In this document: piece after piece, positions 1 to 64,000 of the stretch
Numbering within the stretch: position 1 is the first letter of the stretch
How the letters are laid out: the number at the start of each line of letters is the position of its first letter
From: Chiloscyllium plagiosum
Taxonomy: Eukaryota
Direction: 5' to 3'
DNA length: 64,000 nucleotides
Assembly (NCBI RefSeq): GCF_004010195.1
Contig: NC_057757.1
Location: forward strand, 7,956,458-8,020,457
Made by a program: the position numbers and the translations under genes
Notes under the pieces: model-generated
What the model was told of the DNA's origin: nothing
Databases searched by the model: none
The model's input: the letters and a program-made list of their open reading frames with translations, nothing else

Positions 1-340
1 GATAGGATAAATAGACAAGGTCTTTTTCCCTGGAGTCAGGGAATTCAGAATTAGAGGGCATAGGTTTAGGGTGAGAGGGGAAAGATATAAAAGAGACCTA
101 AGGGGCAACTTTTTCACACAGAGGGTGGTACGTGTGTGGAGTGAGCTGCCAGAGGAAGTGGTGGAGGCTGGTACAATTGCAACATTTAAGAGGTATTTGG
201 ATGGGTATATGAATAGGAATGGTTTGGAGGGATATGGGCCGGGTGCTGGCAAGTGGGACTAGATTGGGTTGGGATATCTGGTCGGCATGGACGGGTTGGA
301 CCGAAGGGTCTGTTTCCGTGCTGTACATCTCTATGACTCT
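1..340 (+). mobile_element. CR1/HER1-type LINE 3' end
   Basis: ORF2 C-terminus (FFTQRVVRVWSELPEEVVEAGT) and ctctatgactctat tail. Confidence 0.9.
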
Positions 341-1565
341 ATAACTAGAAACATTAGAGTGTAGGCTATCTTTTTGAAATGTTTGAGGCAATCTGGCCTG
401 ATCCATAACAACACCCACCCAGCTTTGCATTGCCTGTAAACTTCGCAACATTACATTTAGTTCCCTCATTACTATCTCTAGTTGATGTCCCAGCACTGAT
501 CCCTGCAGTACCCACTCATCACTGGTTGCCACTCAGAAAAGGACCCCTTCATTCCAATTCCGACCTTGGCGAAATTGTCAAAATTTGTATTCAATTTTGT
601 TTTTAATAATGCGTGGATTAAAAGCTGATCTAATGGTCAGCGTGTAACCACTCTCATGAAGGCCAGTGTTTGGTATACTGGGGGCGAAGGTGAGGACTGC
701 AGATGCTGGAGATCTGAGTCTAGATTAGAGTGGTGCTGGAAAAGCGCAACAGGTCAGGCAGCATCCGAGGAGCAGGAAAACTGCAAAAGCCCTTCATCAG
801 GAATACTGCATTAATTTCTAGTCTCTGTGCTATTGTTAAACCCAAAAGGGTTCAGAAAAGATTTACAAGGATTTAAAAGGTTTCAATTATCAGGAAGGGC
901 TGCTTAGGCTGGGCTTTCTCATCAGGTTCATCAACGTCCTTTAGGGAAGGAAACCTCCCCAGCAAAGATCTTCGACTCCCTTCCCTAGAAAGCTCCAAGC
1001 CGACAGCAATCTGTTTGCCGACTCTCTGCATCCATTAGAGATCAGCGATAAATCCAACCTGAGTGATGCCCACGTCCCACGAACTCCTGAAGCAAGGAAC
1101 ATTTGGGAGGCACGAAATAATCCAGTCGGCCAAATCAACTCAGTCCCGTCTGAATGGCGCTGGAACAGGTTGCAAATCCCTTGAAGGGTGTGGAATGAGA
1201 AAGAACTAACAGTGACATCACAGTGCTTTCAGTGATAAGTACAGCAAGCGTTGTGAACCCGATAAACCAATATCGCAACATGTACCGCATTGTTATGTCC
1301 CAGTTATCATTTATTTGTAAATCAATCTCAACGTACTGGTTAGTCAATTGAACGGCCACACAAAATATCAAAGATTTCCAGCCGGTTTCTCCTGAGGTAC
1401 GGTTGGTTATCCCGAGTAGTCAGCTGAGGGTGTGACTGAGAAGGTTCTGTGCTGTTAAGGTCAATTCAAGACAAAGTTGTAATGTGATTGAAGTGGTTTA
1501 TGTTGTGTTAAGCTTCCTTGCATTGCGCTTCTTATCACTCAGTATGTGTTTTGGCGTTGGTTATT

Positions 1566-1853
1566 TTAGATTACATTACAGTGTGGAAACAGGCCCTTCG
1601 GCCCAACAAGTCCACACCACCCCGCCGAAGCGCAACCCACCCATACCCCTACCCCTTTTAACCTAACACTACGGGCAATTTAGCACGGCCAATTCACCTG
1701 ACCTGCACATCTTTGGACTGTGGGAAGAAACCGGAGCACCCGGAGGAAACCCACGCAGACACGGGGAAAACGTGCAAACTCCACACAGTCAGTCGCCTGA
1801 GGCGGGAATTGAACCCGGGTCCCTGGCGCTGTGAGGCAGCAGTGCTGACCACT
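1566..1853 (-). mobile_element. HE1-type tRNA-derived SINE
   Basis: Reverse complement of gtggtcagcactgctgcctcacagcgccaggg...gtgtggagtttgcac core with taatctaa tail. Confidence 0.88.
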
Positions 1854-1980
1854 GGTTATGTGAACCAGTGGTTATGTGAACCTCCTGCATAACTGGAATA
1901 CCCTGACCAGCCAGCACATTTCTGGTCCCATCAATGAGAGTTAGTTTGCCGCACTTATCATGCAGAAACGGTCAACATTT

Positions 1981-2250
1981 GGGGTGGCACAGTGGCTCAG
2001 TGGTTGGCACTCATGCTTCACAGCGCCAGCGTCCCAGGTTCGATTCCAGCCTCGGGCAACTGAGTGTGTGGAGTTTGCACATTCTCCCCATGTCTGCGTG
2101 GGTTTCCTCCCACAGTCCAAAGATGTGCGGGTCAGGGTGAATTGGCCGTGCTAAATTGCCCAGAGTGCTAGATGCATTAGTCAGAGGGAAATGGATCTGG
2201 GTGGGTTATTCTTCAGAGGGTCGCTGAAGGGCCTGTTTCCACACTGTTGG
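1981..2250 (+). mobile_element. HE1-type SINE
   Basis: ggcacagtggctcagtgg (A box) ... ggttcgattcc (B box) ... gtgtggagtttgcacattctcccc. Confidence 0.88.
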
Positions 2251-2399
2251 GAATTAAAGCTCATCAAAATGATTGCAGTTGCAGTTTTACGTATAGTGCA
2301 ATCATTTCATGCCTTGTAAAACTCAAGTCCGTCGAATTCAAAGAATAAAAATAGAAGCCTTTTACATCCGATTTATGGGGCTTTGTGTTGGAAGGTGGA

Positions 2400-2960
2400 G
2401 ATCTTATCTGCTTCTGAATTCAATTTTTTTTTGTGGGGATGTTGCAACGAATGGTGGCAATTGGAGGTGGGAACTTAAATGTTTTGGAGCAAGCTGCATC
2501 TCTTTGAAGTCCTCCGTGCTGACACCAAGATGCTTGGGTATAAGGCCTGGGAATATGGCTCAAAACTGGGACTACACATAAATGCCACCACAAAGCCCAT
2601 CATTGCTGCTTGAGATGGATCCTCCCCATCAGCTGGGAGGAGAGGCATGTGAATGTCAGTGTTCTTAAAGCAGCCAATACCACCAACACTGAGACCTTGA
2701 TTATCGAACACCAATAGCGTCGGGCAAGCCACATTGTTCGGATGACTGAGTTCCAACAGCCAAAGGAAGTCATCTTCTCTCGGCTCAAGGAATGCACCGT
2801 GGGTGTCCAAGTGTGCGTTCAGCTTTGGAGGAACCTCCTGTTACAGAGGGACACAATTCTTTATGAACACCCCGTTGCTAAGAGGAAGGTCTGACGAAGC
2901 AGATGCTAGCGGTCTCAAGGACCGACCCCACCGCCTGGAATCAGTTGTTGGTCAGAGATG
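2400..2960 (+). mobile_element. Old RTE-clade LINE fragment
   Basis: Broken translation HHCCLRWILPISWEERHVNVSVLKAANTTNTETLIIEHQ*RRASHIVRMTEFQQPKEVIFS resembles the RTE ORF C-terminus (QLRWAGHVVRM...PK). Confidence 0.7.
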
Positions 2961-3629
2961 TGGCTGTGGGATCGATCTCATCAGTTGCACAAAGACCCAC
3001 AGAACCCAGTGATGTGGAGTTTAAGGAGGGGTGGGTGGGCGGGTGTTCAATCGTACTCGCTGAGTGATTGCCAAGCGATGACGAGCGGAAAAGGGAGGTT
3101 GGAATTTTAAGCGTTTTCCGTCAGCTTTTTCCCGCCTCTCGTCGCACACGCTCAATCCTGTCGGAGTTGTTTTGATTGGGATCTTTGCAGAGAAGTTCCA
3201 GCCACGTTTACACGCCCTCTCCAGTAAGTATTCCGGACTGGCTCTGCAAACCCAAGAGTGGGTCTCAGCTTTCAGGGGACTGGATAGTTTAGGGAGGATT
3301 TGGGGAGATGAATTTTACTCTTGTTGTGACAATCCTGCATATAATGATTTTGGATTGTAAACTCCAAACAGCCAAATTCTTCAGCCACGACTGGATTGCC
3401 ATAACTTGAAGAATTATGGAGTCGCAGACAGGTACTCCGGGGACAGGGGCTCGGTTAGTGCAGATGGTTTGCTTACGAGACTCAGTCAGGGCCAACCACA
3501 CAGGTTCGATTCCTACACCAGCCAAAGTTGCCATTCAGGCTTCACCGTCTCAACGTCTCCCACCACCTCAGACCCTCAGGAGAAACATGCTCGGACTTTT
3601 CCCTTTGGGACTAAGGCAACTTTACTAAA

Positions 3630-4205
3630 GCTTGATTGGAACATCATGTTGCAGTTGGTGAGACCGCACTGGGAATACTGTGTTCAGTTTTGGTCACCTT
3701 GCTGTCGGGAGCGTGTTGTTAAACTGGAAAGAGTGCAGAAGAAATTTACAAAGATATTGCCTGGACTTGGTGGTCTGAGTTAAAGTCAAGCTAGGGCTTT
3801 TATCTTTAGAGCGTGGGAGACTGAGGGGTGACCTTATAGAGGTGTATAAGATCATGAGAGGCACGGATAGGGTGAACGCACTCAGTCTTTTCCCCAGGGT
3901 TGGGGAATCGAGGACTAGAGGGTATCAGGTTAAGGTGAGAGGGGAACGAATAAAAGGGAACCTGAGGGGGGGGCAACATTTTTACCCAGAGGGTGGTACG
4001 CAGATGGAATGAGCTGCCAGGGGAAGTGGTTGAGGCGGGTACATCAACAACATTTAAAAGGCAGTTGGACAAATACATGGAGAGGGAAGGATTAGAAGGG
4101 TATGGGCCAAGTGCAGGAAAATGGGGTTAGTGTGGACGGACATTTTGGTCAGCATGGACCAAATTGGGCCGGAGGGCCTGTCTCTGTGCTGTAGGCCTCT
4201 ATGAC
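3630..4205 (+). mobile_element. CR1-type LINE 3' fragment
   Basis: [15 protein letters not shown] motif and CR1 3' UTR. Confidence 0.9.
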
Positions 4206-4324
4206 TCAATGAGGAACAGGCCACTCAACCCTTCATGTCAATGCTGGCTCCCAATAAGATCAACTCAGCTGTAGATACCCTACTTTATCCTCTCCTACAC
4301 ATTTTTCGTTTCTCATTCAATAAT

Positions 4325-4680
4325 GACCATAAGACATAGGAGTGGAAGCAAGGCCATTCGGCCCATCAAGTCCACTCCACTGTATAATCATGGCTGATGG
4401 ACATTTCAACGCCACTTATCCGCACTCTCCCCTTGGCTCTTAATTCCTTTTGAGGTCAAGAATTCATCAATCTCTGCCCTGAAGACATTTAACATCCCGG
4501 CCTCCACTGCCCTCCGCGGCAATGAATTCCACAGGCCCACCACTCTCTGGCTGAAGAAACGGCTCCTCATTTCCGTTCTAAATTGACCCCCTCTAATTCC
4601 AAGGCCGTGCCCACGGGTCCTAGTCTCCCCGCCTGACGGAAACAATTTCCCAGCGTCCACCCTTTCTAATCCTTGCATTT
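4325..4680 (-). mobile_element. CR1-type LINE 3' fragment
   Basis: TRGHGL...FFSQRVVGLWNSLP motif. Confidence 0.88.
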
Positions 4681-6025
4681 CCTTTCAGAAACCATGATCA
4701 AATCCACCCCTCACCTCAAACTCTCACCAGGACGGACTTTTCCAATGCTAACCACGCTCTGAGTAAACAGGAGACCCTCTATTGACTTTGGTTCCTTAGC
4801 CAATCAGGCAGCAGCAGTGATTCCAGCCAACCTTAGACCTGTGCCCGGTCGTTCAAAATCCATGCCACAACTGGGAATGGTTTCTCTCTGGCCGGACGCC
4901 CTCAGGATTAGGAACTCGCCTCCCAGCCTCAACTCTCTCCTCCCAAGAAACCCGCCCTCAGCTTTTTGCAAAACGCCTGCGGAGGCTGGAAACCCGAGGC
5001 AAACATGGAGATCGCTGGAAAAGCGCAGCAGGTCTGTGGTGGGAGGGTGTGGGATTGGTGGGGAGACAGAGTCAGCGTCCCAACAGTGGCTGGACTGAAA
5101 CGCTGTGAGGAAGAGTTCGGCGCAATGTTGGCACTGTTTCTCTCTTTCCGCACACGCGGAGTTTCTCCAGCACTCTCCGCGTCAGCGTCTCCCAATCTAT
5201 CCGAGAGCTGGGCATGTGCACCTTGTCGCTAGGGGAGGCCAACCTCCCGCCCGGGAAACCAAAGAGACAGCTCCTGGGATTGATGTCCAACTGGCCGCTT
5301 GTGGGCCAATGGACTACCTTCTCAGCGAATCAGGAGCCTCGGTACTGAGGCCAGGCATCATCCAGTGCTGCCAGCCAATCAGAGGCCCAGAAGCCGCTAG
5401 GTGCTGGAGGCCCAGGTTTCAGACGCAAGGGGGTAAACGGTTTTATTAAAGTCCCGGTGAGGTGGGAGATGGGCGCCAATGGCCCTTTCGCCTGTGGACT
5501 GAGGCCAGCAGAGCCTCAGGTAATTCGGTTGGTGGTTAATTCTAGGCCCGTCAAAGGGGGACTTGGCTTGACCCCTTGACGGGTGTTAATTGATGTGGGG
5601 TTGATGTGGTCAGCCTGGACTTTCTCGCCCAGCACTCGAGGTGGCCAGTCAGACCCCCTTCCGTATCTGTGATTCTACCATCATTTTTGATCCATGAACC
5701 TCCATATTTCCGATGCCCCATGCTGTCGAAGCCCCTTGAGAAAGTCAGTCACCTTGTCGCCTTCATCGATCCTTTCCGAAGACGGATCGATAAACTGAGA
5801 AGTTAACTGCCGGGTGAATTTTCCTCGACAAATCCTTGACAGATTTCCCCAATTTGTCATCCCCCTGCTCCCCACCACAAACCAGGTTACTTTTCCCACA
5901 TTTTTGCAGAGTGGATTGTTAGCTTATCCTGAGTATTATTTCCGAGATTCTCAAAGACGATCTACACCGGACTCAAGTCTTTCTCTCTCGACAGCTGTCA
6001 CTGGACTTGTTGAATTTTTCCAGCA

Positions 6026-6565
6026 GTCATAGAGCTGTACACCACGGAAACAGACCCTTCGGTCCAACCCGTCCATGCCGACCAGATATCCCAACTCAAT
6101 CTAGTCCCACCTGCCAGCACCCGACCCATATCCCTCCAAACCCTTCCTATTCATATACCCATCCAAATGCCTTTTAAATGTTGCAATTGTACCAGCCTCC
6201 ACCACATCTCATTCCATACCCGTACCACCCTCTGTGTGAAAACGTTGCCCCTTAGGTCTCTTTTATATCTTTCCCCTCTCACCCTAAACCTATGCCCTAT
6301 AGTTCTGGATTCCCCCACCCCAGGGAAAAGACTTTGCCTAGTACCCTATCCATGCCCCTCATAATTATATAAACCTCTATAAGGTCACCCCTCAACCTCC
6401 GAAGCTCACAACATCTTTCCGATAGGAAGGAGACCAGAATTGCACGCAATATTCCATAAGTGGCCTAACCAATGTCCTGTACAGCCGCAACATGACCTCC
6501 CAACTCCTGTACTCAATACTCTGACCAAAGGAAAGCATACCAAATGCCTTCTTTTCTATCCTGTT
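6026..6565 (-). mobile_element. CR1-type LINE 3' fragment (internally deleted)
   Basis: Reverse complement of the family seen at 1-340. Confidence 0.9.
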
Positions 6566-6624
6566 TACATTAAGTGCATAAGTATACCCTACATTAAATG
6601 TATAAGTCCTGGGTATAATGATAA

Positions 6625-7315
6625 GGTGTTGCTGAACAAAGAGACCTTGGAGTGCAGATTCCTAGCTCCTTGAAAGTGGAGTCGCAGGTAGATAGGATAG
6701 TGAAGAAGGTGTTTGGTATGCTTTCCTTTATTGGTCAGGGTATTGAGTACAGGAGTTGGGAGGTCATGTTGCGGCTGTACAGGACATTGGTTAGGCCACT
6801 GTTGGAATATTGTGTTCAATTCTGGACTCCTTCTGATAGGAAGGATGTTGTGAAACAGAAAAGATTTACAAGGATGTTGCCAGGGTTGGAGGATTTGAGC
6901 TACAGGGAGAGGCTGAACAGGCACAGGGCTGTTTTCCCTGGAGCATCGGAGGCTGAGGGGTGACCTTATAGAGGTTTATAAAATCATGAGGGGTGTGGAT
7001 AGGATAAATAGACAAAATCTCTTCCCTGGTGTGGGGGAGTTCAGAACTAGAGGATATAGGTTTAGGGTGAGAGGGGAAAGATATAAAAGGGTGTAAGGGG
7101 CAACTTTTTCACTCAGAGGGTGGTACGGGTATGGAATGAGATGTGGTGGAGGCTGGTACAATTGCAACATTTAAGAGGCATTTGGATGGGTATATGAATA
7201 GGAAGGGTTTGGAGGGATATGGGCCGGGTGCTGGCAGGTGGGACTGGATTGGGTTGGTATATCTTGTCGGCATGGACGGGTTGGGCCGAAGGGTCTGTTT
7301 CCGTGGTGTACATCT
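6625..7315 (+). mobile_element. CR1-type LINE 3' fragment
   Basis: [17 protein letters not shown] motif and 3' UTR. Confidence 0.9.
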
Positions 7316-8900
7316 CGATGAAATGTATCAGTCCTGCTGTGATTTGCCGTTCCAAAATGCAGCACCTCGCGTTTATCTAACTCAAACTCCAACTGCCACT
7401 CCTCAGGCCTAGTTTGTATTTCATTTGGGACGCTGGTGTTGGGCAAGGTCAGAAGTCACGTGACACCACGTCATAGTGGGAAACGTTTATTTACAATCAC
7501 GCGGGTCAGGGTTGAGGCAGCCACACATCCCTAAGTGCCTCCTCTGCCCTTCACCCCAGTATCTGGGTACCTCAACGCCTGACTTGCTTTCGCTTGGCAG
7601 TGACCTTTGCTGAACCCTAGGCCACCACGCCCAACTGCCTTCCTTTTGGCAGATTTAGCATTGGAAGTGAAAGTGCTTCAGGAGTATCAGAAGCAAGGCG
7701 ATTTCACAGCTCCCTGCCAAACCCCATTTCTGGCAGTCCATGAGACATAGATGTCGGCAACACAGTCAAAAACACAAACGCCCTCCAGGACTTGTTGAGC
7801 GACCGTGACTACCACGTTAAATAAAGGGCTTGAATATTCCCAACAGCTCGACTTAAGATGTCTGGATGCTCTGCTACTTCGGAAGTGTTCTCAATTCATC
7901 CAGGGTAGGGTTTGGGGTTCGGGGTGAGGTGGGGGGGAGCATGATGGTTAAAATCAACTCGGCGAAAGTGAGGGCTGCAGATCAGAGTCGGGAGTGTGGC
8001 GCTGGAAAAGCCCAGCGGCTCAGGCAGCATCCGAGGAGCAGGAGAATCGACGTTTTGGGGCATGAGCCCGACATCAGGAATGAGGGCCGAGCGGTAATAC
8101 TGCTGGCCGTTAATGCAGAGGCGTTCCGGGGGACCGGGGTTCAAATCGGACCACGGAAGGTGGTGGAATTTGAATCTATTACAAATTAAAAGTCCAGGGA
8201 CCGTAAATTCATTGCCAACTGTTGGGGGAAACCCCTATGTGGCGCACTAGTAAGGAACTAGTGAAAAATCACACAACGCCAGGTTATAGTCCAACAGGTT
8301 TAACTAGAAAGAAGGAGAAAGTGAGGACTGCAGATGCTGGTTAATTAGAAACCCTTATAACCTGGAGTTGGGTGATTTTTAACGTGGTTCACCTCAGTTC
8401 AACATTGGCTCTGCCACATCATGTCCGAAGGGAAGGAAGCAGCCATCCATACCTGGTCTGGGCCTACAGGTGACTCCAGACCCACAGCCATGTGGTTGAC
8501 TCTTAACTGCCCTCTGGAATGGGCAGTAAACGCTGGCTCAGCCAGCGATGCCCACAATGGATTAAAAAAATGTATCTCAGGGAAGGGGTTTCTCCGTTAG
8601 TATGACACACCAAGCAGGGACAATGAGGCCGCTCATTTCCCTGCGCTGAAAACGTGCCGGGGGTGGCGGGGGGGGGGTTGTTCACCGGCCCCTCCGTCCT
8701 CGCAATCAATGCCGAGTCCCTCACCAGCACCTCCTCCTTAATCGACGCCAGAGTTACCTTGTCCTGATGTGACCATAAGCCGTCCCTCCCTCCCCTTCCC
8801 TTTGAGGGACAAGCCAGACTCGGTCCCCAACCATTCCCCTCCCCCACCCGACCCCCACCCCCACCCCATCCCCCGCCCTTTCCCAGGTATCTCCTGTCTC

Positions 8901-9890
8901 TCAAGTCCTTCCTTTCCGGGTGCCGGCATCTGGCTTTGCCCGCGGGGGCGACAGCGAGCGGTTGTTGCAGTCGACGCTGTCCGTGTTGGACGTCAGCGCG
9001 TTCCTCAAGGCCTTCATGCCCACGCTCTTCTGGAAGGTTTCCGTGGCGAAGTAGTAGGCCAGGGGGTCGAAGATGGCGTTGAGGCAGGCCACGGAAATGG
9101 TGACGCGGTAGGAGGCCCCCAGTGCCCTCTCCTGGCCGGGCGCGGCCACGTAGAGCAGGAGCACCGTGTGGTACGGCAGGAAGCAGATCACGAAGATGAC
9201 AACGTTGGCCGCCACCATGTTGCGGATCTTGCGCCAGTCCACGTAGTCCATGCGGGCGGCAGAGCTACGGCGGACCCCTCTCAGGAGGGCCAGAGAGCAG
9301 ACCAAGATGGTGGACAGCGGGAAACCGTAGCCGACCAGGAGGGTGGGCACCACTGTGGCCGGGTTGGTGACGTAGCTGGGCCTCTGGTGGAAGCAGAGCT
9401 GGCACTCGTCGGTGGCGTTGCCGGGCTTTCGGATCAGCAGGTAGGGCGGGATGCTGGCGCCCACCACCAACAGCCAGACCCCGGCGCTGATCCACTTGGC
9501 CTGGCCGCGCAGCGAGTTCACCCGCGACTTCATGGGGAAGCAGATCGCGACGCAGCGGTCCAGGCTGATGCAGGTGAGGAAGAAGATGCTGCCGTACATG
9601 TTCACCAGGAAGACCAGCCCAGTCAGCTCACAGAGGAGCGGGGGCAGGGTCCTCCGGTCCACGTAGTACAGGATGCGCACGGGCAGCGACGCCACCAGCA
9701 GCAGGTCAGCGCACGCCAAGTTCTTCATGTAGACGGTGGTCTGCGAGCGGATCTTCGTGAAACGGAAGAAAAAGACCAGAGCCAGGGTGTTGAACAGCAG
9801 GCCCAGCAGGAAGATGAAGCTGAACATGGTCACGTAGAGATGGTCCGTCCACTGCTTGGGATTCAGGCAGCTCCCGTTCACTTCCCCCAT
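8901..9890 (-). CDS. Class A GPCR, lysophosphatidic acid receptor 6/5-like (P2Y-group), 329 aa, single coding exon
   Basis: Intact ORF with 7 hydrophobic segments and class A motifs: GLLFN (TM1), NLACADLL (TM2), NMYGSIFFLTCISLDRC (TM3, DRY variant), CFLPYH (TM6), LNAIFDPLAYYF (DPxxY, TM7). N-terminal NGS sequon. ATG at 9890 in good context (GCGGTGATGG) with an in-frame TGA upstream. GC/CpG-rich. Exact paralogue cannot be fixed by eye. Confidence 0.93.
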   Translation of the reverse strand: MGEVNGSCLNPKQWTDHLYVTMFSFIFLLGLLFNTLALVFFFRFTKIRSQTTVYMKNLACADLLLVASLPVRILYYVDRRTLPPLLCELTGLVFLVNMYGSIFFLTCISLDRCVAICFPMKSRVNSLRGQAKWISAGVWLLVVGASIPPYLLIRKPGNATDECQLCFHQRPSYVTNPATVVPTLLVGYGFPLSTILVCSLALLRGVRRSSAARMDYVDWRKIRNMVAANVVIFVICFLPYHTVLLLYVAAPGQERALGASYRVTISVACLNAIFDPLAYYFATETFQKSVGMKALRNALTSNTDSVDCNNRSLSPPRAKPDAGTRKGRT

Positions 9891-9922
9891 CACCGCTGCT
9901 CGTCTTCAGGCTTGGGAAGCAC

Positions 9923-9940
9923 CTGCAGGGAGGGAAAGGG
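9923..9940 (-). promoter_or_regulatory. Splice acceptor of the GPCR coding exon (exon begins at 9922)
   Basis: Minus strand reads ccctttccctccctgcag|GTGCTTCC, 32 nt upstream of the ATG; implies upstream non-coding exon(s). Confidence 0.75.
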
Positions 9941-9944
9941 TACA

Positions 9945-12250
9945 GGCATGGAGTCAGACCACACAGAGACAGGCCCTCTGACTCAAACTGGTCCATGCTG
10001 AGTAAAACGTCCGTCCATGCTAACCCCATTAAGACATAGGAGTGGAAGGAAGGCCTTTCAGCCCATTGGGTCCACTCCACCACTCAATGATGGGCTTTTC
10101 AATGCCACTTACCCGCACTCTCCCTGTGTCCCCGAATTCCTTGCGAGATTGAGAACTTGACTTCCCTGCACTTGGTCCATATCCTTCTAATCCTTCCCTC
10201 TCCATGTATTTGTCCAACTGCCTTTTAAATGTTGTTAATGTACCCCCCTCAAACACTTCCCCTGGCAGCTCATTCCATCTGCGTACCACCCTCTGGGTAA
10301 AAACGTTGTCCCTTCAGGCTCCCTTTTATTCTTTCCCCTCTCACCTTAACCTGATGCCCTCTAGTCCTCGATTCCCCAACCCTGGGGAAAAGACTGAGTG
10401 CATTCAGCCTATCCATGCCTCTCATGATCTTATACACCTCTATAAGGTCACCCCTCAGTCTCCCACACTCTAAAGATAAAGGCTTTAGCCTGTCCAACCT
10501 CTCCCTATAACTCAGACCGTTGAGCCCTGGCAACATCCTTGTAAATTTCTTCTGCACTCTATCGAGTTTAATAACATCCTTCCTATAGCAAGGTGAGCAA
10601 AACTGATCACAATACTCCAAGTGTGGCCTCACCAACGTCCTGTATAACTGCAACATAACTTCCGAAACTCTATACTCAGTGCCCTGACTGATGAAGGCCA
10701 GTGTGCCAAAAGCCTTCTTCACTGCCCTGTCTAACTAGGACTCCACTGAGGGAGAACTGTGCACATCAACTCCAAGGTCCTTCTCTCCCACTACACTCCT
10801 TAAGGCCCTACCATCCACTATGAAACTCCTCCCATGATTTGACTTTCCAAAAGGCAAGATCTCATCGTTATCAATATAAAACTCCATTTGCCATTTCTCA
10901 GCCCACCTTCCCAGCTGATCAAGGTCCTGCTGCAATTTCTGATACCCTTCCTCACTGTCCATGAATCTGCCTATTTTAGTGTCATCAGTAAACTTGCTAA
11001 TCAGGCCCTTGTACGTTCTCATCCAAAACATTGATATCGATAACAAACAGCAATGGGCCCAGCTCCGACCGCTGAGGCATTCCAGTCTGACAAGCATCCT
11101 TCCACTATTACCCTCTGCTTCCTGCCACCAAGCCAATTGTGTATCCAGCTCCCCCCGGATTCCATACGATCTAATCTTCCAGAGCACCCTCCCTTGTGGA
11201 ACCTTATGAAAGGCCTTCCTGAATTCCATATGGACCACGTCTTCTGCCCTGCCCTTGTCAACTTTCCTGGTCACTTCATCAAAGAACACCAACAAATCTG
11301 TGAGGCACGGTCTCCCATTCACAACGACGTGCTCACTAATCCAAATCAAACCCTGATTTTCCAAACGCATGTATTTCTTATCCCTCAGAGTCTTCTCAAG
11401 TAACTTCCCCTCCCCAGATGTTAGATTTACTGGTCGATAGTTTACACGTTTATTTCTGTAGCCCTTCTTGAATAATGGCACAATATTCGCTCCTCTCCAG
11501 TTTTCAAGGACCTCACCCGTGGTTAACGATGATGCTAAAATATCAGCCAGGGCCCCTGCAATTTCTTCTCTCGCCTCTCGCAGTGTTTATAGATATATTT
11601 GTCAGGACCAGGAGATTTATCCACCTTCATACATTCTAATACATCCAACTCCTCCTCTACTGAGATATGGACTGTCCCCAAGGTGTCACCACTAACTTCT
11701 TCAAATTCCCAAGTCTTCATGTCTTTCTCCATGGTCAACACATTGAGGACCTCACCCATCTCCTGCAGTTCTACACAGACATGACCACTTTGGTACTTGA
11801 GGGGCCCTATTCTCTCTCGAGTTAGTCTTTCCCATTTAATACACTTAAAGTACCTCTTTCAATTCATCCTGATCATCTTAGCCCAGGCTATCTCATGCTC
11901 TTTCTCGGCCCTCCTGATTTCCTTCTCCAGTAATCTCCCGTATCCCGTTTGTACCTCCAGGGGTCCCTTGATCCCAGCTGCCTCTACCTGAGCCACTCCG
12001 ACATCTTTCCAGGTGAAAGCCTCAATATCTCTTGTCATCCAGGATTCCCTATTCCTGCCACCCAATCCTTTCACCCTCACAGGAACATACACACCTTGTA
12101 CTCCAGCAATCTCCCTTTTAAAGGTCTCCCACTTGCCGGAGTTCCCTGAACCTGCAAACAAACTACTCCAGTCAACCTGTGTAAGTTCCTGTCTAATTCC
12201 ATCAGACTTCACCTTTCCCCCAGTTTCCCTCTTGAACCTGTGGACCAGTT
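9945..12250 (-). mobile_element. CR1-type LINE, ~2.3 kb, decayed RT
   Basis: [36 protein letters not shown] motifs with frameshifts. Confidence 0.92.
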
Positions 12251-13241
12251 TAAAGTTTAAGTTTGCGAAACTGCCGGAGGGGAAATAATATGGATTGTGG
12301 ATATTATACATCTCTATGACTCGATGACTGGACATGAAGATGATTTTCATATGGAAGGGCAAACTGTGTCAGCGCAGGCTTGGACGGGCTGAAGGGCCTG
12401 TTGCTGCGTTGTGACGTTCTGTGTCCCCTTTTTGACTGGCGGTGCTTTAAGCTGAGGCTCTCGCCTGAGGGGAAGGGAAAGGTTGAGGAAGGGAATCCTT
12501 CCCTCCGCGGGAATCGAACCCAACGCAAACTGGCCAATCAGACTGAGCAACCCCCTATTCCCCCCCCCCCTCCCCACAACCCTGCCGTGATCGGGTAATG
12601 GGCTGAAGGCCCTCATTCCTTGCTGTTAACAAAACCCTCCTGACTCTCTGATTTCTTCCCCATGACTTAACAATTGAATCTCCCAACCTTTCACCTCCCA
12701 GAGATTTCTAACTTAAGAAACACAGCTCTCTGCTTTGTAGAAAACTGCCTGGGCACGGCCAGTTCCCCTTTGCCGGCCACCAGTAGCTCACTCATTCTTT
12801 TACCCGGCAATTTGTCTTTCATATCTTGATCGGGACCTCACACAAATAGGCACTCCTCCGTTCGAGTAGATTCACACTTGATTTTGCCATGTCCTGCTCG
12901 ATCACTGTCCTACTGACCGAAGTGCTGCAGGGGAGATTGTGCACCGAGAAATGATCTCCTCCCACTCCCCTCCCACTTGATGTCTACCCTGTGCGTCCAA
13001 TCTCATCTTCAGAACCAGGCACAGCGCTATTTCCTTCCTCAATGTGCTGCAAACACAGACAGATCTTGCACACATTTCAGGAACCGCTTGTCCTCTTAGC
13101 AATTGTTCCCATCCTCCCCACTCCAGTCGGTGAGGAACCCCCTCCTGTACAATCCAAGCGGAGGCCATTTGACCCATAATGTCTGTGCTGACCCCTCCAG
13201 AAGGGCATAGAGTCCCAACAGTGCAGGAACAGGCCCAATAC

Positions 13242-13865
13242 CAGCTCTCCGAAGAGCGCCCCCTACCCCTATCCCTGCATTTCCCACGGCTCACCCACCT
13301 AGCCCGCACACCCCTGGGCAGTTTAGCACGGCCAATCCCACCCTTGGACCTGCACATCGTTTGGACTGCAGGAGGAAACCGGAGCACCTGGAGGAAACCC
13401 ACGCAGAGGCGGCAGGGGGGAGCGCGCAAACTCCGCTCAGAGAGTCGCCCAAGGCTGGGATCGAACCTGGCTCCCTGGCGCTGGGAGGCAGCCGTGCTAA
13501 CCACTGAGCCATCAGGGTCTTCCCCCGCCAACCCCCACAGCATTGCTTTTTGACAGCTCTCCGAAGAGCACCCCCTACCCCTATCCCTGCATTTCCCACG
13601 GCTCACCCACCTAGCCCGCACACCCCTGGGCAGTTTAGCACGGCCAATCCCACCCTTGGACCTGCACATCATTTGGACGGCAGGAGGAAACCGGAGCACC
13701 CGGAGGAAACCCACGCAGAGGCGGCAGGGGGGAGCGCGCAAACTCCGCTCAGAGAGTCGCCCAAGGCTGGGATCGAACCTGGCTCCCTGGCGCTGGGAGG
13801 CAGCCGTGCTAACCACTGAGCCATCAGGGTCTTCCCCCGCCAACCCCCACAGCATTGCTTTTTGA
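13242..13865. repeat. Near-identical 312-bp tandem duplication containing an HE1-like SINE
   Basis: 13242-13553 and 13554-13865 both run cagctctccgaagagc...cattgctttttga. Confidence 0.93.
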
Positions 13866-15796
13866 AAGGCCCGATTGCCCATCATTGCATCTTTCACCAA
13901 CCATCCCAGATTGGTGTTCCCCGCCTCGTGATCCTGTTTTTAACTCCACCAGGGAGGAGTGAAGTAGGCCATTCAGCCCATCAAGTCTGCTGTGCCAGTC
14001 AATGGTCGGTCTGATAACCCTCAATTCTGCTTTCCTGCCTTTTCCCCATGACGCTTGATTCTCCTTTCTGATTAAGGATCTATCTCAGCCTTGAACGCAC
14101 CTATTGACCCAGCCTCGAGAGCCCTCTGTGGTGAAGAATTCCACAGATTCGTTCCCCTCTGAGAGAAGAAATTGTTCCTCACCTCTGTCCTAAATGCGTG
14201 ACCCCTTATTCTGAGCTATGCCATCTGATGCTGGACTCTTCCCCCATGGAGAAACAGCCTTTCCAATTCTCCCCCGTCTGGGCCTCTAAGGATCTTGTCG
14301 AATCCCCACAGTGTGGAAGCAGGCCCATCGGTCTACACCCACCATCCAAAGAGCATCCCCATTTCCCCTACCCTGCCTTTCCCGTGGCCACCCTACATCA
14401 TCCACCTAGCCTGCACATCCCTGGACACCGGGGGCGATTTAACATGCCCAATCTCCCCTAACCTGCACATCTTTAGACTGTCAGAGGGCGAGGAGAGTTT
14501 TATAAAATCGTGAGGGTCGTGGACAGGGTAAATAGCCAAAGTCCTTTTCCCTGGGGGGAGGGTGGGCGAGTCCAAAACCTGAGAGCACCCTAAGGAGTAA
14601 CGTTTTCACTCAGAGGGTAGTGCGCATGTAGAATGAGCTGCCAGAGGAAGTGGCGGAGGCTGGTACAATGACAGCATCGAAAATGCATCTGGGTGGGTAT
14701 ATGATTAGGAAGGGTTTAGAGGGGGAAGGTGCTGACAAATGGGAACTAGATGAATTTCGGATATCTGGTCAGCATGGGCTAGTTGGACCGAAGGGTCTGT
14801 TTCCATACCGTACAGCTCTATGACTCTGTGCTAACCACTGAGCCATCGTGTATAAGTTCACCCCTTATTCTCCTCAAACCCCATGAGTGCAAGCTCAGTC
14901 GACTCAACCTTTCCTCATCCATCCATAACCAAAAGCAACATTCCCTCGAACCTACCGACTTAGCCCGACAGCCTTTCCGAGGTTTATTCGAGGTCATTTA
15001 GGGTATTTAAACTGTCAATGGATAGACATATGGATGGGAATGGAAGAGTGTAGGTGAGATGGGCCTCAGGTTGGTTCCACAGGTCGGCGCAACATCGAGG
15101 GCCGAAGGGGCTGTACTGTGCCGGAATGTTCCACGGTGTATGTACTGAAAAAAAATAAAACCAGAGGGAGGGTTGCGTGGGCCTGGCCTGATGAACCTTC
15201 GCTGTATTGCCTCCAATATATCTCCGAAGATAGCAGGCCGAAGCCTGTTCACAGTATTCTTGTTGTGTTAAACTTCTACCGTTTATCGTTTCAGCAAAAC
15301 CTCCCTATTTTAATATCCCATTCCTTTTGAAATAAAGGCCAACATTTGCCTTCCCGATGGTCGTTATGTGTGATTCATGCACAAAGATCCCCGAATTCCC
15401 TTGTTCTGCGGCTTTCCGGAATTTCTCTCTCCAGTTAAGGAACACTCAGCTCCTCTATCCTTCCTGCCAAAGCGCACAGCCTCACACTTCCCCATCTGCC
15501 TGGTGTTTGCCCACCTGGCGATATCTCTCTTCCTTCCCCCTTATTTTAGCCGTGATGTGGAGGTGCCGGGTGTTGGACTGGGGTGGACAAAGGCAGAAGT
15601 CACATGACACTGGGGTGGACTCAGACAGGTTTTCGGAGCGATGGTCCCTTGTCAGCTGGATTGCGGTGTCACATGCCTTCTGACTTATTGTTGTGACATC
15701 CATAGACTTGACATCGGTTTACTCACTTCCCTCATCACGTCAATAGATAGTAATCAGGAGAAAATGAGGACTGAAGATGCTGGAGAAGTAAATAGG

Positions 15797-16306
15797 GTTG
15801 CAGGTAGACAGGATAGTGAAGAAGGCGTTTGGTACACTTTCCTTTATCAGTCAGAGTATTGAGTACAGGAGTTGGGAGGTCATGTTGCGGCTGTACAGGA
15901 CATTGGTTAGGCCACTGTTGGAATATTGCGTGCAATTCTGGTCTCCTTCCTGTCAGAAGGATGTTGTGAAACTTGAAAGGGTTCAGAGAAGGTTCACAAA
16001 GATGTTGCCAGGGTTGGAGGGTTTGAGCTACAGGGAGAGGCTGAACAGGCTGGGGCTGTTTTCCCTGGAGTGTCGGAGGCTGAGGGGTGACCTTCTAGAG
16101 GTTTATAAAATCGTGAAGGGCATGGATAGGATAAATAGACAAAGTCTTTTCCCTGGGGTGGGGGAGTCCAGAACTAGAGGGTATAGGTTTAGGGTGAGAG
16201 GGGAAAGTTATAAAAGGGTGTAAGGGGCAACTTTTTCACACAGAGGATGGTGCGTGCATGGAATGAGCTGCCAGAGGAAGTGGTGGAGGCTGGTACAATT
16301 GCAACA
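15797..16306 (+). mobile_element. CR1-type LINE 3' fragment (runs into gap)
   Basis: [15 protein letters not shown]...RRLRGDL. Confidence 0.9.
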
Positions 16307-16449
16307 NNNNNNNNNNNNNNNNNNNNNNNNNNNNNNNNNNNNNNNNNNNNNNNNNNNNNNNNNNNNNNNNNNNNNNNNNNNNNNNNNNNNNNNNNNNNNN
16401 NNNNNNNNNNNNNNNNNNNNNNNNNNNNNNNNNNNNNNNNNNNNNNNNN
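16307..16449. other. Assembly gap
   Basis: Run of N. Confidence 1.
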
Positions 16450-16874
16450 GGGTTGGATCTGGGATAGGATGCAGCCCTAACCACCCCACCCCCCCCCCAC
16501 TATTTAGCATTCGCGATTTTCCAAATCCCCCTCCCCCTCAGATACAACCCTCCAACTCTTTTTCAGACATTAAGGTTGAGTATTGCTCTTCGGGACAATG
16601 TGTCCGGGAATTAATAACTGAGAATTTGTAACAAGAAGTAAGGGGGTGGCTGAAGAATTGGACAAACGTTTCCCTTCACTGCAGAGGATCCTTGTCGCAG
16701 CCAAGAAATATCTATCTAACGGAAAATGGAATGGAGTGAGAAACGCACAAAATTGGCAATCTTTAGGAGATTGGGGACTGAGGAACGTGTTGGAGGTGTG
16801 GACTGACGCGTCCCTGAATCCTATTGATTTCCAACCTCAAAGGGGAACCTGGTGCTGGAGGTGATTTGGTAACA

Positions 16875-16963
16875 GTTGAAACTTTATTGCTGGAACAGCA
16901 CAGCAGGTCAGGCAGCATCCAGGGAACAGGAGATTCGACGTTTCGGGCACAGGCCCTTCCTCA
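16875..16963. mobile_element. Short Penelope-like derived insertion with 14-bp TSD
   Basis: GTGATTTGGTAACA at 16861-16874 and 16964-16977 flanks a copy of the gctggaa...caggtcaggcagcatcc family. Confidence 0.8.
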
Positions 16964-16964
16964 G
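16934..16964 (-). ncRNA. Minimal type I hammerhead ribozyme motif (core intact, helix I 5' strand lost)
   Basis: Minus strand: CUGAGGA-A-GGGC(CUGU)GCCC-GAAACGUC-GAA. Confidence 0.6.
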
Positions 16965-17289
16965 TGATTTGGTAACACTCCTGGCAGCTTGTCTGAGGTG
17001 GAAAATTAGCCAATCACCTTAGCTTTTAAAAAAAAAGGGAGAGAGAGACAAACTGTAGGCCATTTGGCCTGAACTTCTATCAGAGTGAAATGTTCAAAGC
17101 TTTTCTTAAAAACATCACAACAGGGCACTAAGGGAAAAAAAAAACTTTGAGGCAGAGTTGACATGATTTTGTGAAAGGGTAGTTGTCCTGAAGTTGGGAT
17201 TGGGAGCTCCCTCACGAAGTAAGATACTACCTCAAAAGTTAATGTCGAAATCAAATACTCACGGGCTCGAGGTGAAATATTGGCATCCA

Positions 17290-19470
17290 TAAGACAATGA
17301 GTATAGGAGCTGAATTAGGCCATTCAGTCCATCAGGTCTGCTGTGCCATTCGATTGTGGCTGATCGGTTTCTCAACCCCATTCTCCCCGTAACCCTTGAC
17401 CCCTTTACCAGTTAAGAACCTACCTTTCTCTCTCTTAAAGACACTCAATGACTTGACCTCCACAACCCTCTGTAGCCAATGAGTTCCACAGATCCACCAC
17501 CCTCCGGCTAAAGGGCCGTCCCTTCGCTCTGAGGCTGTGCCCTCGGGTCCTGGTTTCTTCTACTTCTCTGTGCCCTCTCTATCATGTCCAGTCAGAGCCC
17601 AGCCTCCATCCTTTAATACTCCCTCACAGACCCAGAGTCCTCATAGGACAAGCCCTTCACCCCTGGGATCAGTCTTGGAACCCTCCTTTGGACCCCCTCC
17701 AATGCCAGAACATCCCTTCTTTGACGCCGACTCCTAAAATGCTCATTCTATTCCAAATCCAGTCTGCTCAGAGCCTCATACAGCCTCAGCAGTACGTCTC
17801 TGCTCTTATATTCTAACCCTCTTGTAATGAATGCTAGCATTGCATCTGCCTTCCCAGCTACAACTGAACCTGCATGCTAATCCGAAAAGAATCCTGAACG
17901 AGAACTCCCGAATTGCTTTCTGCTTCAGATTTCTGGAGTCTTTCCCCACTTAGAAAGTAGCCTTCACCTCTACTTTTCCGATCAAAGTGCATAACCTCAC
18001 AACTTCCTCCGTTGCGTTCCATCTGCCACTTCTTTGCCCAGTCTCCCAGTCTGTCCAAGTCCTTCTGCAGCCTCCCTGCTCCCTCAACGCTATCTGTCCC
18101 TTCACATATCGCTGCGTCATCTGTAAAATGAGCAACAACACCTTCAGTCCCTTCGTCCACAGCGTTAATGTAGAGCATGAGTAGTTGTGGTCCCAGCAAT
18201 GACCCCTGAGGAACTCTACTAATCACCGGCTGCCATTTTGAAAAACACCTCCTTTGTCCTCAGTGGTTAGCACAGCTGCCTCACAGCGCCAGAGAGCCGG
18301 GTTCAATTCCCGCCTCAGGCAACTGTCTGTGTGGAGTTTGCACATTCTTCCCGTGTCTGTGTGGGTTTCCTCCAGATGCTCCAGTTTCCTCCCACAGTCC
18401 AAAAATGTGCAGGTTAGGATGAATTGGCCACGCTAAATTGCCCGTGGTGTTAGGTGAAGGGAGGGTCAGTGTGGACTTGTTGGGCCGAAGGGCCTGTTTC
18501 CACACTGTAAGTAATCTAATCTAATTTAATCTAATCTAGTCCCCACTCTCTGCCTTCCTCCAGTCAGCCAATCCTCTATCCATGCCAGGCCCTTGCCCTT
18601 ACCACCGTGGGGCTCTGACCTTATGTAGCAGCATCCTATGCAGCACCTTGTTGAAGGCCTTCTGGAGATCCACATAGATCATGTCCAATGGGTCTCCTTT
18701 GTCCAACTTGCTCGTTAGCTCCTCACAGATCTATCAGGCATGACCTACCCTTGACAAAGCCATGCTGGCTCAAGTCTTCTTTACTATACACTTCCAAAAT
18801 TAAATATTGGACTCAAACATTGCACTAACAACTAAGAGAGGCTAACCAGCCTCTAGTTTCCTGTCTTCTGCCTCCCGCCCTTCTATTACATTAGCCATAT
18901 TCCAGTCCTCTAGGATCCTCCCCGACTCCAGTAATTCCTGAACGGTCACCACCAATGCTTCACAATCTCTCTGTCAGAACTCTGGGGTGTAGGCGTAGGA
19001 GAAAGTCAGGACTGCGGATGCTGGAGATCAGGAGTGTGTGTGCCTGAAACCTCGACTGTCCTGCTCCTCAGATGCTGCCTGACCGGCTGTGCTTTTCCAG
19101 CGCCGCACTCTCGACCCTGGGATGTAGTCCGTCTGGTCCTGGTCATTTATCCACCTTCAGACCTTTCAGCTGCCCTAGCACCTTATCCTTACACTGTACT
19201 CATCTCTTCCCCTGACTTGCTTGAAGTTGCTGGTGCCCTCCACTTGTGTAAGTGATGCCAAGTACCGTTCCAGTTTCTCCATCGTTCCTTTGCTCCCCAT
19301 TACTACATCTGCAGCCTCAGATTCCAGCAGTCCAATGCCCACTTTTACCTTTTAGCTATCTAAAAGAATCTCATGCAATCTTCTTCTACGTTACCAGCTA
19401 AGCGTAGCCTTATATTTCATCATCACACACCTCCTCTCATTGCTTTTTTTAGCTGTCCTCTGCTGTTTTT
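17290..19470 (-). mobile_element. Decayed CR1-type LINE interrupted by an HE1 SINE (~18259-18540) and a short repeat (~19000-19120)
   Basis: VPQGSLLGPQL, HFTDD, LQKDLDRLGDWAKKWQM motifs. Confidence 0.85.
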
Positions 19471-19509
19471 GTGTGTAGTTTTTGGCCTCATATCTCACTG
19501 ACCCTGTTG

Positions 19510-19980
19510 AGCGGAGGTTCACGAGAATGGTCTCAGGAATGAAAAGCTGAACATATGAGGAATGTTGGAGGACTCTGGGTCTATACTGGAAGGATCAGGG
19601 AGGATCTAATTGAAACATCCAGAATAGTGAATGGCCTGGACAGAGAGGATGTTGGGAAGATGTTTCCCATTGGGAGGAGGGACTAGGACCCGAGGACACA
19701 GCCTTAGAGTAAGGGAAAGAGCTTTTAGAACAGAGATAAGGAGAAATGTCTTCAGCCAGAGAGTGGGGAATCGATGGGATTCACTTCCACAGAGGGCTGT
19801 GGGGGCCAGGTCATTGGGTATATTTAAGACGGAGATGGATAGGGTCTTGAGTATCAAGGGGATCCAGGGTTACGGGGAGAAAGCGGGAGAATGGGGTTGA
19901 GAAACCTATCAGTCATGATTGAATGGCGGAGTAGAATCGATGGGCTGAATGGCCTCGCTTCTGCTCCTATGTCTTATGAT
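19510..19980 (+). mobile_element. CR1-type LINE 3' fragment
   Basis: TRGHSLRV...FSQRVGNRWDSLP. Confidence 0.88.
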
Positions 19981-20709
19981 TTGTTTTTAAGTCTTCCCTA
20001 TCCCACAATAACTAACCAATGGAAAATGGAGATTGGACCAACATTGGCTTTTCCAAGTTGGCAAGGTGGAATGAGCGGTGGTTTGATGAGTGAACTCAGT
20101 TGGCTGGAAGGCTGCTTTGCAACGCAGGGTGATGCCAACTGAGCGGGCTGGCTGCTGCACTGGGTGAGTTTACCATGAAGACCCTGCCTCCTCAGGCTTA
20201 CCACAGGCCTGAGGAACGGCGACCCTCAGGTTCAGTTCACCACTAGCTGGTTCTCTCAAACGAGAGCGTGAGACGGCGGTTTGGGAGCGACCCCCCCGGG
20301 GTGGGGTGCAGTGGAAATGGAGGGTGGTATTCATGCTCTGACACTGTTCAACTTAATGTTGAGTCTTCCCGACTGGGCAGAATCGGAGATGTTGTTCCTC
20401 CAGCTTATGTCAGGCTTCGTTGGAACCTTGCTATAGGCCCTGGACAAGGCATCCTGCTCTATTGGCATTGTTTAACAACTGTCCAGTTACCCAATCCCCT
20501 GTTGCCTGTATGGTAGGCAGGGGCTGGCCTATTTTCTACTATTTGCATTCTTAACCACTGACACCTATTTTACATCTCTATCACTCCTCTCTCACCTTTT
20601 GCACTCTCTTTGCCACTCGCTCGGGGCGCTCTCGCCATCTGTTGCACATGCCCCTCCTCCCCTTCAGTCCGTACCATAAAGAGCATCGTCTCCCAGTCCT
20701 TTTCCCAGT

Positions 20710-21200
20710 CTGGCAGGAGCAAGGAGGTAATGTTGGAGCTGTATCAGAGCGTTGGTCAGGCCACAGCTGGAGTGCTGTGTGCAGTTCTGGTCACCTCACT
20801 ACAGGGAGGACATGACAGCACTGGAGGGCGTACAGGGGAGCTTCACCAGGGTGTTGCCTGGGACGGAGAAATTGAGCTACAAGGAGAGACGAGACGGACT
20901 TGGTTTGTTTTCTTTCAAGCTGAGGAGACCGAGAGGGGACATGCTTGAGGTGTGTCAAATTGAGGGGATGGGACAGGCTGAATAGATTGGGTCGAGGGGC
21001 CAATCACGAGAGGGTAAGGGGCAGGAGATTCAGAGGGGATTTGCGGGAATGCGCTGCCTGGAGGCTTTCAAAAGATATTTGGATGAGCACTTCAAATATC
21101 CGAACACTCCAGGATACGGGACAAGTGCAGGAAATTGGGGATTCGCGCGACTTTAGCTGGAGTTCTGTTGGAACCGATGGGCCGAAGGGACTTTTCAGCT
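20710..21200 (+). mobile_element. Old CR1-type LINE 3' fragment
   Basis: VRPQLECCVQFWSPHY. Confidence 0.82.
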
Positions 21201-21639
21201 CTGGAGGAATCGACGAAGGTTTTCAGCTCATAAGAAGAAATGCAGAACATTAAGCCTCTCTCTCTCCGTAAATACTGAGTCATTCCTGCTGACTTTCTCC
21301 GGTGCTTAGTGCTGTGATTCCACACGGACTGCAGCTCAACAAATCCTTTCCGCGGGGGCAGTTGTAGGGTTGGGCGATACAGCAGGAGAAACCAAGATGT
21401 TGACTTTGGTGGCCCCTACACTCCGAGGAACTGCAGATGACCCGAAGCGGGCTAATGGGAAAGCATAGGGCTCAATGGCACCGGGACAATAAATGAAAAT
21501 TTCCAAGAGGCTGGAATTGGTGGAGCGCGGGTGTCAGTGAGAGTTGTGGGAGCTGGAGGAGAGCGTACAGTCAGGGAGCAGGAGCCTGGATGATACATCA
21601 GCTAGAACATCAATGCTCGAACCTGTTCTTAAGGAATAA

Positions 21640-23548
21640 TGTACTTGGAAAAGCATTCAAGCAAGTCAGCGTGGTTGTCAAACAAGTCAAGCATCTGTAT
21701 CCCTCTGCTCCCCACCTACTCATGCATCTTTGAGCTTTACAAAAGGGTGAAGTTAGGGGCTTGTGGAGCTGGGGGTAATTTCTTAGAATCGATGGAAGAT
21801 TGGTTATTGCACACAGGACGCAGAAGACAGCCTAGAGTAATGTTTATCCAATTTTACTGAGGAGATTGGTTGCAACAATGATATAGACGGGGTAAGACAA
21901 GTGGGCAACAAGATGACAAGTGTTAGGCAGGGGACTTTTCACCTCAGTCTTGAGAATTGTTATGCCTGGGCAGGGATGAATATGTTGCAAATCTTTACAG
22001 ACTGTATTCTTGTTTTGAGATGCACTCTGAAGGTTTATATGTTGGCTGCCAAAGAGGATTCTGGAATAGAGACGTTGGGAAGTTATGTTGCAGTTGTACA
22101 GGACGTTGGGTGAGGCCACACTTGGAGTATTGTGTACAGTTTTGGTCACCTTGCTGTAGGAAGGATGTTATTAAACTGAAAAGAGGGCACAACAAGGATG
22201 TTTTCTGGACTCAACGGTCTGAGTTACAGGGAAGACGTTGGACAAGCGAGGACTTTTTTCCTTAGAGCGTGGGAGACTGAGGGGTGACCTTATAGAGGTG
22301 TATAAGATCACGAGAGGCACGGATAGGCTGAATGCACTCAGTCTTTTCCCCAGGGTTGGGGAATCGAGGACTAGAGGGCATCAGGTTAAGGTGAGAGGGG
22401 AAAGAATAAAAGGGAACCTGAGGGACAACGTTTTTACCCAGAGGGTGGTACGCAGATGGAATGAGCTGCCAGGNNNNNNNNNNNNNNNNNNNNNNNNNNN
22501 NNNNNNNNNNNNNNNNNNNNNNNNNNNNNNNNNNNNNNNNNNNNNNNNNNNNNNNNNNNNNNNNNNNNNNNNNNNNNNNNNNNNNNNNNNNNNNNNNNNN
22601 NNNNNNNNNNNNNNNNNNNNNNNNNNNNNNNNNNNNNNNNNNNNNNNNNNNNNNNNNNNNNNNNNNNNNNNNNNNNNNNNNNNNNNNNNNNNNNNNNNNN
22701 NNNNNNNNNNNNNNNNNNNNNNNNNNNNNNNNNNNNNNNNNNNNNNNNNNNNNNNNNNNNNNNNNNNNNNNNNNNNNNNNNNNNNNNNNNNNNNNNNNNN
22801 NNNNNNNNNNNNNNNNNNNNNNNNNNNNNNNNNNNNNNNNNNNNNNNNNNNNNNNNNNNNNNNNNNNNNNNNNNNNNNNNNNNNNNNNNNNNNNNNNNNN
22901 NNNNNNNNNNNNNNNNNNNNNNNNNNNNNNNNNNNNNNNNNNNNNNNCTTGGAGTGCAGGTTCATAGCTCCTTGAAAGTGGAGTCGCAGGTAGATAGGAT
23001 AGTGAAGAAGGCGTTTGGTATGCTTTCCTTTATTGGTCAGAGTATTGAGTACAGGAGTTGGGAGGTCATGTTGCGGCTGTACAGGACATTAGTTAGGCCA
23101 CTGTTGGAATATTGCGTGCAATTCTGGTCTCCTTCCTATTGGAAAGATGTTATGAGCGTCGGAGGCTGAGGGGTGATCTTATAGAGATTAACGAAATTAT
23201 GAGGGGCATGGATAGGGTAACTAGGCAAAGTCTTTTCCCTGGGGTGGGAGGAGTCCAGAACTAGAGGGCATAGGTTTAGGGTGAGAGGGGAAAGATATAA
23301 AAGAGACCTAAGGGGCAACATTTTCACGCAGAGGGTGGTGCGTGTATGGAATGAGCTGCCAGAGGAAGTGGTGGAGGCTGGTACAATTGCAACATTTAAG
23401 AGGCATTTGGATGGGTATATGAATAGGAAGGGTTTGGAGGGATATGGGCCGGGCGCTGGCAGGTGGGACTAGATTGGGTTGGGACATCTGGTTGGCATGG
23501 ACGGGTTGGCCGAAGGGTCTGTTTCCGTGCTGTACGTCTCTCTGACTC
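21640..23548 (+). mobile_element. CR1-type LINE fragments on both sides of the gap 22474-22947
   Basis: [14 protein letters not shown] and [15 protein letters not shown] motifs, CR1 3' UTR. Confidence 0.85.
22474..22947. other. Assembly gap
   Basis: Run of N. Confidence 1.
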
Positions 23549-24127
23549 CATATTGAGGTAGGCCACAGATCAGCCATGATCTCATTGAATGACAGCACGA
23601 GCTTAAGGAGCTGAATGGCCTACTCCAGTTCCGAGGTTCCTGGAAGACGGCTTAAGTTGCTGGATGTGAAAGCTGGCAATGCACGGCATCCGAGGAACAG
23701 GAAAGTCAACATTTCTGGTCAAAACCCTTGGTCAGGACTCATATTGACTCTGACTTCCAGCATCTGCAGTCCTTCCAAGCCAGACAACCAGAGACTCCTT
23801 CCCAGGACAGAAATGGCTATCACGAGGGGACGTTATTTGAAGGTGTTTGGAAGAGAGTTTAGGCGAGATGTCAGAGGTAGGTTCAGAGAGTGAGAGTAGA
23901 GTCAGAGACATTAGGTGACTCTTGGGTAGGCCCATGGATGACAGTACAACGTAGGGTCTGTAGGTTAGTCTGATCATAGAGTAGGATGAAAGGCCGGCAC
24001 AACATCGAGGGCCGAAGGGCCTGTACTGTGCTGTCCAGTTCTATGATCTATGTTTCCGTCTCCGCCATCTTAAGTTCCTGGAAGTTTACACCATTTCCAA
24101 CTCCATGCCATCCCCCACTAGCTATTA

Positions 24128-24640
24128 TCACAGTGGCTCAGTGGTTAGCACTGCTGCCTCACAGCGCCAGGGAGCTGCGATCCATGGAACCCCTACAGTG
24201 TGGAAACAGGCCCTTCGGCCCAACAAGTCCACACCGACCCTCCGAAGAATATCCCACCCAGACTCATTCCCTTACCTTTCCCCCTGACTAATGCACCTGA
24301 CCTGAACACTACGGGCAATGTAGCACAGCCAATCCCACTCACCTGGACATTTTTGGACTGTGGGAAGAAACCGGAGCACCCGGAGGAAACCCACGCAGAC
24401 ACGGGGAGAACGTGCAAACTCCAGACAGACAGTCGCCTGAGGCTGGAATCGAACCTGGGACCCTGGTGCTGTGAGGCAGCAGTGCTAACCTCTGAGCCAC
24501 TGTGCCACCCTCAGGCGACTGTCTGTGTGGAGTTTGCACATTCTCTCCGTGTCTGCGTGGGTTTCCTCCGGGTGCTCCGGTTTCCTCCCACACGCCAAAG
24601 ATGTGCGGGTGAGGATGAATGAGCCATGCTAAATTGCCAG
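24128..24640. mobile_element. HE1 SINE (+) with an opposite-strand HE1 SINE (~24190-24510) inserted into it
   Basis: The plus-strand head ends at ~24172 and its body resumes at ~24510 after a complete reverse copy. Confidence 0.8.
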
Positions 24641-25665
24641 GCTAAAGTGAGTACTGCGGATGCTGGAAACCAGAGTCTAAATCAGAGCGGTGCTGGAAAA
24701 GCACAGCAGGTCAGGCAGCATCCGAGGAGCAGGAAAATCAGGCAAAAGCACTTCATCAGGAACCATTTTCCTGCTCCTCGGATACTGCCTGACCTGCTGC
24801 GCTTTTCCAGCACGACTCTGTAATCTAGACTCAAGCTAAATTGACCATAGTGTTCAGGGATGTACAAACTAGGTGGATTAGCCTTGGAAAATGCAGGGTT
24901 GCGGGAGTTGAGTCGGTGAATGGGATGCTCTTCGGAGGGTTGTAGTGGACTCAATGGGCTGGCGACACTGAGTGGCCTCTATGGAGAATTAGTCTTGAAA
25001 CTGAGAACCCCATGTTCCTAACCTGTAACCTCAGCCCTTACCTGGGTACCAGGGAATGGCTGTTATCCCCAGCGAACGGTGAAAGAGCACTGTTTACCAT
25101 CCGTTGGACGTCAACCGTCTTCTGTTCCTGTGCTGAAAAAAGGTTTTGTTGCTGTGAGAGAGAGTGTGGGTTGGGTTTCATCGGGAATCGAACGTCGATC
25201 AAAATTAAATCTGCTGTGACAAAACCTGAACCAAAACCAAACTTCAGAGGAAAGAACGTGTCCGTCAGCCCTTTCAAGAACTGGGATCGCTCAGTTCTTT
25301 TAAATGTGCGTGCGCGCATACAAATTAGGGACAGCTGAAGGCCATTCCGCCCATCGGGCCTGAACCAGCCCACCCCATGACCCCCCCAGAGACAATGTTA
25401 TTTTCTGCCTCATTTCTGTTTTAAATGGGTGAGCTTAGACTTTTAAAGTGTCTCCAGGTTCTAGATGCTTCCAATCGCCCTCCCCATCAACACCCCTCCA
25501 GGTCGTACATGTTTCTAACAAGTAGTCTCTTACGCTTTCCCAACTCCAGCAGACACTAGTCCAGCCTGCCCAACCTATCCTAATAAAGCAACATCCCCAT
25601 TACAGATATTAGTTTGTGATACTTTATCTGAACTGTCCTCCAATGTGTTTTTGTCCTTTTTTTAT

Positions 25666-26076
25666 CAGATTAGGTTCCCTACAGTGCGGAAACAGGCCCT
25701 TCAGCCCAACAAGTCCACACCGACCCTCCGGAGAGTAATCCACTCAGACCCATTTCCCTCTGACTAATGCACCTAACACTACGGGCAATTTAGCGCGGCC
25801 AATCCACCCTAACCTGCACATCCCTGAACACTATGGGGTAATTTCCCATGGCCAATCCACCCTAAGCTACACATCCCTGAACACTATGGGGTAATTTAGC
25901 ATGGCCAATCCACCCTAACCTGCACATCTTTGGACTGTGAGAGGAAACCAGAGCACCCGGAGGAAACCCCACACAGACACGGGGAGAATGTGCAAACTCC
26001 GCACAGACAGTCGCCTGAGGTGGGAATTGAACCCAGGTCCCTGGCGCCGTGAGGCAGCAGTGCTAACCACTGAGCC
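25666..26076 (-). mobile_element. HE1 SINE with internal 53-bp tandem repeat (~2.5 copies)
   Basis: ggccaatccaccctaa starts at 25797, 25850 and 25903. Confidence 0.88.
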
Positions 26077-27039
26077 TATGGAATGGAAGATTGAGTTTTG
26101 ATCAAAGGATTGACTGATTGATTGATTGATTCCTCCTTAAGTACGATCCATCGAATCCCTAGAGTGTGGAAGCAGGTCCAATGAGCCCATACCGACCCTC
26201 CGAAGAGCATCCCACCTCATCCCTGTAAACTCTGCCTTTCCCATGGCTAGTCCTAGCCCGTGTACCCCTGGAGCAACTTCGCATGGCCAATCTGTCTAGT
26301 GTGCACATCTTTGGGAGGACTGTGGGAGGAAACACACACAGAAGGTGTGAACTCCGCACAGGCAGTCACCCGAGGCTGGGGGTCGAACCTGGGACCTGAC
26401 TGCCTGACTGACCTTCTGTGATTCACGCACTGGAACACCCAGATCCCTTTGAATCTTCGAGTTGTGCAACCACTTAGATAATAGGCTTTGCTTTCATGCT
26501 TCCCGCCAAAAATGGCGATTTTCCCCCACGTTTTCCGCACTCAAGCCGTTCCCAATCAGTTGTGCACATCTGATTGAAAGAAACGCACAAATTGTCAGAG
26601 TGTGGAGGGAGGCCATTCGTCCCACTGTGTCTGTACTAGCCCTAGGAGCCTCTTCATTCCCTTTGTAGTTCTCTTCTGTCCTCTTCACAACTCACTTCTT
26701 ACCTTTGGGCCTTTCGTCTAAAGGTTGGTGAACAGTTGCAGTCCCCGAATTGACCCCCCGCTATGTGCACCACTTGTTACATCTCACCAGGGAGATAGGA
26801 GACTCTTATGCACAATGTCCGATTCCAGTTAACCAGCCAATCTTTTATCTCTGCCGAAATACTATTCCCTACTCCGTGAGCTTTGATATTCGGCATTAGC
26901 CTTTGATATGTTACTTTGCCAGAAAGGAAATCAGAGATGATCGAGCGCAGTCGGAATTTATAATTGGATTGTCGAGTTTGGAGAAGGGAATCCATTCAGG
27001 TTTCGGACAGAGGGGGAGATGCCACAAGACATTATTAAG

Positions 27040-27856
27040 CTGCAGAGAATTCAGGAGAGATCTGTCGGGATGTTGCCAAGTGCGGAAGGCTTGAGTTATA
27101 AGAAAAGGATGGATAAGCTGCGACTTTTTTCACTGGAGCATAGGAAGTCAGGGGCATGGATCGGATAAATAGACAAGGTCTTTTCCATGGGGTGGGGGAG
27201 ACCAGAACTAGAGAGCATAGGAGAGGGGAAGGGACCTCAGGGGTGACTTTTTCACACAGAGGGTGGTATGGAATGAGCTGCCAGAGGAGGTAGTGGAGGC
27301 TGGTACAATTACAACATTTAAGAGGCATCTGGATGGGTATATGAATAGGAAGGGTTTGGAGGGATATGGGCCGGGTGCTGGCAGGTGGGACTAGATTGGG
27401 TTGGGATATCGGGATGGAACGGGTTGGACCGAAGGGTCTGTTTCCGTGCTGTACACCCCTACGACTCTATGACTCTAAGTTGAGGGACGATCTTACGGAA
27501 GTTTAGAAAATCATGAGGGGGTATAGATAGGGATAATGGAGGTGACTTTTCCCTAGGATGGGGGATTGCAAGACTAGGGGTCACATTTTTAAGCTGAGAG
27601 GTGAGAGATTCAAAAAAGATACGAGGGGTAAATGTTTCACACAGAAGGTGGTTGGCGTGTGGAATGAACTTACTGAGGCAACGATGGGTGACGCTATGGT
27701 TACAACATTTAAAAGATATTTGGATGGATACATAAACAGGAAAGGTTTGGAGGGATCTGGGTCAGGAGCAAGCAGGGTGGCAGCAGTTCAGTTTGGGATT
27801 GTGTTAGGCACGGACTGGTTGGACTGAAGGGTCTCTTTCTGTGCTGGGTGACTCTG
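27040..27856 (+). mobile_element. Two adjacent CR1-type 3' fragments
   Basis: WNELPEEVVEAG-type ends; first tail ctctacgactctatgactcta at ~27460-27478. Confidence 0.85.
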
Positions 27857-28212
27857 CAAGAGAAGGTGGTGGAAGCTAGCGTGGCTTAAAGTGTGCGAAA
27901 CAACGCAATAAACAGGTCAGGAGACAATTCTGAAAGGAAATTACTGACCTAGGTCGGGTTTTGTTTTTTTGGATTGCCTGCACTTTGCACTGATGCTGTG
28001 TCGCAATGACTCATCTTGCAACCAAAACAGTTCTGTGGCTTGATCGAGCTGGAGAATACAATTACGCAGCCCTCAAAATTATTTAACTTGTGAAGAACCA
28101 CAGCGATAATTCACCCACGAGCTGTGCTCTCTCTGAAACAACAGCCACAGAATGTTTACATGAAGCCCGTGGGAAATGGTCCAAACCATCCCTCAGTCAT
28201 TGGAAAGGACAA

Positions 28213-28380
28213 TGTGTGTGTGTGTGTCTGTCTGTGTGTGTGTGTGTCTGTGTGTGCATGTGTGTGTGTGCGTGTGTCTGTGTGTGTGTTTGTGTGTCTG
28301 TGAGTGTGTGCATGTCTGTGTATGTCTGTGTGTGTGTGTCTGTGTGTGTGTCTGTGTGTGTGTGTGTGTGTGTGTGTCTC
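28213..28380. repeat. Compound (TG)n microsatellite
   Basis: Direct reading. Confidence 0.95.
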
Positions 28381-29761
28381 TCTAACAGATGGTGAAACCC
28401 CTGAGAGCTAGAAGCAGGGATGACATTCTGCTGACTCCCCCATTTGGCATTCCCCTTATCCATTCATCGTATTTGCCTCATTCTCCAAGAAGTCCCAGTT
28501 ACCACCTGAGCTTATCCAGTCTCTCTTCATTGCTGCCATGCTCCATCGCTGGCCCCATCCTGGTGAATCCCCTCTGCACCTTCTCCAGTGCCATCACATC
28601 CTTCTGTTAGTGAGAGGACCAGAAGACCATTCAGCACTAACCAACATTTCACACTCTGGATCGAAGCTATGCCGGTTGTACACAACAGGCTGACAGAAAC
28701 ACACAAGTTGTTAGTGTGCGGAGGGAGGCCATTCATCCCACTGTTTCTTTACTGGCTCTGGGAGCCTCTTCATTCCCTGCCAACACCACGTCTTTCACCC
28801 TGTGACCCTGCACGCTCTTTCTGTGTAAGAAACCATCGAGGGCCCCTCGTGAATGCCTCAGCTGAACCTGCCTTCACCACATTTCCAGGCAACGCGTTCC
28901 AGACCCTGGTGTCAGAGACTTGAAATCTGACAACAAAAAACAAAACTGCAGAAAGTTGGAGATGTGAAACAAGCGGAAACTGAAATCTGCTCGGAGAAAC
29001 TCAGCAGCTCTGACAGTGTGGGTGGAGAGACAAACAGTGTGAATGTTTCGAGTCCTGTGACTCTCCTCACTCGGGATGTGCTTCTGTGTTTTGGGTGTGT
29101 GTAAACTCAGTGGAAACTATTTTGTCACAAAGTGACCGGCTGAAGGTGTATATAAAACAGTTACAGTGAATTTGATGTGATAAAGTGAATTATTTACCAG
29201 TTAACAGAGTATAGTTGAACAGGGTTTTGTGCTGTGTAAATGTCTTGTGGTTGATTAAGCGATATTAAAGGTACAAGAGCAGCTGAAAAGCCTGACAATC
29301 TGACCTGAAGATAAAATTTATTGAAGACCAAGAGATAAGACATTTTATGAGTGGGAACAGTTTCCCCCCGAACCACTCCGTTCAGATCCTTCAAGACTTT
29401 GAGAAACACCGATCAAATCTCCCTTCTCCTTCCCAAAAAACACAGTCCTTACATCTCCCAACATCTTCATGGCTGACGTTTTTTTATCGCTGGAACCACT
29501 CTACTGCACCCTCTCCAATGTGACAGCCACAATACTCCAGCTGAGATCTAACCAGGTTCATCTCAACCTCCCCATTGTTGTGTCCAATATCCTTGTTAAT
29601 AAAGCCATTGCTTGCCTTATTAGCATCTCTTTCAGTCCTGGTATCTGGAATAAATGATGTACATGTGCACTCAGGTCTCTCACCCTATACATCTTTTAAT
29701 ACAGTGCATATTACCCTCATACCATGTTCTTTTTTATCAAAATGCATTCTTTCATACTTCT

Positions 29762-29836
29762 GTGTAAGAGTGTGTCTGTATGTGTGTGTCTGTGTGTGTC
29801 GTGTAAATGTGTCTGTCTGTGTGTGTGTGTGTGTCT
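29762..29836. repeat. Degenerate (TG)n microsatellite
   Basis: Direct reading. Confidence 0.85.
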
Positions 29837-30019
29837 TCGACTGCCTTTCAGCTCAGTTTGCCAACTTGTCAATGTTTTGGTGTTCCACACAGCCCGAATT
29901 TTCAGTTTCTAATTCTCCCAAGTTTTGTATCATCTGAAAAGTTTGTCTTGACCCTTGCTCACCAAGATAACAAGGGTCCCAGCACCTCCAGCTACAAATC
30001 TTCCTCCATCCTGAAACAT

Positions 30020-30830
30020 ATCTAGCAGCCACGAGGGATATAGATCAATTGCAGATATGGGCGCAGATGGAGTTTGATCCAGTGCTGCACTTTGGGAGAT
30101 CAGATGTGAAGGAAAATTGTACTGTTTGTGGTGAAGCCCCAAGCAGCATTGATGTACAGAGGGATCTTAGGGGCTCAAGTCCATAGCTCTCTGAAAGTGG
30201 CCGCCCAACTGAATAGAATAGTGAAGAAGGCTTCTTGCCTTTATTGGTCAGGGAACTGAGTAGAATGGTCAGGATGTCATGTTGCAAGAATTTGGTTAGG
30301 CCACACTTGTGTTCAATTCTGGACACCGCATTACAGGAAGGATGTGGAAGCTTTGAAGAGGGTGCAGAAGAGGCTTACCAGGACGCTGCCTGGATGAGAG
30401 AGGATGAGCTGTAAGAAGAAGCTCATAAAGTTGGGGTTGTTTTCTCTGAAGCGGTGGAGAGGGGCTGAGGGGAGACTTGATAGAGGTCTACAAAATTATG
30501 GGAAGCGTGGAAAAGGCTGACAGTCAGAAACCTTTTGCGCAGAGAGGGAATGTCTAAGACGAGGGGGTTTGCATTTAAGAAGAGGGGGGGGAAGTTCAAA
30601 GGAGATGTGAGGGTCAGGTTTTTTGAGACTGAGAATCTTGAACACACAGCCAAGGGGTAGTAATGGAGACAGATACAATCGAGACTTTTAGATAAAGACA
30701 TGAAGATGCAAGGGACAGAGGGATATGGAGCAAGGCCAGGCAGAAGGGATTACTTTAATTTGGCATCACGTTTGGCTTGTAGGCCGAAGGGCCTGTCCCT
30801 GTGCTGTACAGTTCCATGCTCTGTGTACTC
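30020..30830 (+). mobile_element. Old CR1-type LINE 3' fragment
   Basis: Degenerate ttggttaggccacac...gttcaattctgg...ggctgaggggagacttgatagagg. Confidence 0.8.
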
Positions 30831-31169
30831 TCTGTTTCCAATCCCTTGGTCAATTTTGAATCTGCATTGCTGCTTTTATTCCATATCTCATAACTTGCTG
30901 CAGAAGTCTATTGTGTGGCACTGTATCCAACCTGTTCTGGAGGTCCATGTACACCACATCAGCAACATTACCCTCATCCACCCTCGCTCCATTAACCCAC
31001 CCTCCCCCCAACAAAAGTCTCCGGCAATTTAGTTGGACGCAATTTTCCCTGAACAAATCCACGCCATCCCTTCTGAATTAATCTGCGTTTTTCCAACTGG
31101 TTATGAATTTGATCCTGAATGGACGTTTCTTGTCAGGAAGACTAGGGTGAGGAATACCAACTGAGATTC

Positions 31170-31970
31170 AATTGTTACCGCTGGATATTCCAGTGAACGC
31201 CATTTCCAGACCTACCTGCTCTGGTGGAAAACCAGTGAAGAGATTGTGTTTCCGACAGAATAGATTAGATTCCCTACTGTGTGGAAACAGGCCCTTCGGC
31301 CCAACAGGTCCACACCGACCCGCCGAAGAGTAACCCACCCAGTCCCATTTCCCTCTGAATAATGCACCTAACACTGTGGGCAATTTGGCGTGGCCAATTC
31401 ACCCTGACCTGCACGTCTTTGGACTGTGGGAGGAAACCGGAGCAAACCCACGCAGACACGGGGAGAATGTGCAAACTCCACACAGACAGTCGCCCGAGGC
31501 TGGGATCGAACCTGGGACCATGGTGCTGTGAGGCAGCAGTGCCAACCACTGAGCCCATAAGCTCTCGAGAGGACGGGTCCTACATGATGCCAGACAGTGG
31601 TCCCTCGGTTGTACATAATCTACATTGGAAGCAGTCCCACAGCTATGTCATTAGGGCTGCTGGCAATGTGGACTTGTTTTTTTAAATATCGACTTTAGCA
31701 AGTTCCACAGCACCTGGTGAGGCAAGACCACAAAAGCAGAATCGAGTGGTTACTGGAAACTGGAACAGAAACACCTCAAAGACAAGCAATATTGACATTA
31801 TCCAGGGTGATGCCCATCAGTCTCCATCAGCTCTACGTGCTCCCTCTCGATTAAAACTAACAATGTCTAGTGTTGTGCCTATGCCAGACACACCACGGCA
31901 GGTTTGGTTCTAAGTCCAACTCCTCAAAAAATCAAACTCCCGAGAAGTTAAAACATCGTCGTTGAAGGAA
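31170..31970 (+). mobile_element. Very old RTE-like LINE fragment interrupted by an HE1 SINE (31261-31556, minus)
   Basis: Translation across the SINE ends ...NIDIIQGDAHQSPSALRAPSRLKLTMSSVVPMPDTPRQVWF, loosely resembling RTE ...GHVVRMPDTRLPKQ. Confidence 0.5.
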
Positions 31971-32004
31971 CACTGAAGGGGAGGGTGAGCATGGAATCAC
32001 AGGC

Positions 32005-32580
32005 ATATACAAGCAGGAGTAGGCCATCCAACTCCTGTACCCACTTTCTCCCTGCACCCTTCGGTACCTCTCGCCCCAAGTGCTATGTCTAACACCTCCA
32101 ATGTCTTGAACTTGGCTGCTTTCTGTCGCAGTGAATCCCACAGATCCACCACTCTCAGGGCGGAAAAATCTCTACTGATCTCACTGCAAAATGGCCCACC
32201 CCACATCTTTAGACTGCATCCCCTGGTTCCTAACTCAACTGGTCATCAGGAACAGCCTTCCTGTCTAGTTCTGACTGGATTCCGTAGCTTCCTGTGGGAT
32301 GTCCCCCTCGTTCTTCTGAACTCCAGTGAATATAGTTCCTAATCGATTCAATCTCTCCTCATACATCAGTCCTGAAATCCTAGGAGTCGGGCTGGAAAAC
32401 TTTCATTCCCCTCTCTGAACAGCCAGAACATCCTTCCTTAGATACGGAGAATGTAACTGCACACAATACCCCAGGAGTGGCCTCAGCAAGACCCTGATAC
32501 AACTGCAGCAAGGCATTCCTGCCTCTGTCCTTGAATCCTCTCGCTATGAAGGCCAACGTACCACCGACCTTCCTCACTGC
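32005..32580 (-). mobile_element. CR1-type LINE 3' fragment
   Basis: LAFIARGF...LLQLYQ; RVVDLWDSL. Confidence 0.82.
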
Positions 32581-33279
32581 CCGTCAGGGCCACCCATGAC
32601 TGAGCAACATAAAATGGCCGATGACATTCCCTGACAAGCTTTGCAGAACATGGCTGACGGAAGTTAGAGAGTGTGGAAAAACCCTGCTGAATGTCGTCTC
32701 AGTAAGTAAAACAACGGCCTCTCTGTCTTAAGTAAATTCAGTTCTGCTGGAAGGCGCGCTTCTTCAATGCGAATTGGCTGAAACACGAATGAAGAATTTA
32801 GACTACTATTTATGAACTCTCCTTACCTGTATTGGCTAGAACGCGATTCTGACCCCATTAGTTTAAATGGGGCGGTTATTGTGCAATTTACTTATAATGC
32901 ACGATCACACGACAACAGAATTATCGCGTTATATCAGAACCGTACTGAATTATTGAATCATAGAACCCCGACAGTGTGGAAACAGGCCATTTGGCCCAAC
33001 AGGTTCACACTGACCATCTGAAGAGTATCCCACCCAGACCCATTCCCCTATCCATTGCTCTATATTTACCCCTGACTAATGCACGACTCTACGGTAGAAT
33101 GAACTGGGGCAGTTGCCAACTTAGGCCCAAACATTTTACTCTGATTAATTGTGTCTATTCGGCCTTTTAGACAATCTGTTCTCATATTACCAGGAGGTTT
33201 GAGGTAAGTTTAAAAGTCCGTGTCTCTCTTACATCCTGGTATCCCGGCCACTATGACTAGAATGTAAGAGTTGCTTGGT

Positions 33280-33710
33280 ATAGAGTCATAGAGATGTCCA
33301 GCATGGAAACAGACCCTTCGGTCCACCCATGCTAAGCAGGTATCCTAACTTCATCTCGCTATGAAGACCAATCCACCAGCACCCAGTACACATCCCTCTA
33401 AACCCTTCCTATTCATATACCCATCCAGATGCCTTTTAAATGATGTCCACCACTTCCTCTGGCAGCTCATTCCACACATGCACCACTGTCTGTGAAAAAG
33501 TTTATATCTTTCCCCTCTCACCCTAAACCTATGCCCTCCAGTTCTGGACTCACCCACCCCTTGTCTAATTACCCTATCCATGCCCCTCATGATTTTATAA
33601 ACCTCTATAAGGTCACCCCTCCCACACTCCAGGGAAAACAGCCCCAGCCTGCTCAGCCTCTCCCTGTAGCTCAAACCCTCCAATGTTGGCAACGTCCCTG
33701 TGAATCTCTG
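33280..33710 (-). mobile_element. CR1-type LINE 3' fragment
   Basis: LEGLSYRERLSRLGLFSLE...GDLIEVYKIM. Confidence 0.88.
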
Positions 33711-34472
33711 GGAGTAGCAGAATATCCATTTAAAGTAAAACAGCCCAATCAGAACAGAGCAGCAAACAAGTAGTGAATACAGAGCGATGTACCAAGGACC
33801 CAATCACAGTTGGACAACCCAGCGTTAATGGTATACACTGGGAGCTGGGGATTGTGGGAGTGGGGACTGGGGGAGAAGGACAGACTGTCCTGATCAGAAG
33901 GTGTGTCAGGGTGGATAGAGAGCCAGACGGGGCAGAGGGACTGGCAGCCTTAGAGTGACCGGAGGGTGGGATAGATGTGGGGCTTGCTGGGAGGGTCTGT
34001 GTCTTAAGCATTGGTTCTTTATGTAGTTGGACTGTCCTGTACGTACTTACTGGTTTGTAACAAAGGAAACTGGGATTTGAGGTTCCTGGTTTCCCTGAAA
34101 ACTGGTTGAATGGTAGGGCTTGGGGCCTGGCTTTGCTGCTCCTCTCCCTGGTAAAATTGCTGTTTCTCTGTGTCCAGCTGTTACTGTGAATTGTTTGGCA
34201 AACTGTGAATTGTTTAATCAAATAAAGCGAATCTGTTGACATTGAGTTGGAGTGCACTTTGCCAACTTTAAGGGCATTTAACTGGTCATTGGATAGCCAT
34301 ATGGACGAGAATGGAATAGTGTAGGATAGGTGGGCTTCCCGTTGCTTTCACAGGTCGGGGGTAACATCGAGGGCCGAAGGGTCTGTACTGCACTGGAACG
34401 TTCCCTGTTCTAGAATGCAGCCCTGCGTGGGCTGTCTCGAATGCCTCCACTAAAAAGGTCCAGGTGAACACT

Positions 34473-35545
34473 TGGATAAACTACCACATTCCTGACCTCT
34501 GCTCCCTCCGGATAAACTATGACATTCCTGACCTCTGCTCTCTCCGGATAAACTACCACGTTCCTGACCTCTGCTCCCTCCGGATAAACGATGACATTCC
34601 TGACCTCTGCTCTCTCCAGATAAATTTGCACGTTCCTGACCTCTGCTCTCTCCGGATAAACTACCACGTTCCTGACCTCTGCTCCCTCCGAATAAACTAT
34701 GACATTCCTGACCTCTGCTCTCTCCGGATAAATTTGCACGTTCCTGACCTCTGCTCCCACCGGATAAACTACCAAGTTCCTGACCTCTGCTCCCTCCGGA
34801 TAAACTATCACGTTCCTGACCTCTGCTCTCTCTGGATAAACTACCACGTTCCTGACCTCTGCTCCCTCCGGATAAACTACCACGTTCCTGACCTCTGCTC
34901 TTTCTGGATAAACTACCACGTTCCTGACCTCTGCTCTCTCTGGATAAACTACCAAGTTCCTGACCTGTGCTCCCTCCGGATAAACTACCACATTCCTGAC
35001 CTCTGCTCTCTCTGGATAAACTCCCACGTTCCTGACCTCTGCTCCCTCCGGATAAACTACCACGTTCCTGACCTCTGCTCTCTCCGGATAAACTATGACA
35101 TTCCTGACCTCTGCTCTCCCCAGATAAATTCGCACGTTCCTGACGTCTGCTCTCTCTGGATAAACTACCACGTTCCTGACCTCTGCTCTCTCCGGATAAA
35201 CTACCACGTTCCTGACCTCTGCTCCCTCCGGATAAACTATGACATTCCTGACCTCTGCTCTCTCTGGATAAACTACCACGTTCCTGACTCTGCTCCCTCC
35301 GGATAAACTATGACATTCCTGACCTCTGCTCTCTCCGGATAAACTACCACATTCCTGACCTCTGCTTCCTCCGGATAAACTATGACATTCCTGACCTCTG
35401 CTCTCTCCGGATAAACTACCACGTGCCTGACCTGTGCTCCCACTGGATAAACTACCACGTTCCTGACCTCTGCTCTCTCCGGACAAACTATGACATTCCT
35501 GACCTCTGCTCCCTCCGGATAATCTACCACGTTCCTGACCTCTGC
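34473..35545. repeat. 36-bp minisatellite, ~30 copies, runs into an assembly gap
   Basis: Unit gttcctgacctctgctc(t/c)ctccggataaactaccac, with recurring variants (ctatgac, atttgcac). Confidence 0.97.
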
Positions 35546-36045
35546 NNNNNNNNNNNNNNNNNNNNNNNNNNNNNNNNNNNNNNNNNNNNNNNNNNNNNNN
35601 NNNNNNNNNNNNNNNNNNNNNNNNNNNNNNNNNNNNNNNNNNNNNNNNNNNNNNNNNNNNNNNNNNNNNNNNNNNNNNNNNNNNNNNNNNNNNNNNNNNN
35701 NNNNNNNNNNNNNNNNNNNNNNNNNNNNNNNNNNNNNNNNNNNNNNNNNNNNNNNNNNNNNNNNNNNNNNNNNNNNNNNNNNNNNNNNNNNNNNNNNNNN
35801 NNNNNNNNNNNNNNNNNNNNNNNNNNNNNNNNNNNNNNNNNNNNNNNNNNNNNNNNNNNNNNNNNNNNNNNNNNNNNNNNNNNNNNNNNNNNNNNNNNNN
35901 NNNNNNNNNNNNNNNNNNNNNNNNNNNNNNNNNNNNNNNNNNNNNNNNNNNNNNNNNNNNNNNNNNNNNNNNNNNNNNNNNNNNNNNNNNNNNNNNNNNN
36001 NNNNNNNNNNNNNNNNNNNNNNNNNNNNNNNNNNNNNNNNNNNNN
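35546..36045. other. Assembly gap between the two minisatellites
   Basis: 500 N. Confidence 1.
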
Positions 36046-39000
36046 AGCTGCTCAATACATCTCTCTCAGAAAGCTGCTCTCTGTACAGGACCTCACACAG
36101 GAACCTGCTCAATGTATCTCCCTCAGAAAGCTGCTCTCTGTACAGGACCTCACACAGGATGCTGCTCAATGTATCACCCTCAAAAAGATGCTGTCTGTGC
36201 AGGACCTCACACAGGAAGCTGTTCTATATATCTCTCTCAGAACGCTACTGTCTGTACAGGACCTCACACAGAAAGCTGTTCAATGTACTCAGAAAGCTGC
36301 TCTGAACATGACCTCACACAGGAAGCTGCTCAAAGTATCTCCCTCAGAAAGCTGCTGTCTGTACAGGACGTCACATAGGAACCTGCTCAATGTATCTCCC
36401 TCAAAAAGATGCTGTCTGTGCAGGACCTCACACAGGAAGCTGCTCAATATATCTCTCTCAGGAAGCTGCTCTTTGTACAGGACCTCACACAGGAAGCTGT
36501 TCAATGTATCTCCCTCAGAAAGCTGCTGTTTGTACACGAGCTCACACAGGAAGCTGTTCAATGTACCTCCCTCACAAAGCTGCTCTGAACCTCTCACAGG
36601 AATCTGCTCAATGTATCTCCCTCAGAAAGCTGCTGTCTGTACAGAACCTCACACATGCAGCTGCTCAATATATCTCTCTCAGAAAGCATCTCTCTGTACA
36701 GGACCTCTCACAGGACGTTGCTCAATGCATCTCCCTCAGAAAGCTGCTCTCTGTACAGGACCTTACACAGGAAGCTGCTCAATGTATCTCCCTCTGAACG
36801 CTGCTCTTTGTGCAGGACCTCTCATGAAGCTGCTAAGTGTATCTCCCTCAGGAAGCTGCTGTCTGTACAGGACCTCACACAGGAAGCTGCTCAAAGTATC
36901 TCCCTCAGAAAGCTGCTATCTTTACAGGACCTCACACAGGAAGCTGCTCAATCTATCTCCCTCAGAAAGCTGCTCTTTGTATCGGACCTCACACAGGAAG
37001 CTGCTCAATGTATCTCCCTCAGAAAGCTGCTGTCTTTACAGGACCTCTCGCAGGAATCTGCTCAATGTATCCCCCTCAGAAAGCTGCTGTCTGTCCAGGA
37101 CCTGACACAGGAAGCTGCTCAATATATCTCCCTCAGAAAGCTGCTGTGTGTGCAGGACCGCACACAGGAAACTGCTCAATGTATCTCTCTCAGAAAGATG
37201 CTCTCTGTGCAGGACCTCACACAGGAAGCTGCTCAATGTATCTCACTCAGAAAGACGCTCTCTGTGCAGGACCTCACACAGGAAGCTGCTCAATACATCT
37301 CCCTCAGAAAGTTGCTCTCTGTGTCAGACCTCACACAGGAAGGTGCTCAATGTATCTCCCTCAGAAAGCTGCTGTCTGTGCAGGACCTCTCACAGGAAGC
37401 TGCTCAAAGTATCTCCCTCAGGAAGCTGCTCTTTGTACAGGACCTCACACAGGAAGCTGCTCAATGTATCTCTCTCAGAAAGCTGCTGTCTCTACAGGAC
37501 CTCACATAGGAAACTGTTCAATGTATCTCTCTCAGAAAGACGCTCTCTATGCAGGACCTCACACAGGAAGCTGCTCAATACAACTCCCTCAGAAAGTTGC
37601 TCTCTGTGTCGGACCTCACACAGGAAGCTGCTTAATGTATCTCTCTCAGAAAGCTGCTCTCTGTGCAGGACCTCACACAGGAAGCTGCTCAATGTATCTC
37701 TCTCAGAAAGACGCTCTCTATGCAGGACCTCACACAGGAAGCTGCTCAATACAACTCCCTCAGAAAGTTGCTCTCTGTGTCGGACCTCACACAGGAAGCT
37801 GCTTAATGTATCTCTCTCAGAAAGCTGCTCTCTGTAGAGGACCTCACACAGGAAGCTGCTCAATATATCTCCCTCAGAAAGCTGCTTTCTGTGCAGGAAC
37901 TCACACAGGAAGCTGCGCAATATATCTCTCTCAGAAAGCTGCCATCTGTACAGGACCTCACACAGGAAGCTGCTCAATATATCTCTCTCGGAAACCTGCT
38001 GTCTGTACAGGACCTCACACAGGAAGCTACTCAATGTATCTCCCTCAGGAAACTGCTCTTTGTACAGGACCTCACACAGGGAGCTGCTCAATGTATCTCC
38101 CTGAGAAAGCTGCTCTCTGTACAGGACATCACACAGGAAGCTGCTCAATTTATCTCCCTCAGAAAGTTGCTCTCTGTACAGGACCTCACACAGGAAGCTG
38201 CTCAATATATCTCTCTCAGAAAGCAGCTGTCTGTACAGGACCTCTTGCAGGAATCTGCTCAATGTATCTCCCTCAGAAAGCTGCTCTCTGAACAGTTCCT
38301 CTCACAGGAAGCTGCTCAATGTATCTCTCTCAGAAAGCTGCTCTCTGTACAGGTCCTCACACAGGAAGCTGCTCAATGTTTCTCCCTCAGAAAGCTGCTC
38401 TCTGTATAGGAACTTACACAGCAAGCTGCTCAATGTATCTCCCTCAGAAAGCTGCTCTCTGAACAGTTCCTCTCACAGGAAGCTGCTCAATGTATCTCTC
38501 TCAGAAAGCTGCTCTCTGTATCTCCCTCAGAAAGCTGCTGTCTGTACAGTACCTCACACAGGAAGCTGCTCAATGTATCTCCCTCAAAAAGCTGCTGTCT
38601 GTACAGGACATCACGCAGGAAGTTGCTCAATATATCTCTCTCAGAAAGCTGCTGTTTGTCCAGAATCTCTCACAGGAAGCTGCTCAATGTCTCTCCCTCA
38701 AGAAGCTGCGGTCTGTACAGGACCTCACACAGGACGCTGCTCAATGTATCTCTCTCAGAAAGATGCTCTCTGTGCAGAACCTCACACAGGAATCTGCTCA
38801 ATATATCTCCCTCAGAAAGCTGATGCCTGTACACACCTCTCACAGGAATCTGCTCAATGTATCTCCCTCAGAAAGCTGCTCTCTGTACAGGACCTCACAC
38901 AGGAAGCTGCTCAATATATCTCTCTCAGAAAGCTGCTGTCTGCACAGGACCTCACAGGAAGCTGCTCAATATATCTCTCTCAGAAAGCTGCTGTCTGTAC

Positions 39001-41200
39001 AGGACCTCACACAGGAAGCTGCTCAATATATCTCTCGCAGAAAGCTGATGCCTGTACACACCTCTCACAGGAATCTGCTCAATGTATCTCACACAAAAAG
39101 CTGCTGTCTGTACAGACTTCACACAGGAAGCTGCTTAATGTATCTCCCTCAGTAAGCTGCTGTCTGTGCAGGACCTCACACATGAAGCTGTTCAATTTAC
39201 CTCCCTCAGAAAGCTGCACTGAACCTCTCACAGGAATCTGCTCAATGTATCTCCCTCAGAAAGCTGCTCTCTGTACAGGACCTCACACAGGAAGATGCTC
39301 AATGTTTCTCCCTCAGAAAGCTGCTCTCTGTACAGGACCTCACAGGAAGCTGCTCAATGTACCTCCCTCAGAAAGCTGCTCTCTGTACAGAACCTCACAG
39401 AGGAAGCTGCTCAATGTATCTCCCTTGGAATGCTGCTCTCTGTACAGGACCTCACAGAGGAAGCTGCTCAGTATATCTCTCTCAGAAAGCAGCTATCTGT
39501 ACAGGACCTCACACAGGAACCTGGTCAAAGTCTCTCCCTCAGAAAGCTTCTCTCTGTTCAGGACCTCACACAGGGAGCTGCTCAATGTATCTCCCTCAGA
39601 AAGCTGCTGTCTGTACAGGACCTCTCGCAGGAAGCTGCCCAATATATCTCTCTCAGAAAGCTGCTGTCTGTTCAGGACCTCACACAGGATGTTCCTCAAT
39701 ATATCGCTCTCAGAAAGCTGCTGTCTGTACAGGACTTCACACAGGAAGCTGCTCAATGTATCTCCCTCAGAAAGCTGCTGTCTGTACAGGACCTCACAGG
39801 AAGCTGCTCAATATATCTCTCTGAGAAAGCTGCTGTCTGTTCAGGACCTCACACAGGAAGCTGCGCAATGTATCTCTCTCAGAAAGTTGCAGTCTGTGAA
39901 GGATATTACACAGGAACCTGCTCAATGTATCTCCCTCAGAAAGCTGCTCTCTGTACAGTACCTCACAGGAAGCTGCTCAATATATCTCTCTCAGAAAGCT
40001 GCTGTCTGTTCAGGACCTCACACAGGATGTTGCTCAATATATCGCTCTCAAAAGCTGCTGTCTGTACAGGACTTCACACAGGAATCTGCTCAATATATCT
40101 CCCTCAGAAAGCTGCTCTCTGTACAGAACCTCACAGAGGAAGCTGCTCAATGTATCTCCCTTGGAAAGCTGCTCTCTGTACAGGACCTCACAGAGGAAGC
40201 TGCTCAGTATATCTCTCTCAGAAAGCAGCTGTCTCTACAGGACCTCACACAGGAAGCTGCTCAATGTATCTCCCTCAGAAAGCAGCTGTCTGTACAGTAC
40301 CTCACAGGAAGCTGTTCAATATATCTCTCTCAGAAAGCTGCTGTCTTAACAGGACCTCACACAGGAAGCTGCTATATATATCTCTCTCAGAACGCTGCTG
40401 TCTGTACAGGACCTCACACAGGAAGCTGCTCAATGTATCTCCCTCAGAAAGCTGCTGTCTGTTCAGGATCTCACACAGGAAACTGCTCAATACATCTCTC
40501 TCAGAAAGCTGCTGTCTGTTCAGGATCTCACACAGGAACCTGCTCAATATATCTCTCTCAGAAAGCTGCTGTCTGTTCAAGACCTCACACAGGAAGTTGC
40601 TCAATATATCGCTCTCAGAAATCTGCTGTCTTTACAGGACTTCACACAGGATTCTGCTCAATGTATCTCACTCAGAAAGCTGCTCTTTGTACAGGACTTC
40701 ACACAGGGAGCTGCTCAATGTATCTCCCTCAGAAAGCTGCTGTCTGTACAGTACCTCACAGGAAGCTGCTCAATATATCTCTCTCAGAAAGCTGCTGTCT
40801 GCACAGGGCCTCACACAGGAAGCTGCTCAATATATCTCCCTCAGAAAGCTGCTGTCTATACAGGACCTCACAGGATGCTGCTCAATATATCTCTCTCAGT
40901 ACCTGCTCTCTGTCCAGGACCTCTTCCAGGAAGCTGCTCAATGTTTCTCCCTCATAAGGCTGCTGTCTGTGCTGGATCTCATACAGGAAGCTGCTCAGTG
41001 TATCTTCCTCAGAAAACTGCGTCTGTACAGGACCTCACAGAGGAAGCTGCTCAATGTATCTCCCTCAGAAAGCTGCTCTTTGTTTTGGACTTCACACAGG
41101 AAGCTGCTCAATGTATCTTCCTTAGAAAGCTGCTGTCTGAATAGGACCTCACACAGGAAGCTGCTCAATGTATCTCCCTTAGAAACCTGCTGTCTGTAGA
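36046..41200. repeat. 57-bp minisatellite, ~90 copies, starts at an assembly gap
   Basis: Unit caggacctcacacaggaagctgctcaatgtatctccctcagaaagctgctgtctgta; frequent 55-bp and shorter variants. Confidence 0.97.
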
Positions 41201-41384
41201 GGATGTCTCACAGGGAGGTCCTCTGTCAGCAGGTGAGACCGGCATGTGTCCAGTAGAGCATGACGACAGGCCGGCATTGACGTCATGTGTATAGAAGATT
41301 TAAAACGTGGAATACTGATCCAGATTTGGTGCTTACACCCTCTCATCCTTGACAGCCTGGCCTGTAGGAAGCGCACAGGGAGCT

Positions 41385-41682
41385 GGACTTCACAGCGCCA
41401 GGGATCTGGTATCGATTCCACCCTCGGGTGACTGTCTGTGTGGAGTTTGCACATTCTCCCTGTCACTGCGTGGGTTTCCTCCGGGTGCTCCGGTTTCCTC
41501 CCACAGTCCAAAGATGGACGGGTCAGGTGAATTGGCCATGCTAAATTGCCCGTAGTGTTAGGTGCATCAGTCAGGGGAAACTGTAGGGTAGGGGAATAGG
41601 TCTGGGTGTGATACTCTTCGGTGGGTCGGTGTGGACCTGTTGAGCCTAATGGCCTATTTCCACCCTGTAGGGAATCTAATCT
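41385..41682 (+). mobile_element. HE1-type SINE
   Basis: tcacagcgccaggg...gtgtggagtttgcacattctccc...aatctaatct. Confidence 0.85.
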
Positions 41683-42344
41683 CAACATCTCTGGTGAGTT
41701 GTCAAAGATATTTGCAAGAGTAAGGGCAGAAGGGGTGTTCTGACCATTGAGTAAGTATTCCGAACAAGACAAGGCAGGAACATGGCTGTGAGGAATATCT
41801 GACGAGCCATGATCCTAATGGCGGAGAAGGCTCGAGGGGCTGAATGGCCACCGGCTGTTCCTTTCTCTCATTTCTCATTCCTCACTTAGAAAGCTGTGTC
41901 TTAACAACCATATTTGTGTCGACAATTTAGATTGATATCACAAGCTTGACAAACATGCCATGAAATGGAACATCACCTCCTTGAAAATTTGGAGGTAGAG
42001 TTATTCTGTTGTGCACAATCCACAACGCAATTTTGCCCACGTGAGCAAACATATTGGGATGTGCAATATTGCTGGTGCACATGCTTCCTGCAAGTGTTCC
42101 GTTGAACCAGGAGCCCCCCACGTCAGAATGCCTTGTCATCACTTCTCTCCTATCTATTGCAAATCTCTTTCAGGTCACACCACGAATGTCCTCTCCCACA
42201 AACAATACAGAAAGCATTTCTCAAAAATGATCACTCTTTTCATCTCGTTGACTGGGACAACCCTGATCTAACTCCTTCGACTTTATTCCCCGGTTTCTCT
42301 ATCAGACTGAAACCTCCCAGACTTAGCCAAATAGGCCAAGCCCT

Positions 42345-42378
42345 TTCCTGATGAAGGGCTTTTGCCCGAAACATCGAT
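42345..42378 (+). ncRNA. Minimal type I hammerhead ribozyme motif (decayed cleavage site)
   Basis: UUC-CUGAUGA-A-GGGC(UUUU)GCCC-GAAACAUC-GAU. Confidence 0.55.
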
Positions 42379-42685
42379 TTTCCTGCTCCTCGGATGCTGC
42401 CTGACCTGCTGTGCTTTTCCAGCACCACTCTGATTCAACCCCACTTAGACAACATGCAAATTTTATTTTGATCTTCCGAATGTGTGACTGTACCAATCGG
42501 ACAGATTACCTCAGCTCTGGTCAAATAACTGACAGGTCCATGTCTCTGAGATCACCCTAGCTTTTACACTGGCCTGCTAACTTTCTAACTTTCTTTGGGA
42601 TGATGGACCTTCTGTTTTCACAGTTAAACAACTTGCCATCCAAGTGCGCTGGAAAAATGGAGAAGAAATTCACTGGAATAATTAC

Positions 42686-42709
42686 CGTAAATCCCGTAAC
42701 TGCCTTTTC
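42686..42709 (-). CDS. Micro-exon type B, 24 nt (GKGSYGIY)
   Basis: tttgccgcacag|GAAAAGGCAGTTACGGGATTTACG|gtaattat. Confidence 0.72.
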
Positions 42710-43248
42710 CTGTGCGGCAAACAGATTGGTGTTAATCCTGACCAGTAAGGATGCTTTGGAAAGCAGCATTTTAAACGCCTAACGTGGGTTAATTTTAACA
42801 TGTAAGCCTTCGTTTCCTAATTAGTATTAAAGGTGTACAAATATCCCCTTGTACCAACTGCCCTTCAGCTGTCAGATACCTTTCACAAGTGATCAACCAT
42901 CTCCCTAAAGGAGACTTAACTCAGACCTGCTCCCTCATCTACTCCACATTAACACGGGGACCTCGAAATATTAATACTTTTCTATCAGACCCAACATTTC
43001 ATATTCTGCCAACACGTTTTAATACCTTGCCATCCTTACTCGTTTCAATGGGAAAGATTAATTCAGTTCAGGGCCAAATTAATAAATGATAAATATTTAT
43101 GTCACAATCCTGGCCATTAAAAAATCAGCATCGATTTCTAAAGCCTATGACCGCGTACATATTTCACAAAAACACTTGTACGACTTGGCCCGTGTGTTAT
43201 CTATGTCAGCAGCAAATGATGACGAGGTAATTGAGATGATATATTTAC

Positions 43249-43275
43249 CGTGGTGGTAACCATAATCATAAGGTC
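43249..43275 (-). CDS. Micro-exon type A, 27 nt (GPYDYGYHH)
   Basis: ttgttccacag|GACCTTATGATTATGGTTACCACCACG|gtaaatat. Confidence 0.75.
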
Positions 43276-43782
43276 CTGTGGAACAAAGGCATTTGTGTCA
43301 GTGTGTCTGGAGGCAATGGTTCCACATGTACAACATACAATGTTCCGAACTTGGAGCACTGTCAATGATCTGAAAAGCTCATAGAGCGTCACATACAGGC
43401 TCTGAGCTGATACCTTCAGGTTGGAGGATGAGAGTTTCTCTCATGTTCTGGGGTAGATATATAAATCTATCCTGATCTAACTCTCCATTTTATTCTTGAT
43501 TCTCTATTAAACTGAAAACTCTCAGATGTGGTAGATTCTGCTCGAGCCCACATGAGCAATGTTCAAAATCTTTTAATCTTCCCAATGTGTGACTGTTCCA
43601 ATCGGACAGGTTACCTCAGCTCTGGTCAGATAACTGACAGGTCCATGTCTCTGAGATCATCCTAGCTTTTACACTGGCCTGCTAACTTGGGATGATGGAC
43701 CTTCTGTTTTCACAGTTAAACAACTTGCCATCCAAGTGCGCTGGAAAAATGGAGAAGAAATTCACTGGAATCATATATTTAC

Positions 43783-43806
43783 CGTAAAGCCCGTAACCAC
43801 CTTTTC
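43783..43806 (-). CDS. Micro-exon type B, 24 nt (GKGGYGLY)
   Basis: tttgccccacag|GAAAAGGTGGTTACGGGCTTTACG|gtaaatat. Confidence 0.75.
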
Positions 43807-44058
43807 CTGTGGGGCAAACAGATTGGTGTTAACCCTGACCGGTAAGGATACTTTGGAGAGCAGCATTTTAAATGCCTAACGTGGGTTAACTTTAACGTGT
43901 AAGCCTTCATTTCCTAATTAATATTAAAGGTGTGCAAATGTCCCCTTGCACCAACAGTACTTCAACTGTCAGCTACCTTTCACAAGTGATCAACCATCTC
44001 CCTAAAGGAGACTTAACTCATACTGCTCCCTCATTTACTCCACAAAATATTAATACTT

Positions 44059-44627
44059 AGTGAGTTTTGAGAAGATTTGGGGCTCAGGTTGAGGTTCTGG
44101 ATGTAGATTTGCTTGCTGAGCTAGGAGGTCAATTTTCAGACATTTTGTCATCCTAATAGGGAATATCTTCAGTGAGCATCCAGAGGAAGCACTGGTGATG
44201 TAGCCCACTTTCTATTTATACGTTTGGTTTTCCTTGGGTTTGTGATGTCATTTCTGGTGGTGATGTCACTTTCTATGATTGTGTCATTTCCTGTTCTTTT
44301 TCTCAGGGTGTGGTAATTGGGATCCAAGTCAACGTGTTTGGTGATAGAGTTCCAGTTGGAATGCCATGCTTCTAGGAATTCTCGTGCGTGTCTCTGTTTG
44401 GCTTGTCCTAGAATGGCTGTGTTGTCCCAGTCAAATTGGTGTCCTTCCTCATCCGTATGTGAGGACACTAGTGAGAGAGGATCATGCCTTTTTGTGGCTA
44501 GTTGATGTTCATGTATACTAGTGGCTAGTTTTCTGCCTGTTTGTCCAATGTAGTGTTTGTTACAGTTTTAGTATTGTGACGAAACGTCTGAAATTGAACC
44601 TTCCAGCTCAGCGAGCAAACCTACATC
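44059..44627 (-). mobile_element. Penelope-like element fragment (GIY-YIG endonuclease C-terminus), 12-bp TSD, inverted terminal segment
   Basis: HTDEEGHQFDWDNTAILGQAKQRHAREFLEAWHS. ATATTAATACTT at 44047-44058 and 44628-44639 (single in other array units). 44577-44627 is an inverted copy of ~44100-44150. Confidence 0.85.
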
Positions 44628-45613
44628 ATATTAATACTTTTCTATTGGACTCAACCTTTCAGACACAGTAAATTCTGCCAACAAGTTTGAATGTCTTGCT
44701 ATCCTTACTCCTTTAATGGGAAAGATTATTTCAGTTCTGGTCCAAATTAATAAATTATAAATGGCCATTGAAAAACAGCGTCAATTTCGAAAGCCTATGA
44801 TGATTGTTATAAAGTCGATAACATGTATGATCACTTTAAGGTGGAACGTGCTTTTCTGAATGTAAAATAGAGCCACAGCTACCAGCTAAAGGTCACGCTG
44901 TTCCAAATGTAACAATTGGCTGTGAAATGGATCCCTGAGTTTTGGTTGCTGTTTTGACAACAATTTGGATTTATTCAATTAGTTCAAATTACGCCCACGA
45001 TACCAGAAGCCAATGGAATTTGAATTTTCATATTTTGACAGTTGGAATGCAATCAAGTTACAAGAATTTAATGTGTCGTAGTGGGTATATGAACCTGGTA
45101 TTTTGAAAGTTAGAGGGAGAGCAACTGCCATTGAAAAACAGTGCAACTGCTGTAGAACTAACTGCCCGTCTAACATCTTGCTTTCAAAGAAATTAGACAA
45201 CACTCTCTATCAAAGGTACCTTTACATGTGAAGCATGCGCAAGTAAACCGAAAGATGGCGACCAAGGGAGATAAGCAGCTGGAGGATTGAAGACAGTGGA
45301 GAAGACAGAGACTGTGTGGGCTCAAGATTTAGTTAATGTAATGTCTAATAAGTGGCTTATTGGAACATCATACTATTTTTTATAGAGTTGGGATCAGATA
45401 GTAAGTAATTAAGAAAAATGAAGTAAGTAGTTCATTCTGGAAAGTGTTGAAATAGATAAGACCCCTGGGTCAGATGGGATTTATCCTAGGATTCTCTGGG
45501 AAGCCAGGGAAGAGATTGCAGAGCTTTTGGCTTTGATCTTTATGTTGTCATTGTTGACAGGAGTAGTGCCAGAAGACTGGAGGATAGCAAATGTTCCCTT
45601 GTTCAAGAAGGGG

Positions 45614-46093
45614 TGATTTGGAGATATTGGTGTTGGACTGGGGTGGACAAAGTTAAAAATCACACAACACCAAGTTATAGTCCAACAGGTTTATTCTGAA
45701 GCTCTAGCTTTCAGAGCACTGCTCCTTCATCAGGTGGTTGTGGAAGACACAGAATTTATAGTAAAACTTTACAGTGTGATGTAACTCAAATTATATATTG
45801 AAGAAGACCTGGATTGTTTGTTAAGCCTCTCATCTTTTCGAATGAACATGTTGGTTTCAGTTCTTTTATATGTAAATCGCAAAACTTTTTTTAAAAGTTA
45901 CATTCTCAAGTGAACAATTGGTGTCATAGCGACCCAGATAATACATTGAAGGTGTGAGGTGTCCTGTGTGAGACTGTCTGTGCCACAATGGTCAGACTGA
46001 TTCTAATTGAAAAAACAGATTTACAGAATCTAACATGGATTTATGCAGTTTTTGAGCAAAATAAAATGTAGTCCTGCAAGTGCCATTTTTAAC
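45614..46093. mobile_element. Short non-autonomous element with hammerhead motif and 12-bp TSD
   Basis: TTCAAGAAGGGG at 45602-45613 and 46094-46105; related pieces at ~7430, ~8265-8420, ~15555. Confidence 0.8.
45702..45736 (-). ncRNA. Minimal type I hammerhead ribozyme motif, second family
   Basis: Minus strand: CAC-CUGAUGA-A-GGAGC(AGU)GCUCU-GAAAGCUA-GAG. Confidence 0.6.
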
Positions 46094-46894
46094 TTCAAGA
46101 AGGGGAGTAGAGACAACCCCTGGTAATTATAGACCAGTGAGCCTTACTTTGGTTGGGGGTAAAGTGTTGGAAAAGGTTATAAGAGATAGGATTTATAATC
46201 ATTGAACAAGTGATACGTTGATTAGGGGTAGTCAACACGGTTTTGTGAAGGGCAGGCCATGCCTCACAACGTTATTGAGTTCTTTGAGAAGGTGACCAAA
46301 TAGGTAGATGAGGGTAAAGCCATTGGTGTGGTGTATATGGATTTCAGTAAGGCAATTGATAAGGTTCCCCACGGAAGGCTATTGTACAAAATACAGGGGC
46401 ATGGGGTTGAGGGTGATTTAGTGGTTTGGATCAGAAATTGGTGAGCTGAAAGAAGACAGAGGGTGATGGTTGATGGGAAATGTTTATCCTGGTGTTCAGT
46501 TACTAGTGGTGTACCGTAAGGATCTGTTTTGGGCGCACTGCTGTTTGTCATTTTTATAAATGACCTGGGTGAGGGCGTAGAAGGATGGGTTAGTAAATTT
46601 GCGGATGACACTAAGGTCGCTGGATTGTTGGTTGTGATGGATGATGTTGTAGGTTACAGGCAGACGTAGATAAGCTGCAGAGCGGGGCTGAGAGGTGGCA
46701 AATGGAGTTTAATGTGGAAAAGTGTGAAGTGATTCACTTTGGAAGGAGCAACAGGAATGCAGAGTACTGGGCTAATGGTACGTTCTTGGTAGTGTAGATG
46801 AACAGAGAGATCTCAGTGTCTGTGTACATAGATCCTTGAAAGTTGCCACCCAGGTTGATAGGGTTGTTAAGAAGGTGTACGGTGTGTTAGCTTT

Positions 46895-49760
46895 TAGAAC
46901 ATAGAACAATACAGCGCAGAACAGGCCCTTTGGCCCTCAATGTTTTGCTGACCTGTGAACTAATCTAATCTCAACCCCCTACACTATCCCATCATCATCC
47001 ATGTGCTTATCTAAGGATTGTTTAAATCTCCCTAATGTGGTTGAGTTGACTACATTGGCAGGCAGGGCATTCCATGCCCTTACCACTCTCTGAGTAAAGA
47101 ACCTGCCTCTGACATCTGTCTTAAATCTATCACCCCTCAATTTGTTGTTATGCCCTCTCGTACAAGCTGACATCATCATCCTAGGAAAAAGACTCTCACT
47201 GTCCACCCTATCTAATCCTCTCATCATCTTGTATATCTCTATTAAATCCCCTCTTCACCGTCTTCTCTCCAATGACAACAGACCCAAGTCTCTCAGCATT
47301 TCCTCATAAGACCTTCCCTCCAGACCAGGTAACATCCTGGTAAATCTCCTCTGCATCTTTTCCAATGCTTCCACATCCATCTTGTAATGAGGTGAACAGA
47401 ACTGTACACAATATTCCAAGTATGGCCGCACCAGTGTTTTGTATAGTTGCAGCATGATATTGCGGTTCCGGAACTCAATCCCTCTACCAATGAAACCTAA
47501 CACACCGTATGCCTTCTTAACAGCACTATCCACCTGGGTGGCAACTTTCAGGGGGGATCTATGTACATGGACACCAAGATCCCTCTGCACATCCACACTA
47601 CCAAGAATCTTTCCATTGACCCAGTACTCTGCCTTCCTGTTATTCTTCCCAAAGTGAATCACCTCACATTTAGCTGCATTGAACTCCATTTGCCACCCCT
47701 CAGCCCAATTCTGTAGTTTATCCAAGTCCCCCTGCAGTCTGTAACATTCTTCCACACTGTCCACTACTCCACCGACTTTAGTATCATCTGCAAACTTACT
47801 AACCCATCCAACTATGCCTGCGTCTAAGTTATTTATAAAAATGACAAACAGCAGTGGTCCCAAAACAGATCCTTATGGCACACCACTAGTAACCGACTCT
47901 AGGCTGAATATTTTCCATCAACCACCACGGGCTGCCTTCTTTCAGAAAACCAGTTTCTAATCCAAACTGCTATACCAGCTTCAATCCCATGCCTCTGTAT
48001 TTTCTCCATCAGCCTACCATGTGGAACCATATCAAAGGCTTTACTGAAGTCCATGTACACCACACCAACTGCCCTACCCTCATCTACATGCTTGGTCACC
48101 TTCTCAAAAAACTCAATGAGGTTTATGAGGCATGACCTGCCCTTGACAAATCCATGTTGTCATTATTTCTTGCGGGATGATTATAAATCCCATCTCCAAT
48201 AAGCCTTTCTAAAACTTTTCCGACAACATAAGTAAGGCTCACTGGTCTATAATTACCTGGGTCATCTCTACTGCCCTTCCTGAACAAGGGCATAAACCTG
48301 TAGACAATGACGACTCAAAGATCAAAGCCAAAGGCTCTGCCATCTCCTCCCTAGTTTCCCAGAGAATTCTCAGAAAAATCCCATCTGGCCCAGGGGACTT
48401 ATCTACTTTCACACCTTCTAGAATTGATAACACCTCCTCCTTAGTAACCTCGATCCTTTCTAGTCTAATAACCCATATCTCAGTCTTCTCCTCTACAATA
48501 TTCTCCTTTTCCTGAGTGAAAACAGATGAGAAATATTCATTTCATACCTTTCTGATCTCCACAGGGTGCACACACAACTTCCCATTTCTGTCTTTGACCG
48601 GCCCGATTTCTACCCTAGTCATCCTGTTATTCCTCACATATTTATAGAATGCTTTAGGGTTCTCCTTTACTCTACCTGCTAAAGACTGCTCATGTACTCT
48701 CTTTGCTCTTCTTAACTCTCTCTTTAATCCTTCCTAGCTACTCTGTAACTCTCTGTCACCTCATCTGAACCATCTCGCCTCAACGTCACATAAGCCTCCC
48801 TCTTCCACTTAACAAGAGATAACAATTTCTTTAGTAAACCATGGTTCCCTTACCTTATCACTTCCTCCCTGTCTGACAGGGACATACCTATCAAAGACAC
48901 GTAATATCTGTTCCTTAAACCAGCTCCACATTTCAATTGTTCCCATCCCCTGCATTTTTCTGCCCCATTCTATGCCTCCTAAGTCTTGCCTAATCACTTT
49001 ATAATATATAACTCTTGCCTGATGGCATGTACCTATCCTTTCCATCGCTAAACTAAACGTAACCGAATTACCAAGCACCAGATCCAGTTTGGCCTCCCCT
49101 CTTGTCGACCCTTCGACATACTGTGTCAGGAAACCTCTCCTGCACACATTGGACAAAAACAGACCCATCCAACGTACTAGAGTTATGCATTTCCAGTCAA
49201 TGTTGGGGAAGTTAAAGTCCCCCATAATGACCACCCTGTTTCTTTCACTCCTGCCCAGAATCGTTTTGCCAATCCTCTCCTCCACATCCCTGGAACTTGG
49301 TGGAGGCCGATAAAAGAACTCCCAGCAGTGTGACCTCTCCTCTCCTAACCTCATCCCATACCACCTCAGTAGACGAGCCCTCAAGAAACGTTCTTTCAGC
49401 CACCGTTATACTGTCCTTGACTAACAAAGCCACACCTCCCTTTCTTTTACGACCTTCCCTGATGAAAGATCTAAACCCTGGAACCTGCAACATCCATTCC
49501 TGTCCCTGCTCTACCCATGTCTAAGAAATGGCCACAACATCGAAGTCCCAGTTACCTATCCATGCTGCAAGCTCACCTATCTTATTCCAGATACTCCTGG
49601 CATTGAAGTAGACACACTTCAAGCCAGCTTGCTGTCTGCCAGCACATCCCTGTGACTGTGAGATCCTGTCCATGCCCTCCCTACTCTCATCCTCCTGCGC
49701 ACTGCAACCACACCTCAGGTTCCCATTCCCCTGCTGAGCCAGTTTAAACCCACCCGCATT
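46895..49760 (-). mobile_element. Inner CR1 LINE, ~2.9 kb (APE endonuclease + RT, decayed)
   Basis: [42 protein letters not shown] motifs. Confidence 0.93.
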
Positions 49761-50679
49761 ATTATTTTACACAAATAAATACTTTATTGGTAGAGGGATT
49801 GAGTTTCGGAGTCATGAGGTCATGCTGCAGCTGTACAAAACTCTGGTGCGGCACTTGGAGAATTGCGTACAGTTCTGGCCACTGGATTATAGGAAGGAAG
49901 TCGAAACATTGGAAAGGGTGTAGAGGAGATTGACCAGGATGTTGCCTGGTATGGAAGGAAGGTCTTATGAGGAAAGGCTGGGGGTTTGAGGCTGTTTTTG
50001 TTGGAGAGAAGGTTAAGAGGTGACTTAATAGAGACATACAAGATAATCAGAGGGTTAGATAGGGTGGACAGTGAGAGCCTTTGTCCTCAGATAGTGATGG
50101 CTAGCACAAGGGGATATAGCTTTAAGCTGAGGGATGGTAGATATAGGACAGCTGGCAGAGGTAGGTTCTTTACTCAGAGAGTAGTATGGGCGTGGAATAC
50201 CCCGCCTGCAACAGGAGTAGACTCCCCAACTTTAAGGACATTTAAATGGTCACTGGATAAATATATGGATGAGAATGGAATAGTGTCGGTTGGATGGGCT
50301 TCGGATTGGTTCCACAGGTTGGCGCAACATCGAGGGTCTGTACTGCGCTGGAATGTTCTATGTTCTATATTCTAAGGGGGGTCTTGGATTTGTGAATAGT
50401 TACTGTTTAGTGTTTATTATGAGAGTTAAGAAAATTAATTGTTATTTTAGTTTAAATAGTGGAATTTGGGAATTGTCTGTCACTCATTAGCTTCACATTA
50501 ACCTTTAACAAATTGTGAGACGAGATGAGCTTTTCTGACTTAATTAACAGAGGGGTTTGACCTGTGCATCCTTACACCAGGTACACATTTCACAAAAGCA
50601 ATTCTACAGCTTGGCCTGTGTGTTATCAGTGTCTTGTTCAGAGCAAACCGATAAAAGATAATTGAAATGAAATATTTAC

Positions 50680-50703
50680 CGTGGTAACCATAATCATAAG
50701 GTC
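50680..50703 (-). CDS. Micro-exon type A, 24-nt variant with 3-nt deletion (GPYDYGYH)
   Basis: ttgttccacag|GACCTTATGATTATGGTTACCACG|gtaaatat; frame-preserving indel. Confidence 0.75.
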
Positions 50704-51239
50704 CTGTGGAACAAGTAGATTTGTGTTAGCGTGGCTGGAGCTAATAGTTCCATATGTACAATATACAATGTTCCTAACTTGCAGCATTGTCAATGATCAG
50801 AAAAGCTCAGTGGGCTTCACTTAATGGCACTGTGCTGATCAGCAGGAGCTGTTACCTTCAGGTTGGAGGGTGAGCTTGTCTCTCATGTTCTGGGGTCAAT
50901 ATTGAATGATCTGCCCTGATCTAACTCTCTCTATTTTGTTCCAGCTTCTCTACTAAACCGAAAACCCTCAGGCTTGGTGAATTCTGCACAAGCCCACACA
51001 TAAAACGTCTGTGCCCTTTCAATCTTCCAATGTGTGACTGTTCCAATCGGACAGGTTACCTCAGCTCTGGTCAAATAACTGACGGGTCCATGTCTCTGAG
51101 ATCACTCTAGCTTTTACACTGGCCAGCTAACTTTCCAATGACTTTGGGATGATGGACCTTCTGTTTTCACAGTTAAACAACTTGCCATCCAAGTGCGCTG
51201 GAAAAATGGAGAAGAAATTCACTGGAATCATATATTTAC

Positions 51240-51263
51240 CGTAAATCCTGTAACTGCCTTTTC
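51240..51263 (-). CDS. Micro-exon type B, 24 nt (GKGSYRIY)
   Basis: tttgccccacag|GAAAAGGCAGTTACAGGATTTACG|gtaaatat. Confidence 0.75.
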
Positions 51264-51815
51264 CTGTGGGGCAAACAGATTGGTGTTAACCCTGACTGGT
51301 AAGGATGCTTTGGAAAGCAGCATTTTAAACGCCTAACGTGGGTTAACTTTACCATGTAACCCTGCATTTCCTAATTAATATTAAAGATGTGCAAATGTCC
51401 CCTTGTACCAACTGCCCTTCAGCTGTCAACTACCTTTCACATGTGATCAACCATCTCCCTAAAGGAGACTTAACTCATACCTGCTCCCTCATCTACTCCA
51501 CATTAACACGGGAACCTCAAAATATTAATACTTTTCCAACAGACTCAAACTACCATATTTGGTAAACACTGCCAACACATTTTAATGCCTTGCCATCCTT
51601 ACTCCTTCAGTGAGAAAGATTACTTCAGTTCAGGGCCAAATTAATAAATGATAAATATTTATGTCACAATCCTGGCCATTGAAAACTCAGCATCGATTTC
51701 TAAAGCCCATGACCACGTACACATTTCACAAAATTAATTCTCCGACTTGGCCCGTGTGTTATCAGTGTCTTGTTCGTAGCAAACGATAACGAGGTAATTA
51801 AAATGATATATTTAC

Positions 51816-51842
51816 CGTGGTGGTGGCCATAATTGTAAGGTC
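51816..51842 (-). CDS. Micro-exon type A, 27 nt (GPYNYGHHH)
   Basis: ttgttccacag|GACCTTACAATTATGGCCACCACCACG|gtaaatat. Confidence 0.75.
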
Positions 51843-52378
51843 CTGTGGAACAAAGAGATTTGAGTCAGCGTGTCTGGAGGCAATGGTTCCACATGTACAA
51901 CATACAGTATTCCCATTTTGCAGCATTGTCAATGATCAGAAAAGCTCACAGGGCTTCACATAAAGGCTGTGCTGATCAGCAGGAGCTGTTACCATCAGGT
52001 TGGAGGGTGAGATTTTCATCAATGTCTGGGGAGATACTGAAAGGTCTACCCTGATCTAACTCTCTCTATTGTGTTCCAGCTTCTCTATTGATCTGAAAAC
52101 CCTCAGCCTGGGCAATTGCTGCCCGAGCCCCCGTGGACAACATTCCAAATCTTTTGAACCTGCCAATGTGTGACTGTTCCAAACGGACAGATTACCTCAG
52201 CTCTGGTCAAATAACTGACAGGTCCATGTCTCTGAGATCACCCTAGCTTTTACACTGGCCTGCTAGCTTTTGAAAAGCTTTGGGATGCTGGAGATTTTGT
52301 TTTCACAGTTAAACAGCTTGCCATCCAATTGCTCTGTAATAACGAAGGACAAGGAATTCACTGGAATCATATATTTAC

Positions 52379-52402
52379 CATAATCCCCGTAACCACCTTT
52401 TC
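52379..52402 (-). CDS. Micro-exon type B, 24 nt (GKGGYGDY)
   Basis: tttactccacag|GAAAAGGTGGTTACGGGGATTATG|gtaaatat. Confidence 0.75.
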
Positions 52403-53462
52403 CTGTGGAGTAAACAGATTGGTGTTAATCTTGAAACTTTGGAAAGCAGCATTTTAAATGCGTGTTTATTGTAACAGGTAACCCTTCATTTCCGAATGAT
52501 TCATCATAGATTTTAAAATAGCCACATTGGTTGTAGTTCTGTTGAACATTTAGGCAAACACACTGACATCAAAGGAATGGGGAGATACCATACACTGAAG
52601 CCTCCTTATCTTGACACATTATATCCAAATCAGCTCGATGATATAGACTGAGCCTCTGTAAATCAGGATTGGCTGGCAAGGGTGAATCTGATCAATCTGA
52701 ATTTCCTCTCTTGTAAATTAGTTTAACATTGTCTCAAACATATTCCTAATGTCTTACGAATGGATTTGAACCTCATTGGGGCGAACAAGTCTTTCTTTAG
52801 TTTTACATCCTCTGTTTTGTTACAACTGTCTGGGGTCTAAGATGTTGGATGTGAAGGCTGGTGTGGTGGTAAGTGAGGGAAGGTTGAGGGTGGAAATGCA
52901 GGAGATGGATTGAACGTGGCTGAGGGCCCTGTCACTATGGTAACATGGGACTGTGGCTGAGGAGAAAGATGGACCTTTCTCAGGCTCCTTTACAGAAGGT
53001 GGAATAGATGTGATGGAGACACATCTGGGATGGAATCGTTACAGGAAGTAGGGTGTGAGGGTGTATAATCTCTCTCTGTACAGATGCTGGGAGTCGCTGG
53101 GTTTATAGTGTGTGGTCTGTCCCCAGAAATGGAAATACAGGCATAAAAATACAATGGTTCAATGGACATTGTACAATATTCCCAACTTGCTTTGTTGTCA
53201 ATGATGAGACAAGCTCAGAGGTCTTCACATAGATTTTTTGTAAGTATTTTCAATCCACGCTGGTCAGAGATTTTACATCACCGCTCTGGAGCAGGTGGGA
53301 GTAATCCTGGATCTCCAGGCTTAGAGGTCAGGACACTACCACCAATGCAGAGATACCATGCACTGAGGCCTCCTTATCTCTGCAGCACAAGAGCCCTCAG
53401 GATTGGAGTTAATGGTGTACAAATGTCCCCTCGCACCAACTGTGCTTCAGCTGTCAACTATC

Positions 53463-54006
53463 TTGTGCACAGTGTGGTCCCCTTAGTTGAGGAAAGATGT
53501 AGTAATATTAGAGGCAGTTCAGAGGAGGCTCACGAGATTGATGCCAGAGATGAGGCGTTTGTCGTAGGAAGGGAGATTGAACAGTTTAGGCCGATACTCT
53601 CTGGAATTTAGAAGAATGAGGGGAGATCAAATGGATGTATTCAAGATGATCAAAGGTGTGGATAACATCGATGTAGAGTGGATGCTTCCTCTTTTGGGGC
53701 ATTCTGGGACGAGAGGTCACAGTCTTTAGATAACGGGAAGCAACTTTACAACAGAGTTGAGGAGAAACTACTCCTCCCAAAGGGTTGTGAATCTGTGGAA
53801 TGTGTTACCCCAGAGTCGGGTGGATGCTGGGACAGAGAGTAAATTTAAGGAGGAGTTAGAAAGATGTTTAACAGGTAATGGATTGAAGAGTTGAGGGGAA
53901 AGAGCAGGAAAATGGGGGTGATGAGCACATCAGTCAGGATCGAGTGTGGAGCAGACTCGATGGGCCGAATGGCCTAATTCCCCTCCTACATCTTGCGAAC
54001 ATATGA
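53463..54006 (+). mobile_element. CR1-type 3' fragment inserted in an array intron
   Basis: Interrupts gctgtcaacta|cctttcacatg; truncated derivatives at ~55720-55797 and ~58398-58474. Confidence 0.85.
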
Positions 54007-54392
54007 CCTACCTTTCACATGCGATCAACCATCTCACTACAGGAGACTCCACTCAGCCTGCTCCCTCATTTACTCCACATTAACACGGGGACCTCAAAAT
54101 ATTAATACTTTCCTAACTGACTCAAACTACCATATTTGGTAAATTCTGCCAACACGTTTTAATGCCTTGCCATCCTTACTCCTTCAGTGAGAAAGATTAC
54201 TTCAGTTCAGGGCCAAATTAATAAATGATAAATATTTATGTCACAATCCTGGCCTTTGACAAGGCAGCATCGATTTCTAAAGCCTATGACCACGTACACA
54301 TTTCACAAAAACATTTCTATGGCTTGGCCCTTGTGTTATCAGTGTCTTGTTCAGAGCAAACAGTACCAAGGGAATTGAGATGATATATTTAC

Positions 54393-54419
54393 CGTGGCGG
54401 TGGCCATGATCGTAAGGTC
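54393..54419 (-). CDS. Micro-exon type A, 27 nt (GPYDHGHRH)
   Basis: ttgttccacag|GACCTTACGATCATGGCCACCGCCACG|gtaaatat. Confidence 0.75.
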
Positions 54420-55987
54420 CTGTGGAACAAAGAGATTTGAGTCAGTGTGTCTGGAGGCAATGGTTCCACATGTACAACATACAATGTTCCCAACTTACAG
54501 CATTGTCAATGATCAGAAAAGCTCAGAGCGCTTCACGTAAAGGCTCTGAGCTGATCAGCAGGAGCTGTTACAATCAAGTCCTTGCAATATAAATGCCATC
54601 ATTGCATTTCCCTTCCTAAATACGGACTCAACCTGCAAGTCTATCTTGAGATAATCAAAAAACCCCAAGTGTCTTTGCACTCTGTACTCAGCTCTGCCCC
54701 TTTACTCTCTTGAATTTTTGGGACCTTAGTCACGTATTCCACCAGGAAGAGTGAGGCAAAGTAATTACCAATCTCTCAGCCATTTCCATGTTCCCCACTA
54801 TTATCTCTCCATTTTGGCCTCTATTTTGGCCTGTGTATATCTGAAGAAATCTTTCAGTCCTCCTTTCTAATACTGGTTAGCTTATCCTCATATTTAATTT
54901 TTCCCTCTTTATTCCTTGTTTTACTGCCCTCTGTTGGTTGTTGTAAGCTCTGTGATTTTTTTTAATCAAAGGGCAAGTCCCTGTTTATATATTTTTTGTT
55001 TGTTTTAAACCCCACACTACCGCCTAACTGCAGTAGTAGCTCTGTGATAAATACTATGCCTCTACAGATCAGGATTGGCTGGCAAGGGTGAATCTATGAT
55101 CTGATCAATCTGAATTTCCTCTCTTGTAAATTAGTTTAACATTTTCCAAAAACATGTTCCTAATCTCTAACGAATGGATTTGAACCTCATGGTGTGAACA
55201 AGTCTTTCTTTAGTTTTACATCCTCTGTTTTGTTCCAACTGTCTGGGGTCTGAGATGTTGGATGTGGAGGCTGGTGTGGTGGTAAGTGAGGAAATGGGGC
55301 ACCAGATGTGATGAGATAGAGAATGGGATGGGAGAATGGGATGGAATCCTGACAGGAAGCAGGATGTGTGGGTGTGTAATCTCTCTCTGTACAGAATGTG
55401 GAAGCCACCAAGTTTGTAGCATGCCGGCGGGTCCCAAGAAATGAAAATACAACCGTTCCATGGACCTTACACAAATTTCGCAACTTGCAGTGTTGTAACG
55501 ATCAGAAAACCTCAGAGGATTTCATATCGATTTTTTTGTAGGTATTTTGAAACCTGACTGTTCAGAGGTTTTATACCACCACTCTGGAGCAGATGGGAGT
55601 AATCTTGGATCTCCAGGCTGAGAGGTCAGGACACTACCACTGCTGCACAAGAGCCCTCAGGATTGCAGTTGATGGTGTACAAATGTCCCCTCGCACCAAC
55701 TGTGGTTCAGCTGTCAACTATCTTGTGCACAGTGCGGTCCCCTTAGTTGAGGAAAGATGTAGTAACATCAGAGGCAGTTCAGAGGAGGCTCACAAGATTA
55801 CTTCAGTTCAGAGCCAAATTAATAAATTATAAATATTTATGTTACAATCCTGGCCATTGGAAAATCAGCATTGATTTCTAAAGCCTACGGCCACATTTCA
55901 CAAAAACACTTCTACAACTTAGTCTGTGTGTTATCAGCGTTTTGTTCATAGCAAATGATAATGAGGTAATTGAAGTGATATATTTAC

Positions 55988-56014
55988 CGTGGTGGTGACC
56001 ATGACCGTAAGGTC
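55988..56014 (-). CDS. Micro-exon type A, 27 nt (GPYGHGHHH)
   Basis: ttgttccacag|GACCTTACGGTCATGGTCACCACCACG|gtaaatat. Confidence 0.75.
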
Positions 56015-56551
56015 CTGTGGAACAAAGAGATTTGTGTTACTGTGCCTGAAGACAATAGTTCCATATGTACAACATACAATATCCCAACTCGCAGCACTGT
56101 CAATGATCAGAAAAGCTCAGAATGCGAAAAGTAAAGGCTCTGAGCTGATCAGGAGGAGCTGTTACCTTCAGGTTGGAGGGTTAGATTTTCTTTAATGTTT
56201 GGGGAGATACTGAAAGGCCTACCCTGATCTAATTCTCTCTATTGTGTTCCAGCTTCTCTATTGATCTGAAAGCCCTCAGCCTGGGCAATTGCTGCCCGAG
56301 CCCCCGTGGACAACATTCCAAATCTTTTGACCCTGCCAATGTGTGACTGTTCCAAACGGACAGATTACCTCAGCTCTGGTCAAATAACTGACAGGTCCAT
56401 GTCTCTGAGATCACCCTAGCTATTACACTGGCCTGCTAGCTTTTGAAAAGCTTTGGGATGATGGAGATTTTGTTTTCACAGTTAAAAGGCTTGCCAGCCA
56501 AGTGCTTTGTAATAACGAAGGACAAGGAATTCACTGGAATCATATATTTAC

Positions 56552-56575
56552 CATAATCCCCGTAACCACCTTTTC
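56552..56575 (-). CDS. Micro-exon type B, 24 nt (GKGGYGDY)
   Basis: tttgctccacag|GAAAAGGTGGTTACGGGGATTATG|gtaaatat. Confidence 0.75.
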
Positions 56576-56683
56576 CTGTGGAGCAAACAGATTGGTGTTA
56601 GCCCTGGCCGGTAAGGATACTTTGGAAAGCAGCATTTTAAATGTCTAACGTGTGTTCACTGTAACATGCAACCCTTCATTTCC

Positions 56684-57058
56684 NNNNNNNNNNNNNNNNN
56701 NNNNNNNNNNNNNNNNNNNNNNNNNNNNNNNNNNNNNNNNNNNNNNNNNNNNNNNNNNNNNNNNNNNNNNNNNNNNNNNNNNNNNNNNNNNNNNNNNNNN
56801 NNNNNNNNNNNNNNNNNNNNNNNNNNNNNNNNNNNNNNNNNNNNNNNNNNNNNNNNNNNNNNNNNNNNNNNNNNNNNNNNNNNNNNNNNNNNNNNNNNNN
56901 NNNNNNNNNNNNNNNNNNNNNNNNNNNNNNNNNNNNNNNNNNNNNNNNNNNNNNNNNNNNNNNNNNNNNNNNNNNNNNNNNNNNNNNNNNNNNNNNNNNN
57001 NNNNNNNNNNNNNNNNNNNNNNNNNNNNNNNNNNNNNNNNNNNNNNNNNNNNNNNNNN
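56684..57058. other. Assembly gap inside the micro-exon array
   Basis: Run of N between two B exons; may hide one or more A exons. Confidence 1.
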
Positions 57059-57304
57059 GTGGACAACATTCCAAATCTTTTGAACCTGCCAATGTGTGAC
57101 TGTTCCAAACGGACAGATTACCTCAGCTCTGGTCAAATAACTGACAGGTCCATGTCTCTGAGATCACCCTAGCTATTACACTGGCCTGCTAGCTTTTGAA
57201 AAGCTTTGGGATGCTGGAGATTTTGTTTTCACAGTTAAATAGCTTGCCAGCCAAGTGCTCTGTAATAACGAAGGACAAGGAATTCACTGGAATCATATAT
57301 TTAC

Positions 57305-57328
57305 CATAATCCCCGTAACCACCTTTTC
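57305..57328 (-). CDS. Micro-exon type B, 24 nt (GKGGYGDY)
   Basis: tttgctccacag|GAAAAGGTGGTTACGGGGATTATG|gtaaatat. Confidence 0.75.
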
Positions 57329-58670
57329 CTGTGGAGCAAACAGATTGGTGTTAGCCCTGGCCGGTAAGGATACTTTGGAACGCAGCATTTTAAATGTCTA
57401 ACGTGTGTTAACTGTAACATGCATCCCTTTGTTTCCTAATGATTCATCGTAGACTTTAAAACAGCCACGTTGGTGTAAAGCTATTAAACACATAGCCAAA
57501 CACACTGACACCAAAGGAATGGGGAGGTACCGTACACTGAGGCCTCCTTATCCTGACACATTATATCCAGATCAGCTCTGTGATATACACGGAGTCTCTA
57601 TAAATCAGGATTGGCTGGCAAGGGTGATTCTATGATCTGATCAATCTGAATTTCCTCTCTTGTAAATTAGTTTGAAATTGACCCAAAACATATTCCTAAT
57701 CTCTAATGAATGGATTTGAACCTCATGGTGTAAACAATTCTTTATTTTGTTTTATATCCTCTGTTTTGTTCCAACTGTCTGGGGTCTGAGATGTTGGATG
57801 TGGAGGCTGGTGTGGTGGTAAGTGAGGAAATGGGGCACCCTCTCATTGCTGAGGGAAGGCAGGGAAGGGGTGAGGGTGGAACTGCAGGAGGTGGATTGAA
57901 CGTGGCTGAGGGCCCTGTCATCACGGTAACATGGGACTGTGGCTGAGGAGGAAGGTGGACCTTTCTCAGGCTCCTTTACAGAAGGTGTGACAGATGTGAT
58001 GGAGATGGAGAATGGGATGGAATCCTGAAAGGAAGCAGGATGTGTGGGTGTATAATCTCTCTCTGTACAGAATGTGGAAGCCACCAAGTTTATAGCATGC
58101 CGGCATGTCCCAAGAAATGAAAATACAATCGTTCCATGGACCTTACACAAATTTCCCAACTTGCAGTGTTGTCAACGATCAGAAAACCTCAGAGGTCTTC
58201 ATATCGAGTTTTTTGTAGGTATTTTGAAACCAGACTGTTCAGAGATTGTATACCACCGGTCTGGGGCAAATGGGAGTAATCTTGGATCTCCAGGCTGAGA
58301 GGTCAGGACACTACCATTGTTGCACAAGAGCCCTCAGGATTGCAGTTAATGGTATACAAATGTCCCCTCGCACCAACTGTGGTTCAGCTGTTAACTATCT
58401 TGTGCACAGTGTGGTCCCCTTAGTTGAGGAAAGATGTAGTAACATTAGAGGCAGTTCAGAGGAGGCTCACAAGATTACTTCAGTTCAGGGCCAAATTAAT
58501 AAATTATAAATATTTATGTTACAAGCCTGGCCATTGGAAAATCAGCATTGATTTCTAAAGCCTACGGCCACGTACACATTTCACAAAAACACTTCTACGA
58601 CTTAGTCTGTGTGTTATCAGCATCTTGTTCATAGCAAATGATAATGAGGTAATTGAAGTGATATATTTAC

Positions 58671-58697
58671 CGTGGTGGTGACCATGACCGTAAGGTC
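58671..58697 (-). CDS. Micro-exon type A, 27 nt (GPYGHGHHH)
   Basis: ttgttccacag|GACCTTACGGTCATGGTCACCACCACG|gtaaatat. Confidence 0.75.
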
Positions 58698-59234
58698 CTG
58701 TGGAACAAAGAGATTTGTGTTACTGTGCCTGAAGACAATAGTTCCATATGTACAACATACAATATCCCAACTCGCAGCACTGTCAATGATCAGAAAAGCT
58801 CAGAATGCTAAAAGTAAAGGCTCTGAGCTGATCAGGAGGAGCTGTTACCTTCAGGTTGGAGGGTTAGATTTTCTTTAATGTTTGGGGAGATACTGAAAGG
58901 TCTACCCTGATCTAACTCTCTCTATTGTGTTCCAGCTTCTCTATTGAACTGAAAGCCCTCAGCCTGGGCAATTGCTGCCCGAGCCCCCGTGGACAACATT
59001 CCAAATCTTTTGAACCTGCCAATGTGTGACTGTTCCAAACGGACAGATTACCTCAGCTCTGGTCAAATAACTGACAGGTCCATGTCTCTGAGATCACCCT
59101 AGCTATTACACTGGCCTGCTAGCTTTTGAAAAGCTTTGGGATGATGGAGATTTTGTTTTCACAGTTAAACAGCTTGCCATCCAAGTGCTCTGTAATAACG
59201 AAGGGCAAGGAATTCACTGGAATCATATATTTAC

Positions 59235-59258
59235 CATAATCCCCGTAATCATCTTTTC
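59235..59258 (-). CDS. Micro-exon type B, 24 nt (phase 1: GKDDYGDY)
   Basis: tttactccacag|GAAAAGATGATTACGGGGATTATG|gtaaatat. Confidence 0.75.
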
Positions 59259-59869
59259 CTGTGGAGTAAACAGATTGGTGTTAGCCCTGGCCGGTAAGGA
59301 TACTTTGGAAAGCAGCATTTTAAATGTCTAACGTGTGTTCACTGTAACATGCAACCCTTCATTTCCGAATTATTCATCATAGACTTTAAAACAGCCACGT
59401 TGGCGTAAATCTATTGAACACATAGCCGAACACACTGACACCAACGGAATGGGGAGGTACGATACACTGAGGCCTCCTTATCCTGACACATTATATCCAG
59501 ATCAGCTCTGTGATATACACTGAGTCTCTGCAAGTCAGGATTGGCTGGCAAGGGTGAATCTGTGATCTGATCAATCTGAATTTCCTCTCTTGTAAATTAG
59601 TTTAACATTATCCCAAAGTATATTCCTAATCTCGTTTTAATGCCTTGCCATCCTTACTCCTTCAGTGAGAAAGATTACTTCAGTTCAGGGCCAAATTAAT
59701 AAATTATAAATATTTATGTCACAATCCTGGCCACTGAAAAATCAGCATCAATTTCTAAAGCCTATGACCATGTACACATTTCATAAAAACACTTCTACAT
59801 TTGGCCTGTGTGTTATCAGTGTCTTGTTGATAGCAAATGATAATGAGGTAATTGAAGTGATATATTTAC

Positions 59870-59896
59870 CGTGGTGGTGGCCATGATCGTAAGGTC
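59870..59896 (-). CDS. Micro-exon type A, 27 nt (phase 1: GPYDHGHHH)
   Basis: ttgttccacag|GACCTTACGATCATGGCCACCACCACG|gtaaatat. Confidence 0.75.
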
Positions 59897-60340
59897 CTGT
59901 GGAACAAAGAGATTTGTGTTACTGTGCCTGAAGGCAATAGTTCCATATGTACAACATACAATATTCCCAACTCGCAGCACTGTCAATGATCAGAAAAGCT
60001 CAGAACGCTTCAAGTAAAGGCTCTGAGCTGATCAGCAGGAGCTGTTACCTTCAGGTTGGAGGGTGAGAGTTTCTTTCATGTTTTGGGGAAGATACTGAAT
60101 GTTCTAGCCTGATGTAACCCGGTCTATTTTGTTCCAGCTTTTGCATTGAACTTAAACTCCTCAGACTTGGCAAATTCTGCTCAAACCCACATGAGCACAA
60201 ATCTTTGGATCTTCCCAATGTGAGACTGTTCCAGCTGGGCAGATTACCTCAGCTCTGTTCAAATAACTGATATATCCATGTCTCTGAGGTCATCCTAGCT
60301 TTTACAATCACCTGAAAGCTGTCTAAAACCTTGGGGATGA

Positions 60341-63300
60341 GACCACAACGTATAGGAGCACAAATTAGGCCATTCAGCCCATCCAGTCTGCTCTGCCATT
60401 CAGTCATGGCTGGTAGGTTTCTCAACACACTCTCCCACTTACTCCCCATAATGCTTGATCCCCTTTACAATCAAGAACCTATCTATCTCCATCTTAAATA
60501 TACCCAATGACCTGGCCTCCACAGCCTTCTGTGGCAGTGAATCCCATAGATTCCCCATTCTCTGGCTGAAAACATTATTCCTTATCTCCATTCTAAAAGC
60601 TCTTCCCTTTACTCTGAGGCTGTGCCCTCGGGTCCTAGTCCCTCCTCTCAATGGGAAACATCTTCCCAACATCCTCTCTGTCCAGGCCATTTGTTATTCT
60701 GGCTGTTTCAATTAGATCCTCCCTCATCCTTCTGAACTCCATTGAGTAAAGACTCAGAATCCTCAAACATTCCTCATAAGTTAAGTTTTTCATTCCTGGG
60801 ACCATTCTCTGAACACGGTCTAAGGCCCGTCTATCCTTCCTGAGATATGGGGCCCAGACCTGTACTCAATACTCCAAATGTAGTCTGGCCAGAGCCTTAT
60901 AGATCCTTAGAAATATGTCCCTGCTTTTATCTTCAAGTCCTTTCAGATTGCATTTGCCTTCCTAACCACTGACTTAACCTGCAAGTTTACCTTGAGAGAA
61001 TCCTGGACTAGAACACCCAAGTCTCTTTGCAATTTCTGAATTTTCTCCCCATTTAGAAAACAGCCCATGTCTCTGTTCTTCCGACCACATTGTACTCCAT
61101 CTGCCACTTCTTTGCCCACTCTCCTAACCTGTCCAAATCTTTCTATAGCCTCCCCGCCTCCTCAATACCACCTGTCCCTCTACCTATCTTTATATCGTCT
61201 ACAAACTTTGCCAGAATGCTCTCCGTTCATTCATCTAGCTCGTTAATGTATCAAGTGAAAAGTTGTCCCATCACCGAGCCTTGCAGAACACCACTTGTCA
61301 CCGGCTGCCATCCTGAGAAGGCCCCTTTTATCCCCACTCTCTGCTTCCTGCCAGACAGCCAAGCTTCTCTCCATGCTAGCACCTTACCTCTGACACCATG
61401 GGTCCTTATCTTCCTCAGCAGCCTCCTGTGTGGCACCTTGTCAAAGGACTTCTTGTAGTCCAGTTAGATAACATCCATTGACTCCACTTGGTCTATTTTG
61501 CTTATTCAAAGAATTCTTGCAGATTTGTCAGGCATGACCTGCCCTTGATGAAACTATGCTGACTTTGCCCTATTTTAACATACGCTTCCAAGTTTTCGGA
61601 AATCTCATCCTTCACATTGGATTCCAGGATCTTACCCATGACCAAGGTTAGGTTAACCGTTCTGTAATTTTCCATCTTTTGCATTACTCCCTTTTTCAAC
61701 AGGTGATTTTCCAGTCCTCTGGGACCTTCCCTGACTCTCGTGATTCCTGAAAGATCACCACTAACGCCTCCACTATTTCTTCAGCGATCCATCTTAGAAC
61801 TCTGGGGTGTAGTCCATCTGGTCCAGGTGATTTATCCATCTTCAGGCCATTCAGTTTTTCTGGCACCTTCTCCTTGGCGATGGCCACCATACCCAGCTCT
61901 GCCTCCTCACTCTGTTGAAGTTTTGGGATATTACTCATGTCTTCCACTGTGAAGCAATTATTCATTGCCTTGTTCCCCACTTCTCTCTCTCCAGTGTCAT
62001 TTTCTAGCAGTCCAATGTCTCTCTTTTTGCCTCTCTTTTGCCCTTTATATATCTGAAGAAGCTCTTACAGTCCTCCTTTACATTACTGGCTAGCTTACCC
62101 TCCTATTTAATCTTCTCCCTCCTTATTTCTGTTTTTGTTACCATCTGTTAGTATTTGTAAGCTTCCCAATCCTCTGGTTTCCCACTGCCCTTCCCCACAT
62201 TATGTGCTTTCTCTTTTGCTTTTATACTACCCCTGCCTTCCCCAGTCAGCCATCGCTGCCTCATCCTCCCTGTCCCATGCTTCCTTTCTCTCGGGATGAA
62301 TCTCTGCTGTGTCTCCTGAATTACTCCCAGAATCCCCTGCCAATTGTTGATCCCCTACCTTTCCTGCCCGGCTCCACTCTCAGTCAATTCTCTCCAGCTC
62401 TTCCCTCATGCCTCTGTAGTTGCCTGTATTCAGCTGTACTACTGTAACCTCTGATTCTATCTTCTCCCTTTCATATTGCAGAGTAAATTCTATCATAGTA
62501 TGGCCACCTTAAGTTCCCTGATCAAGTCTGCATCATTGTACAACACTAAATCCAGTATTGCCTGTTCCCTAGTGGGCTCCACCACAAGCCATCTCAGAGA
62601 CATTCCACAAATTCCTTTTCTTGCAATTCACTACCAACCTGATTATCCTGGTCCCCCTGCATATTGAAACTCCCCCATGATCACTGTAACCTTGCCTTTC
62701 CTACTCATCCTTTCTATCTCCTAGTGTACCTAGCACCCCAGTTCATGACTACTGTTTGGAGGCCTGTACATAACTCCAGCTGTGGTTGTTTTAACCAATG
62801 CGGTTCCTCAATTCACCCCATACAGATTCTATACCATCTGACCCTACGTTGTCTCTTCCTATTGGTCTAATTTCATTTCTTATTAACAAAAGTCAACCCC
62901 AACTCCTTTGCAAACCTACCTGTCTTTTCAGTAGGTTGTATATCCTCGAATATTCAGCTCCTAATCCTGATCCCCTTGCAGCCACGTCTCCGCGATGCCC
63001 ACCACGTCATACCTACCTATTTCGGTCTGTGCCACAAGCTCATTTACCTTATTCCTTAAACTGCGTGTATTCAGATATAACACCTTGAGCCCTGTATTAA
63101 CCATCCCTCTTCTCGTTGTCATTCGTTTGTCCAGTGTGCTTGCAGTTTGATTGCTAACCTTGTCCATAAACCCTTCCTACGTGTGTCTGTCCTGGAGATT
63201 TTAATAACCTCTCCTGAGTTCTGAACTCTTACCTCCTCCTTTAATTCAGATTTTCTAATGTCCCCAATAACTGAACCCTCAGCCCCTCCCCATTTAGTTT

Positions 63301-63897
63301 AAAGCCATGTTTATTGCCCTAGTTTTGTGATTCACTCCGAGGTCCCAGCACAGTTCAGGTGAAGACCGTCCCATTGGAACAGGTTGGCTCTTTCCCAGTA
63401 CTGGTGCCAATGTCCCTTGAATTCAACCCCATTTCTCCCACACCAATCTTTGAGCCATACATTTACCTGCTTAATCTTATTGATTCTGTGCCTTGGCTCG
63501 GGTGGTAATCCAGAGACTGTTACCTTTCGTTTCTGCTTTTTTAGTGTAGCTCCTATCTGTTCATGCTCCCTGGGCAGAAACTCTGCCCCAGTTTTATTGA
63601 TGTGGTTGGTACCTACGTTGACCAGGACCACTGGATTTTTACCTTCCTAGTCCAGGTTCCTCAGCAGCCCAGATGAGAGATTCCGAATCCGAGCACCAGG
63701 CAGGCAACTCAACCTTCAGACCTCTCGGTCCTGGTCACAAGGAATAGTGTTTAAGCCTCTAACAATACTATCCCCAATTACAACAAGATTTCTCTTCTCT
63801 CCCCCCCACCTGCACCCACGGAGCTGCGGTCAGTCAGCTCATCCTCCCTGCAGGCCCCATTCCCCTCCACACAAGGACCAAGAATCCTGAACCTGTT
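60341..63897 (-). mobile_element. CR1 LINE ~3.6 kb with ORF1 SGNH-esterase remnant and decayed ORF2; 6-bp TSD
   Basis: VNVGTNHI...DGLHLN (esterase), YLNTRSL...GIAETWL (APE), DKSPGPDGLHPRVL; GGATGA at 60335-60340 and 63898-63903. Confidence 0.92.
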
Positions 63898-63993
63898 GGA
63901 TGACAGACATTTTGTTTTCACAGTTAAACAACTTGCCATCCAAGTGCTCTGTAATAATGAAGGACAAGGAATTCACTGGAATCATATATTTAC

Positions 63994-64000
63994 CATAATC
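63994..64000 (-). CDS. Micro-exon type B, partial (3' end ...GATTATG; phase 1 ...DY)
   Basis: Ends GATTATG|gtaaatatat like other B exons; truncated by the window edge. Confidence 0.6.

Follow-up and report, generated by a model that had tools for sequence, protein, structure and literature searches.

The tropoelastin gene (ELN) is put together from internal exons that are all symmetric in phase 1, with a split codon that is usually Gly and with two alternating exon types of 27–186 nt, and its product is secreted, disordered and cross-linkable. Quinone-tanned materials—trematode eggshells, cockroach oothecins and the elasmobranch egg capsule among them—also start from secreted precursors, rich in Gly and Tyr and containing His and Lys, residues on which tyrosine-derived cross-linking draws. 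The MEGs of Schistosoma, as far as PMC10526429 describes them, encode secreted products in a signal-peptide exon followed by 10 to 20 or more very short exons, mostly 3n nt long and separated by long introns, and automatic annotation often misses them. The squid beak proteins HBP-1 and HBP-2 are Gly/His/Tyr-rich, disordered and secreted, with GHGxY repeats, and in the part of PMC6884462 that deals with their behavior, deprotonation of His near pH 6–7 and the Tyr clustering that follows lead to liquid–liquid phase separation.

The locus that we consider here, in a stretch of 64,000 nt of the Chiloscyllium plagiosum genome (the window), is laid out like a MEG: a signal-peptide exon, then many micro-exons of 3n nt, with long introns between them. 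Schistosoma belongs to another phylum, and the likeness is one of architecture, a relation in sequence being neither claimed nor expected. MEG exons are mostly unrelated to each other and encode proteins with much Pro, Phe and Leu, whereas the short exon-like cassettes here are tandem copies of a single pair and spell out a Gly/Tyr/His repeat. Alternative splicing of the micro-exons, from which protein variants arise, is a central trait of MEGs. With tropoelastin, the locus has in common internal exons that are all phase 1-1, of two alternating types and with a split Gly; unlike tropoelastin, it lacks both hydrophobic exons rich in Val, Pro and Ala and cross-linking exons of the Lys-Ala type, and its exon sizes are 24–36 nt (compared with 27–186 nt in elastin, a gene to which similarity of sequence is not expected). 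Alternating Gly/Val/Pro and Lys-Ala domains are accordingly missing from the conceptual product, in which Val and Ala amount to 0.5% each. In what follows, we argue that the cassettes are probably real exons of a minus-strand protein-coding gene.

The cassette array

All 14 cassettes that the initial annotation had read from the minus strand of the window (seven of type A and seven of type B, 354 nt in all) are found where it had put them, each flanked by AG on the acceptor side and by GTAA on the donor side (Table 1). The acceptor is cacag and the donor gtaaat in 13, and the fourteenth (42686–42709) has gcacag and gtaatt. The partial cassette at the window edge is also as claimed, its 7 bases being the last ones of a B cassette whose other bases lie just outside the window. 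From there the array runs on to a total of 24 cassettes. In 21, both AG and GT are intact; the 3 in which AG or GT is broken are roughly what neutral decay would be expected to leave.

The array consists of copies of one unit of ~1.15 kb, in which the introns, too, are 80–90% identical, and the 14 cassettes are therefore not 14 independent observations. We picture growth by tandem duplication of this unit with its two cassettes, and A and B would themselves have come from one ancestral cassette, roughly G-x-x-x-Y-G-Y-H. One A cassette (54393..54419) directly follows another because the B part of its unit is missing, and an A cassette may be hidden in the run of N that appeared as a gap in the peptide first proposed. 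The 4.1-kb intron next to the edge cassette holds ~3.5 kb of interspersed-repeat-like sequence, which breaks up the homology of the units and, as we read it, looks like reverse transcriptase. As for exonic indels, the single 3-nt loss (at 50680) reported earlier is there, but the lack of indels that shift the frame carries no weight, since 51 exon columns should show only ~0.8 gap runs, against 1 observed.

Table 1. Features of the window gene and its paralogue (positions are those of the window, except where C48, the contig that carries both loci, is named)
Feature	Position	Strand	Description
Exon 1	C48:8047612-8047558	-	TATA box, Kozak ATG, 18-residue signal peptide, phase-1 end
Type-B cassette, partial in window	63994..64000 (whole 63994-64017)	-	24 nt, GKSGYGDY
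Intron, 4.1 kb	59897..63993	-	between edge B cassette and 59870 A cassette
Type-A cassette	59870..59896	-	27 nt, GPYDHGHHH
Type-B cassette	59235..59258	-	24 nt, GKDDYGDY
Type-A cassette	58671..58697	-	27 nt, GPYGHGHHH
Type-B cassette	57305..57328	-	24 nt, GKGGYGDY
Assembly gap, 375 N	56684..57058	.	between two B cassettes
Type-B cassette	56552..56575	-	24 nt, GKGGYGDY
Type-A cassette	55988..56014	-	27 nt, GPYGHGHHH
Type-A cassette	54393..54419	-	27 nt, GPYDHGHRH
Type-B cassette	52379..52402	-	24 nt, GKGGYGDY
Type-A cassette	51816..51842	-	27 nt, GPYNYGHHH
Type-B cassette	51240..51263	-	24 nt, GKGSYRIY
Type-A cassette minus 3 nt	50680..50703	-	24 nt, GPYDYGYH
Intron, 6.9 kb	43807..50679	-	inserted sequence breaks up unit homology
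Type-B cassette	43783..43806	-	24 nt, GKGGYGLY
Type-A cassette	43249..43275	-	27 nt, GPYDYGYHH
Last type-B cassette	42686..42709	-	24 nt, GKGSYGIY
Candidate 3' end (putative)	42462..42685	-	read-through of weak donor, then AATAAA
Alternative candidate 3' end	41860..41893	-	degenerate A-type cassette after acacag acceptor
Paralogous locus	C48:4.349-4.380 Mb	same as window gene	3.6 Mb distant

The first exons and the reading frame

The start and the signal-peptide exon had been predicted to lie beyond the window, and such an exon is found upstream, 27 kb from the end of the window. It has TATAAAA 57 nt upstream of an ATG in the context gcaATCATGG, reads MVYQNIFLLFSLLAVSMA and stops at G|gtaaag (that is, in phase 1); its 18-residue leader is hydrophobic and has the C-terminal sequence ...VSMA (we assessed signal peptides by hydropathy and the -3/-1 rule). 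The signal peptide sits in a conventional first coding exon, as it does in Schistosoma MEGs. Signal-like exons as such are not rare—our scan of 124 kb, on both strands and in all three phases, contains 88, and 8 in phase 1 turn up on the minus strand under lax criteria—and exon 1 is the only one on the minus strand in that scan with a TATA box at most 120 nt away. It is single-copy genome-wide. Exon 2, located via its acceptor context alone, is 36 nt long and open in phase 1.

Phase 1 was the frame originally proposed, with the caveat that phase 0 is open, too; we find both to be open in all 24 cassettes, and phase 2 is closed, as had been said, by stops in several (50680, 43249 and 59235). 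Phase 0, if it were the coding frame, would yield a Thr/Met/Val-rich, mucin-like product (DLTIMATTT / EKVVTGIM), and the caveat about variation holds as well: the variable sites fall on the three codon positions as 5/9/11 in phase 0 and as 11/5/9 in phase 1, a spread that looks more coding-like in phase 0 and does not favor phase 1. Nevertheless, we regard a phase-0 gene as exceedingly improbable. The sole upstream exon that combines TATA box, Kozak ATG and signal peptide ends in phase 1, which fixes phase 1 over phase 0, and the first exon of a paralogous locus (below) ends likewise. From the ATG of exon 1, only phase 1 gives an open reading, of 207 codons, the other two frames having 2 and 5 stops. 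Finally, the Gly/Tyr/His reading is common to all classes of cassette, whereas the phase-0 readings have no common feature. Read in phase 1, the 5'-most B and A cassettes have Y-G-Y-H in common, and the TAT/TAC, GGA/GGC and CAT/CAC differences between them are silent.

Splice signals, conservation and the 3' end

The branch-point-like motif that had been noted ahead of the acceptors is borne out as a consensus, yTnAC, with its A ~23 nt ahead of each acceptor. When A is compared with B, the intron is 88% identical from -25 to -1 and 5% identical from -45 to -26; on the donor side, the values are 92% from +1 to +12 and 55% from +13 to +25. Compared with the 21-nt class of the paralogue, A or B is 92% identical from -25 to -1 and 20–26% from -45 to -26. 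Selection would, in our model, preserve 25 nt at the end of each intron, where branch point, pyrimidine tract and AG lie, and 12 nt at the start of the following intron, because exons this small should be recognizable only through strong flanking signals.

Within the array, the exons had been expected to be better conserved than the introns, and they are not: identity is 0.87 for A exons and 0.83 for B exons, 0.88–0.93 for the adjacent 20 nt and 0.95–0.97 for blocks in mid-intron. Here, the comparison has no power because the duplicates are so young. A dead or dying gene—formerly of the micro-exon kind, by now without expression or without a protein product, and shaped by young duplication and neutral drift—would also leave exons no better conserved than introns, and it would fit the broken splice sites in 3 of the 24 cassettes, the donor of the last cassette (turned into the weaker gtaatt by the loss of 5 nt) and a 3' end that meets inserted repeats and a 5-kb satellite without a clear terminal exon. 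Yet the first two exons and 21 cassettes have stayed intact, with 207 open codons from the ATG; skipping the broken cassettes would leave the frame unchanged, because every cassette is symmetric; and the splice flanks have been retained between old classes of cassette. That the gene is dead seems to us unlikely.

Two candidates present themselves for the 3' end of the gene that we favor. Read-through past the weak donor of the last B cassette would add 20 codons before translation stops at 42626-42624, with AATAAA at 42467-42462, a signal present only in the last unit among the 5 units compared there. The degenerate A-type cassette would read G|CT TTC TAA in phase 1; an inserted repeat comes immediately after it, and no AATAAA was found between it and the satellite. 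Neither candidate terminal exon, nor a poly(A) site, is convincing, and the 3' end of our model is a putative one.

A paralogue and the genome at large

The first exon of the paralogous locus reads MKYLCLFLLVSLMAVVMA and then G|gtacgt, once again ending in phase 1, and its signal peptide is identical to that of the window gene at 11 of 18 residues, a level reached by 0 of 100,000 shuffles. The cassettes downstream are 15, 18, 21 and 24 nt long and read, in phase 1, GHGGGY, GPGDYGGY, GYGGYGDY, GYHGGHG and the like. At both loci, then, most coding sequence lies in exons of the MEG type (3–81 bp and 3n), which are 24, 27 and 36 nt in the window gene and of the four lengths just given in the paralogue.

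For tests of length, we defined cassettes solely by acceptor context and the first GTAA. All 23 cassettes so defined in the extended 124-kb region are 24 or 27 nt, all 15 at the paralogue are 15, 18, 21 or 24 nt, and the plus strand of either region has zero matches. In the genome as a whole (3.56 Gb), the acceptor-context motif plus GTAA has 19 matches and, read backwards, 0, well outside what chance would produce; both flank patterns together give 19 + 9 matches vs. 0 + 0 in controls, and all 28 of these cassettes have lengths divisible by 3 (18, 21, 24 or 27 nt). Besides the two loci on C48, only four small contigs have such matches. On two contigs (C97878 and C26), diverged cassettes, 71–78% identical, keep AG and GT and read (D/G)GYGxY, in alignments that extend only over the cassettes and ~50–170 nt of flank. 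Of 30 genomic matches to the repeat unit, 25 fall within C48:7.998-8.041 Mb, with 3 more on C97878 and 1 each on C26 and C7. With unit and flank patterns nearly absent elsewhere in the genome, a dispersed transposon or satellite—an explanation that the initial annotation had left for such a search—is rejected. The window gene is one member of a small family of its kind in a large, vertebrate-type genome.

There are, of course, arrays in which spliced exons go untranslated and the functional parts are intronic, as in imprinted snoRNA host arrays. A noncoding, host-gene-like tandem repeat of this sort, with its function in the introns, would account for the mid-intron blocks being the best-conserved parts of the unit (they contain a donor-like motif, CTGAnGTAATCT). 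Against it, an Rfam search of the unit gave zero family matches, even when hits to a whole unit were allowed E values as high as 1; the seven length classes of cassette, exon 2 included, are every one divisible by 3; a homologous signal-peptide exon of matching phase stands at two loci; and the phase-1 composition is the same at loci where the DNA of the cassettes differs. We hold a noncoding array to be very improbable.

Two known protein families were also considered and rejected. In SCPP genes (those of the secretory calcium-binding phosphoproteins, histatin and statherin among them), all introns of the coding region are in phase 0, and the signal-peptide exons at both our loci end in phase 1. 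High-glycine-tyrosine keratin-associated proteins are single-exon, intracellular and without signal peptide, and the window gene has >20 exons and a signal peptide.

The proposed gene and its predicted product

The core of the original reading—a spliced gene on the minus strand whose micro-exons are symmetric, in phase 1, and encode a repeat protein of Gly, Tyr and His—is supported by the phase-1 signal-peptide exon, the paralogous locus and the conserved splice-signal flanks. As we model it, the gene would cover ~49 kb, from C48:8047612 down to ~7998900, with the window from 42.5 to 64 kb as its 3' two thirds. Exon 1, with its TATA box, a short 5'UTR and the signal peptide, would end one base into a Gly codon; exon 2 and then ~21–25 alternating 24-nt and 27-nt cassettes would be spliced to it. 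All cassettes are phase 1-1, and a Gly codon is therefore rebuilt at each junction. The product should be a secreted protein of ~21 kDa without an ordinary hydrophobic core, and the conceptual translation is 31% Gly, 23% Tyr and 17% His (~32 histidines), plus Asp, Lys and Pro, with a calculated pI of 7.1.

To judge by sequence, such a product is most likely a disordered structural protein secreted into an extracellular matrix or coating, where cross-linking, or a switch triggered by pH or metal, could act on it. Like the precursors of quinone-tanned egg cases, it would be secreted and Gly/Tyr-rich with His and Lys, a likeness of composition; a literature search for a comparable Gly/Tyr-rich protein of shark egg cases found none. 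Tyrosine might provide hardening, through dityrosine or through DOPA-quinone links to His and Lys, and the many histidines might provide a switch of solubility that responds to pH around neutrality or to metal ions. The HBPs are molluscan and serve as analogues only: the repeats of the window gene are 8–9 residues long and also have Lys, Asp and Pro, and GHGxY, the tandem motif of the HBPs, is absent from its conceptual product. Its content of His and Tyr and its pI would nonetheless suit a pH switch of the HBP kind.

A tandem array of micro-exon cassettes

The initial annotation proposed a minus-strand gene built from alternating micro-exon cassettes, type A of 27 nt and type B of 24 nt, and all 14 of its complete cassettes (seven of each type, within 42,686–64,000 of the window) were found exactly where it had placed them. 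All seven type B cassettes are 24 nt long, and six type A cassettes are 27 nt and one 24 nt, in keeping with the clean 3-nt loss that had been claimed. The splice borders are ...cacag before and gtaaat after in all cassettes except the last, where gcacag and gtaatt stand instead. The partial cassette suspected at the window's edge was confirmed: its seven bases are the last of one more B cassette. The break reported between two B cassettes corresponds to a run of 375 N in the assembly, which may hide a cassette. The window contains four such N runs, listed with the other features in the table.

The cassettes are carried on a tandem unit of about 1.15 kb, with larger insertions breaking into the array, and the introns of the unit are 80–90% identical between copies. 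Because the unit is tandemly repeated and its introns are alike, the 14 cassettes are copies of one A+B pair and do not count as independent observations. In the 60 kb upstream, at higher coordinates than the window, there are ten more cassettes, the one at the window's edge among them, which brings the array to 24; both splice dinucleotides are present in 21.

Is the unit simply a dispersed transposon or satellite, as the initial annotation had allowed that it might be? We searched the 3.56-Gb assembly (101,977 contigs; the window is positions 7956458–8020457 of contig C48) and found only 30 matches, 25 of them the array itself (C48:7.998–8.041 Mb), with three on contig C97878, one on C26 and one, of 61 nt, on C7. 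Nearly all lie in one array, and this rules out a dispersed repeat. Rfam gave no family match, either for one unit at E up to 1 or for window 41–64 kb at the gathering score.

Cassette lengths and strand

We defined a cassette only by a 20-nt acceptor context (at most 4 mismatches) and the first GTAA. The 124-kb region then has 25 acceptor-context matches on the minus strand and none on the plus strand; GTAA lies within 90 nt in 23 of the 25, and all 23 of these cassettes are 24 or 27 nt long, the two exceptions being exon 2 (GTATGA donor) and a cassette with a mutated donor. In 40 kb around a paralogous locus on the same contig, there are 16 matches on the minus strand and none on the plus, and the 15 with GTAA measure 15, 18, 21 or 24 nt. 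Genome-wide, the exact acceptor pattern of A, B and the 21-nt class of that second locus has 19 matches (seven of 21 nt, six of 24 nt and six of 27 nt), and the pattern of its 18/24-nt class has nine (five of 18 nt, four of 24 nt); the reversed control gave 0 in each case. With exon 2 there are thus seven length classes, every one of them a multiple of 3 (15, 18, 21, 24, 27 and 36 nt, and the A variant of 24 nt). One might imagine a non-coding spliced repeat instead of a coding gene, but such a repeat would have no reason to keep its lengths all divisible by 3.

A family of related loci

The strongest evidence for a gene is the family of related loci. A genome-wide search with a degenerate B-like cassette pattern gave 23 matches (11 for the reversed pattern, our control), 14 of them in related loci and 9 elsewhere, the latter about the control level; two at C48:4.36 Mb led to the second locus. 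Its first exon reads MKYLCLFLLVSLMAVVMA and then G|gtacgt in phase 1, the phase in which each cassette junction rebuilds a Gly codon. The locus also has an exon of 15 nt, eight cassettes that measure 18 or 24 nt (GHGGGY, GPGDYGGY, GKKGRGGY, GYKGYGGY, GYGGYGDY and the like) and six 21-nt cassettes about 2 kb apart (GYHGGHG, GYGPGHG and the like), and from its sequence it would be one paralogous micro-exon gene or two. The first exons of the two loci were found independently with one scan, each upstream of its own array, and their signal peptides have 11 of 18 residues in common, a likeness reached by 0 of 100,000 composition-preserving shuffles. When the putative terminal region of the second locus was compared with the window, the matches were repeats and acceptor modules only. 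The small contigs C90234, C100447 and C51916 are listed together with this locus.

More distant cassettes lie on C97878 (GPYDYVIY, SRDGYGIY and ASDGYWH-stop, the last with an in-phase TAA) and on C26 (GNDGYGTY). These isolated, diverged copies are 71–78% identical, with AG and GT intact in 4/4, and are either remnants or pieces of further family members.

First exons, frame and predicted product

The scan for acceptor contexts also picked up a 36-nt exon 2, with a ctaac branch point, a pyrimidine tract, a ctcag acceptor and a gtatga donor, whose phase-1 reading is APLVKHDPYYGP. The start and signal peptide had been expected beyond the window, and a signal-peptide exon with a TATA box does lie upstream, in phase 1. 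A search of the 27 kb upstream for hydrophobic peptides that begin with ATG and run to a GT donor in phase 1 gave two candidates. One of these, here called candidate exon 1, has the make-up of a textbook first exon: TATAAAA stands 57 nt ahead of its ATG (context gcaATCATGG), and it reads MVYQNIFLLFSLLAVSMA and then G|gtaaag in phase 1. It lies in a 401-nt region that is single-copy in the genome. As a control, the identical scan was extended to the whole 124 kb, on either strand and in all three phases; it yields 88 signal-like exons, of which eight are phase-1 exons of the minus strand. Among the minus-strand exons, candidate exon 1 alone has a TATA box within 120 nt. On its own, candidate exon 1 is suggestive and not decisive.

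It had been cautioned that a second frame is open, and indeed phases 1 and 0 are open in all cassettes, with phase 2 stopped in three of those in the window. The Thr-rich, SCPP-like reading in phase 0 is contradicted by the first exons at both loci, both of which end in phase 1. Joined together, candidate exon 1, exon 2 and the 21 cassettes with both splice dinucleotides leave 207 codons open; 2 and 5 stops interrupt the two other frames. The predicted mature part, leaving out the contributions of the N gap and the 3' end, has 189 residues (~20.9 kDa, calculated pI 7.1), of which Gly makes up 31.2%, Tyr 22.8%, His 16.9%, Asp 8.5%, Pro 6.9% and Lys 6.3% (~32 His, 43 Tyr, 12 Lys and 16 Asp). When a 45-residue read-through frame with one A cassette was set against longer proteins, one candidate shared words with it and none scored, a weak sign that the collection searched contains no close relative. 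We found no such gene described in the literature covered, subscription journals lying outside that coverage.

Conservation of splice signals

Are exons and splice sites better conserved than introns, a test that the initial annotation had proposed? Within the array, the comparison gives the gene no support: A exons are on average 0.87 and B exons 0.83 identical between pairs of copies, against 0.88–0.93 for the adjacent 20 intron bases and 0.95–0.97 for some mid-intron blocks. Gap runs number 19 per 1153 intron columns, so that about 0.8 would be expected in the 51 exon columns, where one (of 3 nt) is seen. Variable sites by codon position (11/5/9 in phase 1, 5/9/11 in phase 0) do not favour phase 1, and broken splice sites in 3 of 24 cassettes are what drift would give. 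The copies are too young for such within-array tests to separate selection from recent duplication.

The informative comparison for selection on splice signals is the one between old cassette classes, whose exon bodies differ almost completely. Intron positions −25 to −1 are 88% identical between A and B, and 92% between either and the 21-nt class of the second locus, and the preceding positions (−45 to −26) are only 5% (A with B), 20% (A with the 21-nt class) and 26% (B with the 21-nt class) identical. On the donor side, the same three comparisons give 92%, 50% and 50% at +1 to +12 and 55%, 25% and 33% at +13 to +25. Alignment of the array with C97878 or C26 extends only over the cassettes and ~50–170 nt of flank. 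Branch point, pyrimidine tract, AG and donor have thus outlasted the decay of the sequence around them, as would be expected of genuinely spliced tiny exons.

A Y-G-Y-H core is common to the B cassette (GKGSYGYH) and the A cassette (GPYDYGYHH) nearest the 5' end, encoded by TAT GGA TAT CAT and TAT GGC TAC CAC; none of the three differences changes a residue in phase 1, which points to one ancestral cassette for A and B.

Every B-to-A intron holds a mid-intron block of ~75 nt, 0.95–0.97 identical between units and so above the cassettes themselves, which ends in CCAGAGCTGAG|GTAA, a 15-mer that would be expected 0 times and is seen eight times. A related block in the A-to-B intron ends in CTGAACTGAA|GTAATCT. 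Taken as a 36-nt AG...GT cassette, the B-to-A block contains a TGA in phase. It may help splicing or act as a decoy or poison exon; it has no Rfam family match.

Proposed function and significance

What might such a protein do? The predicted product has a signal peptide and no hydrophobic core, and hardening through quinones or dityrosine uses the combination of Tyr with Lys and His. Given this chemistry and a Gly/His/Tyr make-up like that of squid-beak histidine-rich proteins (HBPs), our preferred reading is a secreted protein of a matrix or coating, which would condense on a pH or metal cue and later be cross-linked. Tropoelastin has a phase-1 cassette design, as the window gene does; the window gene is not a member of that family, and its predicted product lacks an elastin-type composition. 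In squid-beak proteins, which the predicted product resembles in composition, His deprotonation near pH 6–7 followed by Tyr clustering drives phase separation (PMC6884462). Schistosome micro-exon genes (PMC10526429) have an architecture that works alike, and the window gene is not a member of their family. Elastoidin is described as containing a tyrosine-rich non-collagen part, and And (actinodin) proteins as bearing repeats.

Taken together, these observations allow a tentative reading, which we hold at well below even confidence: a lineage-specific gene family that would be a vertebrate counterpart of schistosome micro-exon genes, with two or three members at the least on one chromosome-scale contig and some fragments besides. 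Its secreted Gly/Tyr/His-rich materials proteins would have grown purely by tandem duplication of 15–36-nt phase-1 cassettes. A conserved 25-nt "micro-exon acceptor module" would hold each cassette in place, the highly conserved mid-intron blocks may double as splicing aids and, because every cassette is symmetric, exon skipping could vary the repeat number. As a matrix protein switched by histidine and cross-linked through tyrosine, the product would be by analogy a convergent counterpart of squid-beak HBPs, and a candidate for a tyrosine-rich non-collagen component of hard or elastic tissue in cartilaginous fish (e.g., egg capsule or fin-ray elastoidin).

With a largest coding exon of 55 nt, the gene is invisible to ORF-based and many evidence-free gene finders, and the family, if real, is an example of protein-coding content concealed in seemingly intergenic repeat. 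It would offer a natural system for the recognition of 15–36-nt exons (through the acceptor module and mid-intron blocks) and an example of a repeat protein that unequal crossing-over lengthens by single 8–9-residue modules. From the composition one would predict a material that responds to pH or metal and can be cross-linked through tyrosine, from a vertebrate source; squid beak and mussel proteins are the present models for copying such materials.

Positions of features in window numbering, carried on past 64000 toward the 5' side of the gene (extended), or on the contig named
Feature	Position	Strand	Remark
Candidate exon 1	91155-91101 (extended) = C48:8047612-8047558	-	signal-peptide scan
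Exon 2	86076-86041 (extended)	-	
B cassette	84752 (extended)	-	splice dinucleotides intact
A cassette	80137 (extended)	-	splice dinucleotides intact
B cassette	75350 (extended)	-	splice dinucleotides intact
A cassette	73089 (extended)	-	splice dinucleotides intact
B cassette	72258 (extended)	-	acceptor mutated to AA
A cassette	72068 (extended)	-	donor mutated to AA
A cassette	68790 (extended)	-	acceptor mutated to AT
B cassette	67084 (extended)	-	splice dinucleotides intact
A cassette	66553 (extended)	-	splice dinucleotides intact
B cassette	63994 (extended)	-	acceptor and donor dinucleotides intact
Mid-intron 15-mer	42506-42520, 43611-43625, 51056-51070, 52192-52206, 56365-56379, 57118-57132, 59048-59062, 60244-60258	-	
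Candidate end 1	stop 42626-42624	-	read-through of weakened last donor, +20 codons; AATAAA 42467-42462
Candidate end 2	41893	-	degenerate A cassette, Ala-Phe-stop; repeat directly after
Assembly gaps (N runs)	16307-16449, 22474-22947, 35546-36045, 56684-57058		last one within array
57-nt satellite	36046-41214		
57-nt satellite	C97878:14373-22498		flanks diverged cassette fragment
Reverse-transcriptase frame fragment	17861-18259	-	Pfam RVT_1, E = 1e-6
Receptor frame	8904-9905	-	Pfam 7tm_1, E = 7e-45
Paralogous micro-exon locus	C48:4349347-4379583	same as window gene	outside window; pattern match and scan
Cassette-like exon, second locus	C48:4361665		in-phase stop, no donor; between 18/24-nt and 21-nt cassettes
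Identical 46-mer with AATAAA, second locus	C48:4361208 and 4348908		
Isolated diverged cassettes	C97878:10391-13808		
Single diverged cassette	C26:387774-387797		

The 3' end and downstream DNA

The repeat unit goes on past the last B cassette, and two candidate ends of the gene can be discerned. The AATAAA of the first is present only in the last of the five units compared there; between the second and the 57-nt satellite there is no AATAAA. That satellite (~90 copies, roughly 85% identical, with a 283-nt higher-order period) directly adjoins the 3' side of the gene, and more copies lie near 11.5–12.8 kb. A Pfam scan of 148 frames from window 1–42 kb gave no clue to a terminal exon of the array gene, its matches being limited to a 7tm_1 receptor, part of a reverse transcriptase and sequence of low complexity. 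The receptor is an intact single-exon frame of 334 residues, of the rhodopsin family of G-protein-coupled receptors, in a GC-rich stretch ~33 kb downstream of the array. Copies of interspersed repeats, similar in appearance to those of sharks and rays, are common across the window and within the long introns of the gene.
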